Source: Tubulanus polymorphus
Taxonomy: Eukaryota > Animalia > Nemertea
Direction: 5' to 3'
Assembly: GCF_964204645.1 (NCBI RefSeq)
Contig: NC_134027.1
Coordinates: 20,112,560 to 20,176,559 of the forward strand
DNA: 64,000 bases
Shown here: positions 1-64,000 of the stretch, one piece after another
Numbering within the stretch: the stretch's first letter is position 1
Layout: every line of letters begins with the position of its first letter
Program-made: the position numbers and the translations under genes
Notes under the pieces: model-generated
Seen by the model: only the letters and a program-made list of their open reading frames with translations
The model's database searches: none
Told to the model about the DNA's origin: nothing

Positions 1-994
1 ATAATTGTGTCAATATTGAATAATCATTAACCCTTTCATCTCCGTCACATTCATCTCCGTCACATTTCAGTAGTCAATATTTGTGACGGAGATGAAAGGT
101 TTTGTGACGGGGAAGAAAAAAAAACGAAACGGCTTGTTTTCATGGATGATTTAATTTATTTTGATAAGAGATAACAAGTAAAAATAATGTCAAACTACTA
201 CTGATATAGATCAACTGTTTATCGTCTCAAAAACATGGTTCTTACCAATGCTGAAAGGGCAAAACGCTACAGAGAAAAGAAAAAGAACAGTGATCCTGCA
301 TATGTCGAAAAGGAATCGAAGAGAAAACGTGAGGCGTATGTGCCCATCGCGGAACGCTCAAATCGAGAAATCCGTCGTACGCGCCGGCACTGGCGGAAAT
401 TAAAAGAGGTCATGGAATGTTCATCTCCGTCACATAAATTCATCTCCGTTACGATGAACAAAAATAGATTTTCTCAAGTAATGGAAATACTTACGTAAAC
501 AGAAATTGCATGACAAAATAAAATGAAATAAACGCATTTCAGTGACAATGGCATGATTAAATTTTTTGTAAACAGACATGTGAAAATAACTCAATATGCT
601 TAAAACGGTTGCTTACTACAAATTACCATATTCCTTAACTTTGGCCCCAAAATACTGCACTTATGAAAATCGATATAATATTTGGATTACACCTGAAATA
701 TTGTTTTCTTAAAGTACTCTAATGAAGTAATCTTATTATATGGATAGTTCTCGAGGAATGGATTATAGGCAATATTTATTCAATTATGGATAACCGTGAC
801 GGAGATGAATGGGGTCGTGACGCCATATGTTATAGTGACGTCATAGAGGTCAGTTAATGGTCATTCAGCACTGCTGAGCAATGTGAAAGAGTTTTATCTT
901 AAATTACAAAAAATAGTATTTGTTCATGAAACTCTGAAACAAAAATATTGTGAAGTACTAACTACAAGTTTTCATATTTAGCGGAGAATGACCC
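1..994 (+). mobile_element. Deleted/non-autonomous DNA transposon with TCATCTCCGTCAC subterminal repeats (possibly Sola-like); left end probably outside the window
   Basis: Motif TCATCTCCGTCAC recurs in both orientations (36, 51, 83rc, 421, 439, 796rc). Basic ORF 235-498 (MVLTNAERAKRYREKKK) resembles transposase N-termini. Putative right end GCGGAGAATGACCC at 981-994. Superfamily is uncertain. Confidence 0.4.
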
Positions 995-1264
995 TTTTAA
1001 ATGATGTATCATCTTCGGGATGTGTATCTTTCTTTAAAAGAAATCCGTATATTTCTAGACCATTCTACATTGACCCTGTTCTTCCAATACTGAAAAAGCG
1101 TATTTGAGTATCAAAAGGAAACTTCTTTTTATGCCTTAATGAGCTACACCTCCGCTAATGCAGATGTGGAGCTGAATCTGATGTAAATGAGGGCCATCAT
1201 CAGTCGAAACCGCTAGTGGCATTTATGCCTTCTGCTGACCCTTGGGGAATAACGAGTACTGAAT

Positions 1265-4200
1265 CCAGGAAGAAAGCCACTAAATATTTGGATGGATATA
1301 TGAAAGCTGTGGGTACTGGAGTGTGTAATGGGTAGTGTAGTGTGATCTGTGTGCATTTGTGGCCAGCACACAGATCACATTGTTCATTGGGGTTTAGTCC
1401 AGGACTCGCGAGATTTTCAACAACACGGAAGTAACGTGTAACAAGAGCCCCAAGGGGCACAATGGCCAGCCTGTCAGATTTGCTTTTTATAAATGATGTA
1501 ATCTGTGGGTTATATTTATCAATATACACTCCCTGCTCAATATCATTTACATAGTAAAATCGTGTGTTAACACAGACAGCAGGAACGAATGTAATATAGA
1601 AATACTAAGTTATTGTATTGTTCAACGCCCCTGGTGGCCATATACAAAAACCAATGAGCTTGAAACTCACCAAGATCATAGACCATGTCATGAGCTACAA
1701 CTTTCCAATTGATTGTGGTAGCAAAATATGCATAGGTACGATTGTAATATAGAAATACTAAGTTAGTGTATTGTTCAACGCCCCCTGGTGGCCATAAACA
1801 AAAATCAATGAGCTTGAAACTCACCTCGATCATAGAACATGTCATGAGCTACAACTTTCCAATTGATTATAGTAGCAAAATATGCTTAAGTATCAATTAT
1901 GATGTGGAAAAACTTTTTTTCCACCTACGAATGAGTACTGATGACCCCAAGATGGCCGCCAAGTGCGTCATAATTGCCTGGTCAAAAATACCCTCTCGGA
2001 TATAAAAGATCCCTTTCCAAAGAATACCCATTACAAATTGCATTGAAACATGGCACACCATTAGAAAGTACAGTACTCAGAATTCAGGCCAAAATTGACA
2101 TTTTTGGGAACAAAAAAGGTTACAGTACGGCCATCTTGAGTCCGATCTACCCAATTTTTCTCATGCCGATGGGCCCTCGGGGGATACAAATATATACGAA
2201 TGATCAAGGTTATTGATAAAAGTGTCTTCAAAATTTCGTAAAAAGTGCTGATTTTGGCGAACAACAATGGCTGCCAGTCGGCCATCTTGAATCTGACAGG
2301 GCCAGTTTTGGGCCTGGAGATGTGTCTAGGGTAGATACACGTATAAACCAAATATCAAGACATTACCTTGAAGCGTCTTCAAAACTTTGGAACTCTCACG
2401 AACTATCTAGATGGTTATCTCTCGACCTCAATAGCTTCAAGACCCATCCCAAAACAACTTTGTTCCATGCAGCATACCATTAACTCTCGGAAAGCGAATT
2501 GTATTTAACATTTTTTTGGCAGAATAAAATTTGATTGAATTTGCAATTCGGGCACATGGCTAATTAGCATATCAAGGTCATACACCCGATTTGGTAAAAC
2601 CTTTTTTTTCGCGAACCTTGCGCAATTGTCAAGGATGAATTTTCTGTAGAGCAAATAAAAATTCCTCCCAAACACCAAATCAACTAAAGATTTCATAGAA
2701 ATCGATCTTGAAATACAATTTTAAATCTTAAAATAAAATCCGGAAGTAAAACAGTAGACGATACCGCGGATTCACGTGAACACCTGATTTCTGTAAACGA
2801 AATGTTGGTTGTGACAAAATTGTTCAGACGGTTTTAGGTGGTAATAAGTACGGAAACGTAACGACCATGGTTGACTTATTCGATGAAATCAGGCCTATGT
2901 GATATCCAAATTTTGACTTTTTTATTCTCCAGACCTCCCTGATAGAAATAAAAAATTTTGGTGGTACGAAAGTGCAATCACAGTGCCGACGGGGACAGAG
3001 CCGTGTCAGAGATCGGTGGAGTGAAAATTGAGGTGGACGAACACGATGAAGTAGGCTATTGCGCTACTTGAATCACGAAAACTCCCGACGCTTTTCGTTG
3101 ATTAAGTAATACAAATATCATGCAATGGGGTTTTCACAATCTACCGCTGGTATTTACCAGCAATTCAATATCACTCCAAATTCAAAGAAACCTCGAAATA
3201 TCGAACCGGAACACTTCCGGTAGATATCCGCGGTTGCCCAACCGGGAAACTTATTAGTTTCAATAGATATTGATAGGATCCATCATCTTCACCCGTCAAG
3301 GGATTCGAACCCACTAAGCTACAGCCATGCCAGAATCGGGTCGGGCCAATCACAGCGCTTGTAACAAACCACATTAGGCTTCTGTGGAATTTCCCAGTAA
3401 ATGGGCCAATCAGCGAACACGTAGCGAACGCGGAAGTATTGTCGCGTGTTGATACATGAAGTCCATAGTCATGCGCAAAAGCGCCAGTAATGAAATCGCG
3501 ATAATTCACGTGAACAGCTGCTGATATTTTCAGATAAACCAATTACAGGGAAGACACAACTTCCTGATTGGCTGATAAAATTGAAATTTTCCCGATTTAA
3601 CTTTCGTGAAAAATGCAGAAAACATTTTTATGAGACCCTATTTCAAAATTATGCTCGCTACGATTCCGAGAATGGATTACGCTTAAATACGTGATTTGTT
3701 CGAATATGCCCTCACTTGGCAAGCAAAAGAGCCTTTTGTGTGGAAACCATGTCATTTAAATTCGCTCCATTTGTATAGTAATAGGCTCAGCCTACGCCTG
3801 GCCTAATAAATGATGACTTGAATTGCATGACTACCTACCACCCCTCATTATTGTTGGAAAAGTAAACGTTCCGCACTGACTAAAGATTAGTAATAATAAT
3901 TAATAACATTCTAGAAATCGCCAGAATTTTAACTTAGGTTCTATCTCATTTTTATTTTACAATTGCGATTGGTATAATTTTTTTTAAACGGCCGTTAAGG
4001 CTTCATGTTTCGTCTGCAATTCACTGCAAATAGTTACGCAACTACGCACATTTCAGTGTTTTTTGCAGCTGTACACTCAATCGGCACCGTTCGTGACTAG
4101 CTTCACTGTGGGATTATCATTAATTAACATCGCCATATCACATCATCAACTTATATTGTGCCTTAAAACCCTAACAGCCGAAATAATTGAAATGCACACA

Positions 4201-4289
4201 CGATTTCTATCATTGAAAATTGAGAGAGTGGCCGTGTTTGTGTTCTGCTGCTTCGCGTAAATCCCGCGCCGTGGCGCCGATACGTCCAG
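1265..4289. mobile_element. CCAG-bounded TIR-less non-autonomous element, copy 1 (interrupted by a 2365 bp insertion)
   Basis: 1265-1440 and 3806-4289 are the reverse complement of 24462-25123. CCAG lies at both ends (1265-1268, 4286-4289). A 14-bp hairpin is at 1341-1379. Confidence 0.8.
1441..3805. mobile_element. Helentron/HINE-like non-autonomous element nested in the CCAG element
   Basis: Absent from the second CCAG copy, and inserted between A and A with no TSD. Starts ACAAGAG and ends in a decayed hairpin (AGGCTCAGCCTACGCCTGGCCT). Has an internal ~153 bp tandem duplication (1590-1885). Related pieces occur at ~11730-11870, ~52826-53330 and ~53770-53860. Confidence 0.6.
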
Positions 4290-5099
4290 TAATTCCAACC
4301 TAACCAATGCTTTATTTTATTTTCTTTCATTGAAGAAATGTTTTGGTTACTAAAAATTGGTTCCAATTTTGAAACGTAGATAAACTAGTCAGAGAGCTAG
4401 CTATGGGTCATTTCACCTCATAAGCTACAGAAGGTTTGACAGCATAAATCAATCACTTTATTCCTCAGTATTGAAGATGTTGTTGTCAGCTGTGTCAAAG
4501 CAGCTACGTCTAGTGCCCAGAGACCCCCTCTCAAAAAACCTCTTTTGAACTTATCTTCATACCATGGTCCTACATTGTTTAAAACACCATATACTGGTAT
4601 ATGTATATATACATATATATATGTGTGTGTAATCAATGCTATCTTAGTAAAACTGACAAAATTCTCCGCTGGACATCCCTTGTCAGCCCCCTTAAAAAAC
4701 AGTCCCCAGAAGAGAATCCCTCACTCACAGTGCTTTCAGGAAATAAAATCCGGTCTAGTGACAAACCTGCCCTGCAGACTCAGATGTATCAGTGCAAGAG
4801 TACCTGTGAGGATATTGATGGGGATAAAACCGATATAGACAATTCACTGAGAGGTAGGCCCTTCATGCGCCTCAAAACTTCCCATAATTCATCACGATTT
4901 TGGGAACCTAAATACAACGCGCTATGATAGTCATAGCTAGGATCATGGATACAGGCAAATGATGCGTTACAATTCTTTTCGGATTAACAGTTCTATTATG
5001 ATACAGCTTTATGGGACTATATCCATGACACACACTATTGCACATAAAAACTAGGTGATATTGACCAGAGAGGAAATGAATAGTCATTCTCGCTTGAAT

Positions 5100-6524
5100 A
5101 TATACTGTCGTTCTTGCTTGTATATATACTGCGTAATGCCATAATTTTAGTCACTCTTGAAAATGGTTTTTAGAATAAAACCGAAAATTTGAGGTTTTAG
5201 AAATTTTTAAAAGTTTTTATATTTTAAAATCTCTTTCGAACTTGTGATTGTAGGACTTATATTTCATTCGTCTCTAGCGATTTATTGTGTAGTTTTATCA
5301 CGTTATCATGTAACCCACGGATCTAAATATAGTTTTAAAGTTCTTTATCATCAAATTTCCACATCTCATTGGATTATACCGCAAGTAAGAACGAGCATCT
5401 ATCGCAGCACACACCAGTAAAGAAAGGATTATTTTTCTCAAGAACTGCTTTGCCAAAAAATATGTTTTTTCATTTTAAAGGAAATTTCTTTCAACAGATT
5501 TTTGGATTTGCTATGGCTCTCCTATCTTAGCCAACTTATTTTTGGAACATGTTGAAACTGAAATTTAGCCTTTGTATACAGATATCCCTCCCAAAGCGTG
5601 GTTTCGTTATGTTGATGATGTTCTTTGCTTGGTATCCGATAATTTTAACCTTCCCTTATTTTCAGAGTTCTTAAATTCACGTTAACCTAGCCTTAAGTTC
5701 ACATTTGAATGGGAATCCAATAATGTGATTCCTTTCCTGGATGTTCTTATACACAATTGTTTTGATCGTCTCCGTTTTTCAGTTTATCGGAAACCTACCC
5801 ACTCAAATTCATGTTTGCATTTCTTTTTCCTTCACCAGTTTTAATATCAAGTTGTCTGTAACCCAAGGGTTGTTTCTTTGGGCTCACTAGAATTTGTGAC
5901 CCTGAATTCACTGAATCTGAAATTTTATATGTACGCAATTGTCTTTACAAATTAGCTTATCCAGATTACGTCTTAGAACTTGCGCTTCGTAAAGCTAAAA
6001 GGTCCCTTAAACCTAATTTTATCCGTGTTGACTCTTACTCTGTTCAACTAAGTCTCGCATTGTTGTCCCTTATGTCCTGTGTTTAGACAAATTGAAACCC
6101 ACTCTCAAAGCGCTTAACACTATTCAAGTATGATAATAAAATCTCTAGTCATTTATCCAAAAATAATACTTTGTCTAATACTCATGCCAGTGTTTATAAA
6201 ATCCCTTGCCTAGATCGTGATAAATTTTATATAGCTGAAACTGGTCGCTCCCTCAGTATTCGTATTAAAGCACATAAGAAAGATATAATCAATCAAAAAC
6301 CCCAGAGTGCTGTGGCTACCCATGTTTGGGATACTAATGGTCATCAATTTGATTTTAATAATTCTCGTATAATTTTTCTGTCTCACATTATTACCCGACG
6401 TCACATAGTTCAGTCAGCTTTGATAAATTCCCATTCAAATTCCTGTGTCAATGGTAACCTTGGTTTCTCCCCCCATAATAAACTTTTGTCCCTATTCATT
6501 TCCTCTCTAGTCAATATCACCTAG
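5100..6524 (+). mobile_element. Degraded Penelope-like element (RT + GIY-YIG endonuclease)
   Basis: Motifs GFAMGSP, WFRYVDD, IPFLDV and VYRKPTH (5490-5830, with stops and frameshifts). GIY-YIG VYKIPC..D.FYIAETGRSL at 6171-6524. Hammerhead-like pLTR motif near 5155. Confidence 0.9.
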
Positions 6525-6526
6525 TA

Positions 6527-7443
6527 TTTCCTTCAGGATACATTACGTGGGGCACATATTAGAAGTTACCTTAGCTTGGGAACTATACCGCTAAATACTC
6601 CGCTTTTTTGGAATACCCAGTTCCTAAGCGCCGAGGAGGATTTTAAGGCTTTTCAGGCGGAAATACGAAGTCTATTGGAATCGGTAAAGGGCCATCTCGG
6701 CCCGTCAGGAACTCGAGCTTCGCGGCCAACTTTGTCCGAGTCGGAAAACTCCTGTCCTGAGGATGTTCCCCTCACAATCCCTGATCCCAAGGATTTTGAC
6801 GAGTATTCCTTGGAGGTAGGTCCTGGCACGCGTTCGGGGTCTAGGGAGGCATCACCTCCGATCCCATCCGGTGTGACCGATCCCCGTTCGTCAGTAATGT
6901 TCGACCGACCGCCCAGATCTTCGGGCTCAGTCGCCACTACTTTTGACAGTTCGGCGCCGGTGGATATGCCTTTTCGCACACTCATACAGGAGGTTTTCCG
7001 CAAGCATGGCGCCACCATGCCTAAACCTCTTAAGTCCGTGGGTCCGGCAGAGTGTATGGCCTCGTAAGCTGCCCCCGCACAGGACTCTCATGCTCTTCGC
7101 GGTCCTCTGCAGTGAAGGCCGAGTGGACTAGGATCGATAGACACTTGTGGGGTCAGGATCGGCCGACTGGGTTTGCCTATTCTCCGCTGGAGTCCGGGCT
7201 CAAGCAGGGAAAGTTTTTCTCAATGAGCCGATTCCCGGTTTTAGCGCATCCTATTATAGTACGCCCGAGTCGACCGAACGATTGCATGGCTCGGTCGAAG
7301 CGGATGTTAGGTCAATTTTGTCCGCATCCCCGGTCGTCCCCGTCCTTAACATTCAAATGCCTAAGGCGGGGGTGGTCTCTTCCTTGTCATTCCTGGAGAA
7401 TATCACAAGAATCAGGAGTTTCCAGGATATGGCCTTGCTGTGA
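6527..7443 (+). mobile_element. GC-rich retroelement ORF1-like remnant (possibly DIRS gag)
   Basis: Abrupt GC shift and Ser/Pro-rich broken ORFs (6576-7067, 7147-7443). No diagnostic motif recognised. Confidence 0.25.
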
Positions 7444-7689
7444 TTGTGGTACTTATATTTCACACTATGGAATATCCCTCAACTGATGCAGTGGGACAGG
7501 GGCTGCTTGCGATAATTTTGATAGGTTTGTTGAGACGAAAGGTGGAAGAGATACCCTGCATGACACTGTCGGTATAACTTACCAAATTCTCACTGAAACA
7601 GATTATCTGCAGGAGACAAACAGAAGAAATACAACAGAATAAGTGAAAAGCAGCAAGAAAAGACGTCGACTCCATGAACCAAACGGAAA

Positions 7690-8250
7690 TTGCCCCTTAC
7701 CGGACCAAGCCAAAATAGAAAGTCTATTTCTTAGAATTGAATGACCGGAAGAGGTCACTATTTAAGAATAACAACAATGATGCATGGAAAAAAGACATCC
7801 TTTGGATGATGGACATCCACTTCCATTATGAAACCCCTATGTGGGTTGGATGGAATGCAAAACTGCTCGTAGATAACAGAGTAAAAAATTAAAATTTGGT
7901 ACATGCCCCAAATTAACCTGTCGCCAACCTCAAATTCAGTTGTGATAGAAACGATGGAACGTTCACTAGCACTAGCAAATGTATGTGGCAAAGAATCCAT
8001 CTCAGTCACATAAGACCTGGCTTCAGAAAAAGTTGCTATGCAGATCCAGGCTATGGAAACACCGAGAGTTGATAGGATTTTTGTTGCCTTGGGGTCTTTC
8101 AATATTGAACAAGCATTCTTCTGTGCCATTGGAAAGATTATTGCAGAATCTGGTGGAGTGTATGTATTGGTTGAATCTGGAGTACTAGTAACTGGATCAA
8201 TTAATGGATTCATCAAAGGGAAAAAATTACAAAAGATGCAAGAGACTATA
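7690..8250 (+). pseudogene. DDE transposase fragment, Chapaev/CMC-like
   Basis: PMWVGWN, INLSPTS.SVV.ETM, IFVALGSFNIEQAFF.AIGK.IAESG and GSINGFIKGK, with stops. Family assignment is from memory. Confidence 0.55.
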
Positions 8251-8699
8251 GGGCTATAATATCCAATGAACTAGAAGCCATGGAGAAGAAAGGAAAGGAG
8301 GAAATATTCAATTTGTCGAAAGAAACATGTGAGATATTAATAGAGCATGAATTGTACTATAACACCAAACAACCAGAAACTGATTATAATAATGCACTTT
8401 ATCTTCAAACCTAACACCATGTAAGGATGGCACAATTTAGCTTTGCAGTTCCTGATCCAGCAGGCACCCAACTAAACTTGATTAAAAACTTAACAGGACA
8501 AATGTGAAAATCCCTAGTGAAAATCAATGATTGATTTACCTATTAAAATTTTCTTGCATTATTTCATTTATTTGTTCATACCATCTATTCATACCATAAT
8601 ACATAGATTGACTTCAGCAAAATGGATGATTTACAAAACAACTGCAAGATTTAGAGTTGCATCATGCCCGAACAATGAAGGATCTTGAAATACGTAAGT

Positions 8700-9075
8700 A
8701 CCAAAGTCGTAGTTCCACCACATGAGAAAATACGATGCTACACTGGGGTGGCAAAAGAGACTGAGACTTGAATAGAAGAAGCTGCAAGTGTCATAAAAAC
8801 TCGAAAGATTGAACAAGATGAGGAAGTCGACTTTTGAAGAACATATCTAGACGGACCCGCATGTGAGGAGTTGCGTTTTAAAACTGATGTAGTAACAGCC
8901 TTGTCATTGTTGGAGGCACTGAGAGATGTGTTTGGCGAACGCCATAGTTTGACGACGCTGAAAAGAAATTTTTATGGGAGACAACATAAGGAAGGCGAGT
9001 CACTCCAAGCACACTCACATGCACTGATGGAACTGGCAGGAAAGCTCTATCAAAGAGACTCAGCTGTTAATCGGG
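8700..9075 (+). pseudogene. Gypsy gag (PNMA-like capsid) fragment
   Basis: LDGPACEELRF...ALRDVFGE...FYGRQHKEGESLQAHSHALMEL, a major-homology-like motif. Confidence 0.7.
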
Positions 9076-9440
9076 TAACTCCTATAATCATATCACAACT
9101 TCTGTGACAAAAGCTTATTGTTTAATAATCCGTGACATTTTAATGCTTCTTAGGACAGCAGGACAAAGGATAGAATTCCGTGACCGTCTGGCAAAATGCG
9201 GGACAGTTGACAGCTCTGCATATGCAACAAATTCACGCCCTTCAAAACATTAATATATTTGGACTCCAGTTAATCCCTGATTCGGACCAAAAACTGAGAG
9301 AAACTGCTGAAAATTATTGGATTAATTACTTTAACACTTTGACACCGAACAGCTTTGTGACAGGTGACAACCACTCACTCAAATGCCATCTATATCACTG
9401 TAACAAACAAACACACACAACTCACTCGCTATAAAGCTAA
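9075..9440 (+). pseudogene. Penelope-like GIY-YIG C-terminal fragment
   Basis: IFGLQLIP...LRETAENYWINYFNTLTPN matches the RE..WI..L.TL.P.G motif. Confidence 0.6.
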
Positions 9441-9649
9441 CACCCGCCCAAACAACGTATCACCTGGCTCGAGCGCAACTGCACCACCACTTAAACACAC
9501 AGATATGCGCCCGAAACCAGTTGGACAAACGGCGGGTCTATCAACATATAAATCATTCTCTAATAAAACCGTGGAAAATAGGCTAATATTTTTTTGTAGC
9601 CTGAGCACCAGGGGTGCTTATTCCTAACCTCTAATCCTAAAACCTAACC

Positions 9650-11440
9650 CTATGATTCCTGCACTGACACTGACAAAGGCAACACCACTTGCACGCTGCC
9701 GCAGACGTCTGGATGGAAATGGTCTCGACTGAGTTGAGAACACATTATGGGCGCATTACAGGAATGATCCTCAGCCAGCCTGTCTGTCTGCAGAGGATAT
9801 CGACCTGACATGGGCCCATAAGAATTTCGGCTCCCGTTTGAGCCCCGGAATGATCTGGTTTTTTTAAGTTTCAATCAATTTCCGCTTGAAATTTCGCGGT
9901 GAGGCTATGTCAGGAGGTAACCGAGATTGCCAAAGATTCGTCCGCCGCCGAGACCAAGATTGGACAGCCCGCGAGGCCGATCGCACCACTCAGCAGTTCG
10001 TCGGCGTCTCTCTCTTCTCATTCCAGGTCTCTGTCTCTATACAGGTCACCAGGGCACCTACTGCCTGCACCAGTGAGAAATCCGACACCAGCATTGAGCC
10101 CTATGGCGCCCCAGGAAGTTAACCATCATCTCATTTCTAAGCGGAAGACAATTGAGTGGAGTCCGCCTCCAACCCGGTGATCCATTCTCGTGATTGGTGA
10201 CTCAAACCCGAGTAACATCACATCAAACCGCAGTCCGGATGACGTCCAGATCGAGAGCTTCCCAGACTGCAAGACGACCCATCTCACCGACCTGATCAAC
10301 GCTGTACCGGAGCGCTGAGATCGCCCAGATACCATAATCATCAGCTTTAATCAACATCCGTGACAACAACTTCCAAGGAACCTCCAAGAAGACTACACAT
10401 CGCCTCGTCAATTCTGCAGTCCGAAAATGCCAGCATTCGTTCGTCTACTTCGTTCTACTCAACACAACCAGCGGACACCAGCAGTTTGCCAAAAATCAAC
10501 GAATTTCCTCGAGAATCAGGACAATGTCACCGTGATATGACCAATCGATGATCGACATCTCAAGAGTTGTAGGCGATGGGATCCACTGGGACCGTGGTAC
10601 AGCTTACACCCTGCTGGACCACTGGCTCAGTGGTTTAAAGTGTTAGTAAAACCAACGGGTCCACTATTGGTGAGGATCGGTATCAACCGAAATTAACTAA
10701 CGTTTCTCTAATTTCTGCCATTTTCAGATCCGATGAACAGGCACCAAACCAAGCGCAAAGCGTCCCGGTCACCCCTCTCGGTAGCCCGGTGGAAAACCTC
10801 ACACGTTCACTCCGTCTAAGTCTTGCGCAACATCAGTTACTCCGAAAGGGCCTCACCTATTGCCCAACTCAGAGAATCCGTTCTGATGCTGCCGTGACCG
10901 AGTGCACCAAGGGAGTGTGCCGATTCAACTGGCTATTGAAACTCGACCATCACTTCTGAGAGAAACCGTGTTTCCGTCTGTCCAGCAGTTGGGCTCCGGA
11001 CACCATAGAATCAGTAATCGCCTAGTTCTGCAAAGACGCGCACAAATTGGCTCAACAAACCAGGAATATGCGTCGCGAAAATGATAACCTCACTGAATAG
11101 GAACGCGAAGCCCTCCAGCAGCCGCGTGACAACACTAATATTATTCATAAAAGCTGCCGATAAGGGTTCCGCTACGGTAACAATGGACCGCGACGACAAC
11201 ATCCACGAAGCCAGCTATCTGATCTTGAGTATTATCAGCCAATGCCGCTATCACGTCAGAATTCGACTCCAGTCTCGGAACACTTCAACCAGATCAACCA
11301 CACCTGCCAACACTTTCGGGTGTACAGTCTCAAACACCTACCAGGCTTGACAAGACCAATGCGCGAAGCAGCCCAACAAGATTGGATACAACGACTCACC
11401 ACGAACACGCCCGAGACATCAACATCTCGTAGGCCGCCTC
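9650..11440 (+). mobile_element. Internally deleted Penelope-like (Neptune-type) element with an upstream SGNH/GDSL esterase ORF
   Basis: ILVIGDSN at 10184 and DGIHW at 10575. Splice acceptor at 10727. VENLT..LLRKGLTYCPT and IKAADKGSATVTMD follow, then a jump to GIY-YIG (PVSEHFN...REAAQQDWIQRL). Confidence 0.75.
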
Positions 11441-12109
11441 ACTACAACAATCAATTCATACTTTTATTTACAGGGATAACCTGCTGCCGTGCATTAGTGG
11501 GGTCTCCAAACCTTCAGTTTGGTCCCCTTACCTCTATCTCAACACTTAACCCTAAGGCCATATAAAATAAATTACTTGATTCTCATCAGCACCCGCCCCG
11601 AATTTAGCGGCCGCCTGGAGTTTTCATTAACATTTTATATACAAAATATAAAACTACCACCTCGGATAAAAAATCACACTTACAACATTGTCAATACCAA
11701 TAATTTACGTAATACAATTGTGTTTTCATAAGTAGCACAGACAGCGTCTGGAGCTGGCAGGAACAAATACCTCAGATAAATCTTTTCCCTTGGTCTCATT
11801 GATTTGAATGCGGAATAGAATTAAAATCTCTGAAATTTGCTCAATAAAACAAAATTGAATTGGATTTGATGCTTTATTTGTGAGACCCTCCACTGTCTGA
11901 GAAATTTTCAGGCCCGTACCAATCTTCGAATATTGGGACTCGAACTTGTGAAGAAACTTGTTTTAATATGACTTGTTGCAGTAAATAGTGTGTTATCGAT
12001 TTTTAGCGTCTGCTGAACTGAGAGCAGAGACGTTTAGTTTGTGCACGTGCTATTGATAGATACAAGTCAATGTAGATTTATCTTATTCAAACATAAATGT
12101 ATCAGAACC

Positions 12110-12500
12110 ACCCACAACAGCCCGCAGCATTTCTGAAGATATTTAGACCCGGTGTCGAATTTTTTTATCAAAGAACACACTATTCTACACGAACCCTATT
12201 AATTTCAAAACTGTAGGTACCCTAGAAATATTTTTTCAAGACCCCTGAATTTGAAAAGAGTTTGAAAATGGTTCGATTTTGGAGTTCTTACCTACCCGCA
12301 GCATTTTTGAAGATATTAAGACCCGGTGTCAAATTTTTCTATATCAAAGAACACACTATTGACCCCTGAATTTGAATATGGCTCGATTTAGGACCTCTAA
12401 CATACCCTACAATTTTTGAAGATATTTAGACCCAGTGTTGAATGTTCTTATCAAAGAACACCTAAATCTACATGTACCCTAGTAATTTCAGGGTCCCGCT
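12110..12500. repeat. Degenerate tandem repeat (about 3 units of 110-175 bp)
   Basis: GAAGATATTTAGACCCGGTGTC...ATCAAAGAACAC recurs near 12135, 12310 and 12420. Confidence 0.7.
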
Positions 12501-12599
12501 AAGTACCCTTAAATATCTTATTCCTTAGTGACCATAAAACACTATAAGGACAACTCTACGGACTTAGACGAAGACGTTGTCGATATCAAGGCAACCCTA

Positions 12600-12800
12600 G
12601 TGGATAAATCAGAACAAAAAGTGGATGAATCAAAACAGAAAGTGGATGAATCACAACAAATATCGGATGAATCACAACAAAAAGTGGATGAATCACAATA
12701 AATATCGGATGAATCACAATAAAAAGTGGATGACTCACAATAAATATCGGATACATCACACCTTGTTGATACCAAGGCAAACCTAGCGGATGAATCAAAA
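12600..12800. repeat. 21-bp minisatellite GGATGAATCACAA(C/T)AAA(AAGT/TATC)
   Basis: At least 7 units with a 21-bp period are directly visible. Confidence 0.9.
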
Positions 12801-12959
12801 CAAAAAGTGTTTGATGTTTTGCTTCATGCAGAATCACATGATGATGGACTGAGTGACATCGTACGTAGTAACAGAAAGAGGACCACGCACACGATTATTA
12901 GTACGTAATGCAGGACTGAAGTTTCTGCAGCCTATTGTCTTATGTTTAGTTTTGATAAC

Positions 12960-13490
12960 AGATGAATTAGTACATTTTAGTACAGATGAATTATTCTCTG
13001 ACGAAAAAGACTATTCAGATGATAATTTGATTCCAAAAGCAAACACTCATTCATCAGATACGTCATCCAACTCCAGTCCCGAGCCGAGAGAGGAGATAAG
13101 TTTGTCTGTGAGAAAGAAAAAAAAAGTTGTGAAGAAACGTACCCCACCACTGCCACACTTTGAAATTCCATCGCGCGAATCCCATGACTGTCCGGTCAGG
13201 GACTGCTCTTCTCGAGTGAAGCAAATAAGCAGGCACATGAAAACCGTACATAAGTGGTCGTCATACCAGGCCGCAAATTGACTGTTAGTATTCATACAAT
13301 ATGGAAGTTGTATCCTAGACAAACCAACCCAAACTCGATGTAATTGAATTTTCTTTTAAGGTGAATTTAGCCAACGTACCTGTCGAAACGAATAGATGAC
13401 AATGGGGCACAAAAGCCTAAATCCTGCACCTGCCGTTATTGCTGTGTAATGTTTGTGCGGGCAGACCGCCACGAAAAGAAATGTAGATTC
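12960..13490 (+). pseudogene. Degraded zinc-finger ORF, probably TE-derived
   Basis: Acidic/basic linker, then CPVRDC..VKQISRHMKTVHKW (C2H2), and a second CRYC...RHEKKC near 13430. Confidence 0.4.
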
Positions 13491-13548
13491 GGTCAGTTCA
13501 TGTGTTCTTTGTTTTTCAGCTAGCTATTATAATAATATAATCTAATGA

Positions 13549-16280
13549 CAGACCCTCCAACCCTTCCGATTTATCCGGAATCGTTACGTATTTTTGAACC
13601 AATATCCGCACTCCGTTTGCCGGTGGAAAAATTCCGGAAATTTCGTGAGTGAAGATCGACAGGCGATACTGGACCGTAAAAAGCGTCCTGAGCCGTAAAA
13701 GCGCTCATTTATAGTATCCCTGCCGTACATAAAGAAAATTGATTGTCTATCTGAAATCAGCGTCAAAGTTTGTGAAATGCATATTATATACATACAGCAC
13801 TAGCATCGTATTGATTTTTCCTATCTAACGGCGCGAGTCTGATGGGAAAAACCCCAGTACCAAGTAGTCTATATTTACCTGAATCAAACATGCTCGCTAC
13901 AGCGTTTTTTAATTCTCTCGTCCTTTGCGACTACTTCGCGGAGATTGCGTATTTAAATGAAAATAGCGTTAAATTATCGCATTTAACTATTAGTGACGAT
14001 ACTTGAAAAATTTTGAAAATCAATCGATTTGCAATGGGCTTACTCGATATCGGTTTCACGCGATCCTCAGTGCGTCCACTTTATGTGTTGTGTACGGCGC
14101 CGGACCTACCGCGCCATTTCATTTGCGTTTCACTCTTATCGTAGCGGCTCTAACTTCTTGGTCAAGGATCTGCATTTTTAATCGTAAGTAAGCAATGTGC
14201 CTTGTTTATTAATTAATCAGAGAGTAAGTTGATCATGCTACATTACGATATCTTCCGCCGATTTTATCGAAGAAATTTTGAACGTTCTCCTGTCACTAGA
14301 TTTAAACCAATCCAATTAAATAAAATTTTATTATATCGTCAATTTATCATGATTAAGTACTTCATTCAACGTGTATGGGTAGAACAATATGTTCAATCAT
14401 GTGATTTTCACTAATCATTCCCTACTGAATTAAATTTGAGATGTCACGTAATAGTTTGAAAAAAGAATATTTATAGCTTGCCAAAGCCTTCGATACAATG
14501 TTCCTTTCATAGGGATCCTACAATTTACAAGCTATTGTTACTCATATATTTTCAGGAAATGGATAACGGGGAGAGCAGTGATTCTGATGTGGAAATCCCG
14601 AAGAAAAAAGCAAAGACAACATCAAGGGCTTATCAAAAATATTTGGTGGAATATAGTGTTCTCTTCCCTGATGTGACGCATTCGAAGACGAAAGATAAAC
14701 ACTTTGCATATTGCAAAGTGTGCAAAACCGATTTTTCTATCAAGCATGGAGGAAGAGATGACTGTCGCTGTCATTGTCAGTCAGAAAAGTATAAGGACTA
14801 CAAACGAATATTATCTTCTAACCATAATTTATTCGCGACAGGATTCAGCGCTGTGGATACGAATGATAGTGATCTAACTCGCATTGTAAATGCGGAACTT
14901 CTGTTTTTATCTTTTTTGATTGAACATAATCTGCCATTTTCGATCATGGACCACGTAAACCATTTAATGAAAAAAATGTTTCCAGACTCAAAGATAGCTA
15001 AAAAATTTAGCTGTGGGCACACGAAAGGACATAATGTTATCGAAGCTATGGCTAAGGACTCTGTGACAAAGGCAATCGATGCTTTGAAAGTGGCGCAAAC
15101 ATTTACCCTCGTCTGGGATGGTAGTGATGAGGGGGATGATAAATTATATCCAGTTATTTTACGGTTTGTGAATCCGAACGCCTTGGTACGTAGTGTTTTG
15201 ATATCTATTCCGTGTATAAACGACCTGAGTTCTGGAGAAAATATCTACAAAATGTTGGACAAAGAACTACAGAAATTTGATCTCGAATGGAAGAACTGTT
15301 TAGCTTTTTGTTCAGACAATTGTAATGTAATGACTGGAAGCAAGAAAGGCGTAATTGCTTATATACGAAAGCAAAATGAAAACGTTTATTTATCAGGGTG
15401 TCCTTGTCACCTGATACATCTGGCTGCTGAAAAGGGAGCAAAGGCATTTAGTCTTCTCAGTATCGAGGAACTGCTTGTTGACATTTTCTATTATCTTGAT
15501 AAGAGCACCAAAAGAAAAAATAGCCTAAATGAATTCCAAAAGATTTGTGGCAAAGAAGAAATGAAGATAATAAAACATGGGGCAACACGGTGGCTTTCTT
15601 TGGAGAAAGCTCTCACACGTCTGCTTGAGCAATGGATACCATTGCGTAAATTTTTTGTAGAAGAATGCAAGGACCACCCAGATGCATCATCAAGGTAATT
15701 CGATCATGTTAGACTCTAGGTAGAAATCCACATTTTACATAAAAAGATGGATGTGATGAATGAAATAGGTTTTAAAAAAAACTTAATGCAAACTAGGCAA
15801 GAGTCTTTTCTTGTGTCTTGTAATAATAATTGAAGACTCTTGCATGGTTTGCATTCAGTTTTTTTCAAACTTACTTTAGAAACATCCTTCCCTGATTGAC
15901 CTAACGTTTCTGACGGAAATTTGATACTTCTATTTTCAGTGATCGGAAAGTACGGGCTAAAAAAAACTGAATTCATCATTAACCCGATTGGTCTGCTATT
16001 TCCTTCAAAGTGTGCTTCCAGTTTTTAATCAGGCTAATGTCTTGCTGCACTCCGAAAAGCCGATAAGCCAACCCTCATGGGTCTATTGCGGAAGTTACTT
16101 ATCCGGTTTATGAAACCAAGTGCCATGTCATCGTGCTCTGAACTCGATGTCAAGTATGCTCTTAGTTATAATATTCTATCCGACAAAGACATAATGATTG
16201 GTAGTAGTGCATTGGAGTACATGTCACAGTCAAAAGGACTGAGTGATGATGACAAAAAAAAGTTCTATGTAATTGCTGAT
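13549..16280 (+). mobile_element. hAT DNA transposon, 3'-truncated
   Basis: hAT-like left terminus CAGACCCTCCAACC at 13549 and a spliced transposase. No matching right TIR found. Confidence 0.85.
14559..16270 (+). pseudogene. hAT transposase (exon 14559-15694, intron 15695-15939, degraded exon from 15940)
   Basis: BED-like C..C...H finger, HNLPFS, WDGS, SDN, CPCH and TRWLS motifs, GT-AG intron. The C-terminal dimerisation domain is absent. Confidence 0.85.
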
Positions 16281-16639
16281 GTAAGTATAGTGTAAATTAG
16301 GTACTGACTTATCCCAGGTCCTTCAAATGATGAACTATTTTCAGAGCCCCTTAGAATCATTCCAACAGCAGGCCGTTGTGCAACATTTGGAGAAGTCGCT
16401 AACCCATTGAAGAAAATTGCTCAATAGAACAAAAGAAATCCATATTTTCCGAACTGTACAGCGACTACATGCTTCTTTCATATGAGCCAATGCATCTGGC
16501 ACCAAGCTCAACTCAATGAACTGGTGGTTCGCTAGTCCTCTCGGACTGCCCTTGAATTCGCTTACCTCAGAAAAAAATTGAATGATCCCATGCAAAGTTT
16601 ATTGTATTTCATTGAATTTGAGCTTGCCTGGTTTGAGCT

Positions 16640-17150
16640 TGCCTGGTTTCCTGGGGATGGTACAATATCTAGGCAAGTTTATGCCAAATAAGTCAGAAAT
16701 AAATGAACCACTGCGACGATAAACTGTGATGTGGCATTGGGATCTGTTGCAAGAACAAATGGAGCTCTGGTATTATGTTCGATGACAGCGAACCCGTTGT
16801 TATTTCTGTTAATGCACCAGCAAATAGGGAGTTGAGCAAACAACCAAGAAACTGCTGGAACTACCTGATCGAGACCTCATAAAGTCCCTTGGCAAGCCTG
16901 ATAGTGTTGGCTAAGAAAGCAGATAGGTCACTCTGTTAATGCTGCGATTACTGCCTCCTTAATGTATATACAAACCGTGATACCCATCCACTAAAAAGAA
17001 ATGACAGTACCCTCAAATCATTGGCTGGTAGTAGATGGTTCTCAAACCTTCATATGACAAGTGGTTATTGACAAGTTCCAATCAAGGAAGAGGACCAACC
17101 CAGAGTATGTGGAATGGATTTTGGCTGCAAGATGACACCTATGGCTAAGT
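16640..17150 (+). pseudogene. Scrambled Gypsy pol (RT/RNase H) fragments
   Basis: FLGMVQYLGKFMPN.SE..EPLR and SGY*QVPIKEED motifs. Confidence 0.65.
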
Positions 17151-18401
17151 GATTTTGGAAGACCATCACTCATGTTGTAAATGTGTTCGAATGCTTCATA
17201 ATATCATCTTGATATCTACGAAAAAAAATGGATTCCATGATCACGGCAGAAAAATCATTTTTTTCAGTGACAAAATAGAATTATGTGAGATAATGATGAT
17301 AAGTATCGACTGCAAACCAGGTTATATAGTTTGCGGTAATTCTAAAATGACTACATATTTCGGAAGTGAAACTGATGAAATGCTGCAAGAAAGGTGTCTG
17401 TTCAACATGTTACGATAAAAGTGATGGACCTAACTTGAATATTTTCAACTGTCCAATGGACGATTGCTCAACTACTCATAAGCTGATGAATGGGATATGA
17501 ACAACAATGTGCCATAGTTGTAAAGATTGGAAGTCGCGAAATGTGCATCAGTCTAGTACTGTCGAAACTTTTTGTGCGGACTGTAAAGATTTTCTCTAAG
17601 AAACGACTGATTTCCCGATGTGTATCAAGTGTTGATCACATATTTGCTACATCAAATTATGTGTGATATGTATGGAACATTGAAAAAGGAGTTGTGGATG
17701 TGTTTATTCACGAAGAAGGGTTTCAATAACAAGAATTGGAAATGCATTAAATGTAAAAAAGTATTCTTATAATCCTTGAATTGAGAGGAAGTTCCGCTAA
17801 TGTGCATTTGCGCATGTTGCTATACATCATTTCCATGAAATTCGTGGATAAATCCTGTCAATATTGCTCTGGAAATTTCCTTTTATGGAGCCATAAATAA
17901 TGAATAAGTGAAGTCGGCCGCTGATTGGCTCATCGGAAAGTACCGACACCCTGAGCATCTTTGTAGATATTCGTGAGTCGCCACTGATTGGCTCTTTTCC
18001 CAATATCCGGTTTTTACTTCCAGGTTTATAATCATCGCGATAAAGATATATTTGCATTACAAAAGCTACAAGTCTTTGTTATGTCCATGTATGTGGAATG
18101 TATATAATCTCCATGGTATTCTATCTTGTATATCCATATTTCTCTGTTAAACTGTCTGTATAACTTCTATATATAATGTGTGCTAAGAACCACTGAACTG
18201 TACTGTCTGTTCACAGTCACGGTCTTCAATATAAATATCTGGTTTTGTGAACATGCAGGCAGTTCGAGAGTTACGGCCAGACCAGTACTACGTAAAATAA
18301 ATTGCTGTTATCTGAAATGTGGAAGTCGTTGGTCTTTAATACTTGACTTCGAGGAATTCGCAACAAGATTTCCAGAGGATTCTCAATTGGTCGTAACAAA
18401 A

Positions 18402-18414
18402 TGGGGGCTCGTCC
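18402..18414 (+). other. Primer binding site complementary to the tRNA-Pro 3' end
   Basis: TGGGGGCTCGTCC, 3 nt after the LTR-terminal CA. Confidence 0.85.
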
Positions 18415-18550
18415 TTACTGAACGTCGGCAAATATCATTCAGCATACGTAGTACTGGTTCTCGACTCCGGATGAAGTCTTCGTCTTTCTATTAAGGTACC
18501 GTGTGAAATTTATTGTTTTGTGCCTTATTTGACTTCATCCGTTATTCATC

Positions 18551-21500
18551 ATGTCGTCAGTGGAAGAATTTCTGAAGTCACCGTCGAGTGAATATTTGGA
18601 TAGACTCAGAAAAACTGATCTCATGTCTGTTGCCGAACATTATGATGTTTCGTGTAAAATGTCAATGAAGAAAGATGAAATTAAACATATTATTGCCAGT
18701 TATTTGGTTGCGAAGGGTATATTCAAAGATTCGGAATGCAAGCCTATTTCAGAAAATACAGAGATTCGTGAATTGGAACTGCAATACGAGACACGCCTGA
18801 AACTTCGTTTGAAAGAAATGGAACTGGAGTACGACCTGCGTCTGAAAGAACTTGAATTTAATAGCAACCGTCATCGAGACACGGACTTCGACGTTACGAA
18901 ACACATCCGTCTGGTACCTGCATTCAATGAAATAGATAAGTACTTTTTATTATTCGAAAAAGTCGCGGTAAGCCTTAATTGGCAAAAGCAATTTTGGCCA
19001 CTCTTATTGCAAAGCGTTTTAGTCGGTAAAGCTAAAAATGCTTATTCTTCTTTGTCACCGGAAGATAGTGCTAACTATGAAACCGTTAAACAGTCAATTT
19101 TGCGTGCGTATGAATTAGTTCCTGAAGCATATCAGCAAAAATTTCGAAACCGAAAGAAAGATGAAAACGAAACTAACGTTGGGTTTGCACGTGAAAAAGA
19201 GGTGCTTTTCGACCGTTGGTGTGATTCAAAATCGGTTAATCGTGATCATGAAAGTTTACGTCAAGTTATCTTATTAGAAGAATTCAAACGTTGCATTTTT
19301 CCTAGTTTACATACGTATTTAGATGAACGGAAAATTGATAATCTATCAGAAGCAGCTAAATCATCTGATGAATATTCATTGATTCATAAAGTTAATAAAA
19401 ATCAACAATTCAAACCTAAAGTTCAAACGGTTGATAATTCTACAGTTAGAAAGGATGTAAATAAATCCATTGTGTGTCACTACTGTAAAAAGCAAGGTCA
19501 TATTATGTCTAAGTGCTTTAAGCTACAAAACAAACGTGAAAATGAGAAAACTTATAGTACATCTTCACCTCAGTCTGGTTCCGTTCTCACTACAACACTA
19601 CAATTTCAAAGTAAACCTGAAATGCATTCTACTTCGGTTAAGTTGTATGATCCTTTTGTTTCTGACTGTACGGTATCTATTGATTCATCTCCGTCAGTGA
19701 GTGTTAAAATGCTTAGAGATACTGGTTCATCGCAAAGTCTTATTCTAGAAAATACGTTGCCATTGTCTGATAAAACATATACAGGTAGAGATGTCTTAAT
19801 TAAGGGTGTAGGCAATGAAGTTCTGAGTATACCATTACATAAAGTTCATTTAAATTCGGCAATAATTAATGGATCTTTCGTTGTTGGGGTCTGTACTTCT
19901 ATACCGGTAAAAGATATAAAATTCTTACTTGGTAATGATATTGCTGGAGGAGAGGTTAACTTAAATCCAGTTGTTAGCTTGATCCCAAACTGTGACGAGG
20001 CGACAGAGAATTTGAATGAAATAACGCCAGGATTATTTCCTGCTTGTGTAATGACTCGTAGTAGGTCTAAATCTTTGGAAACAGAAATCTCTGAATTGTC
20101 TGGTGATAGTGCTGAAAATTTAGCAGTTGATTTAGATAAAACGTTTCTTCAGAAAATATTTGAAAATTCTGCTTGTGATATACCTGACTGTAATTTGTTG
20201 TCTAAAGATAATTTGGTTGTTTTACAGTCGTCTGATCAGAGTTTGACAAATATCATGAATAGTGCTGTTGATTCAAAAGAACAACTTCTAGATAGTTCTA
20301 CTGGTTATTTCTATCAGTCCGGTATATTGATGCGTAAGTGGCGACCGCCTACGGCGCCTGCTAATAACGATTGGCAAACAGTTTATCAAATTGTAATACC
20401 TGTTGAATATCGTTCTGATATATTACATTTTGCGCATGAAACTCCATTAGGAGGTCATCTGGGCGTCAATAAGACGTATAGTAAGATTTTGAGACATTTC
20501 TTTTGGCCTGGGTTGAAAAGCTCAGTAGTGAAATTCTGTCAAACTTGTCATGATTGTCAAGTGAGTGGAAAGGGGAAGTCAGGAATTCCATCTGCTCCTT
20601 TAATACCAATTCCGGCCATTGGTGAACCATTTTCAGAGATAATTTGTGATTGTGTAGGGCCTTTACCGAAAACGAAATCGGGTAATCAATACTTTTAATC
20701 AATCCAATTTTATGTCTGGCATTTTCCAACAGGTTATGTTTCAGCTAGGTATATCGCAAAGCAAGTCTAGTCCTTATCACCCCGAATCACAAGGAGCTCT
20801 TGAGAGATTTCACCAGATTTTAAAGTCTATGTTAAGAGTATATTGTAATGAGAACGGAAAGGATTGGGATGAAGGGGTGCATTTATTACTTTTTGCGACG
20901 AGAGAGTCGGTACAGGAGTCTCTGGGTTTTTCGCCCTTCGAATTAGTATTTGGACATCAAGTGAGAGGAGTGCTAAAACTTCTTAAAGATCATTGGTTGT
21001 CGGATGTAAAGGATATTCCTTTATTAAAGTATGTATCTGATTTCAAATCTAGACTACATAACGCGTGGAAATGTGCTCGTGAAAATCTTGCAGAAGCACA
21101 AATTCAGATGAAACATTGGTATAAGAAATCTAGAAATCGAAAATTCAACTGTGGTGATAAAGTTTTAGTACTCTTCCCTATTCGGACCGATTCATTGACT
21201 GGTAAATTCCACGGTCCGTACATAGTTCAAAAGCGATTAAATGATGTTGACTATCTAATACAAACTCCTGCCGAAAAGAATTGCAATTGTGTCATATAAA
21301 TATGCTTAAACCGTATGATGAGAAAGTGGAATCTTGCATGTCTTTAAACCGACCGTTAGTCTCAGAATCGTATTCTAGTGTTCAAACTGTAAATAGTTTA
21401 GATGAAATTGATGATGATTGTTGTGAATTTGATAACTATTTGGACCGTTCTAGTTCGGGTAGTAACAATGTTAAGGAAACTGTAACTAGTGATAATTTTC

Positions 21501-21760
21501 TTGAAAAGATTAGTTGTCATTTGGAGCATTTAGAATCTGACGAAAAGGCTCAATTAACTCATTTACTAATTGGGTATAAACATTTGTTCACAGAAAAACC
21601 TGGTTTAACTGATCTCCTTAAACATGATGTTGATGTTGGTAATTCTCGTCCTGTTAAACAACATCATTACCGTCTAAATCCTGAAAGAGCAGAAATCATG
21701 AAGGAAGAAGTGATCGAAATGCTGAAATTAGGAGTAGCAGAACCTAGCGACAGTCAATTG
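18551..21760 (+). pseudogene. Gmr1-type gag-pol polyprotein (SCAN-like capsid, CCHC knuckle, aspartic protease, integrase, RT start)
   Basis: CHYCKKQGHIMSKC, LRDTGS, HETPLGGHLG..C..C, DCVGPLP, YHPESQGALER and HDVDVG..PVKQHHYR. Deletion in the integrase core near 20700, frameshifts, and most of RT missing. Confidence 0.9.
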
Positions 21761-22029
21761 GTCGTAACAGTCTTCAGTTGTAAAGCGATATATTATTTGA
21801 TCAACATACCAATTGTGAAGAAAAATACGAAAGCCACTAGGAATGTCATGGAATTGCATGACGGCAACAGTGAGGCCTGCTCCGGTGGAGAAAAGCGATA
21901 AGCGATGTGATAACACAACTAATTATAACCACTGTAATATATCCCCACAGTCACAAAATGTTGGCCCCTCAAAATCAACAACCCACCCAACAACAACCAG
22001 CAAAAAATTCTTAAAAGATCAAACAATAC

Positions 22030-22990
22030 GTTGTGACCAGACATGAACAAACCATTTCTCTTGGCCATAGACGCCAGTGGTTTTGCCTTGGGTTATATTC
22101 TGATTCAGAAGACGGAGGGCGGCGGCAAAAACGGGACACTGCCATCCAAACTTCAAATCATTTGTTGACACTGTACCGGGGTATTGATTCACTTATTCAT
22201 GGGACACTTTCTAGTGACCTTATTGAACCTGCTGCTCTTCATTCTGTTTTACAGGAGACCGAGTCATTTCTTAGGGTTTCAGGTTCCCGTATGTTTTTCG
22301 TGGGAAAGGATCTTCGCTATTATTACCTGGCTTCTACATTCAGTTATTCCTGGATTGGTAAATTCTATTCTAATTAACCTGAAAATTACCGCCGCTGTCG
22401 GTTCTTGCTACTCTGTATCGGGTATCTGCATTTCCATTAAAGTTACATAAAAAGCTCTCATGTTTCTCGCTAATAAATATACCTTGATACCTGGTAGTTA
22501 CGACAGGTAGGCAATTTTACTCAGAGTTGGATTCTGTAGATTTTGATACGTGTTTTCATATACCTGATCGCCAATGTATTCAAAAGCTGTCCCTAGTCTC
22601 GGCGAATCATCTTTTCTGTTCTATGGATAAATATTTAGATTATGCCAAGGTTGCTAATAAATTGTGCAAGTACGATGTTCTGACATATGAGCTACGGACT
22701 ATCATGAACATTGGAAGAGATAAACTGTTACTTTCTAAAATCCATCAATTCATCGTTCATTGTGAAGGGAATTCGGAATCCATTTGATCTTGGGTCCTGT
22801 GTTGTTGGCAGGCATTGTGGGTGTAGTATGGCAGTGGGATATCTCTACGTTGGCCCTCAATTACATAACTGTAGGAATAATAAGGATGCTTTGATCATTC
22901 TATATCCCATTAATCTTTCACTTTTACAACATTTCTTTCAACCTGATATATCTCTTCATTTATTGGGAAATCAGCTATCAAACAGATCTA
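22030..22990 (+). pseudogene. Gypsy RNase H scrap followed by an env-like (F-type fusion glycoprotein) fragment
   Basis: PDMNKPFLLAIDASGFALGYIL, then IDSLIHGTLSSDLIEPAAL..VL, YYY, a Cys-rich C.C tract and YPINLSLLQHFF. A possible transmembrane continuation lies after the piggyBac (~26275-26440). Confidence 0.6.
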
Positions 22991-23581
22991 TTAACCCTGG
23001 GTAGCCCTGTGGGTCACATGTGACCCACCTCATTTGGATACCCCTGGGAACTTGAGATGTTTATTTTCCATTAATTTTACTATTTTTACTGAACCTACAA
23101 CCCGATGTTCCACATATGACCCAATGGTAGCAAGATTGTGGCGACATCTTGTAACAACTTTGTTCATTACCAATATGGCAGCGCCCATGAATTGAAAATT
23201 GGATGGTCAGACCAGTTTGTGTTCGACAATTTTTACTCAAATAAGGTATGTAAAGCTTATTTACAAGTGATAATTCGAAAAACTAAATTATAAAGAATGT
23301 CTAGCAACAGTGACAGTTCTGATTTACACATCCGTGTGTTCAAACAAACCGGTGCTTTTTGGTGGGGTCATATGTGACCCACTGGGATGAAATGTCAACC
23401 TTAGTCATGGTGATATGAAAATAAAAATCTTCATAAATTTATTCAAGATTTTCTTCCAAGGGATTGTATCAATAAATCATCTAACTTAAATGAATTTCAG
23501 CATTATCAGAAAACATTTATGATTAAATTACTGATCTTATTTTTCAGATTCTGACATCCATTGTCATCGACATCAAATACA

Positions 23582-26052
23582 ATGGAAGGTCGGGGTAAAT
23601 GTATGAGTCTGAACCAAATAATTGATGCGGTTACAGCGGATGACAGTGATATTGGGGATGATGAACAGAGTGATGATGATGAATTCCCAGACCCCGATGA
23701 TTACTACTATGAAGACATGCAACCTGCTGCTTCACAACAAAGCGATGACGATGAATTTCCAGGTGATGAAAATGAAAGTGATGAAAATGAAAGTGAAGGC
23801 TTTGATTTTGATGATGAAAATTCCATTGGCTCAGATGGCTGGAGTTGGTCAGGGTATAAATCGGCGGTATATTTGGTCAAAGTCTAATTTTGTTGTACCT
23901 GTTGTGAACTTTACTGGGACAAATATTGAACCGACAGATCCAACAGGAGTAACTGAAACTCTGTTAGAGTATTTTCGTTGCTTTTTCACTTCAGACATGA
24001 TAAAATTGATTGTAGACGATATAAACTTGTATAGCTCTCAGAAAATAGGAGCTGATAGATGTATCAACACTAATGAGAAGGAAATCAAACTTTTACTTGG
24101 GATTTATATGCGTATGGGCTTAGTACAAATGAACAGTATCCATATATACTGGCACACCTACATCCGTTATCCCCAAGTATCCATGTTATGCCCAAGAATC
24201 GGTTTTTAAATTCAATTGCATATATTCACTTTGTAGATAACCATGCCGTGTGCGATGATGATAAGAAGGACAAGCTGTGGAAGCTTCGTCCATTGATAAA
24301 TATGTTTAGGGATTGTTGCCGCCGTCTGGTTACTCCTCCCCAGCAGCTATCGATTGATGAGCAAATGGTGCCCTATAAGGGCAAGTTCAGTGGTATGAGG
24401 CAATATATCAAAAATAAACCACACCCTTGGGGGTTTAAAATCTGGTGTAGGTGTGACAACACTGGACGTATCGGCCCCACTCCGCGCGGTTGCGCCACCG
24501 CGCGGGATTTACGCGAAGCAGCAAACACAAACATGGCCACTCTCTCAATTTTCAATGTTAGAAATCGTGTGTGCATTTCAATTATTTCGGCTGTAAGGGC
24601 TTTAAGGCACAATATAAGTTGATGATGTGATATGGCGATGTTAATTAATGATAATTCCGCAGTGAAGCTAGTCACGAACGGTGCCGATTGAGTGTACAGC
24701 TACCAAAAACACTGAAATGTGCGTAGTTGCGTAACTATTTGCAGTGAATTGCAGACGAAACATGAAGCCTTAACGGCCGATTAAAAAAAAATTATACCAA
24801 TCGCAATTGTAAAATAAAAATGAGATAGAACCTAAGTTAAAATTCTGGCTATTTCTAAAATGTTATTACTAATTTTTAGTCAGTGCCGAACGTTTAGTTT
24901 TCCAACAATAATGAGGGGTGGTAGGTAGTCATGCAATTCAAGTCATCATTTATTACACGTTACTTCCGTGTTGTTGAAAATCTCGCGAGTCCTGGACCAA
25001 ACCCCATTGAACAATGTGATCTGTGTGCTGGCCACAAATGCACACAGATCGCACTACACTACCCATTACACACTCCAGTACCGACAGCTTTCATCCAAAT
25101 ATTTAGAGTGTCTTTCTTCCTGGTTTCTGCTATGATTTTGAGGTATATCAAGGGAAAGGCACTGAGAAAGGTGATGATTATGATCAGAAACTCGGTATAG
25201 CTGGTAACATTGTGATGAAACTGTGTCAAACCTTGTCAAAAAATTGTGGATGTAAAATTTTTGCAGATAATTTGTTCTCCTCCGTACAACTGGCTACAAA
25301 ACTCCTGACTTCTGGGTCACACCGGTACAGCAAGGGCAAATAGACTTGGCAATTGCCCTTTGCCTTCCGAGAAAGAATTGAAAGCGAAGGGGCGTGGAAG
25401 TCATAGTTTTCGTGTGGAGAATACCGAGAAAGTGATGTGTCTAGGCTGGCAAGACACAAAGTCTGTAACATTTATTACAACCTGTTCCAGTATTGAGCCT
25501 ATTGAGGCAGCTCGTAGGTGGGACAAAGCCAGGAATGATTTTCGTGATGTCAATAGGCCGTTTCTTGTGAAGGAATATAATTCTTTTATGGGAGGGGTTG
25601 ATATTTTAGATGCCTATTTAGCACACAGTAAATTTAGGTTTCGAACCCGTAGGTGGTATACTATTTTATTCTGGCATTTTGTCAGTGTTGCGGTCATTAA
25701 TGCCTGGTTACTTTATAAACGTGACTCCAGATTGCATAACACACCGGAAAAGTATATTCTCAGGCTTAGGCAGTTTCAAGCAGAAATCGCACATGGCCTA
25801 GTTGAAGTTGGAATGCGAAGGAAGCATGGTCGGCTATCTACTGCTTCCCCTGTACCTACGAAGATGGTACGCATCGAACCTAGCTTAGATGGAAGATACG
25901 ATCAATTAGCCCATTGGCCACAGAAAGCAGAAAAACGGCGTCGCTGCGCTATCTGCAGTGTGAATACCGATACCATATGTGAAATATGTAACATTCCCCT
26001 ATGCTTCAATGAGCGCAGAAATTGTTACAAAGAGTATCATGTTCGAATATGA
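23582..26052 (+). pseudogene. piggyBac transposase 1 with frameshifts and a ~655 bp insertion
   Basis: Acidic N-terminus, SIDEQMVPYKG, KPHPWGFK, ADNLFSS, YNSFMGGVD and a C-terminal Cys-rich domain. Confidence 0.9.
24462..25123. mobile_element. CCAG/CTGG-bounded TIR-less element, copy 2 (uninterrupted)
   Basis: Removing it and leaving one CTGG restores the transposase frame CDNTG-FCYDFEVYQGK. Hairpins at 24482-24505 and 25015-25053. Confidence 0.9.
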
Positions 26053-27246
26053 GTTAGCTGTAATAAAGTGATGATTTATCTAATTTAAGACTTTGGCTTG
26101 ATTTATATTTTTAAACATTTTATGTCTTTGTAGCCCACTGGGTCATATATGACCCAGTCAGAGGATGCTGGAAAAATCACTTGATTCTGATAGCTGGCAT
26201 GCTAATGTATTATTCACTAGCTGCAAATATTTTTCTGACACCTATAAGATGGTTTGGGCTTCCCAAGGGGTTACGAGAAACCATTCTATCATACATATTT
26301 TCACAGTCTATGTGCCGAGTACTATGGACCTCCCAAAAGTGACGCATGTATAAATCCTGACCAACATGGGTTAAGAGTTCTGTGTACTTATTTCTATTAT
26401 CGTCATAACCGCCATCTATTTTTCATACTGGCCTGTGCCAAATGCCATACCCTACAACCTAGAACTGCTCTGAGAACGATTCTTACACATCCGGTGGAAT
26501 GTACGTCGAGTGCTCTCACGTATTTCAAATTGCTGGGCATGGACCCGTGCGTGTCTTCCTTCTCGACAGGCGAGGTTAGAAATCGTCTTACACTTTCCTG
26601 GGGTTTTTGTAACAAAAGATTTTTCCTTAGGTTTTAGTGCAGGGATAACGGGTTAAAATGATACTATCGTAGACATGAATAAGTAACACTCTTGTTGATT
26701 ATAACCTTAGATTTTATTTGAAAGATGGTCACTCGATGAATTGCTTTTGTGTTCCCAATTGCGTTACTCCAGATAGATATTATAACTTATAGGCCGGCCA
26801 GCGGAGTCGAGAGCTAAAGACAGGGATACAGAGAATAAATATTCACATCACATCAAATCAAAAGTATAGAAGGTACGTTCTTCTCCTCATCTGGATTATT
26901 AGAGACGTTCGACACGGGATCGCTTCTGATAGAAAGTTCAGCTCTCTTTATAGTCTTTATTACATTCACACGGTATCAACGGGTCAACCAGCAGTACTTT
27001 TCAGCTATGTGTCCTCAAAAATGGAAATTTGGCTTAACCCTTCGTGAGCGGCTCCCGACTATAGTCGGGAAATCTCGAACCACGGAAACTAAGCGTCTCC
27101 CGACTTTAGTCGGAAATTTTGTTTCCGATTGCTCTAGGAGGTGCTGCCACCCGTGGCTTACCGGAAAACTAATCTGCGTTGTAAATCGATAGCGCACGGT
27201 GTACACTAACTGAACAAGTGTCTGTGACGTACTAATACATGTAGTA

Positions 27247-29329
27247 ATGGCTGCCTCCAGGCCGAAACGAATAACACTTGATGCTGCACTCAGCTATTTT
27301 AAAGGAGACTCAGATAGTGATGACTTATCGGATATTTCAACCAGCAGCGTTGCTTCAAACGGTTTAGTTGTTAGTAACGATGAAAGTAGAGGGTCAGTCG
27401 AAGTGAGCAGCGATGAATCGGAAGATAGCCAGGACGATGGTGATGGGGGGGTAGGGGATAACGTTGCCCCACCCCAAAATTTGCAGCATCGAATCCTTGA
27501 CCACGAGGACTGGGAGGATATCACTGAAGGTGATAGACCGTATTATCCTGTTAGTGAAGAATCTACAGGAAACCCAGGTCCAACGGTGAGTTTTCTTATC
27601 TTTTTATGATGAAAATTGTTGTCAGGGGTGACCTATTGTAAAAAATTTTTTATCCCGACCATAGTCGGGAGCCGCTTTTGACCGTTTTTTTTCCAGTTCT
27701 AGGGAACAAACCCAGAATTTTCATTTCTGTTTCAGAATAATTAGTTTGGTTATAGAACAGTTATTTAGTACACATATATGTTTATATATTTCAGCTTCCA
27801 AGAATGGTAGGACATGAGCCGATTGACTACTTTCGGCTATTTTGGCCAAATCACGTGCTCGATCGAATTTGTCAAAACACCGACACCATAACCAGAGCGA
27901 AAATTGCTGCAACTGACGTGGCTGGAGACCTAAAACCATCTTCAAGGCTGAGAAAGTGGAAAACACCTACTCGTGAAGATTTACTTTGTGTTTTTGGGAT
28001 GGTGATCAACATGGGTGTCATCAGATTGCCATCGATTTGGGACTACTTCTCAGCACGGCGTACCATAAATATCCCATTCTTCCATAACAGCATGCCACGT
28101 GATAAGTTGCTACTCTTGTTTTGGAATCTTCATGTGGCAGAGCCCATAGCTGCAGGACAGCCTTTGCCATCCAAAGGATACAAAGTAGCATGGCTTGTTG
28201 AGCATGTCAACAGCAAAAGTCAAGAATTCTTTACTCTCGGCGAGGGGATCTCAATTGATGAGACCATGATTCTATTCAAGGGCCCATTGGGTTTTTACAG
28301 TACAACCCAAAAAAACCCATCAAGTGGGGAATGAAAATGTATGCCCTAGCTGATTCCAGTACTGGATACAAGTACAAAATGAACATGTATCTGGGGAAGG
28401 ACCCTGGTGCCGGTGATGCTCCAAATGATGCGGAACTGACCAAAGTTGCCCAGACTGTGATGAATCTTGTTGATGTCATCGACACTCCTGGTCATATATT
28501 AGTCATGGACAGATTTTTCAGGACCATGGCTCTAGCAGAAAAGCTCATTGACAATGGCTTTTCCATTCTGGGTACAATGATGCCTAACCGTAAAGGCCTG
28601 CCTCCGCCCATGAAAAACACCAAGGGCATGAAGCGTGGCGATTCGAGGGCGGCAAGGAAAGACGATATTATGGTACTCCAATGGAGAGACAAGCGTGTCA
28701 TTACCATGATATCAAGTATCCATGGTCCTGATGAGTGGACTGATGTTCCTGCAAAGAAAGTCGGTGACCCCCCACGCCACAAGCCTACATGTGTCACCGA
28801 TTACTATCGACTCATGGGTGGCGTCGATGTCAACGACCAGCTTGCTTGCTACTATAACTTTGAGCGAATATCTGTAAAATGGTGGAGGAAAGTTTTCTTT
28901 CATCTCCTCGAAGTTACGATTGTGAATGCTCACATCCTCTACCGGCAGGATTGTGAACTCCGTGGCATTGACAAGAAGGATATTCTGTCAACGAAGAAAT
29001 TTCGCTTGGCGTTGGTCGATGAAATGTCACCACACCGGGCTAATGCCCGAGTACCACCACCTGTTGATGGTGGACAAAGACCTGAAAGACTTGATGGAGC
29101 CCAACATTTCCAATTGAAAGGAGACAACCCCAAAGAATGCAAAGTGTGCTCTGATCGAAAACTGGGCAAAACATTTCGTAATGAGACAGTATACATGTGC
29201 GGCAAATGTGGGGACCGCCCACCCCTCCACCCAGAGTGTATGTTGCGATATCATTCAGTTGTGAACTATAAGGCCCCAAAAGAGAAAGCAGCAACAAAAA
29301 CCAAAAATTTCAGTGGTGGAAAACTGTAA
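27247..29329 (+). pseudogene. piggyBac transposase 2 (exon 27247-27585, intron 27586-27794, exon 27795-29329 with one frameshift near 28295)
   Basis: Phase-0 GT-AG intron joins the ORFs. Motifs SIDETM, MDRFF, MGGVD and C-terminal CKVC...CGKC...LHPEC...YH. Confidence 0.9.
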
Positions 29330-29454
29330 AAATGTAACAAACAGTAAACTTGGAACATTCATGGTGTTTTTATTTGAAAAAACATGAAAAATACATATTG
29401 TACATACTGATAAGTATCATTTTCGGAACGTGTATATACGTATACATATATATT

Positions 29455-29566
<112 letters not shown>

Positions 29567-31682
29567 TATATATATATTTATAAATATTTATATATATATA
29601 AACACATACAGGTATTTTATTTCCATATGCATATACCCTATATGGATTCCTGTAGTTATGAAAACTAATAAACTTTCATTCATTGCACTTCAGTCAAATA
29701 TTCAAATTTTTCGGTACTTGATCTAGCTACCACATAAGTTCAAAATTTCCCAAAGTACATGAAAGAATTACAATTTATGACTATTGCCTGATAGAAAACA
29801 TGTTTGGCAGTTGTTTTAGTGCTGTTTTGAAACCATAACCTTTCCCAGTTTGGCAGAATTGGATTTTTTCTGAGAAAATAATGAGAAACTATACACGCGG
29901 CGGCCATTTTGAATTTCACCGTTGCCATGGCAACGACAACAATCGCCATGATGCCCAGTGTAAAATAATCCTGTGGTCAATATACATTATATCTGAAAGT
30001 TATATGTGAATCCATTTAGTAGTTTTACTGTGGCAGGCAGTTAAAAACTTAAGGTCAAAAGGCCTGAAATTACCCCAAAAATGGCTTCGCTCTGGTGGCA
30101 AAACTTGTCAAAAATGGTGCGCTCACGAAGGGTTAATCCTATGTCTGCTCCATAGAGCATATACCATTAGCAGTAGTTGGCTCGTTTTCTCACAAGAAAT
30201 TGATTTCCTCAAAAACGTTTTCCACAAAAATTGCTACCCACAAGATTTGTTTAATTCGTGTTTAAGAAGATTTTTGAATAACAAATGTAGTGATGATACT
30301 CCCGCTAGTATGGTCAGGGAAGATAAGGTCAAAACACTTTTTTTCGTTCCTTACATAGGTCTCCCTTCGATTATATTTAGCAGAAAACTCAAGAGTCTAT
30401 TCAAACAATATTACAACTTGGATATTCGTATTGTCTTTATTTCTTTCAAAATTAGGAACTACTTTTCGCTCAAGTCCCATACTCCTTCACCCTTGTTGGC
30501 CAATGTAATCTATAAATTCAAATGTTTGCGTGATGCAAATAATGCATTAATTGGTAAAACAATGCGACATTTGGCCACAAGGGTAAAGAACATGGAACTT
30601 CGCTTTCAGCGATTAAGGAACATTTAACATCATGTAAAAATTGTGCATCAAACTTTTCTTTAAAAAACAACTTTTCAATCATTGATTCTGGCAAATTGAC
30701 TTTGAAATCACCATCAAAGAGGCATAAAATCTAAAAAACCAAGTATTAACAAACAACTTTCAACACATGGCGTCTCATTTTTACTGAGCGTATTTTGATA
30801 TGTTTATTATCCATTTGTACTTTGTAAACTTGGCCACTTTAGCCTGCATGATATTCTCTGTAATTAGTAATAGTATACTAAGTATAGTTTGTATTTTCAT
30901 GTCATTTCTTGAAAAGGACTCGAAGAGATGAGTCGAAATCGATCAAAACGGATAACATGTAAATAACCCTATTATCATCATGAAGATTGTGATGGCTGCG
31001 TTTTTATTATTATCTAACTATCTTGATAACCTTCCGAAATTAGTTTACGTCTATTCGTTTCAGCACCAACCAGTTTGACTTCAAAACTACACGGGTAGTT
31101 CCAATGCAATGGAGCTAGAACTGAAAAGCCTAAAAGCTCTGAGAAAATCAGGGGGAAGATTAGTCAAAGTCTGTCGTACTGGTAGGCCATAAAAGTGCCG
31201 CAGACTGGACGACATTCATTTCGGCACAGCGATTATTCTAAACTATTTGTTTGAAATGTAAACAAATTCCTTCTTTTGCAATTATTTATATTGCGAGAAT
31301 AGTGCACCTTCGTGAACTCATGGTGTGAGCAATCCATTGTTAATAGGCTACGTCTATTTATTGCTACCAGCAGTTGTACGTATAGTGAGAAAATTATTAC
31401 TTTCATTCGGCACGGAGTGGAAAATGAAAGTGTTGTCCTATATCCACGCACCACCTATCGGAACGGTGGCAAGTGAGTTTTTCAGTCAGGTAGTGACGTG
31501 GTTGGTATAAAACCTATCACAGGGTTTCGGTGTATGCATGTAAATTTAGGAAGCATGGGTGCGCCAAACATGGATGTGTAATCATTCTAGGTCGGCAGCG
31601 CGAGGAGAGCACATCAAATTTTCGACATAGTTTTCGTTACTTTGCCACGTGGTGTTTTTCTCAGTGTTACAATCAGTTTAAT

Positions 31683-32270
31683 ATGGCTGAAGGTGGCAAG
31701 TCCGCGACGACAATAATCGGGGCCAGCGGAACTAATAACGCGGGCACGAGTAAAGTTTTGTCGGCCCATCAGTTATTCAACCGATTGGATGCCTTAGTGA
31801 CAGAAAAAGTTGGGATGAATTTGTCTAAAGGTATGGAGGTGTTAAAAGAAAGACAAAAGTTAATCCTGTTAGCTGACTCGAGCGAGCATGGTTGGCAAAC
31901 AGTAAGGGAATATATTACCAATGACTTAGCGGACAATTCAGATGACGAGTCGAGAATTAAAAAGGCAGAGAATAGAGCCAGTGGAAAATTCAGGGAGAAG
32001 TTGGCAGCAGCGAGGCGAAATTTTAGTCGTTCCGGTTACAGTAATTCATCAAGTATCGCGACAGCAGCGGCAGGGAGTGCTGCTGTCACTATGACCGGAG
32101 ATCAATTTTATAACAGCAAATACTGGAGTGGGGGTAGTTTTGGCCCGAAAGCAAGGGACCAGTGTTTTCAGTGGGGCCAGGAGGGACAATGGAGACTGGG
32201 CTGTCCTTTAAATAGAAATATGGCAACGACAGGATCAGCAGGTGGTTTGGGAAACCAGGCATATAAGTAG
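31683..32270 (+). pseudogene. DIRS/Ngaro-type gag fragment
   Basis: LKERQKLILLADSSEHGWQTVREY..NDLADNSDDESRIKKAE and a decayed CCHC knuckle CFQWGQEGQWRLGCP. Confidence 0.7.
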
Positions 32271-32336
32271 TGTTTTTTTCTCATTGTAAGCAAATAGTGT
32301 TTTTTCTCAATGTCCCCACTGGAAGCAAGTATTTGA

Positions 32337-32681
32337 GTGCAGTCTGGCATCCCTAAGAGACAGAAGAAACATGGGGACTGCCCAACTTGTGGCGACACTG
32401 GTCCATCTATACACCAGGTGACTGCGAAACATCAAGGCGATTCGACAGCGTACACCACTGGTATGTCCAGGGACAAGATAATCGAGGCACAAGTAAATGA
32501 CCCCAAAATATTAGAAATTAGGGAGTTCTTGGCCGGAGATGGGGTCAAGGACAGGAAACAGCTACAACGGTGTGGTAAAACAGCTAGGAGCCTCTATAGT
32601 CTGGTTGAGCGTTTAGAGCTTTTAGATGGCATTCTTGCGCTTAAACCACTTCTGGGGCTACCTCAACGAGACACAGAGTAG
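32337..32681 (+). pseudogene. Gypsy pol linker (RNase H to integrase) fragment
   Basis: CPTC...IIEAQVNDPKI..IREFL...LELLDGIL. Confidence 0.55.
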
Positions 32682-32770
32682 TACTACTACTAGTGCTACT
32701 AATAAAATCCCCGCCATTTAGTCTAGTCATTGCAGCCAACTCATGATTTGAACTATTTATCATTTCTAGT

Positions 32771-33604
32771 ATGGACTGTATCGAGTTTGGCCAGTTATCT
32801 AGCCTCCACGAGGAGACACAGACCCTTAAACTGCAGGTCTCGAAAGAAGTTTGTTCCACCCTTCATAGACAGGATGCGACCCTCAGTGAATTAAGAGCAA
32901 AAATGGGCAGATTTTATAACTCTGCCGTAGAACAGTCGTTTGTGGAGGATCCTGGTCGCATAGTAACCGGTGCGGTAGTAACCGACCTCAAGACGACCAA
33001 GACCAGGCGTTTACGGCCGAAGATGAGTACAGCAGCATTTGAGTGCATCAGCCAGGCACTAGTGGACGCCCTGACCGGATGTGGTGGCAACTCGTCACAC
33101 CTCTGGCTGAAACTTCGAGACTTGAAGCAAAAGGCAGTCGAGGACCTACCAATCGTGTTGCTGGGAGATTCAATGTTTACGGGGCTGAAGGCCAGCAGCA
33201 GTCTGATTCCCATGTGCCACCCTGGGGAACAACTCAGTGATTTGTTGGAGTACCTCCCACATGTATCCTTTAGGACAAGAGCGATTGTTATCACGCATGG
33301 AATGAACCATGCCAGCGACTATGGCAAGACAACGGAGGAGTTTGCAGATGTTATGGCGTTGCTCAAGAGCAAGCACCCTTCTGTCCCCCTTTTCCATATA
33401 CAGACCCCTGTCCCTCCCTGCTGGCGTGGTGACCACAATCGGGTAAACAATATCAACCGGGTTAATGTCTTCACCCTCAGTGTTGGGTTCCAACAGGTCG
33501 ATCATCCAGAAATTCCGGATTCTGATTTTGTGGGGATCCACTACAAAAAGTCAGCAATGCAAGATGTCTTTCGGGAAATAATCCGTGTAATAGATCGCGT
33601 CTGA
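32771..33604 (+). CDS. SGNH/GDSL hydrolase-like ORF with N-terminal coiled coil, probably retroelement-borne
   Basis: Open 277-aa frame with VLLGDSM (block I), HPG (II), THGMNH (III) and FVGIHY (V). Confidence 0.65.
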   Translation: MDCIEFGQLSSLHEETQTLKLQVSKEVCSTLHRQDATLSELRAKMGRFYNSAVEQSFVEDPGRIVTGAVVTDLKTTKTRRLRPKMSTAAFECISQALVDALTGCGGNSSHLWLKLRDLKQKAVEDLPIVLLGDSMFTGLKASSSLIPMCHPGEQLSDLLEYLPHVSFRTRAIVITHGMNHASDYGKTTEEFADVMALLKSKHPSVPLFHIQTPVPPCWRGDHNRVNNINRVNVFTLSVGFQQVDHPEIPDSDFVGIHYKKSAMQDVFREIIRVIDRV

Positions 33605-35321
33605 ATGTATTTCCTTCGGTACCTAACGATGGTAAACCTTGGGTTGCTTATTCTTTGTAATGTTAGTGAGAAAAAGCCATTCAGTCCACATACTACCACA
33701 CGTGACCCCCCAGATGTAGCACACCCAATTGTGAACAGATTTTTTCCGTTTCCTTTCGATTATATTTTTCAGCTCCCCAGGATGAGGAACAGTGGCAGAG
33801 GGGCAAACCAAGTGCAGCGTCCATTGGCCGTATCTACCTTTTGATGGTATGGATATTTTTGGTTAGACACTACACTTAGGTATGTCCCGAAAACACAAAC
33901 CACAGGAACCACAAACCACCAGTGAAGATCGACAGCTGCATATATCCTAATCACTGAGATGCAACCCGAATGCGAAACATAATGACTAGCGTTAGATGTC
34001 ATGTTAGATGTCTACTGTATCCAGAGCTGAGAAGTTTGGAGCTCAATATTGTATAATATGGAATATATTATTGTTTAAATATGTGTAAATATTTTGACTA
34101 AAAAATATACATTCCTGTACAAATTGGAGTTTGAACAAGTTGAAGGGGGGGGGGGGGTGGTGTGATGGAATATGTCCATCAGTCGTCTTATTTGTAACTG
34201 GAGGGTGCTGCCCCCTCTTGGAATAAATACAGAACAATACTGTATACAATCTTTACTGGGCCCGAGTAGAACATTCATTTTCCATCATGAATGCCATTCT
34301 GGATAAAACATCAAATAGTATGCACGCTTCAACACTCGCTGACTTGAAGGCTGTAACGGGTCTCGTACCCGTTATAATGTATATAGTTTACCATCGGTAA
34401 TTAGTGTATATTCAGTGGAATAAATCACCGCTAGGTGCTGTCTCTTAGAAGTGGAACCATTGTCCGAGTAAGTTCGTTATTCTTTTGTTCGGGAAAAATT
34501 GCCCCTTTATAGCCTATCGTCGGAGCGTAAATCATCCTTAAAGGTGGTATTAGAGATTTAGAAGACAGGATCGTTACAAGGCCAAAGGCAAAAGCTCGCT
34601 AGAAGTTTATCACGGACAGGACATAAATCATCATCAGTAGACAGGAAAGTGGCCTACCACATGCACACTGCTTACTCGAGATTTTCAACAAAAAATGCAC
34701 AAATCAGGGATAACAAAATCGCTGAAAAAAGAAAACTTGGTGTTGATTTCTCACAGGATACTGAGCTCATGCAACCCAAAAACGTTGCAAAAACAGGTCC
34801 ATCCAATAGATTTAGTCATGTGAGCCAGAAATGAACAACAGTCCATCAATTAGCCCAGGATACAAAGCGTAGGATTATGTCTAGGGCTAATGAAAGCTGT
34901 CGTCGTCGCCAGTCTCCTACATAAAATAGAAATATATACTTTTGCATTAGTCAGTTAGTTAGTTTATAGTAGCCGTGTTCTAGTAGCGTTTCTGGTATTA
35001 CTGCATTATAAGTTGCACAATGTTCACTTATTTAGGGGTTCGACCTCTACTGCTTGAGATGCTGATTGTTAAATGTGGATGTGCCAAAAATGTGGTGATC
35101 GTTCATGATGGGCCCAAGATCGCTGTGCTCAGAAAATGCTTTTAATTTTAAAAATTTTTTGAACCCCCTGGGGTTGCTTCGCACCTTCGCGTTCGCAAGG
35201 CGGTGCAGGAGTATAACTTTAAATTTTCCGGAATTTTCTTCTCTGGTGACTTTCCACCCAGAATGTCAACTTCTTGTAAGGGTGTAATAGTTAAAATTTT
35301 CTTTTGGTTTGAAAGTATATA

Positions 35322-37862
35322 CAGTAGACTCCGCATACCTTGGAGTCATACACCTCGGAATATTGCTTAGCTCAGAATTATTTCTCAAATGAAAATCTCC
35401 GAGTAGCTCTGAGTTGCATACGTCGGAATATTGCATACCTCAGAATGAATTTTTTTATAAATTGAGTCCTAAAATCGTGTACCTCGGAAATTCTGAACAT
35501 CGTCGCGACAATATTTTTTCAAAAACGCATCCCTAGCCTACTGCATAACAACTTGAAACAGATTAATCAATACCTGTTCTTGGACGCGACGTAAATCATC
35601 ATCTGTACTATGTTACCACGTGTATTGCGATAGATATATTCGTGTGAGTCAGTATTGAGCAGCGTATTACTGCATACACAGCTATTTCATAAACATGTCT
35701 AAAAGAAAATTGTCTAGTTATTCTCTAAGTCAAAAATTAGAAGTAATAACTTTTCATGAACAAAACCGGGAAGTAAAACAGAGACTGATTGCTGAGAAAT
35801 TTAAAGTGAATGAGAAGACGGTTAGTGACTGGATCAAGAACAAAGAGAAAATAAAAGGGCAAGAGTGTGGGGGTGGTTTTCAGAAGACCAAAAAAACGTG
35901 CACGCGAAGTTAAATTCAATGACCTGGATGCCGCTTTAATTCTATGGTTCAGACAGGTTATCCAAGAACCAGAAATAACCATCAATGGGGACATACTCCG
36001 TGAAAAAGCAATGATCAGGTAATCAGAGCATCCTGGATCGAACGCTTTAAAAAACGCTATGGAATATCGAAGATCAAAAAGTGTGGAGATGCAGGTTGTG
36101 TAATACAGGATATAGTTGAACAATGGTTGCAGGGTGGAATTCTAGATATTTTACGGTCGTATGCTTCAAGTGACATCTATAATTTGGATGAAACCGGACT
36201 GTTTTGGCAGATGCTGCCAGAACAATCTTTAGGGATTTCTGGAATAAAATATCACGGCGCCAAAAAACCAAAATCCCGCATAACTGTTCTTGTAGGAGCT
36301 AACATGGTCGGATCCGATAAGTTGCCTCTCCATACCATTGGGAAATTCAAAAATCCATGCGTATTCGAAAACATCAAGCGACTTCGAGTCGAATATCACA
36401 ATAATAAAAAAGCATGGATGACTGGAGATCTTTTTGTTGACTACTTTGAGAAATTGAACAGTAGGTTTAGGAGAGAAAATCGTAAGGGGTGCATCCTGGT
36501 TGATAACTGTACTGCCCACACTCCTTATGAACTCGATGATTTTTCAAATGTTGAAGTGCGATTCCTACCGAAAAACACAACATCAGTACTCCAGGCGATG
36601 GACGGTGGAATTATAAAAAATTTGAAAGTCCATTACCATCACATTCTCTGCCGGAAACGGTTGGCAGCTTATGAAGAGAAGGTTGAATTCCAGTGGACCT
36701 TTTAGATGCGGTTTATGGAATAAAAGCTGCATGGGAAAAAGTCACCGCATCAACGATCCAAAACTGTTTCAAGGCTACTGGTTATGCGCCTATACAAGGT
36801 CCAGAGAATAAACCACCTGTTGAGCAGCCAGAAGCTACTCGTCAATTTCGAAGTTTGTGGGAGACATTCGCAATAGAGTTTCAGTCGGCACCAATTACTG
36901 ACAACGAAATCAGTAGTGAATTTCGCAATGCGTTTGAATCTCTGTCTTCCCATGTCGACCTTCAGGGTTTAACAGCCGACGATTATGTCTCAGTTGATGC
37001 CAGTGATGACACATGTCCAGTGCTCACTGATGCAGAAATTGTTTCATCAGTTATTCAGGAAAACTTAGACATCCAGGTGGAAATAGACGACTTGCACTCT
37101 GAAAATCCTGAACTGATACCTCCTGTTACTAGGGCTGCTGCCATGTCTGCTGTGAGTACGGTCAGACGATACATTAAAGAATCATCGGACTCAACTGAAC
37201 AGCTTCTGAAATCTTCCGACGATCTGGAGAATTTCATTCTTACCAAGATATCAACAAAACAATCATCCATTCTGGACTTTTTTTCAAAGAAGTGACTGCT
37301 TAAAAATCATGGATACCAGTGGTGTAAGTTCTGAGATATAATAAACATTGGGTTTTACTTCAAATCAAGTTTCTCAAGTTTTAGATATTTTTCGTTAAAG
37401 GGGCTGTTGCAAGAATGCATATAATCAGCTGATGATCGTAAGAATTGGAAGCGTGCCAGTCGCGCTAGTTCTCGGCTGTCTTTAATACGAATAGCCAATT
37501 GAATGGATGTAGGCGGAGCTATAGACTTGTCACTGCACATCAAACCCGTGTTTTTAAATTCTCTCAACTGGGAAGGAGGGGCTTTACTTGGTGTACTACA
37601 GTATGATGATTTGATTGAAAAGTAACAAGTCAAATCTCCTGGGGGGAGGGGGGATATGAGGTTTTGATTGAAATAACAATAAAAGCCTGTCAGATATGGT
37701 ACATATACAATGTTTATTCAACATAGATCAGTATAAGAAGGATAATTTGAGCCCACGTGTCAGCAATAATTTTTTTATGACAAAATTTGCGAACCTCTGA
37801 AATCGCATACCTCAGAAAAGATTTTGCAGTCCCAAGAATTCCGAGGTAAGCGGAGTCTACTG
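35322..37862 (+). mobile_element. pogo/Tigger DNA transposon, full length
   Basis: TA TSD, ~25-bp TIR CAGTAGACTCCGC(A/T)TACCT and GCATACCTCGGAA subterminal repeats. Confidence 0.95.
35695..37295 (+). pseudogene. Tigger/CENP-B-like transposase with several frameshifts
   Basis: HTH (QKLEVI...IAEKFKV..KTVSDW), IYNLDETGLFW, KKAWMT, LVDNCTAH, LPKNTTSVLQAMDGGII and KQSSILDFF. Confidence 0.92.
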
Positions 37863-37959
37863 TAGTTCATACAATGATGTCATAAATTGAAATAACTATC
37901 AGGATATTGACAAATAGCTTGAGCTTAAAAATACATGACAGTACAATAATTGCTTACGT

Positions 37960-38300
37960 AGATGCTTGCGTTTATAAAATACCTTGTTTGGATTGTGACA
38001 AGTTTTATTCAGGTGGAACTGGTCCCTCTTACAGTGTTCGTATCAAAGAACAAAAGAATGATATCATCAATCAAAAACCTCAATGTGCCGTGGCTGTGGC
38101 TACCCATGTTTAGGATAATAATGATCACAGACTTGATTTTAATAGTTACATATAGATTTTCTGGGAGTGTCCAACAATGTTGCCTGAGCCACATAGTTGA
38201 GTTTTAATAAATTCACACTTCAATCTGTGTCAATGGTATCCTTGGTATCTCTCCCTATAATAAACTTTTGTCCCAGTTCATTGAACTAATAAACAATCAG
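37960..38300 (+). pseudogene. Penelope-like GIY-YIG fragment, same family as 6171-6524
   Basis: VYKIPCLDCDKFY.G.TG...RIKE.K.DIINQKPQ, similar in DNA to 6190-6500. Confidence 0.8.
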
Positions 38301-38379
38301 ACTGCAGTGATGGCAGAAAGTTGGTGCACAAGGTCTGCATTCAGACAGAGAAACAGGCCAAATGCACCTGCAGAGAGAA

Positions 38380-38780
38380 TCAAGACCATACAAAACAACT
38401 CCAATTGGTTCAAAATGATGCTGCTAGGCTTGCACCTAGCCGTAGAGAACATTATCACCCATGTTTTAAAAGATTTGCATTGGCTTCCTGTCTCATACCG
38501 TTCGGACTTGTTCCTCACTACTTATAAAAGCCTTAAAGGTCTTTGACCATCTTATCTCAATGAGCTTTTAGTAGAGTATGTGCCTGTTCGTCAACTCTGC
38601 TCCACAAAAAATGGTTTGTTTTTCAAGACAATTTTCGAAAAAGAAAGTTGGTTCCTAATGCTTTTAATTCTTAAAATAGGTACTACAGTGTTTAATGTTG
38701 GGGTTGGTGTTTTATGTAAAGCGCAATGAATCTTTTTTTAGAAAAGTAGCGCTAAAAAAAAAGCATATTTTATTATTATT
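38380..38780 (+). mobile_element. CR1/L2 LINE 3' fragment
   Basis: QLVQNDAARL, ITHVLKDLHWLPV and a short (ATT)n tail. Confidence 0.75.
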
Positions 38781-38839
38781 CTCATCTATAATTCATTATC
38801 TCATCTATATCTCATCTGGATGAGACTTGGTAAAATGCA

Positions 38840-39370
38840 GGATCAGTTCCAGATAAGATATCGTTTGATACAAAAATAAAAAGCAAAAAGATGCTATTCT
38901 TAGTGGACTGCCGTGCAGTTAGAAAGAATGTTGGCAGCACTAGGAGAGATTCACTGATTCAGTATTCAAATCTGGTGGAAAAAATGCTGACCACCATGAC
39001 GACATGAATGGAGACAATTTTGAGCTGTGGTTCACAGAAAAATCATTACCGAAGCTGCCTCCAAAAAGTGTCATCATTAAGGACAACACCAGCTATCATT
39101 CTGTTTGAACTGAAGGTAGACCAGTTTCTAATTCCAGCATAGAAGACATGCAAGTCTGGCTCAGTTCAAAATTAATTTCTGGGTCCCTGATTTGCCGAAG
39201 CCAGTTCTATACAAAAATATTCATCAACACAAACTGCGATATATATCCCATAGAATAGATGTTTTGGCTGAAGAAAATTTACACCATATTTGAAGACTGC
39301 CTCTGTAATATTGTGAACTGAACCCCATTGAGATGATCTGGGCTAAAATCAAACTGTACGCCTCAGCCAT
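38840..39370 (+). pseudogene. Tc1/IS630-like (DDE_3) transposase remnant
   Basis: DHHDDMNGDNFELWF...SVIIKDNTSYHS and RLPL*YCELNPIEMIWAKIK. Confidence 0.75.
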
Positions 39371-40049
39371 CAATACCACAATTTGGATGTCATTTAAAAC
39401 CCTGGAAGGCCCACAGTGACACTGGCGTTGCATAAATTTTGAGAGGCTGTGAAGACCATGTTCAAACATAATTTTCACTACCTTTTGGGCCCAATGTGAC
39501 ATACGTGTTACAACAATAGCGACATCTGTTGATAAAATCTTGAAATAATTTTTTATGGCAAGTGAGTCAACATGGTTGCCTCCATGGAATTTTTCACAGT
39601 CAAAAATTAGCAACTTTGGACGCATAATACTGCATGTTACAGGTATGTATAGCTCGTAATTTGATATCATTTGAGTGAATAAGTTAACGTAGAATACGGG
39701 GAACATCAGTGAGTGGCTGAACAAAAAGTGAATATTTTTTCCCAACGTATGTAACACCCGTGTTACATTGGGTCTTACTGGCAAATCATATTTTAACCTG
39801 AAAAATGTTATTTTGTGTTATTTAGGTGATCATGGCTACCAGAATAGAATAATATGATTTATTTTTCATCATCATGTCATGCAAGTTACAATATAGTTAC
39901 GTTAAACATAGTTTTTACAGACAAAGGATGAGTAATCCTAGTAATCCTAATCGACGCCAAGTTATTCCCTTGAGCGAGGTTCTACAAGAGCTAGATATAA
40001 GACTATAATAACAGTGACGTCATCGATAATGATAGTAGTCTTGCACAGA

Positions 40050-41885
40050 AAATGCCGTGCAAAGAAAGTGAAGTGTGGTTGAAAGAGAACAGCTTTTCTT
40101 CAGAAATCGTGGATCAATTCAAAGGTAACTATCATTTATTAATCGCCTTCTTTGAGCGTAATAGGATTTAACAATATTCGTACTAAAGAAAGAATTAACA
40201 GGCCTACTCCGAATGATCAGCTGAACATTTTCATATCATTAGATAGCACTTGCTTTCTAAGGCCAAGCCAGGCTTAATGATATGAAACACTGATACGCAC
40301 ACTAAATGATATGAAAATATTTCTTGCTGTTTAATAAGAGAATTTCCATTTTAATTTTTAATTTTAAACTATGAAAAAACAATTAATGCGTAACACATTG
40401 CAGTAAAAGTTGACGTGAAGAGCTGGTGTTTTATATTGCTTACTGAGGCTAATAGGCTATAGGTCTATATGCTTTCTGAGGCGATTTTGACTCACTTAAT
40501 CAACTTCAGTGTCAACTCTTATTGCACCATGGCATTTTCAAAAACAGGATACAATTCAGTTCTGAGTCGTCGCAAGTTGTGTCATATTTTGCTTTCTGAG
40601 GTACTATTTATAGTGGCGGGTTATATTTTAGGGCGGGTTATTGATGAATATAATATATATATATATATATATATATCTAATTCATCAATAACCCGCCCTA
40701 AAATATAACCCAGGGATGTTAAGTAGGTAAGTAATGATGGCAGATAGAATTCTACCCAAGAAAATTGATAGTTGAAGTTGTTATTTAATTAAAAATAATT
40801 TGAAATTAATTGAGAAATTCTAAATCTAGGTTGTATATAGCTATCATGCACTACAATGAGAATGCAGGAAGAGTTCAAGCAGAAACCCGGAGCGGTGAAA
40901 AACGATGGCTCGTCTATTATCCAAAATATAAAGAAGGCCATACAATTTGTGAATGAAAACTGCTTCGTGCTTATTGTCGATATGGTACGGCTGGCGTGAC
41001 CGAAGAAAATAGTAGAATAGGCCTATATACACTGACAACGTTAGTCGTTTCAGTTCTATAAAATGTTATATCTATACGTCAATAAATATATGTGCCTGTG
41101 GCTTAAGCTTGCAATTTTAAGTCTTCTTTAATTTATGAAATTTTTTCTTAGATGACGTCCAAGCATTATCTGCATTGGTGGGTATGCTACACCGACCAAC
41201 CAAAAGGAAGGGAATTCGATCTGATGGTGGAACAAGTAGAATTGAAGCCATTCAACATCTTATTCAGCATAAGCCAGTGAGTTAAATTTTTGTTTTGGCA
41301 ATAGCAGGTTCATTGGTACTTGTCATTTTCAAAATTGTAACTAATCTTCCTAATTCACTGCCCAGAGAGAAGATGTGAAATCATGCCGTTGTACTTGTAA
41401 AAGTAGAGGTGATACATAGAGGCATGATTGCATTCAAATAGTATATTTCTATTTGCCTTATTAAGTAACATTGAGTTGCAATAATATAACCTGTATATTG
41501 TAAGTGATGGACTTTTCAGTCCTTTTACAAATGGGTCAGCCTCAAGTATTACAATTATCTAATACTGGTAATAATTTGTATTGCCAGGTATTGGCAAGAA
41601 ATTTGTTGGACACCCTGTTTGTGTTTTATTACCTGTAAACATTGTTGTTTACTTTTTAACTTTTTATTCACAGGTTGGTACTAGTCTGGAAGGATTTGTG
41701 ACGACAAAGAATAATCATTTTAAACAACCATTCTTACTGCATATTACTGATCAACAGGACCATAACCAATAGTATCTGGTTATTGAATCACTTGCCATCG
41801 AGGCTAGTGATTGTGGTGTAAACGCTATCGATCTCTGGTTTAAAGTACATTATGTGTTTAATTTGGAATATAGTCTTCCAGTGGC
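40050..41885 (+). pseudogene. SAMD3-like (EnSpm/CACTA accessory-protein-like) spliced remnant
   Basis: Exon-like pieces VWLKENSFS...FK|gt (~40075-40123), 41151-41277, and from 41673 QPFLL...AIDLWFKVHYVFNLEY, with a stop. Confidence 0.5.
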
Positions 41886-41914
41886 TGATGTTGGACTTTA
41901 TCTTGATATGTTGA

Positions 41915-42625
41915 TAAGGTTGTTGTTTGCAGATGACTCACAGTTATACATGGTCTGCAGGGAACCAAATACTGCTGTACCAATAATTGAAAAATGTGTC
42001 GTGGATATACGTGTTTGGATGAGAGATCATCTCTTATTTCTAAATGATTCAAAAACTAAAGTTATTTTATTCTCATCCAAATTCAGAAAAGTGAATAATG
42101 TTTTTAATGGATTATGCGTAGGTGATTCCACAATATTTCTCTCTTTAACAGTACGCAACCTTGGATTTTATTTTGATAGCTTCATGACAATGGATAATCA
42201 TATTAAACATATCTGTAAAGTGGCATCATTTGCATTATACAGAATTAGTAAAATTCGATCATTACTCGATACAGCCACTACTGAAAAGCTGGTTCATTGT
42301 TTTATCACGTCAAGACTAGATTATTGTAACAGTTTATTACTTGGAATTACAGATTATCAAATGTCAAAACTTCAAACCATCCGAAATTCAGCAGCTAGGT
42401 TACATTGGTTACCAGTTTGTAAACGTATACAATTCAAAGTTTTACTTTTGGTTTTTAAATGTATTCATGGTCTAGCACCTCCTTACCTTAGCAATTTAGT
42501 GTCTCTGTACAAACCGAGTCGTTCATTAAGGTCAGCTAATATGTTTAAACTGTCTCATGTGTCATGCAATACAATTTTTTATGGTAATCGAGCTTTTGCT
42601 TGCGCTGCCCGTTTTATGGAATCAT
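41915..42625 (+). mobile_element. CR1/L2 LINE RT C-terminal fragment
   Basis: FADDSQLY, LFLNDSKT, VRNLGFYFD, SRLDYCNSLL, LHWLPV and YGNRAF. Confidence 0.9.
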
Positions 42626-44373
42626 CTAGTTGTCCCAGGCGCCAAACAAATGCCCGCATCCCTCCCCGCCACGATGCTGACCCTTAGGAGGGGGTAGCAT
42701 AATTATCCTGTTACAAATCAAAACAATTCAATTCAATCAAATTATATTTGTAAATAAAATTCTTACGGAAAAAAAGAAACCAGGGATAACCCCCAAACCG
42801 AACGGACTCACCTTTATGAGAGTGAATACTCCCTAATATCCTAATTCCCAGATTTTTACGGCGAAAAAATCCAACGCGTTCTACTGCGAGAACGCCAAGA
42901 AAAAAGATGACGGATTTCGCCGGTGGCTAAATGCAATACCGCAGGGCTGGGTCGTATAGAAAAACCATTGGCGATAAATCCAAATTTAGAAAATATTGGC
43001 AAAAACCATAGGAAAGGGTACAGTACTCGACGGAAATATAAGCTGTTGTATTATTAGTACTGATAAATGATTTTATGAGTCCCCTTTGCCTAATAAAATT
43101 AAGGTCTGTAAACCTATGTTCCTGTACATATCCGATGAAGACACTGTAGTGACGTAACTTAGTACATGTATGAATAAAACTAAAAGTTAGTCTATAAAGT
43201 GTCAAAGATATTATTTTGTTTAAAGCTTGATACTGGTCTTGGTTATACACATGTAGACTTTTGTGTGTGTCATGTATATTGGTATGAACAAATTAAATAA
43301 AATGTTGTAAATATCTTCTTGAAAACGAATTGCTTTGTGTTTTTATTATGATTATTCAGTGGATTTGAGGTCATAGTTCAATCACTCCAACTGGAGGCGA
43401 AATGCATTTAGCTTTATGTTCAAGTCGATTAACCAATACAACGGTTCATATGACTTTAAATTGGAGTTAACTGGAAGCGAAAATTAACGTAGGATTTTCC
43501 CCTTAAGTTTAAGGCATTTCACCCGAAGAAAGGTACCAATGACCAGAATTGAAGTAAAACGCCCCTAATCTTAAGTTGAAAATTTAACTTTAAGTTAAGG
43601 TTATTTTTTCAACTTTAACAGTAAAGGTATTTTACCTTGCCTGTCGGTTATCACTGAGCTGGCTTTTGCTTAAAGGTAAAATTATCCTTATTAAAGTCAA
43701 TTCGCCTTTAAAAATTTCAGAGAGAACAGCCAGAAACATGCAGATGGTGATAACGACTCTGAATCAGATACTGATGACTTGGTAGGCAAACATTACCCAT
43801 CATTGGATATGGATGTCCATAAATAAAATAACCTGCAGTGACGGATCCAGTATGCCACATGAATAGCTATTGGGGTAGTCAACATTTCTCCTGAAACTGC
43901 TTATTATGAGCATTAGCATGGCCATCTTGTTTTTGTCTGCAGTATACAAATTTCAAAAGATTTTCATAAAGTCGTTATCATATTGAATGCTGTTCTTTTT
44001 CAGGACTCGGGCATGGCATATGTAGTTATAGGACTGGATTACAAAGTTGTAACATTGTAATACCTTATGGAAATTAATGAATTGTATTTGAAAAGAATAC
44101 ATTTAATTAGTTGGTTAATTTTGGTTTTTTATTTCACCCCAAAATATTCGTCCGTTATCATTAAGGCCCAACGTGACACATTTTTCCCAAAATTTCCCAA
44201 AAAAATGTTTCAAAAATTGAAAATGAGACTAGCATTCGTTATTTTGATGCTTCAGAAGTAAAAATACCTAATACCATAATTTTCACTCTTGGGCCTTCCA
44301 GGGTTTTGAAGTTCTGTTGATGGAAATGATTAATGATGTCACTGCAGCAGAGTAGCTAAAATATATTAATCAG

Positions 44374-47363
44374 GGGCCGGTTTCACAAAGCGTAATTAAC
44401 CCTTAATTATGATTAAATCACTAATCATGATTAAATTATCATTATTTAATCAAGTTAGGTGTTTCACAAAACGTAATTAACTTTAATTATAATTAAGTTA
44501 ATTACAAAATTTAATTCTCCTCTAGAGTGTAATTAAACCATTTAATCATCATTAGTTTATCATTAAAAACAAAAAGCTGCAGATATTATTCATGGAATTT
44601 GGTGTTTATTAATTGATGACGGCAATTCCTACACTTATTCAGTTTTTCAGATTGTTTGGCTCAAATAATTTGGATTTTTTGCCTTTTGTAAAATGTCAAT
44701 ACTCTAAATTCTATTGATTTATTTTCAAACGTCCTATGTTTTTGTCAGCACGACCACCACATACTTAGAAGTATTGAATTAATTGATTTTGTCCATACAT
44801 ATGATAGATTTCTGTCAGTAGAGTACATATCCATGGAGTAAGTGTTAAAAAGTGCTAATCACTGCTCGGAAATAAACCCCATTTACGAGGATTTTATTTT
44901 GCTGACTGGAGGTGAGTTTCTATTTAAAAACTTTTGAGACATCTTGCTAAGTTTTTCCACTGGTTCCTGAGACCTTTCAGAGCAATCTTTAACTCCCAAA
45001 GGAGTGAATTTCTCTTTTCCTCTAAACAAGTAGGGATTTCAGGTTGAAAATTTCTATGTGTCCTATGTGTCTTTCTAATAGCTTAAAATGAAGAAGGGGA
45101 TAGCATAAGCATACAGCACTTTACAGAATCAAAATTGGTCAAGCGGTTCAAAAGTTATAAGCAATCTAAGGGTGGAAATTTGGGGTATTTTTGTCATTCG
45201 ATTGCGCAATACACTCTAGTTCATTTCCGATGAAAGTATCAGACAGGAAGTGTCTAGGTTTTGCTGCTTTTTAGCCACATAAAGGAATTAAATTCAACAT
45301 TAAAACCAATATAACTCCGAGAATTTTTATCTGTTTAAAACCAAACTTGGTCAGTATGTTGTCTATACAAAGTTTGTTTAGATTCATGTAAGTAATTGCA
45401 CAAATATGTAAATTAGGCTAATTTGCATACTAATTATCTAATTAATACCCACTTCTATAACCATTAACACGCAATACTATAGTTTATTTCTCAAGATAAA
45501 TGATACTTAAGACATGGAATATCAATTTTGAGATAATGTACCGGAGATATCGTGCATCAGGGTGATACCGATTACCACGGTAACCATAAGGTAAGTATCA
45601 AGGCGGCCATCTTGAATCTAATTAACTACATCTTTAATGTATTTAGTTGATTCGATATGGCCTTATAGACCTTTATTATTTGAAATAACTAATCTTAGTG
45701 GATAAGTTCAATGTTTTAAAGCCTTCTGAAATAAAAGATACTAATAATATCATTATATTTCAGATACTCACTTGCCGCAGAAGAATAGGATAAAGCGTTG
45801 AAGAGATCTATGTACTACATGGTTTTCCGAAATTAAATCAAATTGAAATGAATGGAAAAGCCTTTGTTTTTCTTTAGAGATCCCTAGGCCCTAACAGATT
45901 TACCCATGAAATATCTATATCATGATATCTCAAATTGAGGCTCGAGGAATGGCGGCCATCTTGTTTTGCGTCGATATTTCATCGGAAAGTCAATTTTAAA
46001 AAAGTATGTCATGTTTGGTATCTAATTAAAGGTCTCCTTCTAGGCAAGTCATTCGAATGAAAAAGAAAATTGATAATATAATCCTCTAGAATATATTCGA
46101 TTAACCATTGGTTGGTGGGTATTTTAGGCCTAGCAGCGGCAGTTATTTAGCGAAAGGGTCGACAATTGGAATTGAAAAACCATGAACAAATGAATAACAA
46201 CTGCTTTTCAGGGGGATATCCTAGTATTCAAGATGAGATGATTACCTAAAGGTGAAGCAGATAGGAAAAATAAAATTTCTTTTTAGCAAAAAATGAGCTA
46301 AAATTTAGACAAAACTTGGATTCTTGTGCAAAATACTCAAAGTTTTTAAATTGGGTAGGCCTAACCATTATTCGTCTTATATATTGCCGATTTCGTAATA
46401 AAGTATGAGTTTAATGAGTGAAAGTGACGTTTTACTTGCTAAATTGACATTTAGAGTGGTAAAAATGAACCAGGAAGTGTTTTGATTAATCAGCTGGCAG
46501 CCGGTGTGAGCCGGCAGTGACCCGGATGTAAACAATTTGAAGCGCCTTGCCGACTTTAGGTCAAAATCCGCGAAAGACTACTCAATCAATCTTAAAAGTA
46601 ATAATTGAAAACAATATATAAAGTATCTTATTTTATCATGTAGTAGAGTGCAAGTTGTTAAAATTATTAATTTTAGCGTATGAGCACTTTGAAGTGTGTT
46701 TACGACGTTTTCCGAGTGATACAGGGCCTACCAAAACTTGCACGCACCGACATGCTCTACTTGAAACATGTTCTTAAAATATTCTGAGGTCAAATATCCA
46801 GCCAATCAGCAGCCGGCTCGCGGATTTGACCCAAAAAATTGCATGCGTTATTCACGTGTTTGAAAAATGCATGAACAAACATGGCCGCCATCTTGTTTCC
46901 TAGAAATGAGCCGACGCGCGCCGAACTACGACTTATTGCTCCGTAACTAGGCAAGATACACTCATGAAATTTACACCACACTAAATAACCGGTAAATTGA
47001 GTATACTGAGCAAGTTTGGCTTCAATCGGATATAGAAAACGTTTTTTATGAGCGATTGAAAATTTGAAGCGTGGAAAACGCTAATTATGACACATTTTGA
47101 TCACGTGACCTGAAATCCCTAAAACAAGGAAGGTTGTTCCTGTTGTTGATGCTTGGACAGCAAATGGCTGTCTAAAGTTCCGCCATTTTGATACAGTTAA
47201 ATTGTAATTAAGTTGCCTAATTATGTAATTAGTTAATTTTGTAATTAAACCCTTTCGTGAAACCGAATTTTAATCGTAATTAACTAATCATGATTAAGGA
47301 AATTTAATCATGATTTAGGTCTTAATTATAATTAAAGTTAATTATGCTTTGTGAAACCGGCCC
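44374..47363. mobile_element. Non-autonomous PIF/Harbinger-like element
   Basis: TIR GGGCCGGTTTCACAAAGC at both ends, 3-bp flanks CAG/CAT and TAATCATGATTA subterminal repeats. Confidence 0.8.
45031..47121. mobile_element. Nested non-autonomous TIR element with 7-bp TSD
   Basis: 14-bp TIR TAGGGATTTCAGGT and AAACAAG on both flanks (45024-45030, 47122-47128). Confidence 0.8.
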
Positions 47364-47589
47364 CATGTCTTTAAAGTTGAAGATAAAACAATCAAATTGG
47401 TTAGGAATCTTAGATACTTAGGAGACGAGCCATTCATTATTCATCTTGGAGAGAGTGATACAAACCAGTCAGAATCTGATGCGACAGGGGAGAGTCCTGG
47501 GAAATGGACTATGATTACAATATAAACATCCTTGGACAAATTAGGCAAATTTCGATGAGCTCTCCTTCCGGACCTAAAAATACAGGGCG

Positions 47590-48140
47590 ATCAGAACCTG
47601 GCAACGAAAAGGGGCCATACCTCATTTGGTCCCCCTGAAGAGCAATTGCTTGATAATAAGTTTTTCAAGCTCGAACATCGAGGAAAGCAATCACGTGACT
47701 GCCAGGAGTGTCAACTGAGCAACTGGCAACAAGACAGTTTTACTGCAGCACCAGCATTGACCAACCCGACTAGCATCCAGTTCAAAGAGATCAGAAAAGA
47801 CACTGATTCAATTGACTTATATTTCACCCTTCTATACACTGATTACGTCGTACATGTGTAAAATAAATTTCAAGTTTAGTACCTGTAAATTTTTGAAAAA
47901 ATTGACAACCTGAAGAAGCCTGCCAAGTGAAGATTACTGACGAAAGCGCAAGAAAAAGGGTTGACCCTCATTTAGTCCCCCTGAAGAGATTGCTCAATAA
48001 TAAGTTTAACAAGCTTGAACATGAGAAATGCAAACACGTGTCTGCACCGTGTGTAGAAACCAAGAAGTGGGCAACAGTCGAAGCGGCGCCTGCGTTGACC
48101 AACTGGCCATGCATCCAGTTTAATGCTTTAATGATTACCA
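47590..48140 (+). pseudogene. Two diverged piggyBac C-terminal Cys-rich domain remnants
   Basis: Paralogous segments ~47600-47860 and ~47950-48140 with P..RLL.NK...C.VC...HPV.CF.DYH pieces across frames. Confidence 0.5.
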
Positions 48141-48251
48141 CACGGGCCGCCTCCTAAAATTTGATGCCGCCCTGCTAAAAACTCAGCGACCTGCCTAATG
48201 TTTTTACTGCCCTGCTTAAATTATTTTCGGTTTCGTTGTGGTATGCGTAAT

Positions 48252-49476
48252 CAGGGTTCATTGTCTCAAGCTCAGGTGAAATTCAAGCTATTTCAAGCTA
48301 GATTTATACCATTTTCAAGCTATTTTTTAAGGCACGTTGGAAGCAATTTTCGATATTCGCTGCCGATTTGCCTATTTTTAACAGGTTCGAATAAAAATGT
48401 TAAAAAAGAGGTAAAATTTTGATTCCAGTGGACCCTCCGAGTTGATACGATACTGTTAGAGATGAAACCCGTTTATCACAATGATTTTCAGCATTTCCTA
48501 GCTTAAATATTCATATCAATCAAGATTTGGATATTAGGCCATCCCAAATTAATTGTCTGTTTTGCCGTTACACCTACTAAAATTTTTGGGATAAGTCAGT
48601 AGGAAGGTAGAATCATTTTTTTTTTGCAAAATTTTGGGGGAAAAAAAAACAACAAATTATCATCACCTCTTTTAGTGGAAACAATATCCCAAATCTGCGT
48701 TCAAAATGAAACAGCAGATTGAATACATGCACGCTATAACATTACCAGCTTTAATATAGTCACTAAGAATGAATGGCAGCTTATTGGAACACTGCCAGTT
48801 TCCTGGAAAACTTCAACTATAGTGGAGGCATGTTTTCACACTTAACTTCAAACATACGTAGCTCATACATCGGCAGTGGGTCGGCCATTTGTATCAAAAA
48901 TAAAATTCATTTCAATGAATCCAAGAAAAAAGTTTCCACTCGGTACCTTTGAAGTCGGGTCGGTCGGATGACGGCAAACAGACCTTTATTTTTGGATGGC
49001 CTAATACGAAATTTGTAATGTTCAATGACTTTGACTAGGTCGCGGTGCCTTCAACATGGCTCTCACACCTGGTGTGGGATTTCAATGCCATTTTACATCA
49101 ATGCTCGATAACATGCATGACTGAAATTTCCCCATATGTTCAAGTCTCCTCCAGACACCGGAGGGTTTCACCACAAGTCGCAGTGCAAGCGAGTCTCGCG
49201 ATTCAATACAATTCAATTAATATCTTTATTGATGCCTAAAACATGATGCACGCGTAGAAACGACTCAAGAACATATTCTGTCTGCAATTTCATCGAAAAA
49301 AATTCGCGAAGAAGAAAATTTGTGATAATCAAGCATTTCAAGCCATATCTTTTTATTTCAAGTCAAAAATAATTATTTCAAGCTTTCGATCTATTTTCAA
49401 GCTGTTTTCAAGCGCTTGAGTAGTATTTCTCAAATTCAAGCCATTTCAAGCTTTTCAAGCACCGCGACGAACCCTG
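48252..49476. mobile_element. hAT5-like MITE
   Basis: CAGGGTTC...GAACCCTG termini, 5-bp TSD GTAAT and many TTCAAGC subterminal repeats. Confidence 0.75.
48537..49001. mobile_element. Zator-like MITE nested in the hAT5-like MITE
   Basis: TIR GGCCATCC.AAA...TCTGTTT(T)GCCG, TTA/TAA flanks and a GGGTCGGTCGG motif. Confidence 0.65.
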
Positions 49477-50308
49477 GTAATTTACGGGAAGCTGAATCAC
49501 GATGACCCTACCAAGTTGTGAAATCGGATGCGTGAAATGTTCGAGTAGTTGGAACGTAGCCAACTTCTAAGATAACGGCGGTCTCTAGAATGATTTGCAG
49601 CTCAGCGTTTGGAGCCTACTATAAGTATCAACGAGAACGCACGCTGCATATAGCACGTGTCTCTGATCAATAAAGTTTGTTTAGCGTCTGTGCATCATCA
49701 ATACATGTATGGGCAAATGAAGTTTATATACATTTTTGTTGACTGCATCATTGATATTGTTTCATATATATCTAGTAGGATTTTCTTTGAGCTGAGTAAA
49801 GGTAACACATCAAAAAAGTGATATGTAGCGGTGATAGTCAGCCTCAACGTGAGTGTGACAATGTATTAATATCCCTGGCCAAGTGCCAAGTACCTGGTTT
49901 CCTGGAAAACTACAACTAAGCCACGTGTTGAGGCATGTTCTTCTCACTACACGCCGCGCTGCCTCGGCGCTGTTGCTTGTAAAATATCTTATCTTATATG
50001 TCCCATTTGATTTCATCAAAATAGATTTTAACGCTTCAAAATCGTCTCGCTTTATTTTCAAAAAAATCGCATGTAAGTGTTCATGCATTCATTCTCTCCA
50101 GTGCGTAGGTCATTGTCAGTTTCTCTAATAATAGACAACCATCATAGTAACTGAGCCACTCACCCAGTTTTCGTTGATAGATTTATTGTGATATTTGGCG
50201 TCCAGCATTAAAACCATCTGTGACTTTTCACGAATTCCAGTATGATTTTCTGTCTCAGACACTCTGAGGGGCGTTAAATTTTAAAATTTTCTTCGAAACA
50301 TACTGGTA

Positions 50309-50777
50309 CCGTAATTAAAATCGGCGTATGTCAGTAGATCGTTTTAATACCACTAAAATATTCAGACCGTAGTCGAAGTCGAGGTCGATTTTTAGACCTA
50401 CATTTCATGATTTTAAAATATATCCGGCTTATAAGTCGAGTCCCTTCTCTTAGAAGAATAATTACTTGTATCATTATATTGAATAGTTTGTTTTGATAAC
50501 GATGTGCGCCTTCACGCACACTCAGGTATAATACACTACCATACAGTGATATAGTAGTCTTGAGTCACACACTATATATAGCCTAATGTATTAAGGGCTG
50601 CTATGAGCGCGCATATATGAACACATCGTTTTAATTGAAGCTGTGTCAAAACGAAAGAAGTTTTTTCATTAAATAACTTTATTTATCATGAATAATCATT
50701 CAAGCTGTTATAGCAGTGAGAAGATGAACACTGTTAATCAAGGATTAAACACTCGATTCATATGCCGGATTTTACGG
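50309..50777. mobile_element. Tc1/mariner-type MITE
   Basis: TA|CCGTAA...TTACGG|TA with imperfect TIRs. Confidence 0.65.
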
Positions 50778-51229
50778 TAAGCTTTACTACTATCATTGAT
50801 CGTAGAGACCTATTGAGGTCATTGCAATTTTATACGCAAGAGCTAAAAATTTTGCCGCCAAAATAGTTTTTCGTAGAATTTTAACAAAGTTGACCATGTC
50901 ATCGATGGAGGTTGGCTATGTCTTCGATCGCATCGAATATACCTCGTTTAAGCCAAGAACCAATGAAACAAATGCTCACATTAAAAAACGTACCGCGATT
51001 TTACATAATCGCCTGAATGCCAACTTCAATATCGCTAACAAAGGTAAACCAAAAATTAGTAGGAAAAGTAGAATTTGCATGCTTTTTCAAACCCTGTTCT
51101 CGATTTTTCTAGACCTGGGGCACCTTTTGACAGGGGTTCATAGTGTGGCAGGTTCAAATCTCTGCCCAGGCAGAATGGCTAAGTCATCATTGCCACACTT
51201 AACATTGCATGGTCAAAAAATGAACTTAC

Positions 51230-51432
51230 CTGTATAACTGTTGGAGTTTCAGCTTGTTGCAGTTTACTTAAAACTGCTCTTAACATCAAATCTAGATCTT
51301 CGCCTAAATTCGTTCCGACTTTCGAGATTAAAATCGAGACGAGACGACCTACGAAAGCAGCCGTGTCGTCGCTGGTTTTAGGGTCTAACAATCGATTGAC
51401 AACTTGTATTACATAATACAGACCATTATGAC
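51230..51432 (-). CDS. IPO9: Importin-9 exon (last one found)
   Basis: [40 protein letters not shown]...[18 protein letters not shown] boundaries, 203 bp. Confidence 0.95.
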
Positions 51433-52259
51433 CTAAAAAAAAACAGTGAAATATACATTCGTACGTGTGTTATAACTCTTGTTCTTACCGGGGGACATAG
51501 AGACACAGGGAACTTTTGGGGGGCAACAGTTTCAGTTTGAGATTGGTCAGGTGAGATCTCCCGACTTTCGTGTTTTGTATTTGAGAGCCACAAAATGCAA
51601 TAAAATGTGCTGGCAGATATTATAGACTAAACGTCAGATCCAGACCTTATTTGCAGTACAGTCGACTCCTCTGAATCCGTTTAAGTCAGACCTGGCAAAA
51701 TCATACAGATTAACTGAAAATAAGGACTATTTGAAAATTCTCAGAATATTAATGCCTGGCCTAATATAGGCAGGAAATAGCCCTCAAGGGGTGTTTTATA
51801 CCATAATCATTAATTTTGTCACATTTTGTTGATTTGTGTAAGTTCAGAGAATATAATGCAACTTGTATACTGTTTACAAAATCATCTTTCCATTTAATTC
51901 AACCGCTTGTGCTGGTATCTAGACGGGCGCAATGTAGTGTATAGTGATTGGTTGAGAGAAATGGGGAATTCCCAAAGGAATGAAAAGTTATCAACGAAGT
52001 CTGACCTAGGCCTCATAGTTAAGTATGATTCATTCACCTTTTTTGCAATAGTGACAAGAAAATCATTGATTATGCGTGAATGGACCAATGTTAGTACGGA
52101 TAAAGCAAAAATACGGATTATTTCATACAGATTAACTGAATTATTTATTAAGGATTTGAGCAAAAAAAACGGGACTCTGAAAAAATTAAGTTACTAGAAT
52201 GTCGCTGAAAACGACTGATGCCCCCACATCAGGTGAAACGCCCGAGTGTAAAATACACC

Positions 52260-53330
52260 CCGAGTGTATGTCGACCTATTTCTGAAGGCAGTAAATGAAA
52301 AATACAAAACGGCTTCCGGTTACCTTGACCTTTGACCTACAGGACTCGAAATCAAATCAGTCACTCACGGTCTCTAGGGTAACCCATCCATTACATTTCA
52401 CAAAGTTATCTTATACAGTTTATGAATTAAGAGCCTGGAAATGAAAAATATAAAACAGCTCCTCGTGACCTTGACCTTTGACCTACAGGATCCGAAATGT
52501 AATCAGTCACTCACGGTCTCAAGCAGGAATTTATGACCCGTCACATTTAGGATAACCCATCCAAAAATTGTCACCAAATTATCTTAAACCATCTATGAGA
52601 AAGAGCTCGGAAATAAAAAATACATAACAGCTTCTAGTAACCTTGACCTTTGACCAACACGACCTGAAATCTAATCAGTTACCCACAGTCCCAAGGATAA
52701 CCCATCCATAGAATTTCAGTAAGTTATCTTAAACCGTTTATGAGTTCGAGCCCGGAAATGAAATTCATGAAATGGCTTCCTGCGACCTTGACCTTGGATG
52801 CACCAGACCCAAAATCCAATCATTTACCAAGGGGCACTATGGCCAGCCTGTCAGCTTTTCATAAAATGGCAAATGATGATGCATTCTGTGGGTTAAATTT
52901 GTCAAAATACACTCCCAGCTGAGAGTCAATACCTAATAATTTACACAATACAATCGTAGAATACAAAAGTAGCACAGACAGCGACTTGATCTGGCAGGAA
53001 CAAATACCTCAGATAAAACTTTTCCCTTGGTCTTATTGAATTTAATGCGGAATAGAATAGAATATTCTAAAATTTGCTCAATAAAACAAAATTGAATTGG
53101 ATTTGATATTTTATGCAGAATAAAATTTGATTGAATTTGTAGTTTGAGCACATGGCTAATTAGCATATCAAGGTAATCTATCCGATTTAAGAAAAAGCTA
53201 TTTTTTCTTGACTTTGCACAACGATCAATGATATTTTCTGTAGTGCTAATACAAATATTCCTCCCAAAAACCAAATCAACTAAAGCTTTCACAGAAATCG
53301 ATCTTGAAATACAATTTAAGATCTAAAAAT
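52260..53330. repeat. Helentron/HINE-like repeat with ~150-170 bp tandem units (ACCTTGACCTTTGACC) plus a segment shared with 1441-2740
   Basis: Four units near 52320, 52467, 52640 and 52785. 52826-53330 resembles 1450-1535 and 2520-2730. Confidence 0.7.
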
Positions 53331-54003
53331 AGATATTTAAACTGAAAAATATAAATGTTCATACAGAGATTTTTCAAATGACCACTAACGCAAATTTAAA
53401 AAAAAAATTGAGAGAATTTTTTCAAAACGTGAAAGTAAATGTCTTATTGTGAAATTTGATTGTCAATAAAGAATGAATTGAATTGTCGGCAGCACTATGC
53501 CGTGCATGAATACCAATTTCAAGACTGATCACGCACGCTCAACCAAGGTTTGGTAGGCGCTGCTGAAATTACAAAAACGATTAAACAAAATCATAAAACA
53601 ATGAAAACGACCACCGATATAGCCAATATACAAAAGGAACCTAGATTTTATCACTGCATTAAATGTGTGTAAATATCAGAGCCCAAGAAAGTTTCTAACG
53701 AAAGTTATCGACTCCCCAAGCAAGTTATCAATCCGTGTGATAGCAATATGGGCTTGCAAGCATGCAAGCCCATAAAAAACCATGACCTTGAAACTCACCA
53801 CGATCATAGACCATATCATGCTCTACATCTTTCCAATTGATTGTGGTAACAAAATATCCTGTCTAAGGATTGAACCACTGGTACATGACCTCGACCTGTC
53901 AGGGAATTCAGATGAACCCTTTTCAAGATCATTGGGAAAATATCACCCAGTAATAACACCAATCAATTTACATGCAAGCTTTCAGCAGACAGTTACTACT
54001 TAC

Positions 54004-54205
54004 CAGCATCATCCTGCCATTGTATAACCTGATCTAAACTGACTGACACGTAAGCTCTTAAACATTCACCTCCATTCTGCATGGCTGAATTATCATCGGT
54101 GGTTAATACGCAATGACACGCAGCTGGGAAAACCTGTTCTATCATCACAGGCGTCAATGGATGAGGGCTGCTTCTTACTAACGTCTCCAGAACGTCCAAC
54201 GCTAC
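54004..54205 (-). CDS. IPO9: Importin-9 exon
   Basis: VALDVLETLVRSS...TDDNSAMQNGGECLRAYVSV...QWQDDAG, 202 bp. Confidence 0.95.
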
Positions 54206-54852
54206 CTAAAATTAAAGAAGATTTCCACCAAAATTAGCCTGCTTCTGGATTCTTGAGTATGTCTTTTCTTGAGCTAGGTAACCAACTTCTCTAAGGGATT
54301 AAAAGAATTGATATTTTCACAACTCAGAGCACATTCCATCAAATCTAAGACCATTTTGAGCTCCGCAGAATGGGGATCAAAATATTTTGACATGCACTTT
54401 TCTTGAATTTCTCAGATTTTCATGGTTTTTCAGATTTTCAAAATCATTAACATTTTTCTCAACATCTTCAATCCCTGGTTCTTAGTTTGTCTTGACCATA
54501 TCTGCACTGGGTCTATTCACGCAAATTTTGGTGCTGTAGCATTGTAGTTTAATGATACAATCAGGTTTGAAGGCAGGTATTCATGGAGCCACTCTTAAGT
54601 CCATCACCCATTTTTGATAGAGATTGGCAACAAGTTAATTCACAAACCGGATGTTTAGGTACCTAAAAACCTTTGTTTCTAGAGGAAAAATTTTCATTCA
54701 CAACTACAATTATACAAAAATACACCTCCTTACTAGAACCGCCCGAAAAATACTCATTCTTATTTCACCTCTTACACAATAACCGGTAGACAACCATATC
54801 CGAGAACATCCGGTATATCTAGCTAGTGAGATAGTGTTGATGAGAAACTTAC

Positions 54853-55001
54853 AGCTTGTAATCCGGTGACTGCTTTATCCGGACTGGCTGTTAGTATACT
54901 GACTAGAGTTGGTAACAATCGCTGATGCAACGTCTGAACGCAAGCTTCATTCGATGACAAAACTTTAAATATATCCTCAACCAGACTGACAATCAGTGCA
55001 T
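54853..55001 (-). CDS. IPO9: Importin-9 exon
   Basis: DALIVSLVEDIFKVLS...RLLPTLVSIL...GLQA, 149 bp. Confidence 0.93.
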
Positions 55002-55554
55002 CTAGAAAAAACAATCTTTTATGAAATCTAATTTTCTTTAATACAGATAATTGGACCTGTAAGGATAAAAGTTTGACTTTGAGTAAAAGGTTACTAACTC
55101 AGGATAATTGCTTATAGCTGATTTGACTTAAAGCAAGAATAATAAAGCTTATAGATTGTATAAACCCTTTCAAAAAAGAAGCCATCTTGAAGACTGGCAA
55201 GTTTCCCAATGTCTGACAGATGGAGTTGTATTTTCATATCTGTGAAACGCTATGCCAGAGTTCACCATCCGAAGTTAAGCAACAACCAGCATTATGAATA
55301 TGGCATCAACAAAAGATAGAAAAGCCTAATATAGTTGAAAAATTGTGAATCTGTGAATCAAATCAATTTACAATCTCATTTTATGAGAATTATCCATGAA
55401 TCAGAATTTGAATATCGATTATGAAGTAAGAATTGGTATTCAAAGCCCACAAGTGATTGGTCAATATGTGATGGTATTTCAGCCCATTGACCCATGAGAA
55501 GTGTTTATTTTCAGCCTGAGAGGTAGAAAACTGGGTTTAATCAGTGCAACGTAC

Positions 55555-55633
55555 CTGATGAGTATTTAAGTAAAACAGCGATAGCTAATGGGGCGATCTT
55601 GACTTCGTTCGCAGCTGTAAATGCTTTATCTAC
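55555..55633 (-). CDS. IPO9: Importin-9 exon
   Basis: VDKAFTAANEVKIAPLAIAVLLKYSS, 79 bp. Confidence 0.92.
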
Positions 55634-55867
55634 CTGTAAAATACGTAGAGATTGACCGTTCAATCAGCGCATGAAATTTTCATTGATAAATAGAATGTAT
55701 CTGGAATAAAAGATACATCTGAGTAGGAAAAGATACATCTGAGTAGGAACACTTTTCCAGATTAATGAACTGATAAATGCGTCAAGTTATGTGGCAGCTA
55801 GCCACGTATATGTACATCCCAGTGTACACTGAATTTCACATGCATACATAATACATGAAACACTCAC

Positions 55868-56102
55868 CGAAATGACGATGCTCAATGTTTCGAGTGACAG
55901 AGCAAGAATATTGACGTCTGCAGAGAATTGTTGTGCGATCGACACCAGTCCATCGGTTATGTTGCCGAGGAATGGAGCCAATAGTTGTGTATTATTCGAT
56001 TGTTTCAGATGATCGAAGAATCCGAATGCAGCGCGTATTGCTGATATACGAACACAGGCTGGCCGCTCAGGATGCAGACCATTGACATTCACTTGTAAAA
56101 AC
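55868..56102 (-). CDS. IPO9: Importin-9 exon
   Basis: FLQVNVNGLHPERPACVRISAIRA...LETLSIVIS, 235 bp. Confidence 0.93.
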
Positions 56103-56201
56103 CTATAATCATACAATTCAACACTTACTTAAGTTTGACATAAAACATGGCTGAATCACAAAATAATAAAGGACCTAGGGTCCAGTAGGATCAACTGAGT
56201 A

Positions 56202-56809
56202 CCGTATTTTCCGGCCAATAAGCCGATTTTCTAGCCTCAGATTTTTACCCAAAATATCGTGATCGGCTTATTGGGCGGATACGATCTGACATAAAAAATC
56301 ACTTCCTGATCTATGCCACTCTAATGCTCTCAATGATCGTCAAAATCAAGAAAAGTGGTCGATATTTATTTGAGGTCATTATTTACTACCAATTATAATC
56401 TATTTTGAACTATTTTATTCTTACTTTGATTGTTCCATCACCGCACAGCGGCAATGGTATACATTTATATAACGCGCGAGTTCATCGTACTACCACGTAT
56501 CAGTTCATACATTAGTATATATGCAAATCAGCAGTGAGCCGCGTACTGCGTGTATGGCTGTGTGTATAGTAATCAGCTGAGTGAGTCTATATATAGCACA
56601 GTCACTCGGCGATGATAGTATACACAGCACTCTCACACATCGGCGGGCGCTACTGTCAGCCTCTTAAATCGTCAATTAAGACGAACTAATTGACAAATCA
56701 GTGAATTAAAATCTCTGATGAAGGACCTCGGCTTATTGGGCGAAGCTTTATGAAATCCATGTATTTTAGGCTAAAAAACTGCCCTCAGCTTATTGGCCGG
56801 AAAATACGG
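56202..56809. mobile_element. Tc1/mariner-type MITE in an IPO9 intron
   Basis: Perfect 22-bp TIR CCGTATTTTCCGGCCAATAAGC and TA TSD. Confidence 0.9.
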
Positions 56810-57698
56810 TACATATTTAGTTTCGAGCACAAAAATCGATTTGTTCTTGGATAAACAGCTGATAAAGATGAAATCATCGTAATCTGTGTAGTAAGCATGT
56901 TCAACTTTGATGATATACATGGTAATAGGTTTTCCCTATGAGTCACAGGTACATGGTAGAACAGTTCTTGATAATAATGTCACTGGGAAAGCCCTTCTAG
57001 ATGTGATGTCAGGAAACAAGGTCAAACATCGATTAGTAGAATGGGGAAAAATTCAGTTTCGCACATTTTCTCCAAGCACTTCCAAACAGCTTAGAGCTGA
57101 TGGCCGAAATTTGCCATATCAATTCCAATACTTATTTCCCTCCTAATGACAAAATATCAGTAATGTTTATCCATCGGTGACAATTTGTGCCACTAAGAGC
57201 TAACAGAGAGTTACTCTCAGAACCATTCTATAAGGATCAACACAGTTGATATTAGTTTCCATCAACATTTACATAATTGTATGTAAAACATGATATTTCA
57301 GCCAATTTCCCATAAACTGGACGGATTTCATTGGTCTGAAATGATCCAAAAGGGGGGAACTGTAAGACTAAAACACAGCTTCAAGCTGATTGATGTTGAA
57401 TACAATAAACCGATGATACAAATGATTTTAAGCATTTATGAACTCATATTTCATAGTTTTCACATAGGTAAAAAAACTGCCACCAAGTGACGACTTTGAA
57501 AGACTGATAGTTTGACTTGAAGGGTAGTTGAATCGAAAAATTTGCCTTTGAAGATAACATATCAATTCGAAATAAAAATACGGCAGAAAATCTGAATATC
57601 AATTAAGATCCACCTATGCATGAATGTATGCAAAATATGACGAATAATCTGGATTTTTAGCAGTTCGGAGGGAAGAACTTGAGAATTAAGAAACTTAC

Positions 57699-57777
57699 TG
57701 TTGCAGAAGTTCAGCAGTGAGGGATGAAGCAAATCTACTCGTCATCCACAAGGCTCTTCCCAATAAAAATGGTGACA
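57699..57777 (-). CDS. IPO9: Importin-9 exon
   Basis: VSPFLLGRALWMTSRFASSLTAELLQQ, 79 bp. Confidence 0.93.
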
Positions 57778-58232
57778 CTAAAAAATACATATCGGCTTTT
57801 TCTATATTGATATTTGAAAACTGTGCAAATGTTAACAAATGTTTAGAATTGGAATGAATATGGACATTTTTCCTTGGGTTTTGGAACTAGCTGCAGCATG
57901 CTCACTAGGAAAGTTGTCTGATAAGCTTAACATTCATAAATTTCAAAACTCAGCAACACCTGGTGAACATATACAGAAACCAAGGACCTCGAAGTCGTCA
58001 CAATCATTAAACATGTCATAAGCTTCCATAATAGAAAGTCATGATCTACAAGTTTGCTACTGATTGTGAAAATATGCATAGGTTCTGATACACCAAAGCG
58101 TGTCCAAAACTTCCGAGAATAATTAGATTTTGTCAAAAGACAGACAGACGAAGGTAATTGTAATGGACTTAAGTTCCAAGTGACATAAAAAGGGATTTGA
58201 AATATTATCAACTAGGAATTCGTCAAGCCTAC

Positions 58233-58372
58233 CATCAGCATTCATATCAGGCATGACGAAATTTTGCAGGAAAGTCACGATATTAAACTCTATTTTGCCT
58301 GTCGCTGCAGTGTCAAGAATCAATTGACGCAAACATCCTAAAGTTAGCATACAAATTTCGTGTAGTTTCCAC
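58233..58372 (-). CDS. IPO9: Importin-9 exon
   Basis: WKLHEICMLTLG...FLQNFVMPDMNAD, 140 bp. Confidence 0.93.
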
Positions 58373-59059
58373 CTGAAATAATGAGAAGTGCGAATTTAAT
58401 AAGAGGCAACTAATCACAGCAAATGGTGTACAAAATGAAAGCTTATGGCTAGAAGGCCAGATACACATGACTTATGCACAAATCAATCTGCTGCCAGGAC
58501 CCTACTTCCCACAGACAACACACATTTGAAGTCTGGATGATCTAATTTTGCACGCATGGCAATATGAAAATCTGTAGGGAATCCGGTAGGTGATGATGCA
58601 CTGGTTCATAGTGAACACTATAGCAGTACAAACATATCGATAAACAATGTTTGACAGTCCAGGCATTCTCACACATAGGGACTGTTCATTGTAGAGAGGT
58701 AAAATGTTTGGTATGAGAAAAAGTGTTAACGTTTCACTGTTCATTGTAGAGACGTTCTACCTGGAACAAGAAAATTTTGGTTTCATTGAAAAAGCATTCA
58801 TTGTGGGAGGTGTTCGTTGGCAACAGGTGTTTGTTATGAACGAAACAAAGATAGCTGGTTACCTTTGTATTTTTCTACAATAACATTATTCCGTAACATT
58901 TTAATTTCTGTCACCTTATTCAAAACAATGTTGCATTGTTTTAAATTGTTTAAATTGATGGCTGATTTTCTGAGGGAATGGGTTCAAACAGCAGATTGAA
59001 AGCTGCATGAAGTTCAATCTGGTCATCAATCCTGTTGTTAAATATGGCTATAATCTTAC

Positions 59060-59166
59060 CAATGTTGATTTCCGGCATTTTTTAAACCATCTGCTTCTTG
59101 TAAATATCTCTGAACGCTTTTACAAATCGCGACAACTGCAATCGTTGGAAAATCACTAGCCAACGT
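59060..59166 (-). CDS. IPO9: Importin-9 exon
   Basis: TLASDFP...RYLQEADGLKNAGNQHW, 107 bp. Confidence 0.92.
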
Positions 59167-59700
59167 CTGCAATACAGAACGAAAATGGATTTATTTTACA
59201 AACAAACAGAACTTTTCAACGATATAACATTCTGAGCTTACAACATGACAAAGTCGACATGAAGCTACCCAATAGATAAAGGGATAGCTCTGAATGTATA
59301 ATTTGATATTCTTGGAGCCATTCCCATCGGATACATGCATGAAAACTAAAACCTAGAACCTAGTGATTGAACCGATGATACTGTGTAACATTTTGTTAAA
59401 ACACAACTGATCGCATTCATTTACAAATTTAGTCGGAAGAACATTTATACAAACTCTGACCAAATAATGATTTTTAAATTTTCTCAGTACCGACTTATAC
59501 CATAGCTGAATATTTTCAAAAACCATGGCATAGGGACCATACTCGAAATTGGTTCAACTCGGGTTCTTTAACTAGTCTCTGCTGTAGTACTTTCTACCAT
59601 AAATGGACACGTCATGACACTATGGAAAATACTTTGAGTTACTGAACTGCGTATGTCAGTACTTCAATTCTCATTTGACAATCGAGCAGTTGTTACGAAC

Positions 59701-59799
59701 CAGAAGTAAATCTTGGGCGCAAATCCGAACGGAATACGAGAAAGTGTCGTCATCTTCATCTTCAACAAACTGATCAGGATTTAGTTCCCACGTTCTCAT
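59701..59799 (-). CDS. IPO9: Importin-9 exon
   Basis: [33 protein letters not shown], 99 bp. Confidence 0.96.
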
Positions 59800-60041
59800 C
59801 TGAAAAATACAAATATGCCCCTATATAAAGATTGAGTACTAATACTAATAGTCATTATACTAATAGTCTTTTATCATGTAAAAAGGCAAAAAGGACATAA
59901 CACATCCTCCGCAGCCTAATTAGCCCCAGTGTGCAGTGACATACGCGTTAAGCCGTGATGTAATCACTAGCCAATCACATACCACATTTCAGCCCAGGTT
60001 AGAAAAATTCTTTCAGGAAAGAATGAAATATGACAGTGGCA

Positions 60042-60324
60042 TTAATAAGATAAAATCCCACTATTTACAGATAAAAAAAATTTAAAAACCAGAATTTATT
60101 TATTAAATCTAAAATATTTAAAAGACACGACGTTTCGATCTCACCCTAGAGATCATCGTCAGGTGTCCTGACGATGATCTCTAGGGTGAGATCGAAACGT
60201 CGGGTCTTTTAAATATTTTAGATTTAATAAATAAATTCTGGTTTTTAAATTATTTTTTTAAATCTGTAAATAGTGGGATTTTATCTTATTATCCGTTCAC
60301 CACGTTTGAGTGTGGTCATCGTTC
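60042..60324. mobile_element. Penelope pLTR-derived fold-back insertion carrying minimal hammerhead motifs
   Basis: ~120-bp inverted arms 60043-60163 and 60167-60291, with a 13-bp TSD TATGACAGTGGCA (60029-60041, 60325-60337). Confidence 0.85.
60166..60206 (+). ncRNA. Minimal type I hammerhead ribozyme motif (mirror copy on the minus strand at ~60124-60163)
   Basis: CTGACGA, stem II GATCTC/GAGATC, then GAAAC-GTC. Confidence 0.7.
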
Positions 60325-60386
60325 TATGACAGTGGCAGTCATATCACAGACCAGGAAAAGGTACCTTCTCGATGAAATAGCCTTAC

Positions 60387-60538
60387 CTGTTCTTCAGTCA
60401 ACTGCATATAAAGCATTGCGTAATAAACAATGTCATCCATATTCTTCTTCACTAAATGCCGGAATTTGTTCACTTCGATCAAAACGTGTACGAAATCAAA
60501 GATCGCGATCACAAAATTATTGAATCCCAAAACTTCTC
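60387..60538 (-). CDS. IPO9: Importin-9 exon
   Basis: GEVLGFNNFVIAIFDFVHVLIE...YYAMLYMQLTEEQ, 152 bp. Confidence 0.96.
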
Positions 60539-62140
60539 CTGAAAGAATTGATGTAAGAACATTTTCATTAATAAAGCGACAAAAAAGTTGGAGACCAAAA
60601 ACTCTTTCACACTGCTAGACCTGTTCCCCCCGTGTTTTTTAATCATTTCAATCATTGCTATTGTCATTTACTCCACCGCTAGTTTATAGTGTAGACACTT
60701 ATAGGCAGCGATACCAGAAGATTTAGTATCAAAAGTGTATTTTTCTGTTTATTACACATCATAATCAATAATTATAAGCATATAAATCCTCGTTTTGAAA
60801 GATCTCAAAGAAAGAGTAAATTCGTCAAATCAATAGAATATTGGGTAGCCACAGTGACCATGTTTATTGAACACTTAACCCTTTAAGCACCAGGCGAATG
60901 TACATAAAACTACCCCCAAGCGCCAGCCATTTTTTAAATAAATGATATATGTATAGGGGGTTTTAAGCCTGATAACATCATGAGATTAAGTAACATTCCT
61001 GCCTCATAAGGATTTGAACAAGAGGCTGACAAGTCTTTCCCAGTACAACAGATTGGTCCCCACATATTATCATCCTTCCCCAGCAGGGATTTGAACCTGA
61101 TGGCAATCGAGATTGCCACGGTACGAAACCCTGCCACACTAGACCGAGTGCGCAGCTACACTGATTGGTACTGCAAGTTTTCGTGCGGCAAAGCTCCGCA
61201 TGTACTTGCGCACCAGGTCTACTGTGGCAGGGGTTCGTGCCGTGGCTGAGTGTAACGATGCCATCAGGTTCGAATCCTTGCCATGGGAGGATGACATATT
61301 ATCAGTGTTGTCAAATACTATGGCTAGGGTTTGTACAATGTATCATTATCAGGTTGGATATTTTACTGGTTTACTGGAATGTAGGAAAAATATGAAATAA
61401 GATTTAACAATTCAAACTGAAATGAATTAAGAAAATTGAAAGCAAAAACGAATTTTTGTATATTCAATCATTTTACAAAGTAATTAAAACACTTCTTAAA
61501 AGACTTACCCTCGATTAAAGGGTCTTGATCTAATCAGTGAAACAATCAATCATTTCATTCACTAATGATTACCGCGGATTTTACTTAAAATCGATAGTAT
61601 ATTGTAAACACTTTCCCTTTTATTTCCTCATTAAACTCAAACCTTTGAAAACTAGAATATGTGGAATGTTTTTTTTGTGTGGATCATTGGGGTAGTTTTC
61701 AGAACAGATTAGTCCTCTCCTCAGGCCATATCAGAGCAATTCTCGCAGTTGGAATTCAATTGAATATCATCTTTACGCTTCACTGACTGTAAGTCTCCCA
61801 TTCGGTGCCATTTTGCCTTTTGTTTTACCACAAAACTTGTCGAAAGTTCATAAAACTTTTGAATTCACTCACAAAATCTACCAGAGCACCACCTGGTAGA
61901 TGTTTACTACCACAAGGAAGCGTTCAAATACAATAGGGTTCGAGTCCCGACATAATAATCTAATGTAAAGAATCTAATGTAAAGTGACCCCCTTCGGGGA
62001 ATGGGGTGTGTATATTCTGTATATGTTTTACTGGCATTTCTGGAATCAAAGATGGTCACCAGTCAGCCATATAGGATGGCATTACCGATACATGATGTCA
62101 CCTAACATTCTCATGTGGTAATCTGCTAATACATAATGTC

Positions 62141-62390
62141 ATCTGACATTCTTATATGATATACAAAATGCTCTAAATAAAATACACTCACAGTTACAGA
62201 CCAAAATGTGCATTTTTGAAATCAAAGATGGCCACCAGTCAGCCATCTTGAATAGCATAATGACTGAAATTCATCTACAGATTCATATACATTGTGGAAT
62301 CTGACATTCTTATATGATATACAAAATGCTCTAAATAAAATACACTCACAGTTACAGACCAAAATGTGCATTTTTGAAATCAAAGATGGC
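62141..62390. repeat. 158-bp-period tandem duplication within an intronic repeat
   Basis: Identical ~92 bp blocks at 62141-62232 and 62299-62390. Confidence 0.85.
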
Positions 62391-62930
62391 TACTGGTCAG
62401 TAATCTTGGATGTTATTACGGCTTATGTCATCTAAGATTATCACGTTAAAAATCAATATGGCAGCGAGTACTTGGTACATAGTATAATGCGCGAATGTGG
62501 ACCTCGATCGTGGATTATGACCAGCTTGTGATGCAGTTATGCTACCATTCAGGGAATGAGACCGGAAATCCAGGTCATTCGCTGAATACATCTGTAAAGA
62601 GTGGACGTGAATAATAAAGAATATAATAATTATAGAATCATTATCATTTCTCCGTCAGTATTCATTTATTATCACAGGATCTGTCGGCTGAGGATTTGTC
62701 CAAAATATTCTTAGCATGTCGGCATATGGCAAAAAAGGGTATCAATATAGTTTGACAGAAACTTTTCTTGAATTCTTTACACAATTTTGTAATTCTCATA
62801 ATAGACTTTTCAAAGCAGATATGCATTTTTCACAAAATTTCCATTTTTCTGACCCCTGCTGAATGAAACCACCAAGCAACCATTGTTTGCTTCTCTACAA
62901 CCTGACTATATGAACGCAACATGAACTTAC

Positions 62931-62989
62931 CGTCTGAATCTACCGGATCATCTCTGGCGTCGGTATCATTAACACACGTTCTCACATAA
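62931..62989 (-). CDS. IPO9: Importin-9 exon (5'-most in the window)
   Basis: YVRTCVNDTDARDDPVDSD(G), 59 bp, phase-compatible with the next exon. Confidence 0.92.
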
Positions 62990-64000
62990 CTAATAAACTA
63001 TGTTAAAGAACATGAAATACCAATATGGCACTGACTCAACAGTAGAAACCAGGCGGCACCATTATAAGGTCAATCCAAATTACAAAGTTGCAAGATTTCT
63101 GATCATCCGTTACCAGTTTTATATCGACCCTTTCTACATTTTTCGCAATTCAATTTCATAATATGTGGAGGATACGAACTATTTGAAATTTCCACATCTA
63201 CACATTTAGTTTTCGGAGTTAATTTCTTATCATAATTCCCTCCTTGTGCTACATTTTCAGAGGTACAGAAATATGCCGGGGCTTCGCCAAAATACATCCA
63301 CACATGGTTAACTAACGATACAAGAGAATTTCCGCTCTAGCATGCTGTAGGTCCAAGGTGCACGAAAAAGTTTCAATCATTTAAAGGATACACGTCAGCG
63401 CTTTGCGTAAGACAGTGCCAAACCCACGGTAAAATCTGCGGTATCCACTGACTCATTCGTTTCGGGAAATTCTTCACTAAATTCGTCAGCGCCTGATGAA
63501 AACAAGGAGCACAAAAATGAAACATCATTTTACGTACCTAATAACGTAGGTTGTAGATGAAGGGCCATCCTTAATGATGCCAATTTTTGACCACATCACA
63601 CATTACATACATAGGGAAAAGTGGCTGATTTTTACTCTCTTGGCCACCTTATAAAGTCTTCCATGATAGCTAGGCCAATCATTCTGTTGATGACTTATCA
63701 AAATGACGAATTACACCTTGTAATTTGAATTGCAAGTAGAAATTGGACTAGAAAATAGTGACTGTAGTAATGCGATGACTATCAGATTTGACCGTAATTC
63801 CATGAAAGTCAAATTTCAATTCGAGATTTAACGAATTCTAGAAAGACTTTCAACCTTAAGTATTTCCATTTTCAGTCCGTTGTCCGAGGTGTCGCCATCC
63901 GGGATTTCTAACGCTTTCACGAAAGCTTCGGTGAACTGCGGCAAAATCGGAAACAAAAGCTGTTTAGCAACGTTTCGATTCAACTCTGACATGGGCGCAA

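Follow-up and report, generated by a model that had tools for sequence, protein, structure and literature searches.

Why do transposon remnants of unrelated classes, piled up beside the importin-9 gene (IPO9) of the nemertean Tubulanus polymorphus, all appear to read in one direction, and could such a pile be a source of piRNAs? The window analysed here is a stretch of 64,000 nucleotides of contig NC_134027.1. An earlier note on this DNA, made from the letters alone, had claimed that the coding fragments lie antisense to IPO9, which would be transcribed into them as a giant intron or by read-through.

The IPO9 gene and its giant intron

IPO9 is located on the minus strand at 51230-63998, where tblastn with protein P0001 placed 13 exons that together code for residues 215-797 of the 1037, and its best homologs are lophotrochozoan (Lingula, 64%). 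Ten CT..AC joints within one contig of run X4 demonstrated splicing. A donor GTAAGT stands at 51229, and the intron that it opens occupies 1-51229 of the same strand, at least 51.2 kb, with its acceptor outside the window. Residues 798-1037 gave no match in the window with P0001 or 40 homologs as queries, and the spliced RNA contig extends 831 nt beyond 51230 with no match within 44001-51229. Because these residues are located beyond the region and the spliced contig skips 1-51,229, the region is a single IPO9 intron between coding exons and not downstream read-through. Thus the giant intron of the earlier note stands and its read-through falls, and the pile does not lie past the host's last exon, as a read-through cluster does. 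The minus-strand exons and the spliced contig bear out that IPO9 is transcribed into the region. This contig also points to transcription of a single strand, with Pol II passage deduced from it. The X4 contigs over 44-51 kb match multi-copy families, so they are not proof of RNA from the locus, and the contigs carry neither strand nor level.

One intron of at least 51.2 kb, at least 20 times its neighbours, stands beside 12 other IPO9 introns in the window of about 0.23-2.6 kb each (edges approximate), which points to local growth and not to a gene-wide heterochromatic expansion. The small introns hold no ORF of at least 150 aa, and transposon-coding remnants make up about 26.4 kb, or 52%, of the giant intron by boundaries drawn by eye. 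The CpG ratio was uninformative (0.82 in the giant intron, 0.65 in the small introns, 0.45-1.04 by element), and no tRNA genes were found.

The pile might still be a minus-strand unit of its own, or not be contiguous with IPO9 in all haplotypes (a polymorphic block or a mis-join), so that the link to IPO9 would be incidental. No contig spans the region, the X4 sample differs from the X1 sample, and a human cluster overlapping CHD1L was interpreted as an independent unit (PMC11615739). We consider this very improbable, however. One single-copy DNA contig (51027-52145) runs across the boundary between exon and intron, a second is identical to the window over 47364-48219, and the record of the full 1037-aa IPO9 protein comes from a contig of 27.8 Mb.

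Composition of the pile

The coding pieces described below are all on the plus strand. The first, at 230-1000, is a decayed DNA-transposon-like remnant called by eye, presumably Chapaev-like, with repeated 14-16 bp motifs and no Pfam match. It is followed by a non-coding segment at 1261-4277 (1261-1444 and 3804-4277), split by a nested insert, which by self-blastn is the reverse complement of 24492-25127 at 91-94% identity. Since this non-coding segment is present in both orientations, the orientation bias follows coding content. A Penelope-like RT 3' part with endonuclease at 5400-6521 (RVT_1 E 0.012), whose motifs we take to be those of the Penelope family, is flanked by a 38-bp inverted repeat (5046-5083/6492-6529) and has 76% nucleotide identity to 37962-38282; an extra Penelope-like piece may be present at 4440-4930. 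Two long ORFs at 6525-7483 (180 and 150 aa) are DIRS/Ngaro gag-like by eye with no useful Pfam match, a decayed transposase-like remnant at 7700-8300, also called by eye, is overlain by the minus ORF 7761-8270, and a Gypsy-type gag remnant lies at 8520-9104 (PNMA E 4e-5, Retrotran_gag_2 E 0.009). The Penelope-like pieces at 9174-11560, labelled by eye as a 3' end, an esterase-like stretch and an N-terminal part, are possibly one partial tandem, with 9174-9431 resembling 11164-11562 (E 1e-4). An acidic repeat with a zinc-finger-like remnant at 12520-13500 (by eye) contains a 21-bp tandem array. The hAT transposase at 14460-16350 consists of a 412-aa ORF and a frameshifted 3' part; it has 93 homologs, many with PF14291/PF05699, and its tblastn matches are on the plus strand only. 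A short Gypsy-RT-like piece with a Cys-rich remnant, both by eye, occupies 16582-17900.

The Gmr1-like Gypsy at 18533-22790 (SCAN, Integrase_H2C2, p58_C; RT_RNaseH_2 E 8e-6) has a SCAN gag, an integrase ahead of a largely deleted RT and an RNase H piece, and is followed by an env-like remnant called by eye; neither paired LTRs nor long direct repeats were found for it. The frameshifted piggyBac 1 at 23555-26049, with DDE_Tnp_1_7 in four ORFs, is interrupted at about 24468-25118 by the copy of the non-coding segment, with CTGG at both edges and profile position 167 of DDE_Tnp_1_7 on either side. The full-length piggyBac 2 at 27034-30136 (DDE_Tnp_1_7 E 1e-41) has terminal inverted repeats and a TTAA duplication and keeps a putative GT-AG intron. 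It was inserted in the same orientation into an older Penelope-like element at 26839-30731 (Atlas 0.96/0.95), whose reading frame continues across the TTAA and whose Atlas clusters carry HTH_animal or GIY-YIG in 18-55% of members. An Ngaro-like gag, Gypsy-like bits and an esterase-like ORF of 285 aa stand end to end at 31497-33601 by eye (a further ORF has 257 aa; no useful Pfam match). The Tigger/pogo element at 35320-37864 is full length, with TIRs and a TA duplication (CENP-B_N, HTH_Tnp_Tc5, DDE_1 E 6e-31).

At 37886-39800 a Penelope-like endonuclease end (E 5e-26 to 6096-6521), a LINE 3' end (tblastn E 1e-8 to library entry L008) and a Tc1-like transposase piece, weak at DDE_3 E 0.14, abut one another; the minus ORF 39224-39817, which overlies the Tc1-like piece, had no Atlas match. 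Two remnants called by eye at 40001-41282, which we take to be SAMD3-like and Kolobok-like, reached only SAM_3 E 0.005, below the cut-off. The LINE RT 3' part at 41830-42684 (RVT_1 E 0.026), presumably of the L2/CR1 group, has 35 related loci, and the matches in the intron were on the plus strand only. Two similar Cys-rich tail remnants, piggyBac-like by eye, lie at 47400-48154 with mutual nucleotide identity of 84%. Two further elements are non-coding and unstranded. One, at 44373-47364, has TIRs, no coding evidence and a nested non-coding TIR element (45031-47121); its DNA contig depth is about 400-900, versus 40-50 in unique IPO9 DNA, and some contigs are without the nested piece, so that both are young multi-copy families. 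The other, at 48272-49476, has TIRs, a nested miniature element (48532-49006) and loose contig ends at 49476. One giant multi-copy element carrying all the pieces, suggested by 44-50 kb at 10-20x single-copy depth, was rejected because the depth differs between elements and is single-copy at 47364-48219, and because the high-depth parts have TIRs of their own. A minus-strand Harbinger-like coding remnant seen by eye at 44372-45073 was not supported either: it had no Pfam match in three frames, and of 1.84 billion proteins only one, a spurious repeat protein, matched the frame that was searched against them. A broad transposon library sought from viral contigs returned 0 loci.

As a whole, the pile holds many families, mostly in one copy each, with cores that abut within a few bases and no paired LTRs. 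Ages span from elements with intact TIRs and TSDs to heavily decayed pieces, all in the same direction. The cut-and-paste elements, four with strong support and a fifth with weak support, all lie on the plus strand.

Strand of the coding content

The strands were compared blindly with all stop-to-stop ORFs of at least 45 aa in 1-51,229. Pfam transposon families were found in 12/207 plus-strand ORFs and 0/227 minus-strand ORFs, with three junk matches on plus and two on minus; the 12 positives represent five elements (the Gypsy-type gag, the Gmr1-like Gypsy, two piggyBacs and Tigger). ORFs of at least 150 aa numbered 17 on the plus strand, in 10 elements, versus two on the minus strand, while the means over 100 shuffles were 0.26 and 0.39, respectively. 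Both minus ORFs (7761-8270 and 39224-39817) are antisense shadows over plus-strand remnants, as are 16 of the 20 minus ORFs of at least 100 aa in overlying such remnants; the other four, outside annotated pieces (1203-1604, 3174-3542, 24376-24699, 42930-43292), had no Pfam match. Read-through translation of the minus strand over the gaps, with X at stops, revealed no Pfam transposon family in 48 frames. Pfam is insensitive here, with 0 transposon matches in 30 plus frames with obvious pieces, and badly decayed minus-strand pieces could escape it. The hAT and LINE homolog libraries, run against both strands, matched the plus strand only. Our results showed that the recognised transposon coding pieces are all on the plus strand, antisense to IPO9. 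The one-way layout described in the earlier note was upheld, and it does take in both DNA and RNA transposons (hAT, piggyBac, Tigger, Gypsy, LINE and Penelope-like). Dense transposon fragments antisense to transcription, one feature expected of a uni-strand piRNA cluster, are present.

How improbable this layout is depends on the null, which should be the intronic antisense bias and not 50:50. The earlier figure of 2e-6 for 20 same-strand insertions presupposed a 50:50 null and treated all 20 as independent; the number of separate events is nearer 12, counting those supported by tools, to about 25 with by-eye calls, about half of the latter being named by eye only. For 12/12 antisense, p is 2.4e-4 at a 50% background, 0.008 at 67% and 0.03-0.07 at 75-80%. 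The last range would suit an ordinary intronic bias arising from poly(A) and splice signals, the locus being the tail of a distribution since very many windows were scanned, and antisense bias of LTR elements and LINEs is reported to be general (PMC3088655, PMC2911107, PMC4353498). With 26/26, however, p falls to 1.5e-8, 3e-5 and 0.0006-0.003 at the same backgrounds. The motif counts, which stand in only roughly for functional poly(A) and splice signals, did not show a sense orientation richer in terminating or splicing motifs: flipping the 14 element segments would give 29 poly(A) hexamers versus 31 now, 21 donors versus 26 and 12 acceptors versus 17, and the IPO9-sense strand already has 58 AATAAA versus 43 expected, to which flipping adds none. 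Selection against sense insertions through such signals, the alternative offered in the earlier note, is thus unsupported by these counts, and we regard ordinary bias as unlikely.

A candidate antisense trap

The explanation that we favour, at about even chances, is that the giant IPO9 intron is an antisense trap for all transposon classes and a candidate feeder of piRNAs. If the assembly is right, Pol II would traverse the entire region along the minus strand. Antisense insertions would be retained as added guides and later deleted down to their coding cores, and sense insertions would be lost. Part of the intron RNA is predicted to evade normal intron decay, through retention of the intron, through an alternative end within it or as a separate same-strand unit, to enter the piRNA machinery and to be cut into transposon-silencing piRNAs. 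Host transcripts can serve as antisense traps (PMC13226689), and in cichlids the DNA transposons within introns are reported to be free of orientation bias (PMC4353498). Other reports speak against the trap: fly 3' UTR insertions require cytoplasmic export (PMC13226689), piRNAs of a hamster locus came from exons and not introns (PMC11615739), in chicken and fly, DNA transposons are antisense-biased within introns (PMC2911107), and PMC8915122 reports no large piRNA cluster in Capitella. Complete bias is not in itself a cluster signature, because validated uni-strand clusters can be much less one-sided, at 57% of insertions in T. ni (PMC5844692).

From the sequence layout alone, selection protecting IPO9 could give the same pattern. 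The intron may be a tolerated sink and not a source, in which sense copies are purged and antisense copies, being invisible, accumulate. With a sense insertion, the IPO9 pre-mRNA would be complementary to antisense piRNAs, or would resemble transposon mRNA in being A-rich, and IPO9, an important gene, would be silenced by nuclear PIWI or a related kind of surveillance. This explanation, absent from the earlier note, accounts for the all-class bias equally well, and we hold it to be a realistic minority possibility. It applies to all classes that make an mRNA, leaves non-coding pieces unaffected, needs no poly(A) or splice asymmetry and makes export of intron RNA unnecessary. Drosophila PIWI is reported to silence reporters whose target sits within an intron that is spliced efficiently, and to do so for just one of the two orientations (PMC4238361), and in an annelid intronic transposons are reported to associate with gene-body methylation (PMC11292947). 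The sink leaves unexplained, however, why a single intron exceeds its neighbours at least 20-fold, why coding cores make up half of it and why families are mostly present once, and it assumes that nuclear PIWI silencing operates in this lineage.

The trap resembles several known systems. Like Drosophila flamenco and flam-like uni-strand clusters, it would combine a long one-strand transcript with nested, truncated antisense pieces (PMC10643416); unlike flamenco, a dedicated locus with bias confined to Gypsy, it spans Penelope-like, LINE, Gypsy, hAT, piggyBac and Tc1/pogo elements within the intron of a housekeeping gene, and its piRNAs are putative. As in mosquito core clusters (10.1101/2022.08.22.504762) and mammalian piC-DoGs (PMC11615739), a protein-coding gene drives transcription of antisense invaders, but those lie past the last exon, whereas the IPO9 pile is between coding exons and normally must be spliced out. 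Tirant in the Fs(2)Ket 3' UTR trap is likewise an antisense insertion within a host transcript, a piRNA source there and a candidate here; such traps are single exonic insertions described as transient (PMC13226689), in contrast to about 25 intronic pieces of wide age range. Large introns are also recorded as piRNA loci in the lophotrochozoan Capitella teleta, where loci are below 20 kb and lowly expressed (PMC8915122), unlike the candidate IPO9 intron of at least 51.2 kb. An excess of pieces antisense to the host gene is shared with the general intronic bias, but that is described as a genome-wide excess, strongest for LTR elements and LINEs and absent for cichlid DNA transposons (PMC3088655, PMC2911107, PMC4353498), whereas in IPO9 every recognised coding piece is antisense. 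A search mostly outside subscription papers turned up no title or abstract on an intronic locus of this kind, no use of the phrase 'intronic piRNA cluster' and no paper linking IPO9/importin-9 to 'piRNA cluster', and the available parts of PMC6128900 and PMC12506671 hold nothing on intronic clusters. The locus offers unique junctions for small-RNA mapping.

If surveillance by PIWI purged the sense copies, the locus would record how nuclear small-RNA surveillance shapes an intron across all transposon classes. Host-gene piRNA traps in the literature covered here rely on exons or on read-through, since their precursors have to get to the cytoplasm (PMC13226689, PMC11615739), and a large all-class intronic trap, if true, needs another route. 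More tentatively than the trap itself, we predict that one IPO9 transcript yields both the mRNA and an antisense-guide precursor of more than 50 kb, the master transposon library of this lophotrochozoan. The piRNA machinery would then have to be supplied by an intron-rescue route, and immunity against both DNA transposons and retroelements would be on in every cell that makes IPO9, giving lophotrochozoans a master locus.

The giant IPO9 intron

The 1037-aa importin-9 of the window was retrieved via the ORF at 55787-56128 and is recorded from a 27.8-Mb contig; its closest homologs are lophotrochozoan, with Lingula at 64%. In tblastn, residues 215-797 lie in 13 minus-strand exons from 63998 to 51230, and residues 798-1037 had no match in the window with either this protein or the C-terminal 245 residues from 40 homologs as queries. 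A GTAAGT donor directly ends the exon at 51230. A 2335-nt contig of sequencing run X4, which is not recorded as RNA, shows 10 CT..AC joints agreeing with the IPO9 exons and runs on 831 nt beyond 51230; this extension has no match in 44001-51229, and its length would fit 240 codons followed by a short 3' UTR. Because the C-terminal residues are absent, the donor is present and the spliced contig passes 51230, window 1-51,229 is a single IPO9 intron, 51.2 kb long or longer. The earlier note had left a giant intron or read-through as its choice, and on the same evidence the intron stands and the read-through falls. The remaining 12 introns in view measure about 0.23-2.6 kb, and one of them has high-copy repeat pieces in common with the giant intron.

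Strand bias of transposon coding sequence

When every ORF of at least 45 aa on both strands was searched, transposon Pfam families were found in 12 of the 207 plus-strand ORFs (five elements in total) and in none of the 227 minus-strand ORFs. ORFs of at least 150 aa numbered 17 on the plus and 2 on the minus strand (shuffle means 0.26 and 0.39), and these two, together with 16 of the 20 minus-strand ORFs of at least 100 aa, overlie plus-strand remnants. Targeted searches confirmed the hAT (93 homologs), a LINE and the 3' end of a second (35 loci), a Penelope-like element and an RNase H piece, and the hAT and LINE homolog libraries match the plus strand only. No transposon family was found in 48 frames of the minus-strand gaps read through stops, a weak negative for decayed sequence since the same method also found none in 30 plus-strand frames with obvious pieces. 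Of the 12 insertions with tool support, nine have it strongly and three weakly (two Penelope-like pieces and the Tc1-like); by-eye calls, with Chapaev, DIRS/Ngaro, Kolobok, SAMD3, env and L2 as putative family labels, bring the total to about 25. The one-way layout described in the earlier note is thus real: the coding pieces recognised in this giant intron of a housekeeping gene, whatever their class, are all antisense. A minus-strand remnant suspected at 44372-45073 was checked and not supported, and moderately long frames at 2740-3800, 26248-26634 and 34562-34831 gave no family by Pfam or inspection.

At 50:50, p is 2.4e-4 for 12/12 and 1.5e-8 for 26/26; at an assumed 80% antisense background, from which the genome's own value may differ, it is 0.07 and 0.003. 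Intronic antisense bias is usually put down to poly(A) and splice signals, and ordinary selection against sense insertions had been proposed as the alternative here. Motif counts, a crude proxy, give this explanation no support: 14 element segments hold 31 poly(A) hexamers, 26 donors and 17 acceptors in their present orientation, and flipping them would bring these counts to 29, 21 and 12. AATAAA occurs 58 times on the IPO9-sense strand vs 43 expected (1.13 per kb vs 1.0 in the small introns). For intronic DNA transposons, the portions of the reports cited describe no orientation bias in cichlids (PMC4353498) and a bias in chicken and fly (PMC2911107, with counts in its supplement).

Anatomy of the insertions

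PiggyBac 2 (27034-30136) carries terminal repeats and a putative intron and is flanked by a TTAA duplication. It splits the ORF of a Penelope-like element (26839-30731) whose frame picks up again past the insert, and is therefore a later, direct DNA insertion, oriented like its host element. Within its apparent GT-AG intron, retained at 27590-27795, 16 bp (27661-27676) repeat the left subterminal sequence of the element (27047-27062) in inverted orientation, and the 3' part of the element holds a 168-bp TA-rich microsatellite (29433-29600). Tigger (35320-37864) is also full length. Other elements are reduced to coding cores with only a few bases between neighbours (6521/6525, 38282/38285). No paired LTRs were found at the Gypsy pieces. 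By boundaries that we set, coding remnants make up about 52% of the giant intron.

One non-coding segment is present both ways round at 91-94% identity. Its 650-bp copy at 24468-25118 lies inside piggyBac 1 (23555-26049) with CTGG at either end, and the matching sequence of the inverted copy at 1261-4290 is likewise bounded by CTGG, which suggests that the segment arrived by templated repair or circle capture and not by transposition. Very high-copy non-coding pieces at 1450-2735, 11690-11877 and 52827-53860 keep one orientation throughout. Long near-perfect palindromes (miniature inverted-repeat elements) lie at 40618-40711, 60043-60291 and 61070-61294, and contig depth puts the latter two at very high copy number. 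In inverted orientation, 18 bp of the Tc1-like remnant (39396-39413) match non-coding 44290-44307 exactly, which is near chance level.

The 44-50 kb zone contains young non-coding TIR elements at 10-20x single-copy contig depth with single-copy DNA between them, so the zone cannot be one giant repeated unit. X4 contigs covering 44-51 kb fall on multi-copy families. Within 44373-50670, most contig depth of the DNA run X1 departs from the window at 44840, 48536, 48987 and 49247 and also at a joint without a nested element, whereas X4 RNA contigs match the window at all of these; the RNA could come from copies like the window's, but X1 and X4 are different samples.

A candidate intron-hosted trap

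The giant IPO9 intron is a candidate transposon trap and putative piRNA source, unproven, and we give this reading about an even chance. Antisense pieces would be kept because the IPO9 transcript yields guides; one has to assume that the intron is retained, that a transcript ends inside it or that the pile is a unit of its own, because published traps, in the parts cited, rely on exons or read-through (PMC13226689; PMC11615739; 10.1101/2022.08.22.504762). Alternatively, sense pieces would be lost because they expose the IPO9 pre-mRNA to nuclear silencing guided by piRNAs, a reading that we regard as possible and somewhat less probable. This route would make export of intron RNA unnecessary, and intronic reporter targets are silenced by it in fly cells according to the cited part of PMC4238361, but it leaves unexplained why one intron alone ballooned. 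Either model is compatible with a bias that follows coding content whatever the class, and the trap also accounts for the local size, coding density and one-of-each variety. The two could hold together, as selection against sense copies would be expected at a piRNA source too.

The intron resembles a uni-strand cluster in layout, with piRNA output here putative. It departs from the flamenco-like pattern, whose bias is Gypsy-only in the text cited (PMC10643416) whereas here it extends to all classes, and it is not a read-through cluster. Uni-strand clusters of T. ni are only 57% antisense in the part cited, with all insertions rather than coding pieces counted (PMC5844692). Intronic piRNA loci exist in Capitella, none above 20 kb in the portion cited (PMC8915122), in contrast to at least 51.2 kb here. 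Our literature search found neither the phrase 'intronic piRNA cluster' nor anything tying IPO9 to a piRNA cluster. The giant IPO9 intron is a good candidate for an intron-hosted trap, and one that is directly testable.
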